51,697 nt of DNA from a virus. Its lineage: Duplodnaviria; Caudoviricetes. Both the position numbers and the translations under genes were made by a program. Under the pieces are notes generated by a model. It was not told where the DNA came from. It was given only the letters and a program-made list of their open reading frames with translations, and made no database searches. The DNA is taken from positions 1 through 51,697 of the IMG/VR virus record IMGVR_UViG_3300011336_000274; one strand, 5' to 3'. Below are positions 1 to 51,697 of the stretch, one piece after another. How positions within the stretch are numbered: the first letter of the stretch is position 1; each line of letters starts with the position of its first letter.

Positions 1-99
1 GCCTACATCGAGAACCAACCCGACGCGGGGCTGCTGGGCGAGCTGGTGGACGCCCAGCACGAGCTGGAGCAGGCTCTGGACGAGCTGGAGGCCAAATGA
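1..99 (+). CDS. 3' end of hypothetical protein (truncated by window edge)
   Basis: Open frame 1 (AYIENQPDAG...ELEAK) with high GC3, ending TGA overlapping the next ATG (ATGA). Confidence 0.7.
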   Translation, partial: AYIENQPDAGLLGELVDAQHELEQALDELEAK

Positions 100-332
100 G
101 CACCACCAGCACCAAACCAGCCGTCAAACGCGCAAAACAGGCCATTCCTGCCCCCGCAGAGCCGGTGGCGGAGTACCGCATGCCTGCAGAGGTCGCGGAC
201 TGGATTTCGCGCGCAGAAGCCCGGCTGACGTTCCTGACCACGAAGATGGAGGAGCTCAAGGCCGACAACGCGGCCCTGAAACGGGCCAACAAGGTCATGG
301 AGACCCGCGTCATGGGTCAAAGTCAGGAGTAA
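96..332 (+). CDS. hypothetical protein, coiled-coil C-terminus
   Basis: ORF with GGAG upstream, ATGA coupling, phage-like codon use. Confidence 0.75.
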   Translation: MSTTSTKPAVKRAKQAIPAPAEPVAEYRMPAEVADWISRAEARLTFLTTKMEELKADNAALKRANKVMETRVMGQSQE

Positions 333-336
333 GAAG

Positions 337-642
337 ATGACACATCAACCCACCCAGAAAGACCTGCAAAACATACATGAGCAGGCCGTCAACATCGAGG
401 ACATGATCAAAGAGCACGCGGATGGCGTGCGAAAAGAATTTGGCATGCAAGTAGCCATAAATGTTTTCTTGAACGCGGGCGTATCCACAATCGCGCTCGG
501 CCTGTCGTTGATAAAAGACGATGATGTTGAGCGATTGGCAGCCACGATACGGACGTTCATGGCCATCGGGGAGGCAACACAACGTGAGCTGACGGAGAAC
601 GAAGCCCACGAAATCATCAAAAAGGTCATGGAGAAAAAATAA
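337..642 (+). CDS. hypothetical protein
   Basis: ORF with AGGAG upstream, tightly packed in operon. Confidence 0.75.
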   Translation: MTHQPTQKDLQNIHEQAVNIEDMIKEHADGVRKEFGMQVAINVFLNAGVSTIALGLSLIKDDDVERLAATIRTFMAIGEATQRELTENEAHEIIKKVMEKK

Positions 643-896
643 TGTGAAAAGAACTGAGCCCCCTCGCCCGGCAACTGCTGGGCACCAACAACCACGTCCG
701 GTTTTTCACCCAGCAGGAGTTCGACGAGGCGCTGGCGCTGGCCAAGGCGGAGATGATGACCGTGGCCATCCAGACCACGAAGCACGCCATCGCCATAGAG
801 AACGAGGCCTGCGCGGAGCTGGCCGAGAACTGCGTGGACATTGAGAAGCTGGCCGACGTGATCCGGGCGCGCTGGAAGCGGCCCACGGTCCAGTAA
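642..896 (+). pseudogene. hypothetical protein gene with TGA at codon 2 (M*KELSPLARQLLG...PTVQ); pseudogene, sequencing error or recoded start
   Basis: TAATG-coupled ATG at 642 followed immediately by TGA, then 82 open codons with strong GC3 bias ending TAA 894-896. Confidence 0.55.
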
Positions 897-920
897 GGGT
901 AAACACCTAAAAAATAGTTG

Positions 921-957
921 GTCAAAATCAAACTTTTAGTTTGATTTCGACTATACT
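921..957 (+). promoter_or_regulatory. sigma70-type promoter with palindromic operator
   Basis: 14-bp-arm inverted repeat GTCAAAATCAAACT-ttt-AGTTTGATTTCGAC (one mismatch) abutting TATACT (952-957) in an AT-rich gap upstream of a gene cluster. Confidence 0.6.
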
Positions 958-992
958 AGAGGCTCTTCAACACACCCACACAGGAGATCACC

Positions 993-1172
993 ATGGACGA
1001 CATCACCATCAAGACCGAAGACGACATGCGCGTTAGCGTGGACTCGTGGAGCCCCAGCGCGATCTACTTGCACATCGCTGGCCACCAACAAGGCGCAGGC
1101 GCGGTCCTGACCCGTAGCGAAGCCCTGCAGGTCATCGCGGCCCTCAAGGACCAACTGGGGGCACTGGCATGA
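993..1172 (+). CDS. hypothetical protein (59 aa, MDDITIKTEDD...)
   Basis: AGGAG SD, ATG 993, ATGA overlap with next gene; below ORF-track cutoff. Confidence 0.75.
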   Translation: MDDITIKTEDDMRVSVDSWSPSAIYLHIAGHQQGAGAVLTRSEALQVIAALKDQLGALA

Positions 1173-1378
1173 GCTACGCACAATGGCACCAGACCTTTGT
1201 GCAGAAGGTCAGCGGCTACGACTGGCACACCTGCCGCCGGGCGCTGTTCGACTGCCACGACACCCTGAACATCTGGGGCGATAAGATCGCCACGGACTAC
1301 GCCACCAAGCTCTGGGCGGAGATCGACGCCCTGCGCGAACGCCAAGCCAAGCTCACCAAGCAGGGAGCTGCAGCATGA
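1169..1378 (+). CDS. hypothetical protein
   Basis: ATGA-coupled ORF, high GC3. Confidence 0.75.
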   Translation: MSYAQWHQTFVQKVSGYDWHTCRRALFDCHDTLNIWGDKIATDYATKLWAEIDALRERQAKLTKQGAAA

Positions 1379-1518
1379 GCCGCGAAGAGTACCTAGCCCG
1401 GCACGCGTGGCTCATGGACACCTACGGCTTCACCAGCCAAGAGGCCTTCGAGACCGCGTACTACGACATCGACCCCGAGACGTGGGTCGGCAGCGAGTGG
1501 GAAGAGGTGGCGGCATGA
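1375..1518 (+). CDS. hypothetical protein (47 aa, MSREEYLARHAW...)
   Basis: GGGAG SD, ATGA overlaps at both ends. Confidence 0.7.
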   Translation: MSREEYLARHAWLMDTYGFTSQEAFETAYYDIDPETWVGSEWEEVAA

Positions 1519-1667
1519 ACATCCAGACATCGTTCGTCTACCCGCCCATCCCCGTGCGGGACTTCGACTGGCAGGCCTACGTGGAGGGCTACGAGCCCGG
1601 CGACGCGCTGGGCCACGGCGCCACGGAGGCCGAGGCCGTTGCAGACTTGCTGGCGCAGTTACAGTAA
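1515..1667 (+). CDS. hypothetical protein (50 aa, MNIQTSFVYPPIPVRDFDW...)
   Basis: GAGGTGG SD, ATGA coupling; true start is internal to the tracked ORF 1407..1667. Confidence 0.7.
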   Translation: MNIQTSFVYPPIPVRDFDWQAYVEGYEPGDALGHGATEAEAVADLLAQLQ

Positions 1668-1669
1668 AC

Positions 1670-1707
1670 TCCGCTCCAACGCGCTGAGAGATGCGCTAAG
1701 GAGCGGA
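1670..1707 (+). promoter_or_regulatory. hairpin sequestering the terS ribosome-binding site, apical GCGC-TGAGAGAT-GCGC
   Basis: TCCGCTCC (1670-1677) pairs perfectly with GGAGCGGA (1700-1707), which contains the SD; inner 4-bp stem with 8-nt loop also seen at 14364 and 14386. Confidence 0.7.
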
Positions 1708-1709
1708 TT

Positions 1710-2192
1710 ATGGCAACAGGCAAGAAGATGGGCAGGCCCACGCAATACACCAACACCCTTGTGGACGAGATATGCGGGCGTCTGGCTTGCGGTGAGCCGA
1801 TGGCCAAAATAACGCAGTCTGCGCACATGCCGGACCCGGTGACGATATACCGTTGGCTGCGAGAGAAGCCGGACTTTTGTCAGCGCTACGTGGACGCGCG
1901 TAGAGATGGAGCCCATTGTTTGGCGGACCAGATACAAGACATTGTGGACACCGAGCCGCTGGCCGTGTTCGATGAGGCGGGCAACAAGCGCTACGACGCA
2001 GGCAGCATCGCGCACAACCGGCTGCGCATGGACGCACGCAAGTGGCTGGCCGCCAAGTACCTGCCCAAGGTCTATGGGGACAAGACCATCGTCTCCGGTG
2101 ACGACGAGGCCCCGCTGGCCGTCGAGGTGTCGTTCGACGTGTTCGGCGAAGTGCTGAAGAACCTTGCACTGACCCGCCAAGCCAGTGAGTAG
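1710..2192 (+). CDS. terS: terminase small subunit
   Basis: GRPTxY...ICxRLAxGE N-terminal HTH and RLxxDARKWLAAKYxPKVYGDK motif typical of Sf6/P22-like TerS; directly upstream of TerL. Confidence 0.9.
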   Translation: MATGKKMGRPTQYTNTLVDEICGRLACGEPMAKITQSAHMPDPVTIYRWLREKPDFCQRYVDARRDGAHCLADQIQDIVDTEPLAVFDEAGNKRYDAGSIAHNRLRMDARKWLAAKYLPKVYGDKTIVSGDDEAPLAVEVSFDVFGEVLKNLALTRQASE

Positions 2193-3603
2193 CGCAGCCG
2201 CCCTGCTGCAGGACCCCAAGGTTCGCGAGCAGTACGCCAAGCTCAAGCCCGAACAGCGCGCCGCCTTCGCATGGCGCGCCCGGTGGCTCATGGCCGCCCA
2301 CAAGCACCAGCTTGAGCCGCTGGCCAGCTTCTGGTCCATCTGGCTGATGTGCGCGGGCCGTGGTGCGGGCAAGACCCGCGCAGCCGCTGAGAATCTGGGC
2401 TGGTGGGCGTGGGAGCAGCCGGGCACCCGCTGGCTGGTCTCAGCCCCCACCAGCGCCGACCTGCGCGGCACGTGCTTCGAGGGCGACTCGGGCCTGCTGT
2501 CGGTGATCCCCAAGGAGCTGGTCTCAAAGTACAACAGCAGCCTGCACGAGCTCACGCTGATCAACGGCAGCCTGATCAAGGGCATCCCGGCCAGCGAGCC
2601 CGAGCGCTTCCGGGGGCCGCAGTTCCACGGTGGCTGGCTCGACGAGCTGGCGGCGTGGGAGTACCTGCAGGAGGCGTGGGACATGATCCAGTTCGGCATC
2701 CGGCTGGGCACGCACACAAAGCTGATCGCGTCCACCACGCCCAAGCCCAAGCCCGTGGTGATGGACCTGATCGCCCGCGAGGGCGACGACGTGTTCGTCA
2801 GCCGGGCCAGCACGTACAGCAACATCAAGAACCTCGCGCCGTCGTTCCAGAAGCAGATACTGCAGTACGAGGGCACCAAGCTGGGCAGGCAGGAAATTCA
2901 CGCCGAGATCATCGACCCCGAAGAGGGCGGCATCGTCAAGCGCGACTGGTTCAAGCTCTGGCCTGCGGGTAAACCCTTACCCAAGTTCGAGTTCGTGATC
3001 CAGTCGCTGGACTGCGCCACCAGCGAGAAGACGGTCAACGACCCCACGGCGCACATCACGCTGGGCGTCTACAAGCCCGAGGACGGCGGCATGTGCGCGC
3101 TGGTGGTGGACTGCTGGCAGGAGCACCTGCAGTACCCCGACCTGCGCCCCAAGGTGCTCGACGAGTACGAGGTCGTCTACGGCGAAGGCAAGAACAAGAA
3201 GCGCGTGGACCTGCTGCTGGTGGAGGACAAGAGCGCGGGCATCAGCCTGATCCAAGACCTGCGCCGCGCGGGCGTGCCGGTGATCCCGTACAACCCGGGC
3301 AAGGCCGACAAGGTCCAGCGGCTCTCCATCGTGGCCAACATCATCAAGGCCGGGCGGGTCTGGATACCCGAGTCCAGCAACCGCAAGGGCTACGTGCGCG
3401 ACTGGGCCGAGGGCATGGTCAGCCAGATATGCAGCTTCCCCGACGGCAGCGAGCACGACGACTTTGTTGACGCCATGAGCCAAGCCCTGCGATACTTGCG
3501 CGACGCTGGCTGGCTGACCATCGACTTCCCCAAGGAGTGGGTGGACGAGGACGACTACGCCGACGCCAACCCGCGCAAGGCCGAGAACCCCTACGCGGTA
3601 TAA
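2185..3603 (+). CDS. terL: terminase large subunit
   Basis: Walker A (AGRGAGKT), Walker B (GWLDE), RNase H-like nuclease residues (SLD, VEDK, HDDFVDA). Confidence 0.95.
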   Translation: MSSAAALLQDPKVREQYAKLKPEQRAAFAWRARWLMAAHKHQLEPLASFWSIWLMCAGRGAGKTRAAAENLGWWAWEQPGTRWLVSAPTSADLRGTCFEGDSGLLSVIPKELVSKYNSSLHELTLINGSLIKGIPASEPERFRGPQFHGGWLDELAAWEYLQEAWDMIQFGIRLGTHTKLIASTTPKPKPVVMDLIAREGDDVFVSRASTYSNIKNLAPSFQKQILQYEGTKLGRQEIHAEIIDPEEGGIVKRDWFKLWPAGKPLPKFEFVIQSLDCATSEKTVNDPTAHITLGVYKPEDGGMCALVVDCWQEHLQYPDLRPKVLDEYEVVYGEGKNKKRVDLLLVEDKSAGISLIQDLRRAGVPVIPYNPGKADKVQRLSIVANIIKAGRVWIPESSNRKGYVRDWAEGMVSQICSFPDGSEHDDFVDAMSQALRYLRDAGWLTIDFPKEWVDEDDYADANPRKAENPYAV

Positions 3604-3629
3604 AATGCAAGAAACCACCGGGACCTGTT

Positions 3630-5129
3630 ATGCCCAAACCTACCGAGGCGCAATATGACACAACACAAGAAGGGCCGTTCTACCGCGTCCGTCCACGCGC
3701 TGCTGCGCAAAGTGGAGCAAGAGCTACAGGCCTACGCGAAGAAGGTGGGCCCGGTGCCCAAGCTGCACCCGGATCATCACGAGGCGCAGTTCCGCAACCA
3801 CCTGAGGATGCGCAGGTCTATGACCTGATACGCAGCGGGCAGACGCCCGCGCACAGGGCGGCGCACGCCTACAGCCGCCAGATGTTCGGCAGGCCCTACG
3901 CGCCCATCCCCAACACCGAGAGCTCACTCAAGAAGCAGGCCCCCATCGGGCGCGTGTTCATGCTGGCCACCGAGGGCCACCCCGAGTACAAGCAGGCCGT
4001 CTACGACGCCTACAAGCGCCAGATGCCCGAGCACGTGGGCGACGCCCGCGACTACGACGAGCTGGTGGCCAAGGCCTACCAGCACCTGAACCACGAGACC
4101 AAGCAGCAGTTCGACACGCTGCCGGTGAACATGAGCTTCCACCGCAACGGTGAGGGCAACTACCGCAGCAGCAAGGAGATGCTGCGCGACATCCACGGCA
4201 ACGGCCACCTGTACGTGTTCCAAGGCGGCGAGCCGCACCTGTCCATGAACAACGTGGACCCGCAAACCGGGCTCAACGACACCGAGATGTTCCGGGCGGT
4301 CCACGACTTCTACGGCCACGCGCTGCATGCCAACGAGTTCGGGCCCAAGGGCGAAGAGAAGGCATGGGCGGCGCACTCGGGCATGTACAGCCCGCTGGCG
4401 CAGGCCGCCATGACCACCGAGACGCGGGGCCAGAACAGCGTGGTGAACTACACCCCGCTCAACGCCAAGATCAAGGGCCAAGTCCGCAAGCTCGACGAGG
4501 CCGCGTACCACGCCGCCCGCAAGGGCGACACCGCGCAGGCCGAGCGCTTCATCAACCTCAAGCAGCAGTTGCTCAGTGAGGGCTTTACCTACGGCCCGCA
4601 GGCCTCGATCCTGCTGCCGCCCGAGATGACCCGGGGCGACTACGCGGGCGGCATACCGCCGTACCTGCGTCACCTGATCAAGCCCGCCAACCCGGCCAGC
4701 GCCGAGCTGACGCACTTCAGCAACGAGCCCAACCTGACCGCCACCGACCCCAGCCGCTACGGCACGGGCATCAAGGGCGCGGAGGCCGAGCGCCTGACCA
4801 GCCCAGACGCCGTGCGCGACCGGACCTATTTCTACGCGGGCAACCCCGCGCGGGGCGAGCCCGGGCTGGGCGCGCACAAGTACCGTGCCCGGGCCAGCGA
4901 CCTGTACGACGTGGCCAGCGACCCGGGCGGGCTGCACGCGCTGGCCAAGGAGTACAACGTCACGCCGTTCACGGCCAAGGCCAACCAAGGCGTGGAGAAC
5001 CGCCAAGGCGCCTTCACCGACCTAGAGAGGCTGGCGAAGGAGCACGGCTACGGTGGCATACTCCAGCGCAACACCCAGATGCCGATGGCGGCAGTATTCG
5101 GCGCGCTGCCCGTGCGCAAAGCAACATAG
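3630..5129 (+). CDS. polyvalent effector-like protein: metallopeptidase-like (FRAVHDFYGH) domain plus C-terminal ADP-ribosyltransferase-like domain
   Basis: HDxxGH...E zincin-like motif; C-terminal LTHFS...DPSRYGTG...RTYFY...GYGG pattern resembling ART folds of phage polyvalent proteins; start uncertain. Confidence 0.6.
   Translation: MPKPTEAQYDTTQEGPFYRVRPRAAAQSGARATGLREEGGPGAQAAPGSSRGAVPQPPEDAQVYDLIRSGQTPAHRAAHAYSRQMFGRPYAPIPNTESSLKKQAPIGRVFMLATEGHPEYKQAVYDAYKRQMPEHVGDARDYDELVAKAYQHLNHETKQQFDTLPVNMSFHRNGEGNYRSSKEMLRDIHGNGHLYVFQGGEPHLSMNNVDPQTGLNDTEMFRAVHDFYGHALHANEFGPKGEEKAWAAHSGMYSPLAQAAMTTETRGQNSVVNYTPLNAKIKGQVRKLDEAAYHAARKGDTAQAERFINLKQQLLSEGFTYGPQASILLPPEMTRGDYAGGIPPYLRHLIKPANPASAELTHFSNEPNLTATDPSRYGTGIKGAEAERLTSPDAVRDRTYFYAGNPARGEPGLGAHKYRARASDLYDVASDPGGLHALAKEYNVTPFTAKANQGVENRQGAFTDLERLAKEHGYGGILQRNTQMPMAAVFGALPVRKAT
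3655..3828 (+). CDS. small overprinted ORF (57 aa, MTQHKKGRSTASVHALLRKVEQELQAYAKK...)
   Basis: GAGG SD upstream; in this interval the genome-typical high-GC3 codon bias is in this frame rather than the long frame. Confidence 0.5.
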   Translation: MTQHKKGRSTASVHALLRKVEQELQAYAKKVGPVPKLHPDHHEAQFRNHLRMRRSMT

Positions 5130-5138
5130 GACGGCATC

Positions 5139-6953
5139 ATGAGCGACTACAATCTACCGGACATTTACAAGCAAACCATGGGGCTGGCCAAGACCATGGT
5201 GGCCAACGATCCAAAAATGTCCATTGAAGACGCCATGGCAAAAGCAGGCAAGCACTTGGGAAAACAAGACAAGTGGGAAACAAAAACCAAACCGGGCTTA
5301 GAAAAAGTCTTTGGGGCATTAAAGCCGTCGACATTCAATCAGACTGCCGTTAATCGCTTGCGCAATACCCCGGAAGTGGTGGCACAGCGCAAACAACGCG
5401 CCAACGAGTTTCTTGACCAACCCACTGAGGCTTGGACACCACCTCGCACTGAGATACAAGCGTTTGACCGGACGCGGATCAAAGACGCGTTGGGCGGGTT
5501 TCCCGACGTAGAACAAACCAAGTTTCAGCGCGATGTGCCCCCGCGCGCCAGTCTCACGCATGTTCATTCAGTGTACGAAGACCCCGAGAATCGGGATTTG
5601 ATTAAGAAGCAGATTGCCCGGGGTCTGCCGCTAGGCGGCGAGACGTTCTACGCATCCCTGTACCCTGTCAAGCTGGCGGCCATGGAGGCGGGCATACCAC
5701 CGGAGAAGTTTGACGCGTGGATACACAGCATCGCCCCAGCGTCCGCTCGCAACTCTATTCTCAATGAAATGGCCGTGGGCCAAGCCATCCGAGACGCACA
5801 TGCCCGTGGGTCCGACTTATCGCCAGAAAGCCTAGCAAAAGTGCGTGCTGAGTACAAAGCAAAGTACGGCATTGGGTTGCCCATGATGCCGGTGCATGAG
5901 CAAGGGGTATCCAATGTTCTTCAGAACAATCTAAACCTGCGTGATTTGAGTCGAGCCAACATCCCAACAAACTACAAGATTCCTACCTATGGCACGCAAA
6001 AGGCAGGCGACTTCGCCAATTCATGGGTGGGCGACGTGCATGAAGCCACCGGCGAAACACTGGGTAGCGAATACCACCCATACTTCAAAACAGCGGGCGG
6101 GTTTAAGAACCCTGAGTATGGTGCGGCCGAAAACCACATGCTAGACATTGCCCGCGAGATGGGCATCCCCGGGGGCACCGCGCAGGCGGGGCGTTGGTTT
6201 GGTGGGGGCGAGTTGACCGGTTTGAAATCACCCCGGGGTGACGCGCTGGACCTGCTTGAAAAACAAGTGGCCTACACATTGCACCACCAAGGAATTGTGC
6301 CCACGCCTCAAGAAATACGGCGCTACACACTTCAAATGATAGGAACAGGCCAAGGGCATTTGCTGCCGTGGTTTAAAAAAGCGGGTATGCCTGACATGCG
6401 CGTGAAAAACAAAAAAGAAGGCGGTTTAATTGAAGGAGAAGAGCACCACGAGCCCAGCCACGACGAGATGCTGGCGCACATCATGCTCAAGGGCATGGCC
6501 AACCTGAAGGACGTCGGTGCCAACGAGGCGCCCAACCTGCGCATCAAGGCCTACGTGCCCCCCGCTGGCGGCCCCGGCCTGCCCGTCGGTGGCGTGGACT
6601 TCCAGCCCGAGGCGCAGGGCCAGCAGATGCTGCCGGGACAGCCGGGACAGCCTCCCGGACAACCGGGCCAGCCACCAGCGCCAGCCGGTGGCCTACCGCA
6701 GGCAGGCGGCCCACCCGGCGCGCCACCAGCGCCCCCAACGGGACAGAAACCCGGCGGCCCCCAGAGCAACATCCTGCAGATGACCCCACAGGGTCAAGCG
6801 CTGGCGGCCATGAAGCCCAACATGCCGCCCGGCATGCCGCCGCCCAAGATGGCTGGAGGCGGCAGCATTGAATACATGCGCCGCGCGCTGGCCCGCAAAG
6901 CAGCAGGCGGCACGGTCAAGGACTACATCCGCATCACGGAGCGCAAGCTATGA
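5139..6953 (+). CDS. effector-like virion-associated protein: HhH DNA-glycosylase-like domain plus Pro/Gly/Gln-rich tail with xxxGG motifs
   Basis: FY...APASARN...KIPTY...VGDVHE...Y..AE...IARExGI...AQAxxW pattern resembles HhH-GPD-like phage domains; low-complexity C-terminus. Confidence 0.55.
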   Translation: MSDYNLPDIYKQTMGLAKTMVANDPKMSIEDAMAKAGKHLGKQDKWETKTKPGLEKVFGALKPSTFNQTAVNRLRNTPEVVAQRKQRANEFLDQPTEAWTPPRTEIQAFDRTRIKDALGGFPDVEQTKFQRDVPPRASLTHVHSVYEDPENRDLIKKQIARGLPLGGETFYASLYPVKLAAMEAGIPPEKFDAWIHSIAPASARNSILNEMAVGQAIRDAHARGSDLSPESLAKVRAEYKAKYGIGLPMMPVHEQGVSNVLQNNLNLRDLSRANIPTNYKIPTYGTQKAGDFANSWVGDVHEATGETLGSEYHPYFKTAGGFKNPEYGAAENHMLDIAREMGIPGGTAQAGRWFGGGELTGLKSPRGDALDLLEKQVAYTLHHQGIVPTPQEIRRYTLQMIGTGQGHLLPWFKKAGMPDMRVKNKKEGGLIEGEEHHEPSHDEMLAHIMLKGMANLKDVGANEAPNLRIKAYVPPAGGPGLPVGGVDFQPEAQGQQMLPGQPGQPPGQPGQPPAPAGGLPQAGGPPGAPPAPPTGQKPGGPQSNILQMTPQGQALAAMKPNMPPGMPPPKMAGGGSIEYMRRALARKAAGGTVKDYIRITERKL

Positions 6954-9900
6954 CAGGGCTGTACTCGCCCATCAACAAGCTCATGGAGCAGGTCACCCGC
7001 CCCAAAGGCACTGGTGCGGAGTACATGGCCGAGCTGCAGAAGAAGCCCGGCTACAAGCCAGCCGAGGCCGAGGACCGTGACCTGCAGACGCTCATGGCGC
7101 TGCCCCAGATGGAGCGGGCCGCGTTCATGGAGAAGCTCAAGGCGCAGAAGAACAAGTTCCCGCTCAAGCAGCGCGTGCTGGAAGGCAAGCAGACGCACCA
7201 CGAGAGCTACACCCTACCCGGTGGCGAGAACTACCGGGAGATGCTGCTGCACACGCCCATGCCCGAGGGCAAGGGCTTTGAGGGCGTCCCCCAGCACTTT
7301 GGCGGCGCGCCCAACGTCATCGCAAGCATTATGGCCAAGGACCGCACCAGCCCCGAGGGCAAGAAGATACTGCACCTTGAGGAAATCCAGTCGGACTGGC
7401 ACCAAGCAGGGCGCAAGTCGGGCTACCAACCGGCGGACTTGGACAAGCAGATCGCGGAGGTCGCCGCGTGGCGCAAACGCCTTGCGCACAATGGCCGCAT
7501 GGGTGGCTACCACCTAGACCCCGAGGACCGCTTTGAGCATGACAAGGCCGTGGAGGAAGCCGAGGCCGAGCACGACAAGCTGCAGGACCTCAAGGAGATG
7601 GGCGTACCGCACGGCCCCCACGCCAAGGACTGGCACGAGCTGGCGCTCAAGGCCATGATCCAGCACGCCGCAGAGAACGGCTACGACCAGATCGCTATCA
7701 ACCACGGCAAAACAGTGGCGGACCGGCATGGCTTGAGCAAAGTTGTCAAGCATATTGATGCCACGCGATACGCATTGCCGTCATTGGGTCCAGTCGCGGA
7801 TGTCAATATAGCGGGATTAAATGGCGCGCAACTGCACGCAGAATATGGCGCAACCGAAAAAGAACTAGCAAAACTTTTGGGAAAAGAATTGGCTAAAAAA
7901 ATTATTAGCCAGCCTGAAGAATCACCACAAAGACATGAGGGTGAGGACCTTGACATCGGTGGCGAGGGCATGAAGGGGTTCTACGACAAGATGGTGCCCA
8001 CCTTCCTGAACAAGTTCGGCAAGAAGCACGGCGTGCAAGTACAGCAGGGCGCAATCGCTACTGGTGAAGAAAGCATGATTCCCGATAACGCGGGGCTTGG
8101 AATGATTCGGTCAGGCCAACCAAAGATGGCGCCCGTCCACACGTTCGACATCACCCCCGGCATGCGCGAGGACGTGCTGAAGAACGGCATCCCGCGCTAC
8201 GCTGAGGGCGGCGATGTAAATGATGCAGACCGCATGACGCCCCGCAGCCGTGGCCGCACCAGCTTCGGCGCCGCACCTCGTGGCAACCAGATCATCAAAG
8301 AGACGGGCGGCAACTGGATTGGCGGGAGCATTGAGGAGGCGCTGAAGCCCTTAATGTCACAAGGCCCAACTGAGGCAGACCGTGCGTGGTTGGAACAGCA
8401 TGCTCTACAAAATCCACAAGCTGCACGACAAGGCATAGAGGCCATTCCGCGCACTCAGGCCATTAACAACTGGATTGACCGCAACCTTGCCAACTACGTC
8501 AAGAAGCAGATGGCGACCAAGGAAGACCCAGTGCGCAAGCTGGCCGAGCAGGGCATTACGCACCTGCCGCAAGACGCCATAAACAGAGGCCAGTGGGAAT
8601 CGGATCACTTGGGAAAAATACGGCGCAGCGAAGGTTTTCCGGAGTCCGGTTTAGCTACGAACGAGGCTTCACGTGGCTGGGAAAACCTAGCCGACGAGGC
8701 AATCCAGATAACTGCACCCATAGTGGCCAACAAGGAGATGATGGAGGCCAACCCTTGGCTAGCAAAGCTGCCGCCCAACCAGTCGGTGTATCGCGCCCGC
8801 AAGGCAGACATTTCTGAACTCGGGTTTGACCACATCGTGGACGTGCTCAAACAGGACGTCGCGGCAGGCCGCATCCGCCCAGAGCAACTGAACAAGATCA
8901 GCATGGAGCAGGCGGTCCGTCGTGCCTACGAGTTCGACCAAGAGCAGGCCAAGAAGATGCGCGAAACGGCTGTCAAGGCCACCGAGGGTATGCCGGTAGT
9001 CAAGCAGTACGACACAGGGCACAAGTGGATCGAGTTGACCACGCCAAAAAACATGAAATTGCCAGAAGGGTATTCGGTTAAACCAGACCCAATTAGAAAT
9101 CAAAAAACTGGAGCCGTGGACAACAACAGCTACAGGTTGGTTAACAACGAAGGTAAGCTGGTTGGCTGGGGTCAAACTGAAGATGAAGCCGTATCTGCTG
9201 GACTTGGAAAAAAAGTTCTTAAAGACGCCCTCGAGTACGAAGGTGACACCATGGGTCACTGCGTTGGTGGGTATACCCCTGACGTGCTGGAAGGCAAGAG
9301 CCGCATCTACAGCCTGCGTGATGCCAAGGGCGAGCCACATGTGACGATTGAGACTCAGCCCTTGCGTGGTGCTGAATTGGGGCGGCACGCCGCCGACTTG
9401 CCTGATGGCGAAGATGTGGTTGTAATGAAAAACCCGCCGCATCGCATTGTCCAAATCAAAGGTAAGCAGAACCGCGCACCCGATAAAAAGTACCTACCCA
9501 TGGTGCAAGACTTTGTTAAGTCGGGCAAGTGGTCGAATGTGGGCGACGCAAAAAACGCTGGTTTGCGTAAATACGGAGACGTGTTTAACGTCAACGAGCA
9601 ACGGAACATAGAAAAGACAGGAGAACATGTTCCCGAACATGAATGGCTGACGGGGGAGGATATACAACGCCTGCACAACGCCATCACCCCGCCGGGTAAG
9701 CGCTTGAAGTACGATGCCAACGGAAACATCATCGGTAACGAAAGTGGGTACGCCGAGGGCGGCGGTGTTTCACGTGAAACAGCAAAAAGGGGCGTTGCCC
9801 ATTTTTCTCGTGGTGGCAGTGACGTAAGTCCTGCTGTTAATTTGCAGATGGCCCGCGAAGCGGCTGAACGCGAAGGTCAGCATGAAGACCCGCACACGCG

Positions 9901-10975
9901 CTCTTTGCAGCAAGGATGGGAGCACGGTTGGTATCACGGAACCACAGGGGACATACACTCATTTGCCCCCGACTATTTAGGCGAATCAACGGGCGCCCCA
10001 AGTGCCAAGCAAGGGTATTTTTTTGCGCGTGATCCAAGTACCCCGCCAGAGCACATGATGCGCCACAATCCAGATTCGGTTAACTTTTTGATCAAAGCGG
10101 GAAAGCAAGTACCACCCAATCCAACAATGGCTGGAAATGGTCCGCATACCGCAAGCAGTTATGCAGGCACTGGCGGATCGCGTGAATATAAAACAGCAAT
10201 GCGTTTGGCACATGCTGCGGAAAAAAAAGGCGATTGGGACGCACACGCAAAACACATGGAAGACGCCGAGAACGCTGAAATAAAAAGCATGCAATACCGG
10301 CAGCAACTTGTTGCTAGTCACGGCGACGCACGTGACAATATGTATGAGCAAGTAAAAAACGCATGGTATGGCGCCCACAATGCGGACAAATTTAAAAATA
10401 TGTCGCAACCCGCTTACAAGCAGTACGATGATTTATATAGCGAGTTGATGCCTTATGGTTGGCACATGAAACACTCTCCAGAACAATTTGAAAGTGTTAA
10501 ACAGCACATTAAACAGTTAGGTGATAACCCACAAACAAAACGCGCAATTAACGCAATTAACCATTATTTGTCGGTTAGCCATGAACGCAAAGCGGCTGAC
10601 GTGGAATCCGGGGCCAATGTAATCCCAGCGGCGTTGCGGTATTCAAACCCCATGTACCACGATTTTGAAGGTAAGCCGTACCGAGAACAATCGTACAACG
10701 ATTTAATTAAAGAAGCCAAACTAAAAGGCCATGATGCTTTAATTCTAAAAAACACTTTTGATCCGGGCGGTAGTACCTCTGGGTCAAAAATGATTGATGT
10801 GGGCGTGATGTTTCACCCCAAACAAATTCGCAGTAAATTTGCGGCGTTTCACCCAGACCGCGTCCATGAGCCGGATTTACTAGCCGCTAAAGGCGGCGTA
10901 GTCAAAGAGAAAGTTACAATCTCGCCTGACATGGACGTCATGCAGTACGAGCTGATCAACAGGAAAGCAAAATAA
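6950..10975 (+). CDS. large polyvalent protein: EEIQSDWHQ domain, PcfJ-like domain, ADP-ribosyltransferase-like domain
   Basis: LEEIQSDWHQ motif; YEGDTMGHCVGGY...IYSLRD...PHVTIE...QIKGKQN (PcfJ-like); WYHGT...GYFF...ASSYA...NVIP...GHDALI...QIRSKFAAF (ART-like). Confidence 0.75.
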   Translation: MTGLYSPINKLMEQVTRPKGTGAEYMAELQKKPGYKPAEAEDRDLQTLMALPQMERAAFMEKLKAQKNKFPLKQRVLEGKQTHHESYTLPGGENYREMLLHTPMPEGKGFEGVPQHFGGAPNVIASIMAKDRTSPEGKKILHLEEIQSDWHQAGRKSGYQPADLDKQIAEVAAWRKRLAHNGRMGGYHLDPEDRFEHDKAVEEAEAEHDKLQDLKEMGVPHGPHAKDWHELALKAMIQHAAENGYDQIAINHGKTVADRHGLSKVVKHIDATRYALPSLGPVADVNIAGLNGAQLHAEYGATEKELAKLLGKELAKKIISQPEESPQRHEGEDLDIGGEGMKGFYDKMVPTFLNKFGKKHGVQVQQGAIATGEESMIPDNAGLGMIRSGQPKMAPVHTFDITPGMREDVLKNGIPRYAEGGDVNDADRMTPRSRGRTSFGAAPRGNQIIKETGGNWIGGSIEEALKPLMSQGPTEADRAWLEQHALQNPQAARQGIEAIPRTQAINNWIDRNLANYVKKQMATKEDPVRKLAEQGITHLPQDAINRGQWESDHLGKIRRSEGFPESGLATNEASRGWENLADEAIQITAPIVANKEMMEANPWLAKLPPNQSVYRARKADISELGFDHIVDVLKQDVAAGRIRPEQLNKISMEQAVRRAYEFDQEQAKKMRETAVKATEGMPVVKQYDTGHKWIELTTPKNMKLPEGYSVKPDPIRNQKTGAVDNNSYRLVNNEGKLVGWGQTEDEAVSAGLGKKVLKDALEYEGDTMGHCVGGYTPDVLEGKSRIYSLRDAKGEPHVTIETQPLRGAELGRHAADLPDGEDVVVMKNPPHRIVQIKGKQNRAPDKKYLPMVQDFVKSGKWSNVGDAKNAGLRKYGDVFNVNEQRNIEKTGEHVPEHEWLTGEDIQRLHNAITPPGKRLKYDANGNIIGNESGYAEGGGVSRETAKRGVAHFSRGGSDVSPAVNLQMAREAAEREGQHEDPHTRSLQQGWEHGWYHGTTGDIHSFAPDYLGESTGAPSAKQGYFFARDPSTPPEHMMRHNPDSVNFLIKAGKQVPPNPTMAGNGPHTASSYAGTGGSREYKTAMRLAHAAEKKGDWDAHAKHMEDAENAEIKSMQYRQQLVASHGDARDNMYEQVKNAWYGAHNADKFKNMSQPAYKQYDDLYSELMPYGWHMKHSPEQFESVKQHIKQLGDNPQTKRAINAINHYLSVSHERKAADVESGANVIPAALRYSNPMYHDFEGKPYREQSYNDLIKEAKLKGHDALILKNTFDPGGSTSGSKMIDVGVMFHPKQIRSKFAAFHPDRVHEPDLLAAKGGVVKEKVTISPDMDVMQYELINRKAK

Positions 10976-13476
10976 TGGCTGACACCTACGACAACCAAGA
11001 AGACGACGACCTTGAGGCCAACGAAGACGGCTCCGTTGATGTAGAGCTGCCTGAAGACGTCTCTGACGTTACCGAGATGCCCGACGGCTCTGCGGTCGTC
11101 AGCATGGAGGAGACCAGCGGCCCCGAAGAGTCGCCTGACTTCTACTCCAACTTGGCCGAGAGCATCGACACCTACGACCTGACCAACCTTGGCCTGCGCT
11201 ACGTCAACCTGCTGGAGAAGGACAAGAACGCCCGCGAGGAGCGCGACAAGCAGTACGAGGAGGGCATCCGGCGCACCGGTATGGGCAAGGACGCCCCCGG
11301 TGGAGCCAACTTCCTCGGCGCAAGCCGTGTGGTCCATCCGGTGATGGCCGAGGGCTGCGTGGACTTCGCAAGCCGCGCCATCAAGGAGCTGTTCCCGCCA
11401 GACGGCCCCGTGCGCACCAAGATCATCGGCAAGGTCGACGACCTCAAGCAAGAGCGCGCCGAGCGCAAGCGTGACTTCCTGAACTGGCAGATCACCGGGC
11501 AGATCGAGGAGTTCCGAGACGAGCAGGAGCAGATGCTGACCCAGTTACCACTGGGAGGCTCACAATACCTCAAGCTCTGGTACGACGAGACCAAGAAGCG
11601 CCCCTGCGTGGAGTTCCTGCCCATCGACCGCATGATCCTGCCGTTTGCGGCCAGCAACTTCTACACCGCCCAGCGCGCTGCCGAGGTGCATGAGATCACC
11701 GAGTGGGAGTACGACCGGCGCGTGGCCAGCGGCATGTACAAGGACGGCACGCACGTGGTCTCTGGCCAAGAGCCCGAGCAGACCCGCGCCCAGAAGGCCA
11801 ACGACAAGATTGAGGGCCGCAAGTTCCAAGACAACGAGGACGGCCTGCGCAAGGTGTTCCACATCTACACGTGGCTGGAGCTCGAAGACGACAAGGAGTC
11901 CGGTGGCGAGATGGCCCCGTACATCATGATGGTGGAGGAGCAGTCCAGCGAGGTGATCGGGCTGTACCGCAACTGGGAAGAGGGCGACGAGACGATGACC
12001 AAGCTCGATTGGATCATCGAGTTCAAGTTCATCCCGTGGCGCGGCGTGTTCGCCATCGGCCTGCCGCACCTGATCGGGGGCCTGAGCGCGGCCTTGACCG
12101 GTGCCCTGCGCGCGCTGCTGGACTCGGCCCACATCAACAACGCCGCCACAATGCTCAAGCTCAAGGGCGCCAAGATCAGCGGCCAGACCCAGCAGATCGA
12201 GGTCACGCAGGTGGCCGAGATCGAGGGCGCACCCGGTGTGGACGACATCCGCAAGATCGCCATGCCCATGCCGTTCAACCCGCCCAGCCAAGTGCTGTTC
12301 GAGCTGCTGGGCTGGCTGGACAGCGCCGCCAAAGGCGTGGTGACCACGTCCGAGGAGAAGATCGCCGACGTGAACGCCAACGCGCCCGTGGGCACCACGC
12401 AGGCGCTGATCGAGCAGGGCGCTGCCGTCTACTCCGCGATCCACGCCCGGCTGCACCAGTCGCAGGCGCGCCTGATCAAGGTGCTGTGCCGCCTAAACCG
12501 CTGGCACTTCAAGGAGATGCGCAAAAGCGACATGGTGGCCGACTTGGAGATCGAGCGCGAGGACTTCGAGAAGAACACCGACGTCATCCCGGTCAGCGAC
12601 CCGCACATCTTCAGCGAGACCCAGCGCATGGCGCAAATGCAGGCCGTGCTGGCCCGCTCGGACGCCAAGCCCGACCTGTACGACGCCAAGGCCGTGGAGG
12701 AGCGCTTCCTCAAGCAGATCAAGATACCCAACGTCAGCGAGCTGCTCAAGGCGGTCCCTGAACCCGAGCAGCGCACGCTGGCCGACGAGAACGCGGCCAT
12801 GTCCATGGGCCACCCGGCATACGCCTACATCCAGCAAGACCACATCGCCCACATCCAAGGGCACCTGATGTTCGGCATGGACCCGTCGTTTGGCGCAAAT
12901 GCCTTTATCGCCCCGGCCTTCCTGCCCAACGCGGTCGAGCACATCAAGCAGCACATGACGTTGTGGTACTTGAACCGCATGAACGGCTACGTGACTAACC
13001 TGCGCGGCGGCAAGCCCGTGGACGACTACGAGAACCCCAAGCTCACGGCCATCATTGACAAGCTCTACGCCACCGTTGGCCAGCACGTTGCCTTGGACAG
13101 CGAGCAGGTGTTCCAGCAGATTCTGCCCCAGCTCCAACAGCTCCAGCAGACTTTGCAGGCCAACGCCAAGCCCGCCCCGCTGCCGCCTGATGCCCAAGTG
13201 GTCAAGGACACGGCGATGGCCGAGACCCAGCGCAAGGCCGCCAAGGACAAGCAGGACGGCGAGATCGCGCAAGCCAAGCTGCAGGACAGCCAGATGCGTG
13301 GCCAAGCCGAGATGCAGGCCAACACCCAGCGCGATCAGCAGGATGCGCAACTACAATTACAAATCGCGCAGATTAATAATCAGGCGCGCGTTGAGATCGA
13401 GAACGCCAAGTTAACCCACCAGACCATACAGAGTATGGCGCAACCACCCGAAGGAGCCCCTTATGGCAACGTCTAA
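10975..13476 (+). CDS. portal protein
   Basis: 833 aa after terminase; acidic N-terminus, HPVMAExxVDF, PVRTKIIG, APVGTTxALIEQG, Gln-rich coiled-coil C-terminus like P22-type portals. Confidence 0.9.
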   Translation: MADTYDNQEDDDLEANEDGSVDVELPEDVSDVTEMPDGSAVVSMEETSGPEESPDFYSNLAESIDTYDLTNLGLRYVNLLEKDKNAREERDKQYEEGIRRTGMGKDAPGGANFLGASRVVHPVMAEGCVDFASRAIKELFPPDGPVRTKIIGKVDDLKQERAERKRDFLNWQITGQIEEFRDEQEQMLTQLPLGGSQYLKLWYDETKKRPCVEFLPIDRMILPFAASNFYTAQRAAEVHEITEWEYDRRVASGMYKDGTHVVSGQEPEQTRAQKANDKIEGRKFQDNEDGLRKVFHIYTWLELEDDKESGGEMAPYIMMVEEQSSEVIGLYRNWEEGDETMTKLDWIIEFKFIPWRGVFAIGLPHLIGGLSAALTGALRALLDSAHINNAATMLKLKGAKISGQTQQIEVTQVAEIEGAPGVDDIRKIAMPMPFNPPSQVLFELLGWLDSAAKGVVTTSEEKIADVNANAPVGTTQALIEQGAAVYSAIHARLHQSQARLIKVLCRLNRWHFKEMRKSDMVADLEIEREDFEKNTDVIPVSDPHIFSETQRMAQMQAVLARSDAKPDLYDAKAVEERFLKQIKIPNVSELLKAVPEPEQRTLADENAAMSMGHPAYAYIQQDHIAHIQGHLMFGMDPSFGANAFIAPAFLPNAVEHIKQHMTLWYLNRMNGYVTNLRGGKPVDDYENPKLTAIIDKLYATVGQHVALDSEQVFQQILPQLQQLQQTLQANAKPAPLPPDAQVVKDTAMAETQRKAAKDKQDGEIAQAKLQDSQMRGQAEMQANTQRDQQDAQLQLQIAQINNQARVEIENAKLTHQTIQSMAQPPEGAPYGNV

Positions 13477-14038
13477 ACGTATTGCTGTTTACGTCGTCAC
13501 AAACACGGTGAATGGCAAGCAGTACGTTGGCATCACCAACAACCTTTTAAAGAGGTGGAGCGCCCACAGGAAGGCCGAGGGGCGCTGCCCGGCCTTGCAC
13601 AATGCTTTCAAGAAATATGGCATTGACAAATTTGTGTTCACGCACCTGATGGACGTTTTTGATTTGGAGCATGCCAAGGAAATTGAACAGCAATTGATTA
13701 TTGAAAAAGGCTGCAAAGTCCCTAATGGCTACAACGTGTCCGATGGGGGTGAAAGCCGTCAAGGCGTTCCCGCTTGGAACAAAGGAATGACCGGCGGAAC
13801 TTGGCCCGAGAACAGAAAAGGGAAACCAAGCCCGTTGAAGGGCACCAAAATGTCAGAGGAGCAAAAGGCTAAACTGCGTAAGCCAAAGTCCCCTGAGCAT
13901 GCTGCAAAAATTCGCGCAGCCAAACAAAGCGAAGAGGGCCGCAAGGCAAACAGCAGAGCCGGAATTGCAAAAGCAAAGAAAGCCGCTGATCAATTGCTAC
14001 TTAACCTTTCAAAAGGAATTGAAAATGTCAAAAGTTGA
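13463..14038 (+). mobile_element. GIY-YIG homing endonuclease gene (NUMOD3-like tail)
   Basis: AVYVVTNTVNGKQYVG...R...H...E...GYN motif; AT-richer than flanks. Confidence 0.85.
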
Positions 14039-14177
14039 AACTGAACAAAAAACAGGCGCAGTGCGCCAGCACGCTCGTCTCGCCATGGGCGAGAAGCTCG
14101 ACGGCCAGAGCCTGCAGCCCAAGGGCGGCAGCAAACCCGCTGGCGGCTTGAGCGCGCTGGCCAAGAAGAAAAAGTGA
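14025..14177 (+). CDS. small basic protein (50 aa, MSKVETEQK...LAKKKK)
   Basis: AAGGA SD, high GC3 after first codons, GTGA overlap with next gene. Confidence 0.7.
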   Translation: MSKVETEQKTGAVRQHARLAMGEKLDGQSLQPKGGSKPAGGLSALAKKKK

Positions 14178-14344
14178 TCTCAGAGTTAATCCATCAAATC
14201 CAAGTACGGCAGGCGGAGCTTCGCCTGTCCTTTGTACAAAATCCCGTGAGTGATCACACAACATACACACGCATCGTTGGGGAGTATAAGGGCCTGCAAT
14301 GGGTCATGGATGTCCTCAACATGAAACTCGCCGAAAACGAATAA
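14174..14344 (+). CDS. hypothetical protein (56 aa, MISELIHQIQ...VGEYKGL...)
   Basis: GTG start overlapping the upstream stop; YxxxVGxxxGL pattern commonly seen before phage groES; missed by ORF track. Confidence 0.65.
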   Translation: MISELIHQIQVRQAELRLSFVQNPVSDHTTYTRIVGEYKGLQWVMDVLNMKLAENE

Positions 14345-14402
14345 GGCCGCAAGGCCCTAAGCCGCGCTGAAATATGCGCACATTGAACCTGAAATATGGT
14401 TT
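14345..14402 (+). promoter_or_regulatory. three tandem hairpins upstream of groES (GNRA hairpin plus two stem-TGAAATAT-stem elements)
   Basis: GGCC-GCAA-GGCC; GCGC-TGAAATAT-GCGC (14364-14379); AACC-TGAAATAT-GGTT (14386-14401). Confidence 0.65.
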
Positions 14403-14420
14403 TTGTCGATAGGAGTGAGT

Positions 14421-14876
14421 ATGAGTCAAGAAAAGGTTCCCTACATCGTAGGGACGCAACAGGCGTCTGACCCTGCCGAGCTGGCATGGGCATTTCCAGA
14501 CGTACCGGCAGGTCAGGCCCCCTTGGGTGGCCGGGTCATTGTCCAACTTCGCCGCATCAAAAAGAACGCGGGAAAGATCATCTTGGTGGAGGAAACCAAG
14601 GAGAACGAGAAGTGGAACAACATGATCGGACGTGTCGTCGCAATCGGCCCACTGGCTTACCGCAACAGGGACACCATGGCAACATGGCCCGAGGGTAGCT
14701 GGGCGCAGATCGGCGACTTTGTCCGAGTACCGCGTTGGGGAGGGGATCGCTGGGAGCGGCCCGTCGTCGGCGAGGAGAACGGAGACCTTAACCCGGTCCT
14801 GTTCATGACCATCAACGACCATGAGGTAATCAGTAAAATTACTGATGACCCTTTAAGTTTTAAGGTGTATGTATGA
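14421..14876 (+). CDS. groES: GroES/Cpn10-like co-chaperonin
   Basis: PLGGRVIV...GKIIL...GRVVAIGP...GDFV...INDHEVI pattern; AGGAG SD. Confidence 0.85.
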   Translation: MSQEKVPYIVGTQQASDPAELAWAFPDVPAGQAPLGGRVIVQLRRIKKNAGKIILVEETKENEKWNNMIGRVVAIGPLAYRNRDTMATWPEGSWAQIGDFVRVPRWGGDRWERPVVGEENGDLNPVLFMTINDHEVISKITDDPLSFKVYV

Positions 14877-15400
14877 CCCAAAAAGAATACTACGCAAAAA
14901 ACAAAGATGTTTTAAATGAAAAACGTCGGGAGCGATACGCCGCCAATGCTTCCTTGCGAACTCGTATTAAAGACCGCAACGATGCGACTCAAGTTAAATA
15001 TCGTGAGACACAAAAAACGTCTCCAAAAATTAACTTGTCTCGAATGGCAACTCAAGCCAAGCAGCGTGAAGGGGGCGACATTTCCACGGAGTTTTTACTT
15101 AACATGTGGATTGAGCAGGACGGGAAATGCGCGTTATCTGGACTTCAAATGGTTTGGGGGCAGGGTGTTGTAAACGCAATGAACGTATCCATCGATCGTG
15201 TTGATCAAACTCGCGGCTACTACACAGACAACGTAAGGTTGGTTTGTTGGTGCGTAAACTCATTTAGGCAAAAAATGAATGATAGCGAGCTGTTGTACGT
15301 AGCTTCCGCATTGGTGGCGACGTTGCAATCAAAACAAAACACCAGAGAAGTCATAGCAAAGGTCACTGACGACCCGCTGTCCTTCAAAGCCTACGTCTAA
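14873..15400 (+). mobile_element. HNH-like homing endonuclease gene fused to the displaced groES 3' end
   Basis: QDGKCALSG...SIDRVD...GY..DNVRLVC..VN motif; low GC; last 17 aa duplicate the GroES C-terminus. Confidence 0.85.
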
Positions 15401-15409
15401 GGAGATACC

Positions 15410-16360
15410 ATGGCAACAGAAAACAAGGAAGAAATTCTGCGCATTGAAGAGGGTACGGACGGCACCGCTACGGTGGAGCTGCCCGAGGGCATCCTGCCCC
15501 CGGATGAGGATAACTCGGCCCCGGCTGATGACAACGGCGATGATGAAGACCATCCCGATGACAGCGATGCAGTGCGCGCCGCGCGCCGCGCGCGTCGCAG
15601 GTCCAAGAAGGACCTGATCCGCAAGACCAACGTGGAGAAGGACGTGCGGCTGCAGGCCCTTCAACGCGAGAACGAGGAGATGCGCAACCGGCTTTCACGG
15701 GTAGAACAACGCACTCAGGGGGCCGATCTAGCCCGTTTGGACAAGGCCATTGAGGACCAGCAGGTGCGCATGGAGTACGCGCGCATGAAACTGTCCGAAG
15801 CCACCGGTGCAGGGGATGGGGAGAGCGCTGTTAGCGCCCAAGAACTGCTTTACGAGGCCCGTGAACAGCTCCAGCAGCTCAATCGGCTGAAAAAACAGGC
15901 CGATCAGCCCCAACAGCAGCCCGCACCAAGCATAAACCCAAACGTCCAGCGTCAAGCAAGCATCTGGATTGAGCGAAATAGCTGGTACAAACCCGATTTA
16001 TCGGACACCGACAGCAAAATCGCCAAAGTAATCGACGAAGACCTCGTAAAAGAAGGCTGGAGCCCTGATTCCGATGATTATTGGGACGAATTGGACTCCC
16101 GTTTGCAAAAAAGATTACCTCACCGCTATAATGGCGCGTCAGATAAGCGTGATACAGATCGACGAACACCAAGGAATACCGTGGGAAGCTCAGGACGTGA
16201 AGCATCAGCCGCATACGGGGGCACAAACCGCACCTTTACTCTCTCCGCTGAACAAGTGCGAGCGATGAAGGACGCTGGTATGTGGGATAACCCCGAAAAG
16301 CGCGCCAAGATGGTTAAACGATATGCAGCCGAATCACGTAATAATTCCCGGAGTAACTAA
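15410..16360 (+). CDS. capsid scaffolding protein (putative)
   Basis: Acidic N-terminus, long coiled coil, WxxxNxWY, C-terminal LSAEQVRAMK; located before capsid genes. Confidence 0.7.
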   Translation: MATENKEEILRIEEGTDGTATVELPEGILPPDEDNSAPADDNGDDEDHPDDSDAVRAARRARRRSKKDLIRKTNVEKDVRLQALQRENEEMRNRLSRVEQRTQGADLARLDKAIEDQQVRMEYARMKLSEATGAGDGESAVSAQELLYEAREQLQQLNRLKKQADQPQQQPAPSINPNVQRQASIWIERNSWYKPDLSDTDSKIAKVIDEDLVKEGWSPDSDDYWDELDSRLQKRLPHRYNGASDKRDTDRRTPRNTVGSSGREASAAYGGTNRTFTLSAEQVRAMKDAGMWDNPEKRAKMVKRYAAESRNNSRSN

Positions 16361-16362
16361 TC

Positions 16363-16911
16363 ATGACTGAATCACGTCTCAAAAAATCTCTCAATGCTGG
16401 TGGCCGCAATGATCGCGCAAGCGAGGACGCAAGCCGCGCAGCACCTGAAGATAAGTTCGCTTCTACGCAAGAACGTCGCAAGATGTGGAACGAGGAGTGG
16501 ACGCAATCAGCGTTGCCTAAACTACCCAGCCTAAGTGGGTGGCATCTTTGCTGGCTCTCAACAACCAATAGCTACGACTCCATCGACAAAAGGATTCGCC
16601 AAGGGTACGTTCCAGTGAAAACTGAAGAGTTACCCGGGTATGAAGACTTGCGCGTGAAGACCGGTGAGCACGTTGGATACATCTCCTGCAACGAGATGTT
16701 GCTGTTCAAATTACCGATGGATGTCTACCAAGAGATCATGACGTATATGCACGACGAGAAACCCCGTGAGGAAGCGGAAAAAATCCGCGTCCAAGTGGAG
16801 CAACTCCAAGGCGCAAGGGACAGCAACGGCAAGTCGCTGGTGGGCATTGAGGGCGACGGAATGGGCAATTTTGACAAGCAAACCAATCGCATGCCGGTAT
16901 TTTCCGGCTAA
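16363..16911 (+). CDS. conserved head-module protein
   Basis: ORF between scaffold and decoration genes with GGAG SD. Confidence 0.7.
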   Translation: MTESRLKKSLNAGGRNDRASEDASRAAPEDKFASTQERRKMWNEEWTQSALPKLPSLSGWHLCWLSTTNSYDSIDKRIRQGYVPVKTEELPGYEDLRVKTGEHVGYISCNEMLLFKLPMDVYQEIMTYMHDEKPREEAEKIRVQVEQLQGARDSNGKSLVGIEGDGMGNFDKQTNRMPVFSG

Positions 16912-16924
16912 CTAAGGAGTTAAT

Positions 16925-17497
16925 ATGAGTGCTATCTCTGCTCCGTTTGGCTTGCGTCCTGCGTTCCACCCTTCTGGTCTGGATCGCGCTGTGGCGCTCG
17001 CTGGCGGTATCGCTTCCGCGTACAACACCGGAATTCTCAAGGGCCAACCGGTGGCTCTTGATACGTCTGGAAACATCATTATTGCTACTGCTGGCAGCGC
17101 CTACCAAGGCGCCTTTGCTGGCCATGAGTACACTGATCTTACTGGCCGTCGTCAAATCAGCAACCAATGGATTGCAAATACTGCATACCAAACTGGTTCT
17201 CAAGTGACCTACTACTACTCTGACCCGCTTATCGTTTACGAAATTCAGGCAAATGGTAGCTTGGCGCAAACGTCTATTGGTGATCAAGCAAACTTTGCAA
17301 GCGCAACCGCTGGTTCCACGACCACGGGCTTGTCGCAGTGCATGATCTCCACTTCGTTGGCTGGTTCAGGTGCCGTTGGTGACATGCGCATCATCGGTTT
17401 GGGTAACGGCGTTGACAACGCTTGGGGTGATGCGTTTACTGTGGTGCAGGTTCAAGTGAGCCGCAGCCAGTTTGTTGCCACCATTAACGCCTTCTAA
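16925..17497 (+). CDS. capsid decoration/cement protein (putative)
   Basis: APFGLRP N-terminus, Ala/Gly/Thr-rich beta protein just upstream of the MCP; strong TAAGGAG SD. Confidence 0.65.
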   Translation: MSAISAPFGLRPAFHPSGLDRAVALAGGIASAYNTGILKGQPVALDTSGNIIIATAGSAYQGAFAGHEYTDLTGRRQISNQWIANTAYQTGSQVTYYYSDPLIVYEIQANGSLAQTSIGDQANFASATAGSTTTGLSQCMISTSLAGSGAVGDMRIIGLGNGVDNAWGDAFTVVQVQVSRSQFVATINAF

Positions 17498-17508
17498 GGA
17501 GCAATAAC

Positions 17509-18423
17509 ATGGCAGCACCAATGAGAAGTACGGACTTCCGAAGCATCGTTGAACCAATTCTGAACGAATGCTTTGATGGAGTCTATGACCAGCGCGCCGA
17601 CGAGTGGTCAAAGGTTTTCCGCGAGGAAGACGGTATCCCACGTAACTACCACGAAGAGCCCGTCCTGTACGGTTTCGGCGCGGCACCCCAACTGCCTGAC
17701 GGCACACCGGTGACGTACCAACAAGGTGGTGTTCTGTTCCTGAAGCGCTACGTCTACAAGGTCTATGGTCTGGCTTTTGCCTTGACCAAGGTCCTCGTGG
17801 AAGATGGCGACCACATCCGTCTGGGTCAGGTGTACGCACGTCACTTGGCACAGTCTCTGGTGGAAACCAAGGAACTGCTGTCCGCCAACGTCCTGAATAC
17901 GGCCTTCAACAGCTCGTATCCCGGCGGCGACGGCGTGTCGTTGATCAACACCTCTCACCCCATTGTGAACGGTGTGTTCAGCAACCAGTTGGCCACCGCC
18001 GCTGTGCTTTCGCAAACCTCCCTTGAGCAGATGCTTATCCAAGTACGCCAAGCTGTAGACAACAACGGCAAGAAAATCCGTTTGGTGCCTAAACAGATGG
18101 TCGTGGCTCCGGGTAACGTCTTCCAGTCGGAAGTGCTGCTGAAGTCGGTCCTGCGCGCAGGCAACGCCAATAACGACGTCAACCCCATCAAGTCCATCGG
18201 CTTGCTGGACGGCGGCGCTACTGTGCTGAGTCGTCTGACCAGTGCCAACGCATGGTGGGTCCAGACCGACGCTCCCGAGGGCCTCAAGCTCTTGATGCGT
18301 CGTCGTCTGGAGAAGACCATGGAAGGCGACTTCGAGACCGACTCGATGCGCTACAAGGCCACTGAGCGTTACGACGTGGGATTTACCGATCCTCGCTGCC
18401 TCTACGGCACGCCGGGTATTTGA
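17509..18423 (+). CDS. major capsid protein
   Basis: 304 aa, strong SD and highly expressed codon style, GFGxAP...YGLAFxLTxxxxED...DFETDSMRYKATERY motifs of Mu gpT-like HK97-fold capsids. Confidence 0.9.
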   Translation: MAAPMRSTDFRSIVEPILNECFDGVYDQRADEWSKVFREEDGIPRNYHEEPVLYGFGAAPQLPDGTPVTYQQGGVLFLKRYVYKVYGLAFALTKVLVEDGDHIRLGQVYARHLAQSLVETKELLSANVLNTAFNSSYPGGDGVSLINTSHPIVNGVFSNQLATAAVLSQTSLEQMLIQVRQAVDNNGKKIRLVPKQMVVAPGNVFQSEVLLKSVLRAGNANNDVNPIKSIGLLDGGATVLSRLTSANAWWVQTDAPEGLKLLMRRRLEKTMEGDFETDSMRYKATERYDVGFTDPRCLYGTPGI

Positions 18424-18452
18424 GCGGACTAGTTAAATAGCCTAGCGGTATG

Positions 18453-18486
18453 GTAAACTCCAAGGTGTAACAACCTTGGAGTTTAC
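18453..18486 (+). promoter_or_regulatory. perfect 14-bp hairpin occluding the SD of the downstream endonuclease gene
   Basis: GTAAACTCCAAGGT / ACCTTGGAGTTTAC; GGAG at 18478-18481, ATG at 18489. Confidence 0.75.
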
Positions 18487-18488
18487 AA

Positions 18489-19157
18489 ATGCCTGAAAAA
18501 TGCCACGTTCATAATTGCACCGTGCAAGCTGTAGCTAAAGGTTTATGCCGAAAGCATTACATGCAACTACAGCGACACGGGGAAGTTGTCGATACTCGCC
18601 CAACAGACTGGGGTCAACGTGAAAAACACTCGGCGTACAAGGCTTGGTGTAATTTGCGTAGAAACCACTTGTTGGACATGGACAAAGATTGGCAGGAAGA
18701 TTTTTGGAAATTTGCTACTGACGTAGGCGATAAGCCGCTTAACTCGACAGCTTTTAGATCAGACAAATCCTTACCTTGGTCCAAAGACAATTTCTACTGG
18801 AAGGAACATGCCGCATCTTCTATCAATCAAAAAGAGTACATGCGAGATTGGCGTAAACAAGCACGTGCAGCTAATCCCGATTACTATTTTGATCAAGACC
18901 TTAAAAAAAATTACGGGGTAACGCTACAGTGGTACGCCGAAACTTTTGCTAAACAAAATTGTGTGTGCGCCATCTGCGCCAAGCCAGAGACAACGCAGAT
19001 ACGCAACAAAACCATAGCAATGGCGGTGGATCACTGTCATACTACGGGTAAGGTCAGGGGGCTACTTTGCACACAATGCAATCGGGCTCTTGGGCTTTTC
19101 GGGGATGACCCCGCAGCACTTCAAGCAGCAATTGGCTACTTGGAGAAATTTAAGTAA
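18489..19157 (+). mobile_element. endonuclease VII-family homing endonuclease gene
   Basis: CAIC...AVDHCHTTGKVRGLLCTQCNRALG motif; N-terminal C-x4-C...GLCxKHY zinc motif; low GC. Confidence 0.9.
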
Positions 19158-19186
19158 CATCGGTCAAACTTTTCAAGGAGCAGACC

Positions 19187-20164
19187 ATGCCATCATTTGC
19201 AGACGATCTATTCCTTGGTACCGCCAACGGCTACCAAGGCACCGGCTTATACGCCACCACCGCAGTATTCACGGGCGCTATTGCATCCACGACCTTGACG
19301 GTTACCCAGATGCTTTCTGGCGACCCAATCATCTTGGGTATGTACGTGGAAGGCACTAGCGTGACCGACGGCACGTACATCACGGCCTTTGGCACCGGCG
19401 CGGGCGGCGCGGGAACCTATACGGTATCGACATCCTCGACGGCTGGTTCGACCACCCTTTACGGCATGGTCCAAGCCTCGTTGCAAAACCCGGCTCCGAT
19501 GCCCCAAGGCGTTGGTCCTCTGGGCCGTGTGTATGTCTGGGACTCCATCCCCCAAACGCTAAACACCGCCGCTATCGCGGCCTCGCAAACGCCTACCGGC
19601 GCGGGTGCTTTGACCTTGACCGCAGGCGCTGGTACTCAGTCTGTTCGCCGCGCTGATGGCGTTACCGTAATCCAGTTGGATTGCCCTCGCGCTGTGAGTG
19701 TGACTACCGGAACGGGCACTACCGTCAGTTCTACGTTTACCGTTGTCGGTTACGACATCTACGGCCAGTCGATGAGCGAGGCCATCGCCTCCGGTGCCGT
19801 GGCATCCCCCACCACTGCGGGCAAGACGGCTTTCTATCAGATCGTCAGCGTAACTGGCACTGGCGGCACTACTTCCACCATCACATGTGGTACCACCGAC
19901 GTGCTTGGTTGCCCCGTTCGTATTCTGGACTTGGCTTACATCATCCACGCGGGCTACAACAACGTGCTGGCTGACAACGCCGGTACCGCAGTAGCAGCCG
20001 TTACGGCCACCGCTACCACGACAACTGGCGATGTACGCGGCACGTTTGTCCCTGCTTCAGCGACCAACGGCGTTCGACGCTTGGTTATGAGCATTGCCCT
20101 GCCAGCCATTGCTACCGGCCCCTATGCGACCCGCACTGGTGCTTACGGCGTAACCCAAGCATAA
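19187..20164 (+). CDS. virion structural protein (head decoration/fibre-like)
   Basis: Thr/Ala/Gly-rich beta protein after the MCP, AAGGAG SD. Confidence 0.65.
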
Positions 20165-20175
20165 GGAGCAACATC

Positions 20176-21375
20176 ATGGGCCAATTTAAACCAATGGTGA
20201 AGATGGAAACCACCGAGCCTTCGGTGATCCTGAAGCTGAAAAAGGGTGGCCACGTTTCGTCCGGTAAAGACGAGAACGGCCACACCAACATGAAGGGCAT
20301 GGCTTTCAAGGCCAAGTATTCTGAAGAGGCTTGCGAAGGCGACTCTCCCAAGAAGCCATCCATGTCGGATCGCCGCAAGGCCATGTCCGGCTCTATGATG
20401 AAAAACGGCGGCAAGGCCGAGAAGAAGGCTATGGGCGGCATGATGGGCGCGCCAGCGATGGCTGCACCCATGGCGGCCCCGAGGGGTGCACGTATGGACC
20501 CCCGCAAAGCGGCCATGCTCAAGGCCATGATGTCTCGCAAGGCCGCTATGGGCGCGCCTGCGGCGCCCATGGCCCCTATGGCGGCACCCGGCGGCATGCC
20601 CGCCATGAAAAAGGGCGGTAAGGCTGGTGACAAGGCGCAGGACAAGGCCATGATCATGAAGGCCTTCAAACAGCACGACGCGCAAGAGCACAAAGGTGGT
20701 GACACCAAGCTCAAGCTGGCTACCGGCGGCCTGACCAACCCCATGAAAACGGGCGGTTCTACTAACGCCTTTCAGAACACCAAGACCGTGAAGATGAAGA
20801 CCGCTAAAGGCTACCAAAAGTACGCTGACGGTGGTGCGGTAAGTGGAAATGCCTTGAAAACCGTGAACATGGTTACCACGCCGGGTACTGAAAAGTACGC
20901 TACCGGAGGCGTCGTGAACGGTATGGCCACGGGTGGTCTGACCAACCCCATGAAAAAAGGCGGGAAAGTTAACACCGCAAAAATTGATCCCGGTTACGAG
21001 CGGTATGCCACTGGCGGGCTAACCAATCCGCTGAAAAAAGGCGGTGCCGCAAAAAAGCATTTCGCCACGGGGGGCAGTGTTAGCACTGGCCATGCCGTGG
21101 CAATGCCGAAGCGGCCTGTTTCCCAGCCGGTAAGCACCAATCGTATCGCTGGTACCTTCAAGAAGGGTGGAACGGTTGATTCTGAGATGGTAGACGCCTC
21201 CAAAGGCGCCTACGATAAGGCAATTGGGCCGGGGGAAGACGAGATGGAGATGGCAAAGGCTTTCCGCGACCCAGTGGGAAGCGTAAAGAAATTGCTAGGC
21301 ATTGGCCCCAAGCTAACGGAAAAACAGGTCATCCACACCGGTGGGTACAAAAAAGGCGGCAACGCCAAGTGCTGA
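20176..21375 (+). CDS. basic low-complexity protein with about 15 xxxGG repeats
   Basis: Repeated KKGG/ATGG/ADGG; three ATGGLTNP(M/L)KxGG units; TAAGGAG SD. Confidence 0.8.
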   Translation: MGQFKPMVKMETTEPSVILKLKKGGHVSSGKDENGHTNMKGMAFKAKYSEEACEGDSPKKPSMSDRRKAMSGSMMKNGGKAEKKAMGGMMGAPAMAAPMAAPRGARMDPRKAAMLKAMMSRKAAMGAPAAPMAPMAAPGGMPAMKKGGKAGDKAQDKAMIMKAFKQHDAQEHKGGDTKLKLATGGLTNPMKTGGSTNAFQNTKTVKMKTAKGYQKYADGGAVSGNALKTVNMVTTPGTEKYATGGVVNGMATGGLTNPMKKGGKVNTAKIDPGYERYATGGLTNPLKKGGAAKKHFATGGSVSTGHAVAMPKRPVSQPVSTNRIAGTFKKGGTVDSEMVDASKGAYDKAIGPGEDEMEMAKAFRDPVGSVKKLLGIGPKLTEKQVIHTGGYKKGGNAKC

Positions 21376-21376
21376 T

Positions 21377-21408
21377 AGGTAAGGGGCTTAAAATGCCCCT
21401 TACTTTCA
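21377..21408 (+). terminator. putative intrinsic terminator
   Basis: GTAAGGGGC-ttaaaat-GCCCCTTAC hairpin followed by a short T run directly after the stop codon. Confidence 0.55.
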
Positions 21409-21421
21409 ATTGGAGAACGAT

Positions 21422-21826
21422 ATGGCTGATGCAGTAACGAGTCAAACCCTATTTGATGGCGAGCGCGTGGCCATCATGAAATTCACAAACATCAGTGATG
21501 GCACTGGTGAAACTGCGGTTTTGAAGGTAGATGTTTCGGCACTAACGCCAAGCGGCTCTGGCAAAACTTGTAGCGCGGTAACAGTTACAAAGATTTACAT
21601 TGCCAATCACGGCATGGAAGTCAGAATGTTTTGGGACGCCACAACGGATGTGCCGTTCTTTCTATCGTCGCCCGGAGCAACGCAGACGCTTGATATGAGC
21701 GCTTTTGGGGGCATTACCAACAACGGCGGTACTGGCGTCACTGGTGACATCATGTTCAGCACGGCTGACGCCACCGCAGGTGATTCTTACTGGTGTATCT
21801 TGGAGATGATCAAGGAGTATGCGTAA
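21422..21826 (+). CDS. virion structural protein (MADAVTSQT... family)
   Basis: GGAG SD, ATG 21422; TNISDGTGExAVxKVDVSAL motif. Confidence 0.7.
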   Translation: MADAVTSQTLFDGERVAIMKFTNISDGTGETAVLKVDVSALTPSGSGKTCSAVTVTKIYIANHGMEVRMFWDATTDVPFFLSSPGATQTLDMSAFGGITNNGGTGVTGDIMFSTADATAGDSYWCILEMIKEYA

Positions 21827-22230
21827 TGCATGCCAAATTGAAAGCAGGCGGCTTGTACGCCAACATCCACGCCAAGCAAAAGCGCATTGCCGAGGGCTCG
21901 GATGAGCGCATGCGCAAGCCCGGTAGCAAGGGCGCGCCAACTGCCGAGGCTTTCCGGAAGTCTGCAAAAACCAAGAAGATGGCCGATGGCGGCATTGCCA
22001 GCCTTGGCGGCATGACCTCCAGCACGCCCAACACGCCCACCGTAGCCTCGCGCGATAACAGCCGAGAGCTGCAGCCCCCACAAAAGCCGCTGGGTAACCC
22101 CCAGCAGATGGCCGATGGCGGCTCTAAGGGTGGGGATGGCGAGCAGTTTTATGGGTACAAAAAGGGTGGCCAAGTAACCACCCGGCGCGTGTCTACGGGC
22201 AGCTCGTCCAAGAAATCTTCCAACTGGTGA
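21826..22230 (+). CDS. small basic protein with four xxxGG motifs (GLYANIHAK family)
   Basis: TAATG coupling, AAGGAG upstream; LKAGG, MADGG x2, YKKGG. Confidence 0.7.
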   Translation: MHAKLKAGGLYANIHAKQKRIAEGSDERMRKPGSKGAPTAEAFRKSAKTKKMADGGIASLGGMTSSTPNTPTVASRDNSRELQPPQKPLGNPQQMADGGSKGGDGEQFYGYKKGGQVTTRRVSTGSSSKKSSNW

Positions 22231-22235
22231 AAGCC

Positions 22236-22496
22236 ATGGCGAAGAAGGACAAGACCCCATCCCTAGCCGTAGGCCGAGGCGAGAAGCTGTCCGTTGCCAA
22301 GGGCGCGGGCCTTACCGAAAAGGGGCGCGCCAAGTACAATCGGGAGACGGGCTCGAACCTCAAGGCCCCCCAGCCCAAGGGCGGCGCCCGCAAGGACTCG
22401 TTTTGCGCCCGCATGAGCGGCGTGGTAGAGCATTCCAAGGGTGACGCGCCTCGCGCGAAGGCCTCATTAAAACGCTGGGACTGCCCCGGCTGGTAA
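22236..22496 (+). CDS. small basic phage protein (DUF6321-like)
   Basis: GLTxKGRAKYNRETGSNLKAP...RKxSFCARMSG...W-x-C motif. Confidence 0.7.
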   Translation: MAKKDKTPSLAVGRGEKLSVAKGAGLTEKGRAKYNRETGSNLKAPQPKGGARKDSFCARMSGVVEHSKGDAPRAKASLKRWDCPGW

Positions 22497-22505
22497 GGAA
22501 ACACC

Positions 22506-23579
22506 ATGGCGTACTCCGGCACCGTTGGCCAGACAGTAATCTCCGTCCAAACGCTCATCGACCATGGTGCCCGGCGCTGCGGTAAGCTGGCCGAAGAACT
22601 TACGGTTGAGCAGGTGCAGTCGGCCAAGGAGTCGCTGTTCTTCTTCCTGTCGAACTTGGCCAACCTCGGCATCAACTACTGGGCCATCAACAAGACCGTA
22701 ATCGGCCTCAACGCCAACCAGTACATCTACAGCCTGCCGGTGGGCGCCATAGACGCCCAGAACGTGCTGTACAGGCAGATGAACCGCCCCGTGGGCAGCT
22801 ACACCACCTCAGCAGGCGGCGTGGTGGCCAACGTCTACGACAGCGATACAGGCACCTACTGCCAGCAAACTTCCAGCAACGGCAACATTGCGGTGCTCTA
22901 CGGCACCAACGACCCCCAGTACATCGGCTCCATCGGCTTCTTTCCCTACGTGTCGGGCGGCGGCAGCGCTACGTGGAGCTACGTATTGGAGTATTCCACC
23001 GATGGTTCTACGTGGAACACCTTGGCCACGGGCACCAACGTGGCCGTGTCGGATATGCAGTGGGTGTGGACGGACATCGATCCCGGCCAGAACGTGAACT
23101 ACTACCGCATGCGGGCCACCGGCAACACCACGCTGGCGCTGCGCGAGCTGTACTTTGGCAACAACTCGCGCGAGCTGCAGATGGCCCGCCTAAACCGCGA
23201 CGACTACACCAACCTGCCCAACAAGAACTTTACGGCCAACCAGCCGTTCCAGTATTGGTTTGACCGCACGATCCCCCAGCCCACGATGTACCTGTGGCCA
23301 GTGCCCTCGGACCCGTTCGTCCAGATGACGGTGTGGTACTCCCGCCAGATCATGGACGTGGGCGCCCTGAGCGGCGAGCTGGAAATCCCCCAGCGCTGGT
23401 ACGAGGCCGTGCTGATGAACCTGTCCCACCGGATGAGCCTTGAGCTGCCCGGAGTGCAGCTTGACCGTATAGGCTACCTCGAGAAGATGGCGGCCCAGTA
23501 TTTGAACGATGCCGAGAGCGAAGAAAGAGATAAAAGTCCGATAATGATCAGTCCAAACATAAGTGTTTACACAAGATGA
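22506..23579 (+). CDS. head-tail adaptor/connector-like virion protein with inserted discoidin-like domain
   Basis: Helical N- and C-termini (YxNLPNK...PxQYWFDR...LWPVP), internal LEYSTDGSTW...YYRMR segment. Confidence 0.65.
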   Translation: MAYSGTVGQTVISVQTLIDHGARRCGKLAEELTVEQVQSAKESLFFFLSNLANLGINYWAINKTVIGLNANQYIYSLPVGAIDAQNVLYRQMNRPVGSYTTSAGGVVANVYDSDTGTYCQQTSSNGNIAVLYGTNDPQYIGSIGFFPYVSGGGSATWSYVLEYSTDGSTWNTLATGTNVAVSDMQWVWTDIDPGQNVNYYRMRATGNTTLALRELYFGNNSRELQMARLNRDDYTNLPNKNFTANQPFQYWFDRTIPQPTMYLWPVPSDPFVQMTVWYSRQIMDVGALSGELEIPQRWYEAVLMNLSHRMSLELPGVQLDRIGYLEKMAAQYLNDAESEERDKSPIMISPNISVYTR

Positions 23580-24217
23580 ATCATTACACTTATGCGCATC
23601 AAAAGCCTGATGGAAAAATCTTTTACATTGGTAAAGGGTCGGCTAAACGTGCGCATTCAAGCGCCGGACGCAATTTAATATGGCAACGCACCGTTAAAAA
23701 ATACGGCGGATTTTCGGTTCTGGTACTCGCGGGTTGGCCTACTGAAAAAGAAGCGTTTGAACACGAAATTTTTCTGATAGATACTTTTAGAGGCATGGGT
23801 TACGCGTTGGCAAACATTGCTTTGGGAGGAGAAGGTTCTACTGGTTTTCGCCACACCGAAGCGCACAAATCTGCTTTGACGGAACGTATGCTACGCGCGA
23901 ATCCCATGGATAATCCCGATGTTCGAGAGAAACAACTGGCCAACTTAAAGTTAGCAATGCAACGGCCCGAAGTGCGCAAACGTCAAAGCGTTGCGCGAAA
24001 AGGTATTGCGCTTCCTGAAAGTCACATTTCAAGCCTAAAGCTGTGCCATCCAATGCGCGCTTGCGTGATTAACGGTGTGGAATACGTTTCATTGATGGAA
24101 GCCTCCCGTGCTCTTAAAATACGGCACGGAACATTATTTCGGTGGCTTAACAATCCCGGGGTAGTACACACTGCGCGCTACGCGCACATCGTTGAATGCC
24201 GCTGGAGTAGCCAGTAA
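23576..24217 (+). mobile_element. GIY-YIG-family homing endonuclease gene
   Basis: YTYAH...IFYIGKG...RA...E...LANxxxGGEG; C-terminal HTH (YxSLMEASRAL); low GC. Confidence 0.85.
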
Positions 24218-24564
24218 TGCCCCGTTTCCTTGACACCGAAGGCAATGCTTCCCTAGCCATCGGCGTCTGTGACCGGTGCAAGATGAAGCGCGCGTTTTCC
24301 TCGATGGGCTCGGACCCTAACTTCCCGGGCCTGCGCGTGTGCGACCAAGGCTGCGCGGATCAGCTTGACCCGTACCGGCTTGCCGCGCGCCAGACGGAGC
24401 GGATAAACTTGCGCTTTCCGAGGCCCGATGTCAATATTGACGTGGTGCCGGATGGCATCACGACGGGCGGCACCAACGACTACGTCTTGTCGCCTGAACA
24501 GAACACGCAGACGCCCGAAAACAACGGCAACCTTGATACCCTTAGTCCATCACCGGGGCAATAA
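24217..24564 (+). CDS. conserved virion/neck protein with CxxC...CxxxC motif
   Basis: CDRC...GLRVCDQGCAD...PRPD; TAATG coupling. Confidence 0.7.
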   Translation: MPRFLDTEGNASLAIGVCDRCKMKRAFSSMGSDPNFPGLRVCDQGCADQLDPYRLAARQTERINLRFPRPDVNIDVVPDGITTGGTNDYVLSPEQNTQTPENNGNLDTLSPSPGQ

Positions 24565-25424
24565 TGGCAAACGTAACAATCACCCAACTCCCATCGGCTG
24601 GTGCTATAACAGGCACCGAGTCGGTTCCGATTGTCCAAAATGGCGTCACGGTGCAGACGACTACGGGTGCAATTTCTGCATCTCCGTCGCAGCCCTATAC
24701 CTACCTGACCGTTGCTCAAACACCTCAGTTGGCCAATAGCCGGTACTTTGGCGCAACCAACGGCCTGACAATCACCGATGGCGGTGCGCAGGGGGTGTTT
24801 AATGTCACGACTACAGGCGCTCTTTTGTCGTTGGTGAACTCCAGCACGGGGTTCCAAGTTAAAACTTCCGCAACAGCGATAACAAACAGGCAAATTGATG
24901 TAAATACCGCAAACCTTTCCGTGACCGATGCGGATGGGGTTTCAGGCAATCCAACAATTTCCGTTGCCACCAACCCAATTTTTTCTGGAATTGCAACTGC
25001 AGGGTCTTTTACTGGCGCAGGAACGGGTCTTACAGGCACCGCAGCGGCCCTTTCCATAGGCGGCAATGCTGCCACCGCTACCACCGCCGTAACCGTCCCT
25101 GTGCGCACCACGGTGCTTGCTGACGGAACTTTGGTCACCGTGAACGTGGACACCACGGATTTGGCGGTGCAAACCAACACCCAAACGGCGGGCACGTTGA
25201 CCGTAAACGCACCCACAGGGACGCCCATAAACGGCCAAAAATTCATCCTGCGCCTGCAATGCACCAATGCCCAGACATTCTCTTGGAACGCCATATTTGC
25301 CGGGTCTACGGACCTCATACTGCCAACAGCAACCACCGGGACTTCCAAGTACGACTACGTCGGGTTTATTTACAACTCGACGGCAGTTAAGTGGCAGTTG
25401 CTGGCTAAAGTTTTTGGGTTCTGA
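24564..25424 (+). CDS. tail fibre-like protein
   Basis: MANVTITQLP start, DGVSGNPTI, IGGNAATAT and C-terminal PTGTPxNGQ...YVGFIYN motifs typical of fibres. Confidence 0.7.
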   Translation: MANVTITQLPSAGAITGTESVPIVQNGVTVQTTTGAISASPSQPYTYLTVAQTPQLANSRYFGATNGLTITDGGAQGVFNVTTTGALLSLVNSSTGFQVKTSATAITNRQIDVNTANLSVTDADGVSGNPTISVATNPIFSGIATAGSFTGAGTGLTGTAAALSIGGNAATATTAVTVPVRTTVLADGTLVTVNVDTTDLAVQTNTQTAGTLTVNAPTGTPINGQKFILRLQCTNAQTFSWNAIFAGSTDLILPTATTGTSKYDYVGFIYNSTAVKWQLLAKVFGF

Positions 25425-25425
25425 C

Positions 25426-25611
25426 ATGATCAAGATCGACTTCACCATCAACGGGTTTTCTACCGCCCTGCATCTAGCCGACGACCACAGCCTGACTGAC
25501 ACTGAGATTGAGGCCCTGAAACAGTCAATTTACGATAAGTGGTATGACTACATTACCAACCCTCCGCCCGTGATTGATGAGCCTGTGGTTGATGAGCCTG
25601 TTGAGGAGTAA
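25426..25611 (+). CDS. small acidic fibre-associated chaperone-like protein (61 aa)
   Basis: ATG 25426 directly after the fibre stop; acidic tail. Confidence 0.65.
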   Translation: MIKIDFTINGFSTALHLADDHSLTDTEIEALKQSIYDKWYDYITNPPPVIDEPVVDEPVEE

Positions 25612-25613
25612 TC

Positions 25614-27326
25614 ATGGCCACATACTTTTGGGTTGGTGGCACGGGAACTTGGAGTGGCACAGGAAATACGCAGTTTGCTGTAACTACAGGGGGGATTGCT
25701 ACTATTTTAAACCCTACCAACGCAGACACGGTAACTTTTGACGCCAACTCAGGTACAGCGGCTACAGTTACGGTTACGTCTACTGCGGTGTCTTTAAGCA
25801 CCACAATTAATAAATCAGACATTAACCTATCTTTGTCTGGAAGCCCTACGTTATGCACGGCGGCAGGTACTTGTACGCTGACTGCGGGAACTTTAACGCT
25901 TAACACTTTCACACTGACTACTGGGTCGTTTTCCTCAAACAATGCAAACGCACGAACAATAGCATTTGGCTCAGGAAACATTACAGTTAACGCTGTATCT
26001 GGAACTGTGTTTTCTGGCCCAACATCTACCAACACTGGGCTAACAATTACTGGAACGGCTCAAGTTAATGTAACGGGTAACGGCACAACTACAAGAACAG
26101 TTAACCCCGGAAATTCACTCGCCACTAGCGCACCAATTTCGTTTACCATCAGTAATGGTAGCGATACAATAAATTCCGCTGCTGGTATGACTTTTAATAA
26201 TCTTACGTTTACCAGCGGTTTTACAGGAACTTTTGGAAATGTTACTAGAAGTATTTTTGGAAGTTTAACTTTAAACTCTGCTATTAATTCTTTTTCTTCC
26301 GGGGCGTCCACACTTACCTTTAACGGTACTGGAAGCCAAACTATTACCACTGCAAATGAAACAATAGACTGTCCTATTACATTTGACAATGCCGCCGGCA
26401 CTTGGGCGCTACAAGACGCTTTGACGCTAGGTTCTACCCGTACTTGCACATTGACCACTGGCACGCTGAATTTAAATAACTACACACTGACTACTGGGGT
26501 ATTTAGCTCATCCAACTCCAATACCCGGGTATTGGCTTTTGGCACAGGCAAGATTGTTGTTACAGGAACAAACGCAAGCGTTTACAACACCTCAGTGGCA
26601 ACAGGCCTTACCATTACTGGCTCAAGAACGGTTGAGTTCACCGGGGTTGGTACAGGGGGGCAAATTCGCACTATCACTGGTGGAGTTACAACTACCGGCG
26701 GCACTGCTGCAACTGCGGTTGATTGTTATATTCAAGCCGGGGCGGATGCAATTGATTTTGGCACGGCTAACCGCACATACAGAACAATTAATTTTACTGG
26801 GTTTGGTTCTGGGGCAATTGCCGCCAATACTCGGCCCAATATTTACGGTGATTTGGTGTTGTCTTCTGGTGGGATGACCCTTAATGCTAGCACAAATACG
26901 TGGGCTTTTCGTGCAACTACAGTTCAAACCATTACCACTGCTGGATTAACTTTTGACTTCCCTGTTACGTTTGACGGAATTGGCGGCGTATGGGCCATGC
27001 AAGATGCCCTCACGCTAGGCTCCACTCAGCCACTGACATTTACCAACGGCACCCTACAACTCAAGTCGGGTACAACCAATACCGTAGGTTCTTTTGTCAC
27101 CACGGGTACAAACGTCAAGTACCTGCAAGCCACAACGCCCGGGTCACAGGCCACCATCAGCGACGCAAGCGGAACCGATGCGGTGACGTACCTGCACATC
27201 ACCGACAGCAACGCCACGGGAGGGGCGGTGTGGAACGCCACGTCAACAACCAACACAAACGGGGGTAATAATACGGGCTGGCTGTTTACCACGCTCCCCA
27301 CCTCTGGCTTTTTTGCATTTTTTTAA
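25614..27326 (+). CDS. adhesin-like tail fibre/receptor-binding protein
   Basis: Thr/Gly/Asn-rich beta-helix-like repeats (WAxQDALTLGST x2), YFWVGGTGTW start, GNNTGW end; lower GC. Confidence 0.7.
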   Translation: MATYFWVGGTGTWSGTGNTQFAVTTGGIATILNPTNADTVTFDANSGTAATVTVTSTAVSLSTTINKSDINLSLSGSPTLCTAAGTCTLTAGTLTLNTFTLTTGSFSSNNANARTIAFGSGNITVNAVSGTVFSGPTSTNTGLTITGTAQVNVTGNGTTTRTVNPGNSLATSAPISFTISNGSDTINSAAGMTFNNLTFTSGFTGTFGNVTRSIFGSLTLNSAINSFSSGASTLTFNGTGSQTITTANETIDCPITFDNAAGTWALQDALTLGSTRTCTLTTGTLNLNNYTLTTGVFSSSNSNTRVLAFGTGKIVVTGTNASVYNTSVATGLTITGSRTVEFTGVGTGGQIRTITGGVTTTGGTAATAVDCYIQAGADAIDFGTANRTYRTINFTGFGSGAIAANTRPNIYGDLVLSSGGMTLNASTNTWAFRATTVQTITTAGLTFDFPVTFDGIGGVWAMQDALTLGSTQPLTFTNGTLQLKSGTTNTVGSFVTTGTNVKYLQATTPGSQATISDASGTDAVTYLHITDSNATGGAVWNATSTTNTNGGNNTGWLFTTLPTSGFFAFF

Positions 27327-27335
27327 GGACAGACC

Positions 27336-28505
27336 ATGGCTGCATCAGGTTTCACCCCCATCAAGCTGTACTACAGCGCCACGGCTGCCGCCGTGCCCTT
27401 GCCCGCAGATTTATCGCCGGGCGAGCTGGCCATCAACACAAACGACGGCAAGCTGTTTTACAAGGACTCTAGCAGCGTGGTGCAGGTGATTGGCACCAAG
27501 GGTGGTGCAGGAGGCTCCAGCACCACTACCCAAGTCCTGTACAACAGCAGCGGGCTTGTGGTTGGTTCAGCTAATTTGACGTTTGACGGGAACAACCTGA
27601 CGGTGGGTAGCAGTGTCTCATCCGCCAATACCTTCGGCTTTAAGAACCGCATCATTAATGGTGCGTTTAATGTTGGGCAATACACCGGCGGGTCAGCAAG
27701 TGGATCGACAAATTGCTCAGTTTATGTTACAGATCGCTGGATAGGGCAAGGCAGCGGTGCTACGTGCGCGATTACTTCGACGGTGGCAAGCACCACGCTA
27801 CCAACAAGCAGCGTCCCACAAAAGGCTTTAACAGTAACTGCAAACGATGCAAGTAATGTTGGATTGGTGGTGGCGCAAAGGATTGAGGCTATCAACGTAG
27901 CCGACTTGCACAACCAAACCGTGGCCGTGCAAGCCTATGTGGCTACTAGCAACTCGGCTACGGTCACATGGACTGCGTACTACGCCAATACCGCCAATAC
28001 ATGGCAAGCTGTAGGAAGCGGCACTGCAATTACTTCTAGCGCAACTTCAATTGCTACGGGGACTTTCACCACAACGGCTTCCATTGCCCTAAAAACCCTG
28101 ACATTTTCTTTGGGGACTAATGCGTCTGCAAACGGGCTGATGTTTGTCTTTTCTTGCACTTCAACAGCCACGTCCAGCATTACTATCACAGGGGTGCAGC
28201 TTGAAAAAGGAACTGCAACCACGGCATTTGACTACCGGCCGTACACCACGGAGTTGACCTTGGCAAGCCGGTACTATGGGTTTTATGGAACCGTGGTTGG
28301 CACTTCAACGTTCATTAACCCAATTATTCCTAGAACAGCCATGCGTACCAACGCAACTGTAAGCGCCGTAAGTACACCAGCAGGCGCAGGCGCGGTGTAT
28401 TCTTTTACATCTTACGCTAGCGCCGCAGGCTTTGGCGCTGCGTTCCAAAGCACCGCACACAGCATAACCACGCAAGCAACCTTTAGCCTTAACTCGGAGC
28501 TTTAA
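27336..28505 (+). CDS. tail fibre protein
   Basis: [25 protein letters not shown]...[11 protein letters not shown]..ATxFDYRP motifs. Confidence 0.8.
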
Positions 28506-28507
28506 TT

Positions 28508-28663
28508 ATGTACCAACTCTATGTAGCTCTCGGTGATACCTTCATTCGACGTTTGTCTGATAACGCTATTATCCCAATGGACACCGGCAACTCTGACTAC
28601 CGTGTGTACTTGGACTGGGTTGCGGAGGGCAACACCGCGCTCCCTGCCGATACGCCTGCGTAA
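28508..28663 (+). CDS. tail fibre assembly chaperone-like protein (51 aa)
   Basis: IPMDxxNSDYxxYLxWxxxGN motif directly after the fibre; GGAG SD; missed by ORF track. Confidence 0.7.
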
Positions 28664-28664
28664 C

Positions 28665-29147
28665 ATGATCGATCCGTTCACCGCTTTTGCCGCTGCTCAG
28701 GCAGCCATAAAGGGGGTCCAAGCCGCAATCAAAATGGGCAAGGACCTTCAAGGCATCAGCGGTGACTTGATGAAGTTTTTTGAGGCGAAGGATGTCGTTG
28801 CAAAAGCGGCGTCCCAGCCCAAGAAGACATTTGGGAAGTCGGACACCGCGCAGGCATTTGAATCGGTCATGCACGCCAAGATGCTGCAAGACGCCGAGGA
28901 TGAACTCAAGCAGCACATGATCTGGTCAGGCAATGCGGACGTGTGGCAAGCAATTATGGTGGAGCGCAACAACATCGTGGCCAAACGCAAGTCTGAAGAA
29001 ATTGCGATGGAGAAGGCCAAGGCAAAGCGCAAGCAAGAGATCGAGGAAGCCATCACAATGGTTCTACTGGCGATTGCCGGTGCAGGCTTGGTGACTTTGG
29101 TGGCATGGGGAACCATGCAGTATGTTGATTTTATGGGGAGACACTAA
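28665..29147 (+). CDS. coiled-coil protein with C-terminal transmembrane helix (MIDPFTAFAAA...)
   Basis: Likely start ATG 28665; hydrophobic C-terminal stretch; precedes lysis genes. Confidence 0.7.
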   Translation: MIDPFTAFAAAQAAIKGVQAAIKMGKDLQGISGDLMKFFEAKDVVAKAASQPKKTFGKSDTAQAFESVMHAKMLQDAEDELKQHMIWSGNADVWQAIMVERNNIVAKRKSEEIAMEKAKAKRKQEIEEAITMVLLAIAGAGLVTLVAWGTMQYVDFMGRH

Positions 29148-29555
29148 ATGCTACTTGACTCAATACTCGGCATCGGCAACAAGCTGATCGATAAACTAAT
29201 TCCTGACCCCGAGGCCAAGGCCAAAGCCCAACTGGAGTTGGCAACGCTTGCCCAGAACGGCGAACTTGCCAAGATGGCAAACGACACCAAGATGTTTGAG
29301 GTGGAGCAACAAAACACCACAGACCGTTGGACAGCAGACATGGGGTCAGATTCTTGGCTATCCAAAAACATCCGCCCAATGGCCCTTATAGCCATCTTCG
29401 TGGGTTTCTTTACATTCACGATGATGTCGGCTTTTGGGTATAACGCCCAAGAAACTTACGTTCAACTTTTGGGGCAGTGGGGCCAGATTATTTTCTTGGC
29501 GTATTTTGGTGGCAGAACCGTTGAGAAACTGGCCGACATGAGGAGTAAAAAATGA
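29148..29555 (+). CDS. holin (3TM/GTA-holin-like)
   Basis: KLIPDP...RWxADMxSDSWLSKNIRP, two hydrophobic helices, YFGGRTxEK; adjacent to endolysin. Confidence 0.8.
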   Translation: MLLDSILGIGNKLIDKLIPDPEAKAKAQLELATLAQNGELAKMANDTKMFEVEQQNTTDRWTADMGSDSWLSKNIRPMALIAIFVGFFTFTMMSAFGYNAQETYVQLLGQWGQIIFLAYFGGRTVEKLADMRSKK

Positions 29556-29980
29556 ACTTCTCCCCGCACTTTACCCTTGAGGAACTTACCGTAACCGACC
29601 ACCGGACTCTGGACAACACCCCCAATGAATCAGAAATTGCAAACCTTGAACGCCTCGCAGCGTTTCTTGAAGACGTCAAAACGGTACTTGGAGGAAAGCC
29701 CATCATGGTCAACTCCGCCTTCAGGTCTAAACTCGTCAATGATGCTGTGGGCAGTTCTGATCGGTCTCAGCACCGCCTCGGCTGCGCTGCTGATATTCGT
29801 GTACCCACTATGACCCCCGATCAGGTGGTGCGGGCCATCATTGCTGCGGGTTTACCCTATGACCAGCTTATCAGGGAATTTGATCGCTGGACGCATCTGT
29901 CGGTGCCCAACGCTGTCGGCCTTGCACCCCGACGGCAGGCTCTTATAATCGACAAAACCGGCACCCGCCCGTTCGTTTAA
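29552..29980 (+). CDS. endolysin, peptidase M15 family
   Basis: SPHFTLEE...NSxFR...N..VG....SQHxxGxAAD...W-T-H zinc-binding motifs. Confidence 0.9.
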   Translation: MNFSPHFTLEELTVTDHRTLDNTPNESEIANLERLAAFLEDVKTVLGGKPIMVNSAFRSKLVNDAVGSSDRSQHRLGCAADIRVPTMTPDQVVRAIIAAGLPYDQLIREFDRWTHLSVPNAVGLAPRRQALIIDKTGTRPFV

Positions 29981-29989
29981 AGGGCCACC

Positions 29990-30211
29990 ATGGACGCGCA
30001 GACGCTAATCAATATCGGTTTGGGGCTCATAGGCTTCTTTGGGGGCTGGACGATTAATAGCATCACCCGGTCGGTGGAACGCCTTGATGTTGATGTCCGA
30101 GGTCTACAGCGGGAATACGTCACCAAGCAGGATTACCACCGAGACATCGACGAGATCAAGGCCATGTGCAAGCAGATTTTTGACAAACTTGATTCCAAGG
30201 CTGACAAATGA
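29990..30211 (+). CDS. small N-anchored membrane coiled-coil protein (lysis-associated?)
   Basis: N-terminal TM helix, YVxKxDY...IFDKLDxKADK. Confidence 0.65.
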   Translation: MDAQTLINIGLGLIGFFGGWTINSITRSVERLDVDVRGLQREYVTKQDYHRDIDEIKAMCKQIFDKLDSKADK

Positions 30212-30849
30212 CTACACCCGCCGCCGTCCTTACTTACGACAGCCTCACGTCCACGGTCCTCCAGTATCTGGAGCGTACTGATGCGGCGGTGGTTAATTTC
30301 CTTCCCATGGCCATCATGCTGGCCGAGTTTGAGATCGCGGAAAACATCAAGACCCTTGGTCAGATGCTTGTGGCCGATGGCAACATGAACACCGGCAACC
30401 CGGTGATAGCCAAGCCCGCACGGTGGCGCAAGACGGTGTCAATGACCCTGACCACCACGGCGGGCCAGAAACAGCCCATCCTCCTGCGCAAGCTGGAGTA
30501 CTTGAACAACTACGCCCCGGACGTTACCGCTACCGGCACGCCCCTCTACTACGCCGACTACGACGCCGACCACTGGTTCGTGGCGCCCACGCCCAGCAGC
30601 AGCTTTGCGTTCGAGACGCTTTGCTACACCCGTTTGCAGCCCTTGGCATCCGACAACCAGACCAACTGGCTGACTCAAAACGCTCCTAACGCCATGCTGT
30701 ACGGCACGCTGAAACAGACCGCGCCGTTCCTGAAGGACGACGCCCGCTTGCAGGTATGGAGCAGCCTGTTTGACGCCGCCCTAGCCGCGTTGAAGGCCGA
30801 GGATCAGCTTCGTATTGGTGACCGCCAAGCCATCGCACAGGACTCCTAA
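30208..30849 (+). CDS. tail adaptor / tubular protein A-like
   Basis: TYxSL...YLER...AE...GxPxYY...APTP...TNWL...P..LYGxL pattern. Confidence 0.7.
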   Translation: MTTPAAVLTYDSLTSTVLQYLERTDAAVVNFLPMAIMLAEFEIAENIKTLGQMLVADGNMNTGNPVIAKPARWRKTVSMTLTTTAGQKQPILLRKLEYLNNYAPDVTATGTPLYYADYDADHWFVAPTPSSSFAFETLCYTRLQPLASDNQTNWLTQNAPNAMLYGTLKQTAPFLKDDARLQVWSSLFDAALAALKAEDQLRIGDRQAIAQDS

Positions 30850-30851
30850 TC

Positions 30852-32069
30852 ATGACCTCCTACACCAACCCTTTTTCTGGCCAGACCATCAGCCCCTCGG
30901 CGGTCAGCTATGAGTCGCTGTCGATCAGCGTCACCACCGAGCTGCAGTGGCCAGTAAACGGCAACACCAACACGCCGGTGAGCAACATCATCGACGTCAC
31001 GGCCACCACGACCTCGCTGCTGCTGAAGATGCCTCCCGCGCAGCAGGTATCGACCGGGCAGTCCGTGCTGATCCGCAACGTCGGGTCCAACACCTTCACG
31101 GTGACCGACTACTCCGGCAACACCATCGTCGCCATAACCACGGGCATCGCGCAGTTCATCTTCATCACCGACAACACCACGACCAACGGGGTGTGGGCCT
31201 CGGTGGTGTTTGGTGCAGGCACGTCGTCGGCCAATGCCGCAGCGCTTGCCGGGTACGGCCTCTTGGCATCTGGGCTGACCTTGAACCAGATATACCCTGT
31301 CGTCTCCTACAGCTCAAACTACACGCTGACTGACGCCAATAGCGCCGACCTGAGTGTGTGGACTGGCGGCGCGGGAACCCTGACGCTGCCTTCTGCGTCC
31401 GCCGTAGGAACCGGCTGGTTTATTACCATCAAGAACAACGGAACAGGGGTGCTCACGCTTACGCCGTCGGGTACCGACACTATCGACGGAAACCCCAACC
31501 AACAACTGCAATTGGCCGAGTCGATAAGCCTTGTCTCCAACGGCATAAATTGGAACAGTTTTGGGATTGGCCGGTCCAACACCTTTGCGTACACCCTGCT
31601 ATCGGTGGCTGTTACCGGAGGGACGCTTACGCTGTCAGCAACGCAGGCCGCAAACACCATTCAGGTATACAGCGGCGTGCTAACCAGCAACGAGATTGTG
31701 ATTGTGCCGTCCACGGTGCAGTTGTACACCATCACCAACAACACAACGGGCTCGTACACCTTTACCGTTAAAACGTCGGTTTTTGGGGGCGCAACAATAA
31801 CCATAGCGCAGGGCACTTCGCTGGTGCTTATCTGCGACGGCACCAACGTCTACAACGCCGCTTCGGGAGCGGCCAGTACTATCACAGCCCTGACGCTAGG
31901 AAATGGCTCGCTATTGGTACCGTCTCTTAAATTCGCAAGCGACCTGAACACTGGCCTGTATTTGGCAAGTTCGGGCCAGCTCGGCTTTGTAGTCACCAAT
32001 CTTTTGGCGGGGTACTTTGATTCCTCGGGGCTTACCGTCACCAATGGCATCAGCGGGGGTACGTTCTAA
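30852..32069 (+). CDS. tail-associated structural protein
   Basis: Thr/Ser-rich beta protein with TLPxASAVGxGW and PSxxFxSDxNTGLY fibre motifs. Confidence 0.7.
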   Translation: MTSYTNPFSGQTISPSAVSYESLSISVTTELQWPVNGNTNTPVSNIIDVTATTTSLLLKMPPAQQVSTGQSVLIRNVGSNTFTVTDYSGNTIVAITTGIAQFIFITDNTTTNGVWASVVFGAGTSSANAAALAGYGLLASGLTLNQIYPVVSYSSNYTLTDANSADLSVWTGGAGTLTLPSASAVGTGWFITIKNNGTGVLTLTPSGTDTIDGNPNQQLQLAESISLVSNGINWNSFGIGRSNTFAYTLLSVAVTGGTLTLSATQAANTIQVYSGVLTSNEIVIVPSTVQLYTITNNTTGSYTFTVKTSVFGGATITIAQGTSLVLICDGTNVYNAASGAASTITALTLGNGSLLVPSLKFASDLNTGLYLASSGQLGFVVTNLLAGYFDSSGLTVTNGISGGTF

Positions 32070-35000
32070 TGACCCAAAAGGTCGTATCCATGGAAATCCC
32101 TGCGGGGATACAGCGGGACGGGACGCAGTTTGACGCCCCCTGTTTTACCGACGGCAAGTGGGTGCGCTTTCAACGCAATCGGCCCCGCAAGATTGGTGGG
32201 TATAACGCGGTGTTTCTGAACGCCTCGGGCGTGTCCCGTGGCATGGCCATGAGCACCGTCGATGGCTTTAACTACGTGGTGTCTGGGTATAACGGCGGCT
32301 TGGAGCAATGGATCACCAGCCCAACAGGTGGCGTTGGCTCGGGGCCGTACACATACACCCTGAACGACTTCACCTCGAGCACCAACAATCTGTGGCAGTT
32401 TGACATCGCCTACGACTCCACTGGAAACAACACCAACAACATCGTTGCGCACCCGGGGCAGAATCTGTCCTTCATGACCTCTTCCACGGATACCCCGGTG
32501 TTGTACGGCACGTTTCCGGGGAACTCCGGCTCCCTGTCCTTGTCCAAGGTGGGCGTGTTTACCGCCAGCGCCAACACCACGAACGGTAGCACTGCGGTGG
32601 TGCTGACGGCGGCCAATGCCCGCGTGGGCGCGGGCCAAGCGGTGACGGGCACCGGCATCCCCTCCTCCACCACGGTGTCGTCGGTGCTGGGCAATACGGT
32701 CACGCTATCCAACGCCGCCACAGCGTCGACCACGGCACCGCTGTCGGGTGTGGTTCTCACCGGCACGGCTGGGCAGTTCTCCTGCACGGCTACCACGGGA
32801 TTGGCTAACGGCCAGACGATCAACATCAGCGGGTCCACTACTCCCACGGCGCTGAGTGGCGTGTACGCCACCAACTCCTCGGGTCGTTTCAACTACAGCG
32901 GCGGCTCCGCGCTTTCGGTTGGAACACCGGTCACGATAAGCGGTGCCGCGACCAACACGGCCCTGAGCAGCGCCTACGCCATCAGCACCGCTGGGGGCTT
33001 TTCCTGCGCGGCGTCGGCCACCCCGCTCAGTGTCGGGCAACAGGTAATAGTCAGCGGGACCGCCACCGATACCGTGCTGGGCACCGTCTACGGCACGGAC
33101 ACCACCGCCAACTTCACTTGCACCAGCGCCACACCCTTGGCCATAGGCCAGATAGTCAGGGTGAGCGGCACGCCCACGTCGACCGGCTTGACCAACGTCT
33201 ACACCACAGGGCTGGCCGGAACTTTCTCGTGTACCAGTGTCAGCACCCTTGCGGTGGGCCAAACTGTATCCGTGACCGGGTCGGGCACGGCCACCACGTT
33301 AAGCGGCGTGTACTCCACCGGCGCAGCGGGAACTCTGGTGTGCAGCAACTCAAGCACCGTCTTGCAAGTTGGCCAGACCGTCACGACCACGGGCACCACC
33401 AGCACCACGGCGCTGTCTAGCGTCGTCATCACCGGCACGGCGGGCACCTTCCAGTGCGCGGCCTCGCCGGTTACTCTGTACGTGGGCCAGCCTGTTGTCA
33501 TCAGCGGCGTCTTCGGGGGCACGGGCAGCATTACCGGGTACGTCAACCCCACGACGTACTACATCATCACGACCAACGGGAGCACCACGTTCACGCTGTC
33601 GGCCAGCTTGGGCGGCGCGGCGGTAACTACCGTGGCGGGGACTCCAACGGGCGTGACGTACACCCTGAGCGCTGCCACGGGTTACAGCGCCGCGACGTAC
33701 TACATCATCGCCACCAACGGCGTGAACACCCTGACGCTGTCGGCCACCTCCGGAGGCGCGGCGGTGACGAGCACGGTGGGAGCAACCACGGGCCTTACTT
33801 TTGCGGCAAACGCCTTGACCATATCTGGGTCGACGCCGTACTACATCATCGCCACCAACGGCTCCTCCACGTTCACGCTGTCGGCCACGTCGGGCGGCGC
33901 TGCGGTAACGACCACCATCGGCGCGGGCACCGGGTTCACGTTTAGCGCCAATGCGCTGTCCATATCAGGGTACTCCACCCCAACTGATTACTTTGTGATC
34001 GCCACCAACGGCGCGTCCACGTTCCAGCTATCCACCACCTCTGGCGGGGCTGCGGTGACAACGACGTCTGGCCCGAGCACCGGCCTGACCTTTACGGCCA
34101 AGGCGTCCAACGTCGCTGCGGCCACGTACTACATCATCGCCACCAACGGCGGCACTACGTTCACGTTGTCCACCACGCCTACGGGTAGCGGGGCCACGGT
34201 GACCATTGGGCCTACCACGGGGCTTTCCGTGACCGCTCAGGCCACGGTCATTACCGGCTACACCAACCCCAAGGTGTACTACGTAATAGCCACGGACGGC
34301 GCGTCGTACTTCCAGCTATCCGCCACCAGCGGGGGTGGGGCCATCACGAACACGGTCGGGCCGGTGACGGGGCTGTCGTTCTCGTTGAACACGCCATCCG
34401 CCTTGAGCGGGGTGACCATCACCGGCACGGCGGGGCAGTTCTCTTGCAGCGCGTCGCCCGCGCTACTTCAGGTCGGCCAGCCCGTGGTGATCAGCGGCGC
34501 CTTTGGGGGCACCGGCTCCATAACGGGCTACCTGAACTCGACCACGTACTACATCATCACCACCAACGGCTCGACGACGTTCACGCTGTCCGCCACGCTA
34601 GGCGGCGCGGCCATCACCACCACGGCGGGGACGCCCACGGGCCTGACGTACACCCTGTCCGGCGCGGTGATAACGGGGTTCCCGGGAACCCCAAGCTACT
34701 ACATCATCGCCACCAACGGCACGACCACGTTCCAGATTTCTGCCACCTCGGGCGGCACGGCACTGGTGACGGCCATAGGCACCACGACCAACCTGAGCTT
34801 TTCTGTGTCCAACCCGGTCACGCTGACCTTCGACAACAACATCTCGGTATCCGGCGGGTGCATCGTGCTCCATCCGTACCTGTTCGTGTACGGCGACAAT
34901 GGCCTGATCCAGAACTCCAGCGCGGGCGACTTTGCCAACTGGGTGTCTGCTGACGCCAACTCGAACAACGTGGCCACCGGCAAGATCGTCAAGGGCCTAC

Positions 35001-36118
35001 CCATCAGGGGAGGCTCCACGTCGCCGTCTGGGCTGTTCTGGGCCGTCGACGCCTTGATCCGGGTGTCCTTCCAGCCGTCCTCGGCGGGCGGCCAGAACTT
35101 TTACTGGACCTACGACTTGGTGAGCAGCCAGACCTCCATCATGTCGTCAAGCTGCGTGATCGAGTACGACGGCATTTTCTACTGGATCGGCGTGGACCGG
35201 TTCCTGTCCTACAACGGCGCGGTCCAAGAGATACCGAACGATCTGAACCAGAACTATTTCTTCGACAACGTCAACATCGCCCAGCGCCAGAAGGTGTGGG
35301 CCAGCAAGGTGAGCCGGTATGGCGAGATATGGTGGTTCTACCCCAAGGGCGACGCCACCGAATGCACCGATGCCATCATCTACAACGTGCGCAACAAGTC
35401 ATGGTACGACGCCGGTGAGGCGCTAGGCGCCCGCCGCTCGGCAGGGGTGTTCTCTGAGGTGTTCCCTAAGCCTTTCTGGGCGGGCAACGAGTCCGAAGGC
35501 GTGGTATTTAGCCAAGAACTTGCCACGGTAAATACCACCACAACGCTGACGCTTAACTTGGCCGACAGCCGCATCCTTATTGGGATGGCTATTACCGGTC
35601 TTTATATACCGGTGGGGACAACAGTGCTCAACGTGGTGGGGACTACCGTCACCATGTCCAATGCCGCTACCAATAGCGGCACTATTACGGTCACCTTCAC
35701 CGGCGTCAACTACACCTTGTGGCAGCATGAGACGGGCTACGACGCCATCAACTTGACCAGCGTCACGGCCATCCAGAGCTATTTCGAGACCAACAACATC
35801 GGCACCTTGGGCGGGCTGGTGGGCACCAAGCAGCAGCCCGGCGACAACCTGTGGACACGGCTGGAGCGCGTGGAGCCTGACTTCGTGCAGACGGGCGCCA
35901 TGACGGTGACCGTCACGGGGCAGGGCTACGCCGACGACACCGTGGTGGATTCCAGCCCCTACTCGTTTGACCCCACTACGCTTAAAATCGACATGCGTGA
36001 ACAGCGCCGCGAGATGCGGTTGCGGTTTGAGTCCAACGTAGCAGGCGGCACCTACCAGACGGGCCGTGTGCTGCTATCCCTAACAACAGGCGACAGCCGA
36101 AGCACAGGAAACCCATGA
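32069..36118 (+). CDS. tail nozzle/stabilisation (tubular B-like) protein with a 692-aa nested repeat insertion
   Basis: Conserved-looking termini (WVRFQRNRPRKIGG; FYWIG...YNG.V...EIWWFYP) flank Thr/Gly-rich repeats at aa 225-916. Confidence 0.75.
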   Translation: MTQKVVSMEIPAGIQRDGTQFDAPCFTDGKWVRFQRNRPRKIGGYNAVFLNASGVSRGMAMSTVDGFNYVVSGYNGGLEQWITSPTGGVGSGPYTYTLNDFTSSTNNLWQFDIAYDSTGNNTNNIVAHPGQNLSFMTSSTDTPVLYGTFPGNSGSLSLSKVGVFTASANTTNGSTAVVLTAANARVGAGQAVTGTGIPSSTTVSSVLGNTVTLSNAATASTTAPLSGVVLTGTAGQFSCTATTGLANGQTINISGSTTPTALSGVYATNSSGRFNYSGGSALSVGTPVTISGAATNTALSSAYAISTAGGFSCAASATPLSVGQQVIVSGTATDTVLGTVYGTDTTANFTCTSATPLAIGQIVRVSGTPTSTGLTNVYTTGLAGTFSCTSVSTLAVGQTVSVTGSGTATTLSGVYSTGAAGTLVCSNSSTVLQVGQTVTTTGTTSTTALSSVVITGTAGTFQCAASPVTLYVGQPVVISGVFGGTGSITGYVNPTTYYIITTNGSTTFTLSASLGGAAVTTVAGTPTGVTYTLSAATGYSAATYYIIATNGVNTLTLSATSGGAAVTSTVGATTGLTFAANALTISGSTPYYIIATNGSSTFTLSATSGGAAVTTTIGAGTGFTFSANALSISGYSTPTDYFVIATNGASTFQLSTTSGGAAVTTTSGPSTGLTFTAKASNVAAATYYIIATNGGTTFTLSTTPTGSGATVTIGPTTGLSVTAQATVITGYTNPKVYYVIATDGASYFQLSATSGGGAITNTVGPVTGLSFSLNTPSALSGVTITGTAGQFSCSASPALLQVGQPVVISGAFGGTGSITGYLNSTTYYIITTNGSTTFTLSATLGGAAITTTAGTPTGLTYTLSGAVITGFPGTPSYYIIATNGTTTFQISATSGGTALVTAIGTTTNLSFSVSNPVTLTFDNNISVSGGCIVLHPYLFVYGDNGLIQNSSAGDFANWVSADANSNNVATGKIVKGLPIRGGSTSPSGLFWAVDALIRVSFQPSSAGGQNFYWTYDLVSSQTSIMSSSCVIEYDGIFYWIGVDRFLSYNGAVQEIPNDLNQNYFFDNVNIAQRQKVWASKVSRYGEIWWFYPKGDATECTDAIIYNVRNKSWYDAGEALGARRSAGVFSEVFPKPFWAGNESEGVVFSQELATVNTTTTLTLNLADSRILIGMAITGLYIPVGTTVLNVVGTTVTMSNAATNSGTITVTFTGVNYTLWQHETGYDAINLTSVTAIQSYFETNNIGTLGGLVGTKQQPGDNLWTRLERVEPDFVQTGAMTVTVTGQGYADDTVVDSSPYSFDPTTLKIDMREQRREMRLRFESNVAGGTYQTGRVLLSLTTGDSRSTGNP
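32741..34816 (+). repeat. nested array of 8 A-type and 8 B-type half-domain repeats
   Basis: A = LSGVxxTGxAGxFxC...LxVGQxVxxSG; B = YYIIATNGxxTFxLSxTxGG...TGLTF; order AAAAAAA BBBBBB AB B. Confidence 0.85.
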
Positions 36119-36342
36119 TCGCACAGGTCTACGATCCTCGGAACATGGAGTGGGACGCATGGTGCGCGCTCATGTCCGAGCTGTTTGCGGCCAACCAACT
36201 GGGTACCGTGCCCGAAGACAAGTGGCGGGACTGGGCCGATGCGCTGTCGGGTATTGGCCGGTTTCCGGGCGTTCCGGACAGCCGGGGTTTTGAGACATGG
36301 CAAGAATGGGCCTTCGCGCTCAATAACGCTTTAAGGAGATAG
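36115..36342 (+). CDS. small Trp-rich hypothetical protein
   Basis: ATGA coupling, AGGA SD. Confidence 0.75.
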   Translation: MIAQVYDPRNMEWDAWCALMSELFAANQLGTVPEDKWRDWADALSGIGRFPGVPDSRGFETWQEWAFALNNALRR

Positions 36343-36344
36343 AT

Positions 36345-38066
36345 ATGCCACAAGGCGGGCCAGTAAATAATCCAGCGCCAATGACTGCATTGACGCCCGG
36401 AGCGGTATATCAAGCCGGTACTAGCGGCGGGCAGGGGGGCCCTACGGCTGGTTTTTACCGGCCAAAAACAAATCAAGAACTAGCCCGCGACATAGGGGCG
36501 CAAGATGCCGCTACCATAGCGGCTGGCCCCCCAAAACCCGGCATGGTTTTTTATACTGGGGCAACGTGGGACCCCATGTCAGACCGCACACCAACCGCCG
36601 GGGGTTGGGGGTACCCCCAGAGCAATTTTGATGCTCTTGTTGGTAACATTGGTGGTATAGCGAAAACAGTGGCCCCAATAGTTTTAACAGCACTAGGCGC
36701 AAACTATGTTCTTCCTGAATTGATGGGTGTCGCTGGTACGGCTGGCGGTGCTGCTGGTGCAGGCGCTGGCGCGGGGGCTGCTGGTACTGGGGCCGCTGGC
36801 GCGGGTGCTGCTGGCGCGGGTGCTGCGGGGGCTTTAACCCCCGCCGCACTTGAGTCTTTGATTGGTACAGCCGGATACGGGGCAAGTGCGGCTGCGGGCG
36901 CTGGTTCTGGCGCTGGTGCTTATGCCGCTGGTCTTGGGGCCGCAGGTATGGGCGCCGCTGCGCCATCGGGCTACTCCACTGCTGCTGCTGATCTGTTAGG
37001 GGGCATGGGTGTTGCTGCGCCAACAAGCACGGGGGGTTTGGCGTCTGTAAATGAGATGGTAGCTTCCGGCATGTCCCCGGGGTCCGTAGGAGCTGCTGGC
37101 GCAGCGGGGACGGCTTTTACACCCGCAGAGTTGGCTGCAGCTACCGGCACCCTTCCCGCAGCAACATCTATCAATGAGATGGTAGCCTCTGGCATGTCCC
37201 CGGGGTCTGCTGGTGCGCAGGGCGCGGTGGATGGCACTTTAACTGGAAGTGCCTTAGATACTGCGTATGGTGTTAACAACGCCGCCAGTACCCTATCCAC
37301 GCTTGACGTCTTAAACGCCATTCAGAAGGCCAAGGGCTTGTTTGATAAAGGCGCAAAGATGGGGACTTCCGGTGATGGAACCGGTTCTTCCGATTCTTCT
37401 GGCACCGGAATAGATTCGGCCTTGGCTCGCGTTGGTAAAATGGGTTCGGGCGATATGTTGCAACGCCCCATCCAGCAGCTATACAACAACACCAACTCCC
37501 CGAACTTTTCCACTGGGGGCTCGGTCGACGACATTACGCGGTCCTTGCTGGCTGATTCCGCGTCGGACAGCGCGGCCCCTGTTGCGGGGACAACCTCAAA
37601 GGTGGGCGATGTGGGCAAAGGCGGCCCGTTACAGCGCGCGGTGCAGCAGATGGAACGGGATTATTTGAAGGAATTTGCAGAAGGCGGCCACAACGTGATC
37701 CCCGAGCTTGTGTCGCTGATCCGGTCGCGGGCTACGCCGCAGGACCGCTCCCACCCCCATTACGACGGCGTGCCGCTGCTGCGCACGGGCGGACTGCCGG
37801 GCCCCGGTGGAAAGTACGTTGAGGGCAAGGGCGACGGCACCAGCGACGACATCGCGGCCATGCTGGCCAACGGCGAGTACGTCTTCAGCGCCGACGTGGT
37901 GGCGGCCTTGGGCAACGGCTCCAACAAGGCCGGAGCCCAAGAGCTCGACAGGATGGTGCGGGCCATCCGGTCGCGGGCACGGTCGGCGCCCCCCGACAAG
38001 TTGCCCCCGGATGCCAAGTCCCCGCTAGAATACATGCAGTCCTCAAAGGGGAAAAAATATGGCTGA
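36345..38066 (+). CDS. putative internal virion/ejection protein with C-terminal tape-measure-type GDGTSDDI...NGEYV domain
   Basis: Gly/Ala-rich hydrophobic middle; FSTGG, FAEGG, LRTGG motifs; GKGDGTSDDIAAMLANGEYVFSADVV. Confidence 0.7.
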   Translation: MPQGGPVNNPAPMTALTPGAVYQAGTSGGQGGPTAGFYRPKTNQELARDIGAQDAATIAAGPPKPGMVFYTGATWDPMSDRTPTAGGWGYPQSNFDALVGNIGGIAKTVAPIVLTALGANYVLPELMGVAGTAGGAAGAGAGAGAAGTGAAGAGAAGAGAAGALTPAALESLIGTAGYGASAAAGAGSGAGAYAAGLGAAGMGAAAPSGYSTAAADLLGGMGVAAPTSTGGLASVNEMVASGMSPGSVGAAGAAGTAFTPAELAAATGTLPAATSINEMVASGMSPGSAGAQGAVDGTLTGSALDTAYGVNNAASTLSTLDVLNAIQKAKGLFDKGAKMGTSGDGTGSSDSSGTGIDSALARVGKMGSGDMLQRPIQQLYNNTNSPNFSTGGSVDDITRSLLADSASDSAAPVAGTTSKVGDVGKGGPLQRAVQQMERDYLKEFAEGGHNVIPELVSLIRSRATPQDRSHPHYDGVPLLRTGGLPGPGGKYVEGKGDGTSDDIAAMLANGEYVFSADVVAALGNGSNKAGAQELDRMVRAIRSRARSAPPDKLPPDAKSPLEYMQSSKGKKYG

Positions 38067-39078
38067 TATTACCCAGTCGTCAAACGTAGCCACGACTAGC
38101 CCCACAGGTGATCTAGGGAATGCCTACCTAACGAACACCACGCAGGCGCTGAACGCCAACACCGCCGCGTCGAGCAACATTGTGGACCCGACGACGGGCC
38201 AGCTTACTGCCGCCGCCAAGACGGCGTATGACCCCAACGCGTTGCAGACCCAAGCCTTCACCAACGCAGCGGGCAACGTGGGGAACTACATCCCCGGACT
38301 ATCGGCGGCGAACACCACCGTAAATAACGCGGGCAACACCGACATCGTTGGTGCGGCCAACCCCTACCTGACGGCAGGAACGAGCAGCTCCGCCGATCTG
38401 GTGGGCGGGTACATGAACCCGTACATCCAGAACGTAGTGGACCAGATTAGGCTTGCCAATGAGCAGAACATCCAGCAGAACTTGGCCCCCGGCCTTACTG
38501 CGGGTGCGGTGGGCGGCGGCCAGTTTGGATCGCAACGCGGGGCCAATGCCCTGTCCTTGGGCATATCCAACGCCAACATCGGCGCGCTCGGAAAACAGAG
38601 CGAGGCGCTGCAGTCGGGCTATGCTCAGGCACTGGCGGCGGCCCAAGCCCAGCGCGAAGCCCAAATGAAGGCCGCCAATATAGCCACTACCGCCACTACC
38701 GCGCAGGGTAAGCTGGGCCTTGATACTGGTGCGGCTCAGGCCGCACTTGCCAAGCAGTTGCAGTTGCAAGGGCTGGCGGACACCGATGCGTTGCTGAAGA
38801 CCGGAACTGCCGAGCAAACTATCGCCACAAACCGGCTGATGGCTCCGCTGGACGTACTGGGCAAGACCCTTGGGAACACCTCGGGCGTGGTGCTGCCCGC
38901 CTCAAGCACCAGCGTGATAAATATGTCGCCGTTGTCTCAGATTAGCGGTCTTGCTGCGCTAGGCGCCGGTGCGTTTACTAAAGACGCCACCGGGAAGTCT
39001 CCGTTGGACAATTTCTTGGACGCGTATAAAACGTATTTTGGGACTAATTCCGGGACTAATTCCGGAACTACTCCGTAA
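38059..39078 (+). CDS. putative DNA ejection/pilot protein
   Basis: YMNPYxxNV...AxxxGQFGSxR motif, Ala/Gln-rich helices, hydrophobic C-terminal segment. Confidence 0.65.
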   Translation: MADITQSSNVATTSPTGDLGNAYLTNTTQALNANTAASSNIVDPTTGQLTAAAKTAYDPNALQTQAFTNAAGNVGNYIPGLSAANTTVNNAGNTDIVGAANPYLTAGTSSSADLVGGYMNPYIQNVVDQIRLANEQNIQQNLAPGLTAGAVGGGQFGSQRGANALSLGISNANIGALGKQSEALQSGYAQALAAAQAQREAQMKAANIATTATTAQGKLGLDTGAAQAALAKQLQLQGLADTDALLKTGTAEQTIATNRLMAPLDVLGKTLGNTSGVVLPASSTSVINMSPLSQISGLAALGAGAFTKDATGKSPLDNFLDAYKTYFGTNSGTNSGTTP

Positions 39079-39088
39079 GGAATAAATT

Positions 39089-40891
39089 ATGGCGACAACA
39101 TCCCCTTTGGATATTCTCAACGCGGGCCTGCAAGCCTCGTTGAAAGCCCCAATTGTCAACAAGACAGACGAGCAGTTGCAAGCAGAAATTAAGGGTCTTG
39201 ATACGGCGGAACAGGCGCTCAAGCAACGCTACGCTAACCCTAATTGGTTTAACGTGGCTGCGGGCTTCTTGAAGCCTCAATTGGGCGGTTTTGGGGCATC
39301 CTTGGGCAGCGCGGCACAGGCTTTAGGTGAGAATTTAGAAAAACAACGGGAAAACGAACTCCCTCTGTTTGCGGTACGCGCGCAAGTGGGTGCCATGAAA
39401 GGTCAAATGGCCAACCGCCAATTGGCTGCACAAGCCTACGAAGCCGCTAGAAAAGGAAATTTTGATCCTGAAGGCCTTCCCGCATTACAGGGTACGCTAA
39501 CTTCCTACGGCGCTCCCGAGCTGGCAGATTCCGTTGGTAAGATGATTGAGACAAGGCAGAAAGATCGCGCTTTGGAGACCACTTCCCAGCAACTTCTGAC
39601 TGCTCAGATGACGGAAGATAGAAATTTGCTTACAGAACGCCGTAAACTAGATTTGATTTCGGAAGATGAGTACAAAAAAGGCCTTGAAGAAATATTCAAC
39701 CGCCGAGTGGAACGGCCCAAACCAACAATTCCCGGAACCACCGGCGCTGGTAAACCCGTGGTTACTGCACCCGTGGCGGATAAACCCGTGGTTACTGCGC
39801 CCGTAGCGGATAAACCCGTGGCTGCTGTTGAGGGGTTTAAACCCCTTGACCCAAAAGGAGATTTGGCTTACGACAAGCTGACGCCTAGTCAACAAGCGGC
39901 AGTTAATACCCGTCTGAACAAGTTGCTCGTAGATTCTAATTTGCGTCCAATAATGGGCACTGATACCGGAAAAGAATCGTGGAATAGGAATACCGATACG
40001 TTGAGAACAAAAAATCCAGTAGGACTTTCCGATCTTATAGCAGAAATAAATGCCGAAGGTTCTTTGAATTCTACTTTAGCCGCCCCCAGTGCAACGGCTA
40101 AAGCGCCCGCGCCTGCTGCTCTTACAACGGCTAAAGCGCCCACACCTGCTGCAGCACCTAAAGAATTTAAATACGAAGATAAGTACGCGTTACCGCACGC
40201 TACCCCAATGACGGCAACACAACAAAAAGAAAATGCCGCAGCGGTTGCTAACGCCGCAAAGCAAAATGCTAATGATGAAAACTATTACAACGCTGTTAAA
40301 TCTATTTCACAACCAATACAATTTAAAATAGCAGAAGATGCTAATACTTTTATAATAGATCAATTTACAAAAAACCCTGATGATGTTAAAGCGGTAATGG
40401 ATTTGGTTCGTAAGGCGGGCGGTTTAGCTGCTATGGTAAACCAAGGTTTGGGTGTGTCCTTTAACGGACCATTTGCGGTGAATGTTTCCATACCCGTAGA
40501 AAGTGGATTGATAGCGTCTTTAAGCGAAAACCAACGAACACTTTTTGATGCTATGGCCCAAAGCGCGGCAACAAGTGCGTATTTCAATATGAAACAACGC
40601 GGGATTGATCCTGAGCAAGCGGGCATTGGTAAGTTTGGGGCGCAGATGCAACAAGAGATAGGCTTAAAACAAACCCCCGGCGCTTTGTTTTTCGCCGCCA
40701 ATAAAAACCGAGCAAACTTGCACATGGCAAAAGAAACCGCAGATATTTTTGACAAAGAATTACCAAAAGTAAAAACTTACAACGCTCCGCACTATGCGGT
40801 ACGGCGGCAGTCCCCCGACATATTTAAATTAGAACGTAAATACGATTTAATAAACGCTGAACACAATAAAGCCTTTAGTGGTAGGCAATAG
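39089..40891 (+). CDS. putative internal virion/ejection protein
   Basis: Helical 600-aa protein in ejectosome position; AAGFLxPxxxGFGxSLG motif. Confidence 0.6.
   Translation: MATTSPLDILNAGLQASLKAPIVNKTDEQLQAEIKGLDTAEQALKQRYANPNWFNVAAGFLKPQLGGFGASLGSAAQALGENLEKQRENELPLFAVRAQVGAMKGQMANRQLAAQAYEAARKGNFDPEGLPALQGTLTSYGAPELADSVGKMIETRQKDRALETTSQQLLTAQMTEDRNLLTERRKLDLISEDEYKKGLEEIFNRRVERPKPTIPGTTGAGKPVVTAPVADKPVVTAPVADKPVAAVEGFKPLDPKGDLAYDKLTPSQQAAVNTRLNKLLVDSNLRPIMGTDTGKESWNRNTDTLRTKNPVGLSDLIAEINAEGSLNSTLAAPSATAKAPAPAALTTAKAPTPAAAPKEFKYEDKYALPHATPMTATQQKENAAAVANAAKQNANDENYYNAVKSISQPIQFKIAEDANTFIIDQFTKNPDDVKAVMDLVRKAGGLAAMVNQGLGVSFNGPFAVNVSIPVESGLIASLSENQRTLFDAMAQSAATSAYFNMKQRGIDPEQAGIGKFGAQMQQEIGLKQTPGALFFAANKNRANLHMAKETADIFDKELPKVKTYNAPHYAVRRQSPDIFKLERKYDLINAEHNKAFSGRQ
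39751..39827 (+). repeat. 30-nt tandem repeat x2.5 (KPVVTAPVAD linker)
   Basis: TAAACCCGTGGTTACTGCNCCCGTRGCGGA units, in frame. Confidence 0.85.
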
Positions 40892-40900
40892 GAGGTCAGT

Positions 40901-42193
40901 ATGGATGAAGAACAGAAAGCCGCATTAATAAAAGAAGCCGAAGCTGAGGCTGCAGCGTACTTAAAAGGTGCAACACCTACCGCCAATGCCGCTGCTACCG
41001 CAGAACAGGGTGAAGGGTACGCCCTTCCAAAAGAAATTGCGAATGTTTACGCTGCCTTGCGTAACGACAAAAAAAATGTAAAAGTTGATGAAAACGGTAG
41101 TCTCATGCCTTCCCCCGAAACAGCGGCTATGCTGGGGGCAGGAGTAGGAGCGTATGCCCAGCACACCGGAAGAACGTTAGGGAATGGGTTGTTGCGGCCC
41201 GGAGAGGGCGTGTACTCTGCCCCCGCGCCACCTGTTGCGCCCGTTGTTGCACCCGCCGCGTCCGCGCCCCCCGCTGGCCCAAGTCTGGTGGACACCCAGA
41301 TCGCTGCGGTTACCGAGCGCCAGCGTTTGGTGGATGAGGCCCTTAACGCTAACCTGCGACGGATAACCGGGGACCCAAAAGCAAACTACGCCGGGTTTTC
41401 AGAAGAACAAATAAACCGCCTTTTCAGTGGAGGGGATTCCGACACGCTTAATACGCCGGGGACTTCTCGGGAATACACGCACAACGACGAATCTTCACGA
41501 AAAGCGGATGTAACCAGCTTAAACCGAGAAAGGCTGGGTTTAGTGGGACTAGACCCCCGGGTGGCGGTGGAGCAAGCAGGGCCTATGGTAACGTTGGCCG
41601 GTAGCCGCATAGGGGTGCCTCCCCAAGTGGCCGTTGGTCTAAATCAAAATAATCAGGCCGGAGCAGCCGCAGAAGCCGAACGTCTGCGGCAAGAGCACGT
41701 CCGTCAAACCCGAATAAACGAATCCACACTCGCAGCATTGAATGCCAAAAAGCAAGCGGACACCGAAGCCGCAGAGCGATCAGCCGCCAATAAGGCTATA
41801 GCCGACCAAGAGGCCGCAATACGGGCGCATTCAGCCGCGCAAAGAGGCCAAAGAAATGCGGGGCTCAGGGCCGGTGCCGGAAAAGTTGGTTTAGGCGCCC
41901 TTGGAGGCGCAGAAACAGGCTTACAGGCTCTCAACATGTACAACAACTACCGCGCGGGAGTAAGCCCCGACTTTACCGAAAAACTAAGTCTCGCGGGGGG
42001 CTTGGCGTCCATGTTCGGGAAGTCTGCTTTGGGTGTTCTGGGGCAAGCTGCTCAAGTGCCTTATCTTGTTAAGCACCGGGAAGACATCGCTCGTGCCATG
42101 AAGATGCGCGATGTCATGCCGGACACTATGCGAATTCTAATGGGGCAAGGGGAAGGCGAAGAACCTGCCTTCCCCGCCCTACAAAAGCCGTAG
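40901..42193 (+). CDS. putative internal virion/ejection protein
   Basis: AGGAGG SD; Ala-rich helical protein, last gene of the late operon. Confidence 0.6.
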   Translation: MDEEQKAALIKEAEAEAAAYLKGATPTANAAATAEQGEGYALPKEIANVYAALRNDKKNVKVDENGSLMPSPETAAMLGAGVGAYAQHTGRTLGNGLLRPGEGVYSAPAPPVAPVVAPAASAPPAGPSLVDTQIAAVTERQRLVDEALNANLRRITGDPKANYAGFSEEQINRLFSGGDSDTLNTPGTSREYTHNDESSRKADVTSLNRERLGLVGLDPRVAVEQAGPMVTLAGSRIGVPPQVAVGLNQNNQAGAAAEAERLRQEHVRQTRINESTLAALNAKKQADTEAAERSAANKAIADQEAAIRAHSAAQRGQRNAGLRAGAGKVGLGALGGAETGLQALNMYNNYRAGVSPDFTEKLSLAGGLASMFGKSALGVLGQAAQVPYLVKHREDIARAMKMRDVMPDTMRILMGQGEGEEPAFPALQKP

Positions 42194-42262
42194 GTGTGGG
42201 AAGATTTCTAGCAGTGCCAACAGCACTAAAACCAGCCAGCAGGCGTTAACAACGCGGATCAC
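42179..42262 (-). CDS. possible 27-aa hydrophobic peptide
   Basis: GTG overlapping the upstream TGA; single TM-like stretch; overlaps 3' end of the convergent gene. Confidence 0.3.
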   Translation of the reverse strand: MIRVVNACWLVLVLLALLEIFPHLRLL

Positions 42263-42501
42263 ATCCCACCCCGCTTCTCGGTGAGCGCCAGCGCCACCAA
42301 GGGGTTGATGGACTGCACGAACTCGATGCACAGCTTGCGCTCCTTGCGGGCGTAGATCAGCGCCACCTTCTCCTCGACCTTGCGCCCGAACTCGTTGATG
42401 TCGAGGTTGTTGGCGTACAGGCCGTTGGGGTCGATGAGGCTGTTCGGGGACTGGCACTTGCAGTCCATGAGGACCATCTTGAGATCGTGTTCGGTAAGCA
42501 T
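42259..42501 (-). CDS. hypothetical protein (MLTEHDLK...)
   Basis: AGGA SD before ATG 42501; high GC3. Confidence 0.7.
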   Translation of the reverse strand: MLTEHDLKMVLMDCKCQSPNSLIDPNGLYANNLDINEFGRKVEEKVALIYARKERKLCIEFVQSINPLVALALTEKRGGM

Positions 42502-42534
42502 GGTGTTTCCTATCGGTGTAACTTGGGGTTTGAT

Positions 42535-42540
42535 TATAAT
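42535..42540 (+). promoter_or_regulatory. -10 box (TATAAT) of a probable leaderless transcript
   Basis: Perfect TATAAT 6 nt before ATG 42547, no SD. Confidence 0.55.
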
Positions 42541-42546
42541 GCAGGC

Positions 42547-42747
42547 ATGAACCTGCAAGAATACTTTAGCTCGGATGTGCGGGGTGCCAAAGGCGAGATG
42601 GCCGAGTACCTCAAGATCACCCCCACGTGGATGGCCCTGCTCATTGCGGGGACCCGTCAGCCTTCGCCCATGCTGGCGCTGAAGATTGAGGAGGCGACGC
42701 AGGGGATGGTGACCCGGCAAGAGCTTCGGCCAGATATTTTTCGCTGA
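42547..42747 (+). CDS. Cro/YdaS-like HTH transcriptional regulator
   Basis: MAEYLKITPTW...PSPxLAxKIExATxGxVTRxELRPDIF signature. Confidence 0.85.
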   Translation: MNLQEYFSSDVRGAKGEMAEYLKITPTWMALLIAGTRQPSPMLALKIEEATQGMVTRQELRPDIFR

Positions 42748-42871
42748 CCGCCAGCCGCCACGCGGCCAGCAGCATCTTGTTGTCGTCCCGCAGCCGCCGG
42801 TTTTCCTCGCTCACCTCCTCGGCGTACTTCGCCAAGTTCTCCTGCTTCCAGCTCGCAAAGTCGGCCATCAT
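42641..42871 (-). CDS. hypothetical protein (MADFASWKQENL...)
   Basis: Coupled to helicase stop; 3' part overlaps the Cro-like gene antisense. Confidence 0.65.
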   Translation of the reverse strand: MMADFASWKQENLAKYAEEVSEENRRLRDDNKMLLAAWRLAVSEKYLAEALAGSPSPASPPQSSAPAWAKADGSPQ

Positions 42872-44244
42872 TTCTTTCTCCGTTTCTTCATTGAGTCCAG
42901 CAGGATGTCCTGCACCCTGCGCTTGGTGGTGAGCCGGTCCAGCACCAGCTCGTCGACGGTGTCGCGGGCGATGATCCGGTAGATGAACACCGGGCGGTCG
43001 TAGCCCGCCTGCATCTGCCGGGTGGGGCCGATCCGCTCGATGATCTGCAGGTGCTCCTCAAGGTTCCAGTTGGGCGAGAAGAACACCAAGATGTTGCCGC
43101 CGTCCTGCAGGTTCAGGCCGTGGCCTGCGCTGGCCGGGTGGGCAAACAGCACCGGTATCTTGCCCTTGTTCCAGTCCGCGATGGTGCCGGGGTTCTTGTC
43201 CAGATGCCGCCCCTGCGGGAAGGCCTTGAGCAGCCGCGCCAAGTCGCTCTTGAAGTTGTAGGCCACCAGCACCGGCATGCCCGAGGCCTCCTCGATGATT
43301 GACTCCAAGGCCTCCAGCTTGACCTTGTGGGTCTCCGTCCAGTTCTTGCGGGTGTCGTCGGTGTAGGCCGCGCCAGCGGCGAGCTGCAGGCACTTGATGG
43401 TCTTGGCCGCCGCGTTGAAGGCCTCGACCTCAATGCCCTCGAGCTCGGTGTACATCTCGTCCTCCATGTCGCGGTAGTGCTTGCGCGCCTTGGGCGGCAG
43501 GACCACCATGACGTCGGTGACGATGGGCTCGTGCAGGTCGAACCAGTCCTTGGCCTCGATGGTCAGGCAGACGTCGCGCAGCTTGTCCTGAATCTCGGTC
43601 TGGGCGGCGGGCGTGGGTATCAGGCTGAAGCCGTCGTAGCCCTGCTGGAACCAGCGCTGGCTGAAGGCGTTGTAGGTGCGCCCCAGCCGGGTGCCCGCGT
43701 CCAAGAACCACGACTGGCCCCACAGGTCCTTCAGGCCGTTGCTGGCCGGGGTGCCGGTCAGCTCAATAATCCGCTTGATCTTGGTGTGGGCGATCTTGCC
43801 CAAGGCTTGGGCGCGCTTGCCGCCCTGACGCAGCCGGAAGTTCTTGACCTTGGTGGACTCGTCCAGCACCACCGTGGCGTAGGGCCACCTGTCGCCCCAG
43901 TACTCCACCAGCCAGACGATCTGCTCGTAGTTGGTGACGTAGACCTGCGCAGGCGTCTTGATGGCGGCTATGCGCTCCTTCTCCACGCCGGTGATCACGG
44001 ACACGTTCACGTCGCGCAGGTGCTTCCACTTGAGCACCTCGTTGGGCCACGTGTCGTTGGCCACCCGCAGGGGCGCAATGACCAGCACGGGGCCGTCCTC
44101 GACCATCTGGAGCGTGTCCAGCGCGGTCAGGGTGGCCACGGTCTTGCCGGTGCCCATACCGGCCCAGATCGCGCACCGTGGGGTGTCGATGATGTGGTCG
44201 ATGATCATGCCCTGATACGGGCGGGGGATGAACTCAGTCCTCAT
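42868..44244 (-). CDS. SNF2-family helicase
   Basis: MGTGKT, VIAPLRV, LDES, LTGTP, HPASAGHGLNLQ motifs. Confidence 0.92.
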   Translation of the reverse strand: MRTEFIPRPYQGMIIDHIIDTPRCAIWAGMGTGKTVATLTALDTLQMVEDGPVLVIAPLRVANDTWPNEVLKWKHLRDVNVSVITGVEKERIAAIKTPAQVYVTNYEQIVWLVEYWGDRWPYATVVLDESTKVKNFRLRQGGKRAQALGKIAHTKIKRIIELTGTPASNGLKDLWGQSWFLDAGTRLGRTYNAFSQRWFQQGYDGFSLIPTPAAQTEIQDKLRDVCLTIEAKDWFDLHEPIVTDVMVVLPPKARKHYRDMEDEMYTELEGIEVEAFNAAAKTIKCLQLAAGAAYTDDTRKNWTETHKVKLEALESIIEEASGMPVLVAYNFKSDLARLLKAFPQGRHLDKNPGTIADWNKGKIPVLFAHPASAGHGLNLQDGGNILVFFSPNWNLEEHLQIIERIGPTRQMQAGYDRPVFIYRIIARDTVDELVLDRLTTKRRVQDILLDSMKKRRKK

Positions 44245-44537
44245 GCCAGCAGCGCGTCAACGCCCTCGATGCTGTCGATCACCACCACGCGCTGGCCCAC
44301 GCGCCGCATGCGCACGTGCTCGCGGAGCTGGTGCGGCTCGGGGACCTCGCCGGTGGCCTTCAGCTCCACCCAGAGGGCGGTGCCCCACATCCCGTCAATA
44401 AATTTTTGATTGGTTACGGGAAACATCACCAGCCGGTCAGGCGCGCCGCGCCGCCCGATCCACTTGACCTTGCGGACCTCGCCGCCCAGTGCCTTGACCT
44501 TCTTGACAAGGTACTTCTCAATCTCAGATTCGCGCAT
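44241..44537 (-). CDS. VRR-NUC domain nuclease
   Basis: MRESxIE...GAPDR...VELK...Q motif. Confidence 0.9.
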   Translation of the reverse strand: MRESEIEKYLVKKVKALGGEVRKVKWIGRRGAPDRLVMFPVTNQKFIDGMWGTALWVELKATGEVPEPHQLREHVRMRRVGQRVVVIDSIEGVDALLA

Positions 44538-44551
44538 ATCAACCCTTCAAT

Positions 44552-45073
44552 TTATATGTGTTTCCAAACTCGTCTCGCTCTAATCGCCCAAATGTGCGGT
44601 AGCCCGACCCCAAACTTATTTGCGAGTTCTGCCCCCGGCAAATTAGAAGCGCGTATGTCTCTTACATCGGTGTCGGTTAGCCGAGCGCCACCATGCCGCT
44701 CGCCTTTACATACCCGCCCATTCTTCTGTCTGTCGTTTTCGTTTTCTTCTTTTGTTCCGTAACGCAGATTGGAAATAAAGTTATCCATCTTGTTGTCATC
44801 GGCGTGCAGGGCTTCCAATCCTTTTGGCTTGGGTCCTTTGAAGGTAAAAAGGACTAAGTCATGGACAAACCACTGCTCTCGGCGGTTTTTTTCCGCCAAA
44901 GTAACGCATAAATACCGCCCACCTTTTGGTAGCGGAACCAAAAATCGGCCTTTTCTTGTTGCAAAAATTCCGAGCTTTTTGGTGCCCACCCGCATGTCTT
45001 TAGACCGTACGCGGCCTTGATCGCTTACTTCGTACCTATCTTCCCAACCGGGAATGCCTTTCCATATTTCCAT
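44552..45073 (-). mobile_element. NUMOD4-HNH homing endonuclease gene
   Basis: WKxIPGW..RYEVSDQGRVRS (NUMOD4); VHxLV...H.DDNK.DN..SNLRYGT..EN (HNH); low GC. Confidence 0.9.
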
Positions 45074-45110
45074 GTCAGTCTCCTTAGTAGGGCTACATCG
45101 TACTACAAGA

Positions 45111-47174
45111 TTATCCCTTGCGGTAACGATAGCCCTCGAAACCTGCTGCGGCCAAAGGAATATCCGGTGCCCAACTTGGGTTAGCGGCTAATAACCGGGA
45201 TAGATGTTCCGCGTTGTATTGAGGCTCGTCGGGAGCTTCCGTCACAAGTTCATCATGTACACTTAAAACGATCTGGTAGCCCGCCGCCTCAATGGCGGGC
45301 ATGTTGGCGGCCATGATGTCGCGCGCCACGGCTTGGCACAGGTTCTCGAACAGCTTGCCGCCGTGGGTGTGGATGCGGGTCCACTTGCGGGTGTACTGGT
45401 CAATGCCCATGTAGCTCAGGGCGCCGTCCTCGTCGATCTTGGGCGACGGGTAGCACAGCGAGCGGCCCGAGGGCATCTCCACCACCAGCCAGCTCTTGGT
45501 GGACCGTCCCCGCAGGCCCAGCTCGTTTATGGTGTTGCCACGGTTGGCTATCGCCCGCGCGGCCACGTCCTTGAGCTTGCGCCAGTACCCGGCGATGTTG
45601 GGGTGCGCGTCGCGCCACATGCGCTTCAAGACGTCGCAGGCCACGAAGGCGTCGTCGGACAGCCCGTAGCGCGAGCGCTTCTCTTTCTTGAACCATAGCA
45701 GGAAGTCGTCGGCCTTGGCCACCAGCGCCTCGGGGGCGTCCAGCAGCACCTTGTTGGACAGGTGGTCCAAGTTGATGCCGTAGGCCCCGGCGAAGGTCGC
45801 AAACGCGCCCACGCCGCCCTCGTAGCCCAGCGCCAGCTCCTGCACCTTGCCCACCTGCCGCTGGTCGTCTGTAACGGCCTCCGGAGCGATGCCAAAGGAC
45901 TTGCTGTAGGCCAGCTTGTACAGGTCGGGCCCGGTCTTGGCGTCGAAGTCGCGGAAGGCCTGCAGCTTCCACTCCTCGTTGGCCAGCCAGCTCTGGACCC
46001 GGCCCTCGATGTTGGACAGGTCGGCCACCACCAGCTTCTTGCCCGGGGGTGACACGATGCAGCTACGGATGGCCGAGCTCACCAGCTCCATGACGTTGTC
46101 GGTGGTCAGATGGGCGCAGCCCGCGCGCAGGGCCTCGATGCCCGCGTCGATCGCCTTCTGCTTGAGCGTGGGTCTGGGCAAGTTCTGGGGCTGAAACAGC
46201 CGCCCGGCCCAGCGCCCCGTGCGGATGGCACCGCAGAACTGCAGCAGCCCGCGCAGGCGGCCATCAAGGCTGGTGCCGTTCCTGAGCACCCGGTACTTGG
46301 CCGTGCTGGTGCTGCTGGCCTGCAGCCGGATCAGCAGCAGCTCGCGCATGGCCGGGTTCAGGTCGGTGGATGCCAGCGCCTTCTCCAGCGTCGCCATCTG
46401 CAGGTCGGGCAGGTCGATGCCAAAGGCCTCGAACAGGTGCAGCCGGAAGACCTCGTTGAGCGTGGTGCTCGACACGCTGCCCTCGGTCAGCGCCCGCGTG
46501 CGGTCCGCCAGCTCGTGGCGGGCGGTGTATATCGCGTCGATGGCCGAGTCCACCAGCTTGAGGTCGATGGCCACACCACGGTCGTTGATGCGCTGGTCAA
46601 GCTGCCACAGCTCGCGCTCTGCGGGCGTGAAGTTGAGCGTGGGCATGCGCTTCTTGACCTCGCGCATGGCCTCGATGTCGCTGGCGGCGTAGGCCTTGAA
46701 GCGCTCCCACTCGGCTGGGTGCGTCTCGCGGGTGGCGCGGCGCAGCTTGCGGTTGGCGGGCAGCGGCTTGCAGAACAGGTTGATCAGCTTCTTGCCGTCC
46801 TTGTCCTTGGCCTTGTCGGCGGGTAGGCCCATCACCTCGCAGAGCATGCCAAGGCCGCCGGGCAGGCTGTGCGCCATGGCTTGGACCATGGTGTCGTGGA
46901 TGCGCTTGGTGGGGATGTCCGTGCCCCAGACGTGCCGGATTACTGTTCGGTCAAAGTGGGAGTTGTGGATAACCACCTCGACGTTCGGGTCAAGCAAGGC
47001 CTGCGCTATGCCGTCGTGGCGTGTGTTTGGCAGGGTAAGGTCCAGCACCTGCACCGGGGCATCGTCCCATGCCCATGCCGCAAGCAGAATCTCTGCGTTT
47101 GCGGCATAGACATGGGTGCCACGGGTGATGGGGGTCTCGGAGTATGTCTCCAAGTCGAGATAAAGCGTTCGCAT
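45111..47174 (-). CDS. phage DNA polymerase, family A
   Basis: Exo motifs (DLET, HNxxFD, YxxxD); motif A ADLSNIEGR, motif B RxxxKxxxLxxGY, motif C VHDE. Confidence 0.95.
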   Translation of the reverse strand: MRTLYLDLETYSETPITRGTHVYAANAEILLAAWAWDDAPVQVLDLTLPNTRHDGIAQALLDPNVEVVIHNSHFDRTVIRHVWGTDIPTKRIHDTMVQAMAHSLPGGLGMLCEVMGLPADKAKDKDGKKLINLFCKPLPANRKLRRATRETHPAEWERFKAYAASDIEAMREVKKRMPTLNFTPAERELWQLDQRINDRGVAIDLKLVDSAIDAIYTARHELADRTRALTEGSVSSTTLNEVFRLHLFEAFGIDLPDLQMATLEKALASTDLNPAMRELLLIRLQASSTSTAKYRVLRNGTSLDGRLRGLLQFCGAIRTGRWAGRLFQPQNLPRPTLKQKAIDAGIEALRAGCAHLTTDNVMELVSSAIRSCIVSPPGKKLVVADLSNIEGRVQSWLANEEWKLQAFRDFDAKTGPDLYKLAYSKSFGIAPEAVTDDQRQVGKVQELALGYEGGVGAFATFAGAYGINLDHLSNKVLLDAPEALVAKADDFLLWFKKEKRSRYGLSDDAFVACDVLKRMWRDAHPNIAGYWRKLKDVAARAIANRGNTINELGLRGRSTKSWLVVEMPSGRSLCYPSPKIDEDGALSYMGIDQYTRKWTRIHTHGGKLFENLCQAVARDIMAANMPAIEAAGYQIVLSVHDELVTEAPDEPQYNAEHLSRLLAANPSWAPDIPLAAAGFEGYRYRKG

Positions 47175-47198
47175 GTGGGTGTGTAGTGCAAGTCTAGT

Positions 47199-47405
47199 TT
47201 ACCGCCAAGCAACAGGACCGGGCATCTCGGGTTCGTGCTCCGCCAAGGCGTGCAAGGCCTCGCTTATCTGGAACATACCAAAGCCGATGATCTCGCCTTG
47301 GATCAGGCGCCCCACCAGCTCGGGGTTCTTCTTGGCGTAGCCATCACCAAAGACATCGTCAACGGCCCCTAGAACCAGTTCAAGGTGTTCTTTAATCGCG
47401 CTCAT
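47199..47405 (-). CDS. hypothetical protein (MSAIKEHL...)
   Basis: GGAG SD before ATG 47405; DxxFGxGYAKKNPELVG motif. Confidence 0.7.
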   Translation of the reverse strand: MSAIKEHLELVLGAVDDVFGDGYAKKNPELVGRLIQGEIIGFGMFQISEALHALAEHEPEMPGPVAWR

Positions 47406-47430
47406 GTGTATATCTCCAAAGTGTGTGTAG

Positions 47431-47500
47431 GTGGGGGTACTCGCTGCACTGACTGACCGCCGTTCCGCAATCCCCTGTGTCAGCATCCGCTTTCCCCCCG
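47431..47500 (-). ncRNA. candidate structured RNA with loop-E (GAA/AGUA) motif
   Basis: Minus strand GGGGG-GAA-AGCGGAUGCUGAC...GUCAGUGCAGCG-AGUA-CCCCC in an intergenic gap. Confidence 0.55.
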
Positions 47501-47504
47501 AAAA

Positions 47505-48062
47505 TCAGATCAGGTCGCCACCGTCCATGCCGTCGTCCTCGATGGCGTCAAAGCCGTCGGTCGAAGGCACGCTGGCGGAGAAATGATCGCCGTCCTTGTA
47601 GAACTGCACGACCGAGAAGCTGGCGCGCACGCCCGAGTTCTCGCCGGTCTGGCAGTAAATCTCGACCTTGGCGTTGACGTAGCAGCCGCCATACGGGCGG
47701 TCAGTGTCACCAATCAGCGGGCTCTTGTCCCTGTCGATGATGACCGGGCGGGTGAGCTTGGCCGAGCGGTGCGTGGCCAGCACCATCATGCCTTGGTACT
47801 CCTCGTTGGCCTTGGTGTTGCCGTCGGTGTAGCAGTACTTGTTGGACTGCCCTGCCATGGTCTTGAGCGTGGCCGCCGCCTTCACGCCCCACACGGCCTT
47901 GGCCTCGGCCTCGATGGCCGCGCGGATGTGCTTGTCGTTGTCGCTGTCTGGCTCGATGATGAACGCGGCGCTCCAGCGGGGCTTGCCGTCACCGGTCTTG
48001 AACTCCTTGGCGGTGAACAGGGTGGGGTACGACAGGCGCACGTTTTTGATGATGATTTCCAT
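47505..48062 (-). CDS. ssDNA-binding protein (DUF2815/gp2.5-like)
   Basis: NVRLSYPxLF...YGGCYVNA...VQFxKDG, acidic C-terminal tail. Confidence 0.88.
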   Translation of the reverse strand: MEIIIKNVRLSYPTLFTAKEFKTGDGKPRWSAAFIIEPDSDNDKHIRAAIEAEAKAVWGVKAAATLKTMAGQSNKYCYTDGNTKANEEYQGMMVLATHRSAKLTRPVIIDRDKSPLIGDTDRPYGGCYVNAKVEIYCQTGENSGVRASFSVVQFYKDGDHFSASVPSTDGFDAIEDDGMDGGDLI

Positions 48063-48077
48063 GATGGTCTTTCAGAG

Positions 48078-49229
48078 TTAAAGGTCTGTCACGTCGGAAA
48101 ACTCAGAGGCATCCACTGACGTGACCAGTGCAGGACGCTTGTCGGATACGGGCGCCACCGATGGCTGTCCGTCGCTTTGGGTGATCAGGGCCTGAATCTT
48201 GGTCCACTGGCGTGGTCCAATCTCCTCGTCCTTGACCAGCTTCTCGATGCTGGTGGGGCTGGCCAGCTTGTAGTCGTACATCTGATCGTGCTTGATGCGC
48301 ATGGACTTGAGCGTGGCCTCGGCCACCTCGGGGTTGGCCCATGCCCGGTTGCCCCTCTTGCCCTGCACCAGCTTGTAGCCGGGGACCGGGATGTTGGCCA
48401 GCAGGCGCCGCTCGACCTCCGCACGCACGGCCTTGATCCAGCCCTCGATCAGGTTGGCGTTGGCCATGACCCGCGCCAGATCGTCCTCGTCCGCCGTCTC
48501 GGGCACCACCTCCTCGAAGTCGGCCAGCACCTGCTCGCGCAGGGCCGGGCAGATCGCCTTGGCTCGGCACCACTGGCAGCCCTTCTCGCTGGGCACGTAC
48601 TTGTCAGGGGCGTGCCGCGTGTACTCTGCGGAGAAGCCCACATCGACGATGAACTTCTGCAGCTCGTCCATGCTGAAGCTGAACTCCGGCTTGGCCAACA
48701 GCCGTGGCTGGCTGATGACGACACGCACGCGCTGGAAGTCGTAGGCCACCTCCAGCTCGTCCCATGCTGCGGCTGCGTAGATCATGAGCTGGGGGTTCTC
48801 GTCGGCCTCCACCTCCTTGAACCCGAACTTCGCGTCCACGATGATCAGCTCGTCGGGCGTCACGATGACGGCGTCAGCCGTGCCGTGGGCATCCTCCTCG
48901 CCGGTCATCCAGCCGATGGGCAGGCGCTGCTCCACCATAAGCTCGCCACCGGTGGCCTTGACGATGTCGCGGACGTGGTCCACGTAGAACTGCACGTCTT
49001 GGCACTGCTTGACCTGCAGCACCAGCCCGGTATCCCCGCACGCTACGCCGACGTAGTCCACGGCGTCAACGCCGTTCTCCAAACAGCCCGCCGCGAAGTA
49101 GTGCATCATCGTGCCCTCGTCGGCGTTGCTGGACGACTTGTCCTTGATGCCCTCGGACAGGGTGACGCTGCCGGGGCAGGTCATCCAGCGCACCGCAGAG
49201 CTCGGGGAGAGCTTGGCGTGGCCGCTCAT
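48078..49229 (-). CDS. DUF2800 PD-(D/E)xK exonuclease (Cas4-like)
   Basis: HAxLSPSSAxRWxxCPGS...GTAD...IVDxKFG...NPQLMIYA...CxWCxxxxxCP. Confidence 0.88.
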   Translation of the reverse strand: MSGHAKLSPSSAVRWMTCPGSVTLSEGIKDKSSSNADEGTMMHYFAAGCLENGVDAVDYVGVACGDTGLVLQVKQCQDVQFYVDHVRDIVKATGGELMVEQRLPIGWMTGEEDAHGTADAVIVTPDELIIVDAKFGFKEVEADENPQLMIYAAAAWDELEVAYDFQRVRVVISQPRLLAKPEFSFSMDELQKFIVDVGFSAEYTRHAPDKYVPSEKGCQWCRAKAICPALREQVLADFEEVVPETADEDDLARVMANANLIEGWIKAVRAEVERRLLANIPVPGYKLVQGKRGNRAWANPEVAEATLKSMRIKHDQMYDYKLASPTSIEKLVKDEEIGPRQWTKIQALITQSDGQPSVAPVSDKRPALVTSVDASEFSDVTDL

Positions 49230-49414
49230 TCTTTAGGCTCCACGTCGGTCACCGCGTCGGCGGTTGTGTTCCGGATCGACTCGAGGTGCTCGATAAGGTG
49301 CTGCGCCAGCGCCTTGGCCGCGCTGGTGCCCTCGTCGCCGGTCACGTCCCACTTGATGTTCACCACGCTGGGGTCGTCCGGGCGGTCGGTAAGGGTAAGG
49401 CTGACGGTGCTCAT
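49226..49414 (-). CDS. hypothetical protein
   Basis: ATGA-coupled small ORF in the replication operon. Confidence 0.7.
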   Translation of the reverse strand: MSTVSLTLTDRPDDPSVVNIKWDVTGDEGTSAAKALAQHLIEHLESIRNTTADAVTDVEPKE

Positions 49415-49851
49415 GCTGTCAGCTCCTTCAGGAAGGCCGCGTAGTTCTCGGGCTTGAGCTGGGGACCCTTCTGCGCGCCGAACTTGGCCAGCGCCGCGAT
49501 GGTCTTGACCCGGTCCACCTTGAAGGTGTCGGTGATGGCCTTGGCCACTTGGGCGTAGTCAATACCAGCGGTCGTCGCTGGCGTAGAGGTTGTCTCCGGG
49601 GTTGCGGTCGTAGCGGTAGCCGCAGGCTTTGGGGGCGCCACCTCGGCCTTGGCCTCGGGGTAGTGGGTGACGTCGGGCACGAAGGGCTTGGGGGGCGCCA
49701 CCTCGGCAGGCGCCGATACGTGGGTCACTTGGATGCCCTTAGCCAAGTACTTGGCGTCGATTTCCGCAAGGGTGGGAACAGGGTGCGCCAGCGCGGCGGT
49801 GAGGGCGTTGACCGCTGCGGTCAGCTCCCCGATCTTGTCTTCGAGACTCAT
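49411..49851 (-). CDS. hypothetical protein with Pro/Ala/Thr linker (AEVAPPKP x2)
   Basis: GGAG SD; MSLExxIxxLTxAV start and LAKFGA....LKPExY end typical of the first gene of DUF2800 operons. Confidence 0.75.
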   Translation of the reverse strand: MSLEDKIGELTAAVNALTAALAHPVPTLAEIDAKYLAKGIQVTHVSAPAEVAPPKPFVPDVTHYPEAKAEVAPPKPAATATTATPETTSTPATTAGIDYAQVAKAITDTFKVDRVKTIAALAKFGAQKGPQLKPENYAAFLKELTA

Positions 49852-50005
49852 GTGTGTGTACTCCAGTTAAGCAACAACAAAATCGTTGTTGGGCCTGATC
49901 ATACACACTTTTTGCGGTCGGCTGTAACTTTATAAAAAATATGTTGTGAAATACAAAAAGATGTTGTACTATCCGCTCCGGCAGCGATCTTGCTGCCGTA
50001 AACAT
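49852..50005. promoter_or_regulatory. divergent promoter/operator region
   Basis: AT-rich gap between divergent operons; direct repeats AAAA(T/G)ATGTTGT; inverted repeats CAACAAC/GTTGTTG and CGGCAGC/GCTGCCG; TACTAT -10-like. Confidence 0.6.
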
Positions 50006-50018
50006 AGGACATACCCAT

Positions 50019-50111
50019 ATGATAGGCATGTACCACCTGTATTGCATGTTTCGCCGCAAGGGCTGGACGGTCATCCAGTCCATTAAATCAACGTGGAGAA
50101 TTTGGAAATGA
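50019..50111 (+). CDS. possible 30-aa peptide
   Basis: AGGA upstream, ATGA overlap with next gene. Confidence 0.45.
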   Translation: MIGMYHLYCMFRRKGWTVIQSIKSTWRIWK

Positions 50112-50245
50112 AAGACGACAACGACATTGATAACCCCCCGTTGTGGGAGATCACCGCAGTAGCCGTGCTTTCCCTGCTGGCAATGTTCGGCGGCTTCTGC
50201 CTCATCATGATGTGCGTGGGCTACGTGTGGGAGAAGGCAGCATGA
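50108..50245 (+). CDS. small single-pass membrane protein (45 aa)
   Basis: GGAG SD, hydrophobic helix, ATGA coupling; missed by ORF track. Confidence 0.65.
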   Translation: MKDDNDIDNPPLWEITAVAVLSLLAMFGGFCLIMMCVGYVWEKAA

Positions 50246-50457
50246 AGCACCTATACGCAATCATTGCCGCTATTGCTCTTACTGCTTGTAACAACGAGCC
50301 AGTACCGCCGCTCAAGCCGGGATGGATACGCATCGACTGGCCGGAATCTCTCGCAACCCACGTTGTGCCTATCGTGATGGATGATGGCACCAAGTGCGTG
50401 GTTGCTGGTGGCCGCCACGGCACGGCTATTTCTTGTGACTGGGGGAAAAAGAAATGA
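50242..50457 (+). CDS. small lipoprotein
   Basis: MKH + hydrophobic stretch + lipobox LTA-C; C-terminal DGTKCVV...AISCDW. Confidence 0.7.
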   Translation: MKHLYAIIAAIALTACNNEPVPPLKPGWIRIDWPESLATHVVPIVMDDGTKCVVAGGRHGTAISCDWGKKK

Positions 50458-50678
50458 GAGGGCGTACTGGATTTGATATGTTGGCCAACAACATCCATGC
50501 TTTGGCTCCCAACACAGAGCTAAACAGACGCGAAAACAAAAAGCCGAGGATGTGCTGGGCGTGCCAAAAAGACAAGTCCACATATCAAGGTCTGATGCGC
50601 ATTCAAGCCGGGCTCCACAAGTTTGTGTGCAAAGACTGCCTCGACGCTAAAGCTGCCAAACTAAAGGAGACAGCATGA
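50454..50678 (+). CDS. small zinc-finger protein
   Basis: CWAC...CKDC. Confidence 0.7.
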   Translation: MRGRTGFDMLANNIHALAPNTELNRRENKKPRMCWACQKDKSTYQGLMRIQAGLHKFVCKDCLDAKAAKLKETA

Positions 50679-51115
50679 CAGGCTTTGACAGCAAGAGAAA
50701 AATCGCGCTGGACAGGCTGGATGACGACGACATCCAAATCTACGCGCAGCCAACTTTAAAAGGAGAAAGCATGACTAAAGACGAAGCAATAACGCTTGAG
50801 GCTTTGAAATATGCTGCCAGCAAGGGCTACGGGGTTGCCCCATTTGTTGCCCCATTTACCATCAAACGTGACGAAGCCTTGGCGCAGCCAGAGCAGGAGC
50901 CTGTGGCGTACTGCTACGTCCAAAAAGGTACAAGCGTTGACATACTGACCTTTGACGATGCACCTGATGATGCGGTGGATGGCACGATATTTCCTCTCTA
51001 CACCACCCCACCAAAGCAAGAACCCCGCAACTTTTGCCCTCGCTGCGGTAAGCGCACACCTGACCTGACAACGATACATACTTGCACGCCGCCGCGTGGA
51101 TTGGAGATGACATGA
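50675..51115 (+). CDS. mosaic hypothetical protein (AQPEQEPVA...PLYT motif, C-terminal CPRCG)
   Basis: AAGGAG SD; a second SD+ATG near 50771 could be an alternative start. Confidence 0.65.
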   Translation: MTGFDSKRKIALDRLDDDDIQIYAQPTLKGESMTKDEAITLEALKYAASKGYGVAPFVAPFTIKRDEALAQPEQEPVAYCYVQKGTSVDILTFDDAPDDAVDGTIFPLYTTPPKQEPRNFCPRCGKRTPDLTTIHTCTPPRGLEMT

Positions 51116-51318
51116 GAGTAAGAAACTGGGCAGAAGAAAGACGCGCACGGGAACTGCGCAAGCTGCTTAACGAAGTTGACCCCACGCGCACTATACCGCC
51201 ACCTACGCCTTCACCGGCACTGAGTTTGTGGGAGCGCCCCGTATACAAGCCCGAGCAGATGGGGTCTGGACGCCCCGGAGCAAATAACCATCAACACATC
51301 AAGAGTAAAGGATTTTAA
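51112..51318 (+). CDS. hypothetical protein
   Basis: GGAG SD, ATGA overlap. Confidence 0.65.
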   Translation: MRVRNWAEERRARELRKLLNEVDPTRTIPPPTPSPALSLWERPVYKPEQMGSGRPGANNHQHIKSKGF

Positions 51319-51319
51319 A

Positions 51320-51580
51320 ATGTTCAACGACCTACAAAAACAGAAGCTACGTGACCTGAGCCGCGTGCTCCACGGTGACAAGAAGGACTACCCGTCCGCG
51401 CCCAACGCGCCGCTGGAGGAATACATTGCCGAACTGCGTGATGAATTTCCCGAGTATTTTTTGAAACCCAAGGACTTGTCGGAGCGGGTGTTCATGGACC
51501 AGCCGCGCTCGGGGGCCTACGCCCGCTACGTGCGCTCGCGCGCCCAGTCCCCTCGGCTCATCACGCCGGTGACGTCATGA
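51320..51580 (+). CDS. hypothetical protein
   Basis: AAGGA SD, high GC3. Confidence 0.7.
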   Translation: MFNDLQKQKLRDLSRVLHGDKKDYPSAPNAPLEEYIAELRDEFPEYFLKPKDLSERVFMDQPRSGAYARYVRSRAQSPRLITPVTS

Positions 51581-51697
51581 GCGCCACCATGTCAGGCATC
51601 GAGCAGGCCATCCGCGCGGTAGGCAGTCAGGCCGAGCTGGCCGCGCTGCTAGGCTGCAGCCAGCAGAACATCAGCTCGTGGCTGCGCCGTGGCTACG
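51577..51697 (+). CDS. Cro/YdaS-like HTH regulator (5' part, truncated by window edge)
   Basis: AIRAVGSQAELAALLGCSQQNISSWLRRG helix-turn-helix. Confidence 0.8.
   Translation, partial: MSATMSGIEQAIRAVGSQAELAALLGCSQQNISSWLRRGY

What the first reader, a model, noticed from the sequence alone, without database searches (positions are those of the whole stretch)
6411..37793. Genome-wide [YFML]-[AK]-x-G-G motif: candidate virion cargo tag / polyprotein cleavage system
Seen: about 29 copies (including a few near-matches) in five late proteins. Gene 5139: KKEGG 6411, MAGGG 6849, KAAGG 6897. Gene 6950: YAEGG 8198, YAEGG 9749, FSRGG 9803, AAKGG 10883. Gene 20176: about 15. Gene 21826: 4. Gene 36345: FSTGG 37506, FAEGG 37674, LRTGG 37779. 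In the 1341-aa protein the motifs fall between the EEIQSD, PcfJ-like and ART-like domains and after the last one. By eye, strict matches are absent from terminase, portal, capsid and replication proteins. Established: T4 internal proteins use a short capsid-targeting sequence and protease maturation; diglycine is a common protease cut site. Inference: a shared signal for loading cargo into the head and/or cutting polyproteins into separately ejected effectors.
Basis: partly seen in the sequence, partly recalled or inferred. Interest (0 to 1): 0.88.

Follow-up and report, generated by a model that had tools for sequence, protein, structure and literature searches.

The report
Junction motif in phage cargo polyproteins
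A five-residue motif (bulky hydrophobic, Ala/Lys, any, Gly, Gly) marks nearly every joint between modules in a set of modular late proteins of this phage and its many uncultured relatives, which suggests, but does not prove, that these proteins are cut into pieces there.

Summary
The window has 22 strict [YFML][AK]xGG copies against 3.6 expected: 14 in the disordered Lys/Gly-rich protein 20176-21375 and 4 in 21826-22230. The few copies in genes 5139, 6950 and 36345 are not significant alone. Their orthologues make them so: 10 seen/1.3 expected and 21/2.0.

The motif is conserved in all 80 related phage loci fetched. It is absent from portal and capsid orthologues, and near expectation in adaptor orthologues. 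It is a junction element:
- 86 of 86 joints between mini-domains in 95 small proteins carry it (77 strict, 9 relaxed).
- The same mini-domains stand alone without it in other phages.
- Window gene boundaries 3537|5139|6950 correspond to motif-bearing joints in fused orthologues.
- Selection acts on the peptide, not the DNA.

My best reading (about 0.42) is a proteolytic processing site for packaged polyproteins, analogous to the adenovirus and ASFV GG-X sites. Separate conserved terminal peptides would act as anchors. No protease was found, which is the main weakness.

The main rivals are an uncleaved docking motif and a passive hinge. I rate it a new variant of a known kind, interest 0.65.

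The parts
20176..21375 (+). Repeat protein, 399 aa, net charge +38. It has 14 strict motif copies starting at nt 20236, 20398, 20605, 20716, 20743, 20821, 20896, 20923, 20950, 21004, 21031, 21061, 21157 and 21346. It has a conserved N-terminal 20-mer before the first motif and a C-terminal cap of GG + NAKC.
   Evidence: The family has at least 4904 hits and 361 representatives, none with a functional name. AF2 gives mean pLDDT 52, with the motif-rich stretch 173-307 almost entirely below 50. There is no Pfam, PHROG, NCBIfam or PDB match.
21826..22230 (+). Small modular protein, 134 aa. A phrog_16028 mini-domain (residues 9-52) is followed by a motif-bearing tail. Strict motifs start at nt 21838, 21979, 22108 and 22156. 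The protein ends in ..KKSSNW.
   Evidence: Orthologues are strings of mini-domains joined by the motif.
22236..22496 (+). Stand-alone DUF6321 mini-domain gene with no motif. In relatives the same domain is fused behind the motif (…GG-PSLAV…).
   Evidence: Pfam PF19846, E=4e-17. Comparison.
3537..5129 (+). Pre-portal cargo-type protein with no strict motif. In relatives G001 and G005 its domain is an internal module of giant proteins (2047 and 1418 aa as called), followed there by the motif.
5139..6953 (+). Pre-portal modular protein, 604 aa. Motif-type sites are KKEGG 6411-6425, MAGGG 6849-6863 and KAAGG 6897-6911. The conserved domain (about residues 4-434) ends at the first site.
   Evidence: Orthologues hold 10 motifs against 1.3 expected.
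6950..10975 (+). Pre-portal polyvalent-type protein, 1341 aa. The sites are YAEGG 8198-8212 (end of the N-terminal domain), YAEGG 9749-9763 and FSRGG 9803-9817 (after the PcfJ-like domain), and AAKGG 10883-10897. A conserved 25-aa C-terminal tail follows (10898-10972).
   Evidence: Pfam PcfJ E=7e-7, and ART-PolyVal only at E=0.8. Homology blocks end at the motifs. Orthologues hold 21 motifs against 2.0 expected.
36345..38066 (+). Late Gly/Ala-rich protein, 573 aa, with FSTGG 37506, FAEGG 37674 and LRTGG 37779. The last site directly precedes a conserved C-terminal module (residues 477-567, nt 37773-38045).
   Evidence: LRTGG aligns with strict motifs in G001 and G003 and a relaxed one in G002. 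The C-terminal module hits tape-measure PHROGs weakly. Enrichment across the whole protein's orthologues is weak (9 seen, 3.9 expected).
10975..13476 (+). Portal protein. Context only: it is motif-free.
   Evidence: phrog_1216 E=8e-18. 0 motifs in 37 orthologues.
17509..18423 (+). Major capsid protein. Context only: it is motif-free and 87-99% identical across 45 relatives.
   Evidence: Pfam Phage_capsid_4.

Best explanation
The motif PHI-[AK]-x-G-G (usually followed by x-V) is a module separator in a set of late proteins that are probably packaged. These are the pre-portal polyvalent proteins, a disordered basic repeat protein and strings of tiny basic domains encoded between the capsid and adaptor genes, and the C-terminal part of late proteins.

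I think it is most likely an endoproteolytic processing site at or next to the Gly-Gly. Under this model, whole polyproteins enter the procapsid through separate conserved end peptides:
- the N-terminal 20-mer of the repeat protein;
- the C-terminal helix tail of the pre-portal proteins;
- the short Cys- or Trp-ended C-terminal caps.
The polyproteins are then cut at the joints into individual modules. The repeat protein would be reduced to short basic peptides.

Shown here: the enrichment, the conservation, the junction position, the disorder, and selection at the peptide level. Inferred only: packaging, cleavage, and the anchor role of the end peptides.
For: 1. Junction rule. In 95 distinct small ORFs with recognisable mini-domains, all 86 inter-domain joints carry the element: 77 strict, 9 with K/H/A at the hydrophobic position, 0 without GG.

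2. The modules are independent units elsewhere. They are stand-alone tiny ORFs without the motif in Synechococcus phage S-SBP1, Limnohabitans phage DC33 and DSL-LC05. The same is true of the window's DUF6321 gene.

3. Gene boundaries match joints. A 2047-aa protein in G001 and a 1418-aa protein in G005 fuse the domains of window genes 3537, 6950 (residues 415-897) and 5139, in a different order. Each of the three internal domain boundaries has a strict motif next to it, and the 5139-like block at the C-terminus ends at a relaxed one.

4. In 32 pre-portal proteins, 42% of 62 internal C-terminal ends of homology blocks lie within 25 aa of a strict motif. For random positions the figure is 10%.

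5. Logo over 1351 GG sites: position -3 is Y/M/F/L in 61% (Y and F are each 1.8% of the background), -2 is K/A in 68%, and +2 is V/A in 46%.

6. Synonymous codons vary freely, so selection is on the peptide.

7. The context is disordered.

8. Distinct conserved end peptides are set off by a motif.

9. Precedent. The adenovirus protease cuts core and capsid precursors at (M/I/L)XGG|X (PMC4246237, passages read). ASFV pS273R cuts structural polyproteins after Gly-Gly-X (PMC10308890, passages read). Polyvalent phage proteins are predicted to be processed into units (PMC5512222, passages read).
Against: - No protease was found. Pfam, PHROGs and NCBIfam show none among the window proteins scanned (Pfam and PHROGs on most of them, NCBIfam on ten).
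- The conserved 182-aa head-module protein 16363-16911 has no fold match to a known protease.
- The only genes present in all six motif-bearing genomes and absent from the motif-free relatives RW and CRP-901 are the repeat protein and two tail-fibre-like genes.
- Pro follows GG in 22 of 115 motifs of the small proteins. From recall, most proteases disfavour Pro at that position.
- Many proteins carry a motif only 2-7 residues from the C-terminus. Motifs can lie 5-10 residues apart. Neither is needed for simple polyprotein processing.
- There are no proteomic data. 'Proteom' occurs 0 times in the HTVC023P preprint.
Confidence: 0.42

Rival explanations
1. An uncleaved short linear docking motif, or 'sticker'. 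Each copy binds a site on a shared partner (capsid interior, scaffold, portal, DNA or a chaperone). The repeat protein would then be a multivalent binder, and the other proteins would be recruited through the same motif.
For: - Copy number is high and variable: 7-17 per repeat protein in 80 of 80 loci.
- The context is disordered and basic, as is typical of linear motifs.
- Copies occur at extreme C-termini, which suits binding better than cutting.
- No protease is needed, and none was found.
- Capsid protein is 87-99% identical across relatives while the repeat protein is 42-83% identical. That fits a fixed receptor with a fluid ligand.
Against: - Stand-alone modules in the same lineage lack the motif: 22 of 95 small ORFs are DUF6321 alone, and the window's own gene is one such case.
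- The motif sits strictly between modules, not once per protein.
- No lineage-specific partner exists. The neighbouring 19187-type gene is missing in 17 of 68 loci that hold both the capsid and repeat genes.
- Other conserved end peptides are available as anchors.
Confidence: 0.28
2. A passive flexible hinge. The Gly-Gly joint lets modules move or be threaded through the portal and tail on ejection. Its uniform sequence would reflect common descent and repeated re-use of the same linker during module shuffling, not recognition by any factor.
For: - It is always between modules.
- Gly-Gly is flexible and lies in a low-confidence region.
- Module order is shuffled between genomes.
Against: - A hinge does not need a conserved bulky hydrophobic at -3 (61% against about 14% for Y+F+M+L in the background), Ala/Lys at -2, and Val at +2.
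- The DNA encoding it is not conserved, so it is not a recombination joint kept by descent.
- The motif persists in lineages as distant as DSL-LC04 and pelagiphage HTVC027P, with about 30% portal identity.
- A hinge does not explain arrays of 14 copies or C-terminal copies.
Confidence: 0.12
3. A structural tandem repeat, such as a beta-roll or solenoid unit like the RTX nonapeptide, or simply a compositional artefact of Gly/Lys-rich sequence.
For: - Some copies in the window protein are 9 residues apart.
- The protein is 15% Gly and 14% Lys.
Against: - Composition-preserving shuffles give 0.36 copies against 14 seen.
- Spacing is irregular: 5 to over 70 residues, with clusters at 9-13 and 31-45.
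- AF2 finds no fold in the motif region.
- Single copies at domain ends in other proteins cannot be solenoid units.
Confidence: 0.03
4. A nucleotide-level or translational signal: an internal ribosome-binding site plus start for the downstream module, or a ribosome-skipping peptide.
For: - Frequent MKEGG joints could in principle be encoded by purine-rich, Shine-Dalgarno-like DNA.
- Val is common two residues after GG.
Against: In the window's 22 copies, the Gly codons are mostly GGC/GGT, Ala is GCC/GCT, and Val at +2 is GTT/GTA (1 GTG). There is no shared purine-rich core. From recall, ribosome skipping of the 2A type is not known in bacteria.
Confidence: 0.02

Closest known systems
Adenovirus maturation by the adenovirus protease (AVP), sites (M/I/L)XGG|X and (M/I/L)XGX|G (PMC4246237, passages read)
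   Same: A Gly-Gly site with an upstream Met/Leu-type residue. It occurs many times in basic core proteins and in capsid-interior proteins of a dsDNA virus. From recall, a short basic Cys-containing C-terminal peptide (pVIc) lies just after one such site; this resembles the Cys/Trp-ended caps seen here.
   Different: Here the hydrophobic residue is one position further from the Gly-Gly, and Tyr/Phe are common. Ala/Lys is fixed at -2. No adenain-like (clan CE) protease is detectable. This is a tailed phage.
ASFV structural polyproteins pp220/pp62, cut after Gly-Gly-X by pS273R (PMC10308890, passages read)
   Same: Structural polyproteins whose joints are Gly-Gly sites. The products build the inside of the virion.
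   Different: No SUMO-protease-like enzyme was found here. The modules here are tiny basic domains and effector-type domains, not shell proteins. Cleavage is unproven.
Polyvalent proteins of phages and conjugative elements (PMC5512222, passages read)
   Same: Large multi-domain proteins in late operons next to virion genes. Domain order is shuffled between genomes, and they are predicted to be delivered with the DNA and processed into units. The window's 6950 protein has a PcfJ-like domain and a very weak ART-PolyVal hit.
   Different: That paper assigns processing to an MPTase (zincin) domain, and none is detectable here. A search of its text for 'linker' and 'glycine' gave 0 hits, so a shared joint motif is not described there.
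T4 head-internal proteins: capsid-targeting sequence plus gp21 cuts at (L/I)xE, and degradation of the scaffolding core to peptides (recalled, no paper read)
   Same: The logic is an end peptide that brings a protein into the prohead, followed by a short cut site. One core protein has many sites and is reduced to peptides.
   Different: The site sequence differs. T4 encodes a recognisable prohead protease, and T4 cargo proteins are single-domain.
Encapsulin cargo-loading peptides (recalled, no paper read)
   Same: Short Gly-containing peptides in disordered regions direct proteins into an HK97-fold shell.
   Different: Those peptides are terminal, one per cargo. Here the motif lies between modules and is missing from stand-alone modules.

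Membership tests
Substrates of a clan CE (adenain / SUMO-protease-like) viral maturation protease | Site consensus with the hydrophobic residue at P4 and Gly-Gly at P2-P1 | tested here: not met
   The logo puts the hydrophobic residue three positions before the first Gly, i.e. P5 if the cut follows GG. It would be P4 only if the cut falls between the two Gly.
Substrates of a clan CE (adenain / SUMO-protease-like) viral maturation protease | A protease of that clan encoded by the virus | tested here: not met
   No peptidase family appears in Pfam, PHROGs or NCBIfam among the window proteins scanned, which was most but not all of them. A divergent enzyme cannot be excluded.
Substrates of a clan CE (adenain / SUMO-protease-like) viral maturation protease | Demonstrated cleavage at the sites | not testable with these tools
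   No virion proteomics exist for this lineage. 'Proteom' occurs 0 times in the HTVC023P preprint.
Polyvalent proteins (Iyer et al. 2017) | Several unrelated effector-type domains in one polypeptide, with order shuffled between genomes | tested here: met
   The 3537-, 5139- and 6950-type domains occur as separate genes or fused in different orders. PcfJ-like domain.
Polyvalent proteins (Iyer et al. 2017) | Location among late/virion genes | tested here: met
   They lie between the terminase and portal genes.
Polyvalent proteins (Iyer et al. 2017) | MPTase (zincin) domain for self-processing | tested here: not met
   There is no MPTase-PolyVal hit at E<=1. The only two HExxH strings lie in linker-like sequence.
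T4-type capsid-targeting sequence system | N-terminal targeting peptide ending in an (L/I)xE cut site, plus a gp21-type protease | tested here: not met
   The motif differs and no prohead protease family was found. A conserved N-terminal 20-mer before the first motif does exist in the repeat protein.
Regular tandem structural repeat (beta-roll/solenoid) | Constant period and a predicted repeat fold | tested here: not met
   Spacing ranges from 5 to over 70 residues. pLDDT is almost entirely below 50 over 173-307.
Encapsulin-like cargo-loading peptide | Terminal peptide needed by each cargo, binding the shell protein | tested here: inconclusive
   Stand-alone modules lack the motif, which argues against it. 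Binding could not be assessed.

The most novel reading that the evidence does not exclude
These phages, including relatives of the very abundant HTVC023P-type pelagiphages, mature their packaged proteins by a Gly-Gly-directed polyprotein processing system. Its protease would belong to no described family, or would be borrowed from the host. The short basic Cys/Trp-ended peptides released from the C-termini would act as cofactors or anchors, as pVIc does for the adenovirus protease. This would be a tailed-phage counterpart of adenovirus/ASFV core maturation.
Probability: 0.12. Interest if true: 0.88.

Novelty: new variant of a known kind. Interest (0 to 1): 0.65.

Why it matters
If the joints are cut, this is a polyprotein strategy in tailed phages. 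One anchor peptide would carry several effector or DNA-binding modules into the head, and a short Gly-Gly site would then free them.

That would give a simple rule for finding packaged cargo and its module borders in thousands of uncultured freshwater and marine phage genomes. The repeat-protein family alone has at least 4904 hits. It would also point to an undiscovered protease.

Low-copy versions of the motif occur in the cultured pelagiphage HTVC027P. Its group is reported as the most abundant in marine viromes (bioRxiv 10.1101/2019.12.14.876532, passages read). So the idea can be tested on a real virion.

If the joints are not cut, the motif is still a strongly selected linear motif with no known reader.

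Tried and rejected
- **Internal ribosome-binding site or start codon encoded by the motif.** Rejected by the codon table.
- **Neighbouring protein 19187-20164 as obligatory partner.** Its orthologue is missing in 17 of 68 loci that hold both the capsid and repeat genes. It has no PDB sequence match.
- **Protein 16363-16911 as the protease.** It has invariant Cys109, His61 and His130. AF2 gives pLDDT 67.5. There is no PDB fold match at E<=0.001. The BFVD matches are all uncharacterised, and ESM Atlas shows only unnamed viral clusters. It also occurs in motif-free phage RW.
- **The 3537 domain as a universal enzyme.** It is present in only 2 of 5 complete relatives, and there as an internal module.
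- **The 'ATP-dependent protease' annotated in DSL-LC04.** No homologue in the window or in G001-G005.
- **HExxH scan.** Two hits, both in linker-like sequence.
- **A lineage-specific portal C-terminal domain.** It is a Gln-rich coiled-coil-like tail in both RW and the window.
- **Complex prediction.** Capsid protein + scaffold-like protein + repeat-protein residues 270-340 returned 'no answer', score 0.00. This is neither for nor against binding.
- **PDB sequence searches** with the repeat protein and the 6950 protein found nothing.
- **Literature.**
  - A search for six literal motif strings returned 12 papers, none relevant.
  - 'Prohead protease' + 'cleavage site' + 'Gly-Gly' returned 0 papers.
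  - These two searches are my only basis for saying the motif is not in print.
  - Supplementary files of papers were closed and could hold virion proteomics that I did not see.
- **Tool problems.**
  - One script call returned no answer. I repeated it without the BLAST step.
- **The 36345 orthogroup.** Its apparent enrichment (9 seen, 3.9 expected) comes mostly from YAGGGGG runs in Gly-rich fibre-like proteins. I count only the site before the conserved C-terminal module as real.


Full report
**What the window is.** The window is a virus record of 51,697 bases with a podophage-like late operon on the + strand.
- Large terminase 2185-3603 (Pfam Terminase_6N/6C).
- Three large pre-portal genes: 3537-5129, 5139-6953 and 6950-10975.
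- Portal 10975-13476 (phrog_1216).
- A GroES-like gene 14403-14876.
- A scaffold-like acidic coiled-coil protein 15410-16360, then two small conserved genes.
- Major capsid protein 17509-18423 (Phage_capsid_4), then gene 19187-20164.
- The repeat protein 20176-21375, gene 21410-21826, the small motif protein 21826-22230, and a DUF6321 gene 22236-22496.
- An SU10-type adaptor 22506-23579, then tail and late proteins.
- Replication genes lie on the - strand.

The closest named relatives by portal protein are an uncultured Manatee Spring phage MW202545.1 (65%), Caulobacter phages of the RW type (50%), Roseobacter phages CRP-901/902 (36%) and pelagiphages HTVC023P/027P (about 30%).

The signal comes from two proteins: 14 copies in the 399-aa protein 20176-21375 (0.36 expected) and 4 in the 134-aa protein 21826-22230 (0.06 expected). 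The copies in 5139 (1), 6950 (2) and 36345 (1) are not significant within the window (P=0.19, 0.035 and 0.42).

**Conservation.** The repeat protein belongs to a very large family with no functional name.
- At least 4904 proteins match at E<=0.001 among 8000 scored candidates. The only names among the 120 listed are 'hypothetical protein'.
- There are 361 representatives at 50% identity.
- A scan of IMG/VR found 556 relatives, and I kept the best 80 loci. In all 80, the orthologue has 7-17 strict copies.

A logo over 1351 GG sites in these orthologues shows:
- Y/M/F/L at -3 in 61% (Y and F are each 1.8% of the composition);
- K/A at -2 in 68%;
- K/T at -1;
- V/A at +2.

I grouped all + strand ORFs of the 80 loci by their best window protein.

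| Orthogroup | Seen | Expected |
|---|---|---|
| Repeat protein | 772 | 27.8 |
| Small protein (21826) | 105 | 4.2 |
| 5139 | 10 | 1.3 |
| 6950 | 21 | 2.0 |
| Scaffold-like (one N-terminal site, distant members only) | 9 | 0.7 |
| Portal | 0 | 2.4 |
| Capsid | 0 | 2.9 |
| 19187 protein | 0 | 5.9 |
| Adaptor | 3 | 2.4 |

Five complete relatives (G001-G005) hold 11-25 copies each against 3-4 expected. The copies are confined to the same kinds of protein. That call used crude gene calls. In the window these dropped gene 21826-22230 and kept one likely spurious antisense ORF that carries a match.

**What kind of element is it? A joint between modules.** Four lines of evidence agree.

First, in the 6950 family the homology blocks end at the motif. 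The N-terminal domain (window residues 1-427) ends at YAEGG 417 and at the matching YAEGG/YAKGG/YKTGG in L004, L009, L029, L040 and L046. The PcfJ-like block ends at YAEGG 934 and at matching sites in L049, L056 and L063.

Second, in two complete relatives the domains of window genes 3537, 6950 (415-897) and 5139 are fused in one reading frame (2047 aa in G001, 1418 aa in G005). Their order differs between the two. Each of the three internal domain boundaries has a strict motif next to it, and the 5139-like block at the C-terminus ends at a relaxed one. So the stop/start boundaries 3537|5139|6950 of the window correspond to motif-bearing joints elsewhere. Over 32 distinct pre-portal proteins, 42% of 62 internal C-terminal ends of homology blocks lie within 25 aa of a strict motif, against 10% for random positions. 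For N-terminal ends the figures are 26% of 98 against 9%. These block ends are not independent of each other.

Third, the small proteins encoded between the repeat gene and the adaptor are strings of tiny basic domains in many combinations. The domains include a DUF3008-like MPSKSPAQ domain (name recalled, not tested), the phrog_16028 domain, DUF6321 and others. In 95 distinct small ORFs with at least one recognisable domain there are 86 joints. Of these, 77 carry the strict motif, 9 carry a relaxed one (K, H or A in place of the hydrophobic residue), and none lacks GG.

Fourth, the same domains are stand-alone tiny ORFs without the motif in Synechococcus phage S-SBP1, Limnohabitans phage DC33 and DSL-LC05. 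This also happens within the lineage: 22 of the 95 ORFs are DUF6321 alone, as is the window's gene 22236-22496.

For gene 36345, the near-match LRTGG at 37779 aligns with strict motifs in G001 and G003 and a relaxed one in G002. It directly precedes a conserved C-terminal module. The rest of that orthogroup's apparent enrichment is YAGGGGG in Gly-rich proteins, and I do not count it.

**Level of selection and physical context.**
- The 22 window copies use varying synonymous codons and share no nucleotide core. Val at +2 is GTT or GTA, not a start codon. Selection therefore acts on the peptide.
- AF2 with a 45-row alignment gives the repeat protein a mean pLDDT of 52. There are a few helices, and the motif-rich stretch 173-307 is almost entirely below 50.
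- The protein has a net charge of +38.
- Motif spacing is irregular, from 5 to over 70 residues, so this is not a regular structural repeat.

**Phyletic range.** Caulobacter phage RW and Roseobacter phage CRP-901 lack three things: the motif enrichment, the repeat protein, and the motif-bearing pre-portal proteins (RW has none between terminase and portal). Yet they share most of the head module: scaffold-like protein, the 16925 protein, capsid and adaptor in both, and GroES-like genes annotated in both; the 16363 and 21410 proteins each match in only one of the two.

More distant genomes do carry the motif at low copy number.
- DSL-LC04: three copies at the N-terminus of its pre-portal PcfJ-like protein, and copies in small Lys-rich proteins.
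- The cultured pelagiphage HTVC027P: gp42, gp44, gp46 and gp47.

DSL-LC04 is a metagenome-assembled genome (PMC10611076, search listing only).

**Other conserved end features.**
- The repeat protein starts with an almost invariant 20-mer before its first motif.
- It nearly always ends in GG + 1-4 residues + Cys.
- The small modular proteins mostly end in ..SCW..SSNW or the DUF6321 ending CPGW.
- The last pre-portal protein ends, after its last motif, in a conserved helix-like tail of the type ..D.M.YEL...KKAK.

So the motif also sets off short conserved end peptides from the body of each protein.

**Mechanism.** The pattern is a short conserved peptide at every joint of multi-module proteins whose modules are separate gene products in relatives. 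That is the signature of polyprotein cut sites.

Gly-Gly sites with an upstream Met/Leu are used by the adenovirus protease on basic core proteins and capsid-interior proteins (PMC4246237). Gly-Gly-X sites are used by ASFV pS273R on structural polyproteins (PMC10308890). Iyer et al. predicted that polyvalent phage proteins are processed into units, by an MPTase domain (PMC5512222). The end peptides fit a T4-like logic (recalled): an anchor brings the precursor into the prohead, then cuts release the modules. That logic would also explain why fusing modules pays, because one anchor serves several modules. I put this reading at 0.42.

Its weaknesses are real.
- No protease was found by Pfam, PHROGs or NCBIfam among the window proteins scanned, which was most but not all of them.
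- The best-conserved small head protein, 16363-16911, shows no protease fold.
- Nothing that could be a protease is specific to the motif-bearing genomes.
- Pro follows GG in 22 of 115 motifs of the small proteins.
- Copies lie 2-7 residues from C-termini and 5-10 residues apart.

These points favour the main rival, an uncleaved docking motif (0.28). That rival in turn struggles with the motif-free stand-alone modules and with the strict junction position. A passive hinge (0.12) does not explain the conserved hydrophobic, Ala/Lys and Val positions, or the persistence of the motif at about 30% portal identity.

**Verdict.**
- The 'cargo tag' half is not supported.
- I found no description of this joint motif in two literature searches or in the polyvalent-protein paper.
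- I rate it a new variant of a known kind, with interest 0.65.

Noticed in passing
window 13463-14038, 14873-15400, 18489-19157, 23576-24217, 44552-45073: Five homing-endonuclease-type genes (GIY-YIG-like and HNH/endonuclease VII-like) are inserted between conserved structural and replication genes. Most have no orthologue in the five complete relatives.
   Followed up: partly
window 17509-18423 versus 20176-21375: The capsid protein is 87-99% identical across 45 relatives. The adjacent repeat protein is only 42-83% identical in much the same loci, so evolutionary rates contrast sharply within one operon.
   Followed up: partly
window 21361-21372 (end of the repeat protein) and orthologues in L003-L082: The repeat protein almost always ends in GG + 1-4 residues + a terminal Cys. 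The small modular proteins mostly end in a terminal Trp (..SCW..SSNW, CPGW). The role of these caps is unknown.
   Followed up: partly
window 10898-10972 and 6864-6950: A conserved C-terminal helix-like tail (..D.M.YEL...KKAK type) follows the last motif of the protein just upstream of the portal gene in many relatives. It may be a portal or procapsid anchor.
   Followed up: partly
window 16363-16911: A 182-aa head-module protein has many invariant polar residues (His61, Cys109, His130, Asp72, Asn110, Glu111 and others) and a fold with no PDB match. Its function is unknown.
   Followed up: yes
window 37773-38045: The C-terminal module of the 573-aa late protein weakly matches PHROG tape-measure families, over roughly residues 488-526. 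It is conserved at the C-termini of otherwise different late proteins in G001-G004.
   Followed up: partly
window 42868-49229 (- strand): The replication module (SNF2-type helicase, family A DNA polymerase, Enc34-type ssDNA-binding protein, DUF2800 nuclease) is shared with Caulobacter phage RW. It is not shared with the five complete relatives that share the structural module, so the genome is a mosaic.
   Followed up: no
window 14403-14876: A GroES-like co-chaperonin gene lies between the portal and scaffold-like genes. It is conserved in 39 related loci, and GroES-like genes are also annotated in RW, CRP-901, DSL-LC04 and HTVC027P.
   Followed up: no

Follow-up and report, generated by a model that had tools for sequence, protein, structure and literature searches.

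What protein architecture is encoded where two different short repeats, eight copies of each, follow one another inside a single phage tail gene? The question is raised by the window, i.e. the whole stretch of 51,697 nucleotides of phage DNA analysed here, in which nt 32741–34816 encode aa 225–916 of a 1349-aa protein and hold an array of such repeats, named A and B. The array gene and its upstream context are as follows.

30208..30849, + strand: upstream adaptor gene, used in assigning the nozzle (PF24175 SU10_adaptor, E 2.3e-21)
32069..36118, + strand: whole gene of the likely tail nozzle protein hosting the array (ORF, 1349 aa)

A tail-fibre-like gene lies between these two, and the same order of adaptor, fibre-like and nozzle-type genes is repeated in MW202545.1 and in Caulobacter phage GB2A. 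The 1349-aa protein matches PHROG 3287 (virion structural protein), and its residues 1007–1113 gave a weak match (E 0.005) to chains named 'nozzle gp16' (PDB 8zkk and 8zkm), while a Pfam search with the whole protein at E≤0.01 returned 0 families. The product of the array gene is likely a podophage nozzle-type tail protein.

With HMMs made from the copies, we recognised exactly eight A and eight B halves in the order AAAAAAABBBBBBABB (seven A, six B, then A, B, B), and a search of the other frames and ORFs of the window with these HMMs found no further halves. The A halves are ~37 aa long (aa 225–261, 262–298, 299–336, 337–373, 374–410, 411–448, 449–486 and 779–816), and the B halves ~47–54 aa (aa 487–534, 535–581, 582–628, 629–677, 678–724, 725–778, 817–864 and 865–914). 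As all 16 halves and the intact units match the same two HMMs, host and insert belong to the same domain family. The halves are listed below with their proposed nested partners and the evidence for each.

32741..32851, + strand: A1, outermost first half; partner B8 (HMM matches)
32852..32962, + strand: A2, Cys-less; partner B6 (A column 15 covaries with B columns 19 and 23)
32963..33076, + strand: A3; partner B5 (HMM matches)
33077..33187, + strand: A4; partner B4 (HMM matches)
33188..33298, + strand: A5; partner B3 (HMM matches; in the complex test)
33299..33412, + strand: A6, Phe to Leu; partner B2 (covariation; in the complex test)
33413..33670, + strand: A7+B1, innermost intact unit, aa 449–534 (contiguous domain elsewhere; pLDDT 96.4)
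33671..33811, + strand: B2, Phe to Leu; partner A6 (covariation; complex test)
33812..33952, + strand: B3; partner A5 (copy alignment; complex test)
33953..34099, + strand: B4; partner A4 (copy alignment)
34100..34240, + strand: B5; partner A3 (copy alignment)
34241..34402, + strand: B6, TDGASYF; partner A2 (copy alignment; covariation)
34403..34660, + strand: A8+B7, putative side-branch intact unit, aa 779–864, in the loop of unit A1/B8 (copy comparison)
34661..34810, + strand: B8, outermost second half; partner A1 (HMM matches)

A first-pass annotation, made from the letters alone, had read these 16 halves as balancing like parentheses, and the HMM order bears this out. Its description of eight nested domains holds for the number of copies, but the word is seven levels deep with one side branch, rather than eight levels in a chain. 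Its term 'near-identical' for the two intact units was too strong, since they share 81% protein and 73.6% DNA identity (76% for A7/A8 and 88% for B1/B7); these two units are each other's closest relatives. Leu replaces a conserved Phe only in A6 (GTLVC) among the A halves and only in B2 (NTLTLS) among the B halves; similarly, only A2 lacks the Cys among the A halves and only B6 has TDGASYF among the B halves. A random order of eight A and eight B is balanced with a probability of 1/9. Therefore, the word in the window is not decisive by itself, and the balance argument takes its weight from the relatives.

We consider it likely that the array is a nested, single-chain arrangement of eight ~84-residue domains within a beta-module of the nozzle protein, and that it grows by whole units. 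According to this model, a surface beta-module of the nozzle protein has received eight copies of one ~84-residue all-beta domain, composed of the halves A and B with a beta-hairpin joining them. Seven of the copies would be nested, each whole unit being borne on the hairpin tip of the one before it. The chain would run out from A1 to A7, back from B1 to B6 and then through B8, and partners of the same level would fold together (A7–B1, A6–B2, A5–B3, A4–B4, A3–B5, A2–B6 and A1–B8), with the eighth unit, A8–B7, branching off sideways from the loop of the outermost unit. Each nozzle subunit would then carry outside the tail a single-chain, out-and-back stalk of barrel domains, which may be rod-shaped and tunable in length. 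Such a stalk would be dispensable for the nozzle core and would probably serve in host-surface contact or spacing.

We observed that A+B is a domain in its own right, as the first-pass annotation had supposed. A search of 1.84 billion representatives with the 86-aa unit gave 498 proteins at E≤1e-3, and most of the 150 listed matches were one contiguous stretch covering residues 1–85 at 60–77% identity. AlphaFold2 predicted the unit (52-row alignment) as a compact, all-beta fold with a pLDDT of 96.4 and a pTM of 0.85. The domain carries no name in the collections searched: Pfam gave 0 families at E≤1 for the unit and for the small host module C (see below), a sequence search of the PDB with the unit gave 0 matches at E≤1, and Foldseek with the confident unit model found none in the PDB at E≤0.001, the best being ATPase N-terminal barrels at E 0.17. 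In BFVD, two proteins of uncultured phages matched at E≤0.001 with 67% identity, neither bearing a name or function. A tblastn search of 50,697 phage records with the unit gave no match, for which the low-complexity filter is possibly responsible.

The compactness of A+B, found alone in most of the 150 listed matches, bears on an obvious alternative, namely that the A and B repeats form two tandem arrays independent of each other (beta-solenoid or fibre segments) and having only local contacts, with equal counts that are incidental. The next body of evidence on this alternative came from the bracket grammar, which we counted in 262 relatives among the matches listed (the searches gave 784 and 498 matches). 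Words were balanced in 222 of the 262 proteins and took 28 distinct shapes with depths of 1 to 8; 22 of these shapes, found in 102 proteins, have a depth of at least 2. Residue-level inspection of 31 of the 40 unbalanced proteins traced 28 imbalances to further inserts that split a half, to halves that had diverged or were hidden, to weak spurious matches or to one duplicated strand piece, and the remaining three were one truncated ORF and two odd cases. P0236 appears permuted, and P0187, having three B halves and zero A, was the single B-only protein, while none of the 262 was A-only. The first-pass annotation had looked to homologs for their nesting depth and had named unbalanced counts there as evidence against nesting; such imbalance is not general, and most of the inspected exceptions were split halves. 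A tandem fibre or solenoid should show self-sufficient repeats with free copy numbers, whereas A equals B in the 222 balanced proteins, through all the 28 shapes. Moreover, branched words (AABABB and AABAABBB, for example) would be meaningless if A and B formed two arrays.

Pair-specific covariation also sides with the nested partners. We used 370 split units from 76 proteins and observed a total mutual information of 303.3 under nested pairing, as compared with 285.6–292.0 under four fixed shifted pairings. Double changes at A13/B24 numbered 13 under nested pairing and 0, 0, 0 and 2 under the shifted ones; nine of these 13 Phe double changes came from the window's own clade, two from a second lineage and two involve gaps, so these counts are phylogenetically non-independent. 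For A15/B23, the Fisher p was 9e-15 in the nested and 0.02–0.47 in the shifted pairings. Both of the covariations pointed out by the first-pass annotation were recovered in this sample. The Phe to Leu change shared by A6 and B2 recurs as a double change at nested partners in the second lineage (P0024/P0034), and the loss of the A Cys, seen in A2 opposite the atypical B6, tracks B columns 19 and 23 only under nested pairing. A mutual-information map of all units (735 units, with 51 column pairs exceeding 40 shuffles) was set aside as evidence, because intact and split units differ and this inflates it; comparisons within split units alone count. Residue covariation in these alignments thus favours nested over shifted pairings.

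The trees of the copies lend the two-array alternative some room, as A-copy and B-copy similarities are not mirrored in the window protein: a mirror-tree permutation inside P0001 placed the nested pairing at rank 2403 of 40320, and at 331 of 720 when the six outer units were taken by themselves, neither being significant, and no pairing signal was found beyond the two intact units. Structure prediction of the array excludes nothing either. AlphaFold2 modelled aa 160–930 (23-row alignment A1) with a mean pLDDT of 58.2 and a pTM of 0.31, the A1–A2 region being below 50, and Foldseek with this low-confidence model gave no match at E≤0.001, its listing not being meaningful. We nevertheless rejected the two independent arrays on the single A+B domain, the balanced counts and the covariation, and hold them to be very improbable. 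A repeat expansion without structural meaning was also considered and rejected.

Would the halves pair within one chain or between chains? We modelled A5–A6 and B2–B3 as separate chains, on an alignment made by ourselves, and obtained ipSAE values of 0.35, 0.33 and 0.33, the best of three controls giving 0.00; contact agreement between the runs was at least 96% and partner pLDDT at least 72. The pass mark of this test is met by 58 of 80 solved complexes and by 2 of 110 mismatched pairs. Passing scores of up to 0.60, however, comprise seven of the 80 solved complexes and both of the passing mismatches, so that such a pass is wrong more often than right unless the hypothesis was likely beforehand. 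Direct three-dimensional support for nesting from these models is weak.

Nozzle proteins of short-tailed phages form rings. It is therefore conceivable that the A run of a subunit finds its complement in the B run of the adjacent one, a domain swap that would cross-link the subunits. Balanced grammar and covariation are equally expected from such swapping, and the complex test shows merely that separate A-run and B-run chains can associate. On the other hand, the innermost unit is contiguous in every case, and only 0–4 residues link successive halves, so that the simplest closure is within one chain. The same nests also occur in other host proteins with a different packing, tail sheath proteins with PF17482 being an example. 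For these reasons, we regard interchain pairing as improbable, and continue with the nested single-chain stalk.

We then asked where the array sits in its host and by what steps it changes in size. The array interrupts module C, a small beta-module of the host protein, as follows.

32561..32740, + strand: first part of module C, aa ~165–224 (aligns to P0263 aa 237–306, where it is uninterrupted)
34811..34843, + strand: last strand of module C, NPVTLTFDNNI, cut off by the array (comparison with P0263)

P0263, a protein of 672 aa whose matched C-terminal part is 70% identical to the window protein, lacks aa 225–916. It is continuous across the site (...TLSNNATASGTVTLTFDNN...), whereas in the window protein aa 225–916 separate ...SNAATASTTAP from NPVTLTFDNN. 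The suggestion in the first-pass annotation that the array was inserted before the last strand of another beta-module agrees with this uninterrupted site. Between P0084 and P0115, which are 86% identical, ~89 extra residues in P0084 amount to one A and one B and lie exactly at the A|B junction. In P0025 and P0031, a whole unit lies inside a B half that P0026 keeps uninterrupted. Relative to the 8/8 form, all seven of the proteins with seven A and seven B halves (alignment A1) have a gap of A length and, apart from it, a gap of B length, both in the middle levels. Unit-level matching between the 8/8 and 7/7 forms picked nested partners in 37 of 105 protein pairs and does not locate the missing rung; single-gap scans were unstable, drifting over A3–A6 and B1–B5. 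As judged from these alignments, whole units are gained or lost at the hairpin tips of the array and, in relatives, at two other loops as well.

The same comparisons leave some probability, which we would put well short of even, to a reading in which the nesting is right and the units nevertheless form a flexible string or clump of decoration domains, a weak glycan-binding adhesin resembling Ig-like decorations, the copy number of which drifts near-neutrally. The closest relative is without the entire array, orthologues have 0, 7, 8 or 9 units, and the unit is also found in tail fibres, pectate-lyase-type proteins and sheaths, all of which suit such decorations. The very short linkers and the two-stranded connection at each level would argue for some stiffness, as expected of a nested stalk.

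Nested self-insertion is already published for cyanobacterial RNA polymerase, where Si3 of the beta' subunit is the closest published analogue. Si3 consists of nested sandwich-barrel hybrid motifs (SBHM), and in it, as in the phage array, host and insert come from one small beta domain family. Several copies in Si3 are discontinuous, being built from distant parts of the chain, and form an elongated body of ~150 Å, to which the putative phage stalk would be comparable. A 2026 survey covering 48,551 insertion events gives a six-level nest in Prochlorococcus rpoC2 as its complex example (PMC13114784). The phage domain belongs to another fold family, having no Pfam match and no PDB match by Foldseek at E≤0.001, and no RNA polymerase chain stood among the 50 Foldseek ranks listed for the pLDDT-96 unit. 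Its host is a virion tail protein, unlike the enzyme trigger loop that hosts Si3. The phage array has seven nested levels of one domain, and relatives reach eight. With module C and the nozzle included, the array has nine levels, and its depth varies widely between close relatives.

Two further systems are related in kind. In the 'Russian doll' of contractile tail sheaths (T4 gp18, diffocin CD1363), surface domains are also inserted within one another; those nests have two to four levels of different domains, whereas the array has one domain in its own copies, seven times. The unit also recalls E1_FCCH (PF16190) decorations as a small, surface-exposed beta-barrel on tail proteins, and the FCCH domain faces outward on siphophage tail tubes (PMC13576161). 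A language-model search placed an E1_FCCH cluster at rank 26 with a score of 0.92. Foldseek similarity to the E1 enzymes Uba1 and UBA6 was weak (E 0.45–1.1, probability 0.33–0.44, TM 0.39–0.47), and the unit had no match to the PF16190 profile even at E≤1. Within the limited range of literature covered, we found no published description of such self-nesting in phages or on a virus particle.

Taken more widely, we are inclined to think, with some reserve, that an unnamed and widespread ~84-residue phage barrel domain inserts into itself at its hairpin tip and at two further loops. It would thereby build out-and-back stalks or branched trees on nozzle, fibre and sheath proteins, with seven to eight levels (nine with the host modules), deeper than the six-level case of the survey. 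How many levels there are would determine their length, which would change one mutational step at a time. If true, this would be a second natural system of repeated domain self-insertion after Si3 of RNA polymerase, and one with many variants. The relatives form a graded series with depths of 0 to 8, branches and close pairs that differ by one unit, which makes the folding of discontinuous domains and growth by insertion directly testable. In genome annotation, such half-domains, from a domain without a Pfam model, are readily mistaken for two unrelated tandem repeats. For phage biology, the finding points to cheap, single-chain appendages of adjustable length.

In the window, which is a phage genome with portal, DNA polymerase and helicase genes, the tail module runs from an adaptor gene (PF24175 SU10_adaptor, E 2.3e-21) through a gene for a tail-fibre-like protein to the array gene. 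The following features are used below:

32069..36118, + strand, array gene, an ORF of 1349 aa
aa 449-534 of its product, contiguous A+B unit
aa 779-864 of its product, contiguous A+B unit

We observed that aa 225-914 of this protein (P0001) consist of eight A halves (~37 aa each) and eight B halves (~47-54 aa each), in the order A1-A7, B1-B6, A8, B7, B8. HMMs built from its own copies returned exactly that string, recovering the order described in the first-pass annotation, and found no further A or B matches in any frame of the window. The two contiguous units are mutually nearest copies; they had been called near-identical, which overstates 81% protein and 73.6% DNA identity. The singular residues pointed out earlier (the replacement of Phe by Leu in both A6 and B2, the Cys-less A2 and the odd B6) were all present.

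The array protein matched PHROG 3287 ('virion structural protein'), its aa 1007-1113 weakly matched PDB chains named 'nozzle gp16' (E 0.005), and the gene order of the tail module is the same in MW202545.1 and Caulobacter phage GB2A. On this basis, the protein is likely, but not proven, to be the nozzle. The next gene (36345-38066) encodes an Ala/Gly-rich protein of 573 aa with an internal duplicated segment. Its sole match is a weak one, over aa 488-525, to a tape-measure PHROG, and it may serve in ejection or be an internal protein.

Next, we considered the A+B unit as a domain. When 1.84 billion representatives were searched with the 86-aa unit, 498 proteins matched at E≤1e-3 and 307 at the stricter E≤1e-10. 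Among the 150 matches listed, most carry the unit without interruption from residue 1 to 85, with identities of 60-77%, and the proteins that carry it have many different lengths. AlphaFold2, given an alignment of these proteins (52 rows), predicted an all-beta fold (pLDDT 96.4, pTM 0.85). On the evidence of its predicted fold and its occurrence, A+B is one domain. In the DSSP strand string of this model a long strand stops at the A/B boundary and a short strand starts two residues on, so that the boundary looks like a hairpin tip, as read from the DSSP line rather than from coordinates. Neither a Pfam model nor a PDB sequence relative of the unit was found, and Foldseek of the model against the PDB gave no match at E≤0.001; its weak likenesses were small barrels (ATPase N-terminal domains, E1 FCCH and endosialidase inserts). 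In BFVD, the unit recurs in uncultured phage proteins, one of them of pectate-lyase type, with 67%-identical domains present. A tblastn search with the unit (33413-33670) against 50,697 phage records gave no match, with the low-complexity filter as a probable cause; this filter probably hides the Thr/Gly-rich domain from BLAST-based annotation.

The best phage-record match to the window protein was P0263, an array-less 672-aa relative from MW202545.1, whose matched C-terminal part is 70% identical. P0263 can be aligned to the flanks of the array at either end, and its chain runs without a break through a small beta-module (module C) that is split by the array in the window protein; this bears out the earlier proposal that the array is inserted within a beta-module. 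In the 510-aa homologue of GB2A, module C is absent too. Judged from this read-through and this absence, the nesting levels are nozzle, module C, and units 1 to 7 in turn. A second module C-type domain lies in the C-terminal part of the same protein (window 35516-35710, aa ~1150-1214); P0263 is without this copy and reads AGNEVNTAGQYTLWQHE at that place. P0263 (locus L001, 5083-7098) also has a different insert of ~90 aa near its N terminus (aa ~94-183), where the window protein has none. Set beside the window array, this insert suggests that the same nozzle scaffold accepts different inserts at different sites.

Whole-copy similarity of A and B within P0001 gave no pairing signal beyond the two intact units. 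Covariation between residue columns of A and B, sampled in 370 split units from 76 proteins, did give one. Total A-B mutual information was 303.3 for the nested pairing (in P0001, A7-B1 outwards to A1-B8, with A8-B7 as a side branch), 285.6-292.0 for four fixed shifts, whose inheritance is the same as that of the nested pairing, and 243.2 +/- 1.7 when partners were drawn at random within each protein. At the Phe positions A13/B24, 13 double changes were seen under nesting versus 0, 0, 0 and 2 under the shifts (nine from the window clade, two from a second lineage, P0024 and P0034, and two with gaps). Only under nesting was loss of the A Cys associated with changes at B23 ([[244,45],[32,49]], p 9e-15) and B19 (p 1e-4); as all these counts are not independent events, it is the contrast of nested versus shifted that carries the point. 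The covariation first noticed within P0001 extends to its relatives, the A13/B24 and A Cys signals holding under nesting and fading under the shifts.

The homologues were also expected to keep A and B in balance. We collected 262 proteins and reduced each to its string of A/B HMM hits (score at least 8). Read as brackets, 222 of the 262 were balanced, giving 28 distinct words; depth was at least 2 in 102 proteins. Depths 1 to 8 were represented by 120, 18, 8, 7, 32, 11, 16 and 10 proteins, respectively, and words beyond plain nA-then-nB included AABABB, AABAABBB, AABABBAB, ABABAABB, AABABABB and ABAAABBB. The other 40 strings were unbalanced as scored; most of the 31 inspected (10 by residue, 12 by token and 9 more read) are accounted for by split halves. 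Nine of the 10 strings read residue by residue are explained by halves themselves split: either A contains, after the FSC strand, a foreign domain of ~80 aa or a complete unit, or B contains a complete unit. The tenth comes from an ORF that lacks its beginning. The 12 further strings, from the same families, balance under the same accounting at token level. Among the nine others, two balance after counting a half that is split or diverged, in four a different domain gave a weak additional B hit, one contains a strand piece in duplicate, and two remain, P0236 with a permuted look and P0187 with three B halves and no A.

In P0236 (aa 525-615), C-terminal B strands precede an A half and the next B half is without them, so this unit looks circularly permuted. 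P0187 (477 aa) is the sole B-only protein among the 262, and may reflect a fragmentary gene or a frameshift in the call. Beyond the hairpin tip, the unit takes inserts at two more loops (P0025, P0031, P0030, P0047, P0058 and P0132): one in A, after the FSC strand, holding a whole unit or another domain of ~80 aa, and one in B, after the F-x-L-S strand, holding a whole unit.

Gains and losses of units were seen between close relatives. P0084 and P0115 are 86% identical, and the ~89 extra residues of P0084, amounting to one A and one B, are placed exactly at the A/B junction of a unit intact in P0115; by alignment, this difference is a one-step change of depth. In P0025 and P0031, a whole unit lies within a B half that runs continuous in P0026. 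In the 23-row alignment that also served to model the array, the 8/8 form was compared with all seven proteins that have seven halves of each kind; these show two gaps apart from each other, one the length of an A (aa 354-389) and one the length of a B (aa 618-667), both at middle levels. Copy-by-copy identities gave clear counterparts for the outer and innermost copies, and placed the loss among A5-A6 and B2-B4. For 37 of the 105 pairs, unit-level matching chose the nested partners, and single-gap scans were unstable, so that the lost rung is placed no more finely than this. What stands from these alignments is that the A/B balance was kept through changes at two distant places.

Direct structural tests, made on predicted models, speak weakly for the nesting. 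The AlphaFold2 model of the whole array had a pLDDT of 58.2. When A5-A6 and B2-B3 were folded as two chains with alignments of our own, ipSAE was 0.35, 0.33 and 0.33 (best of three controls, 0.00), and the runs agreed in at least 96% of contacts with a partner pLDDT of at least 72. The tool's verdict was 'weak support'. Of 80 solved complexes, 58 reach its mark, as do 2 of 110 mismatches; at scores ≤0.60 only 7 of the 80 complexes do, plus both passing mismatches.

Recursive nesting of one domain has been published for Si3, an insertion in cyanobacterial RNA polymerase: eight SBHMs lie in a body 150 Å long, and four of them are assembled from segments far apart in the chain (PMC10895346). A survey of 48,551 insertion events gives a six-level nest as the complex example (PMC13114784). 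Tail sheath proteins have different domains in a 'Russian doll' order (PMC6088184), whereas the window array repeats one domain. None of the literature searched describes a phage virion protein in which a domain is nested within itself.

The comparative evidence gives good support to the interpretation of the first-pass annotation, that a domain was repeatedly inserted into the same loop of itself. A physical stalk, and the function of a length-tunable appendage suggested for it, are what we would infer for this protein. Decoration of tail tubes by FCCH-type barrels is described in PMC13576161. Four proteins of ~1440 aa (P0046, P0100, P0110 and P0117) are listed with the tail sheath C-terminal domain PF17482, confirmed by Pfam search for P0046; in the first HMM pass, P0046, P0110 and P0117 read AAAABBBB and P0100 read AABBBB. 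These words suggest that the self-nesting module decorates contractile sheaths too.
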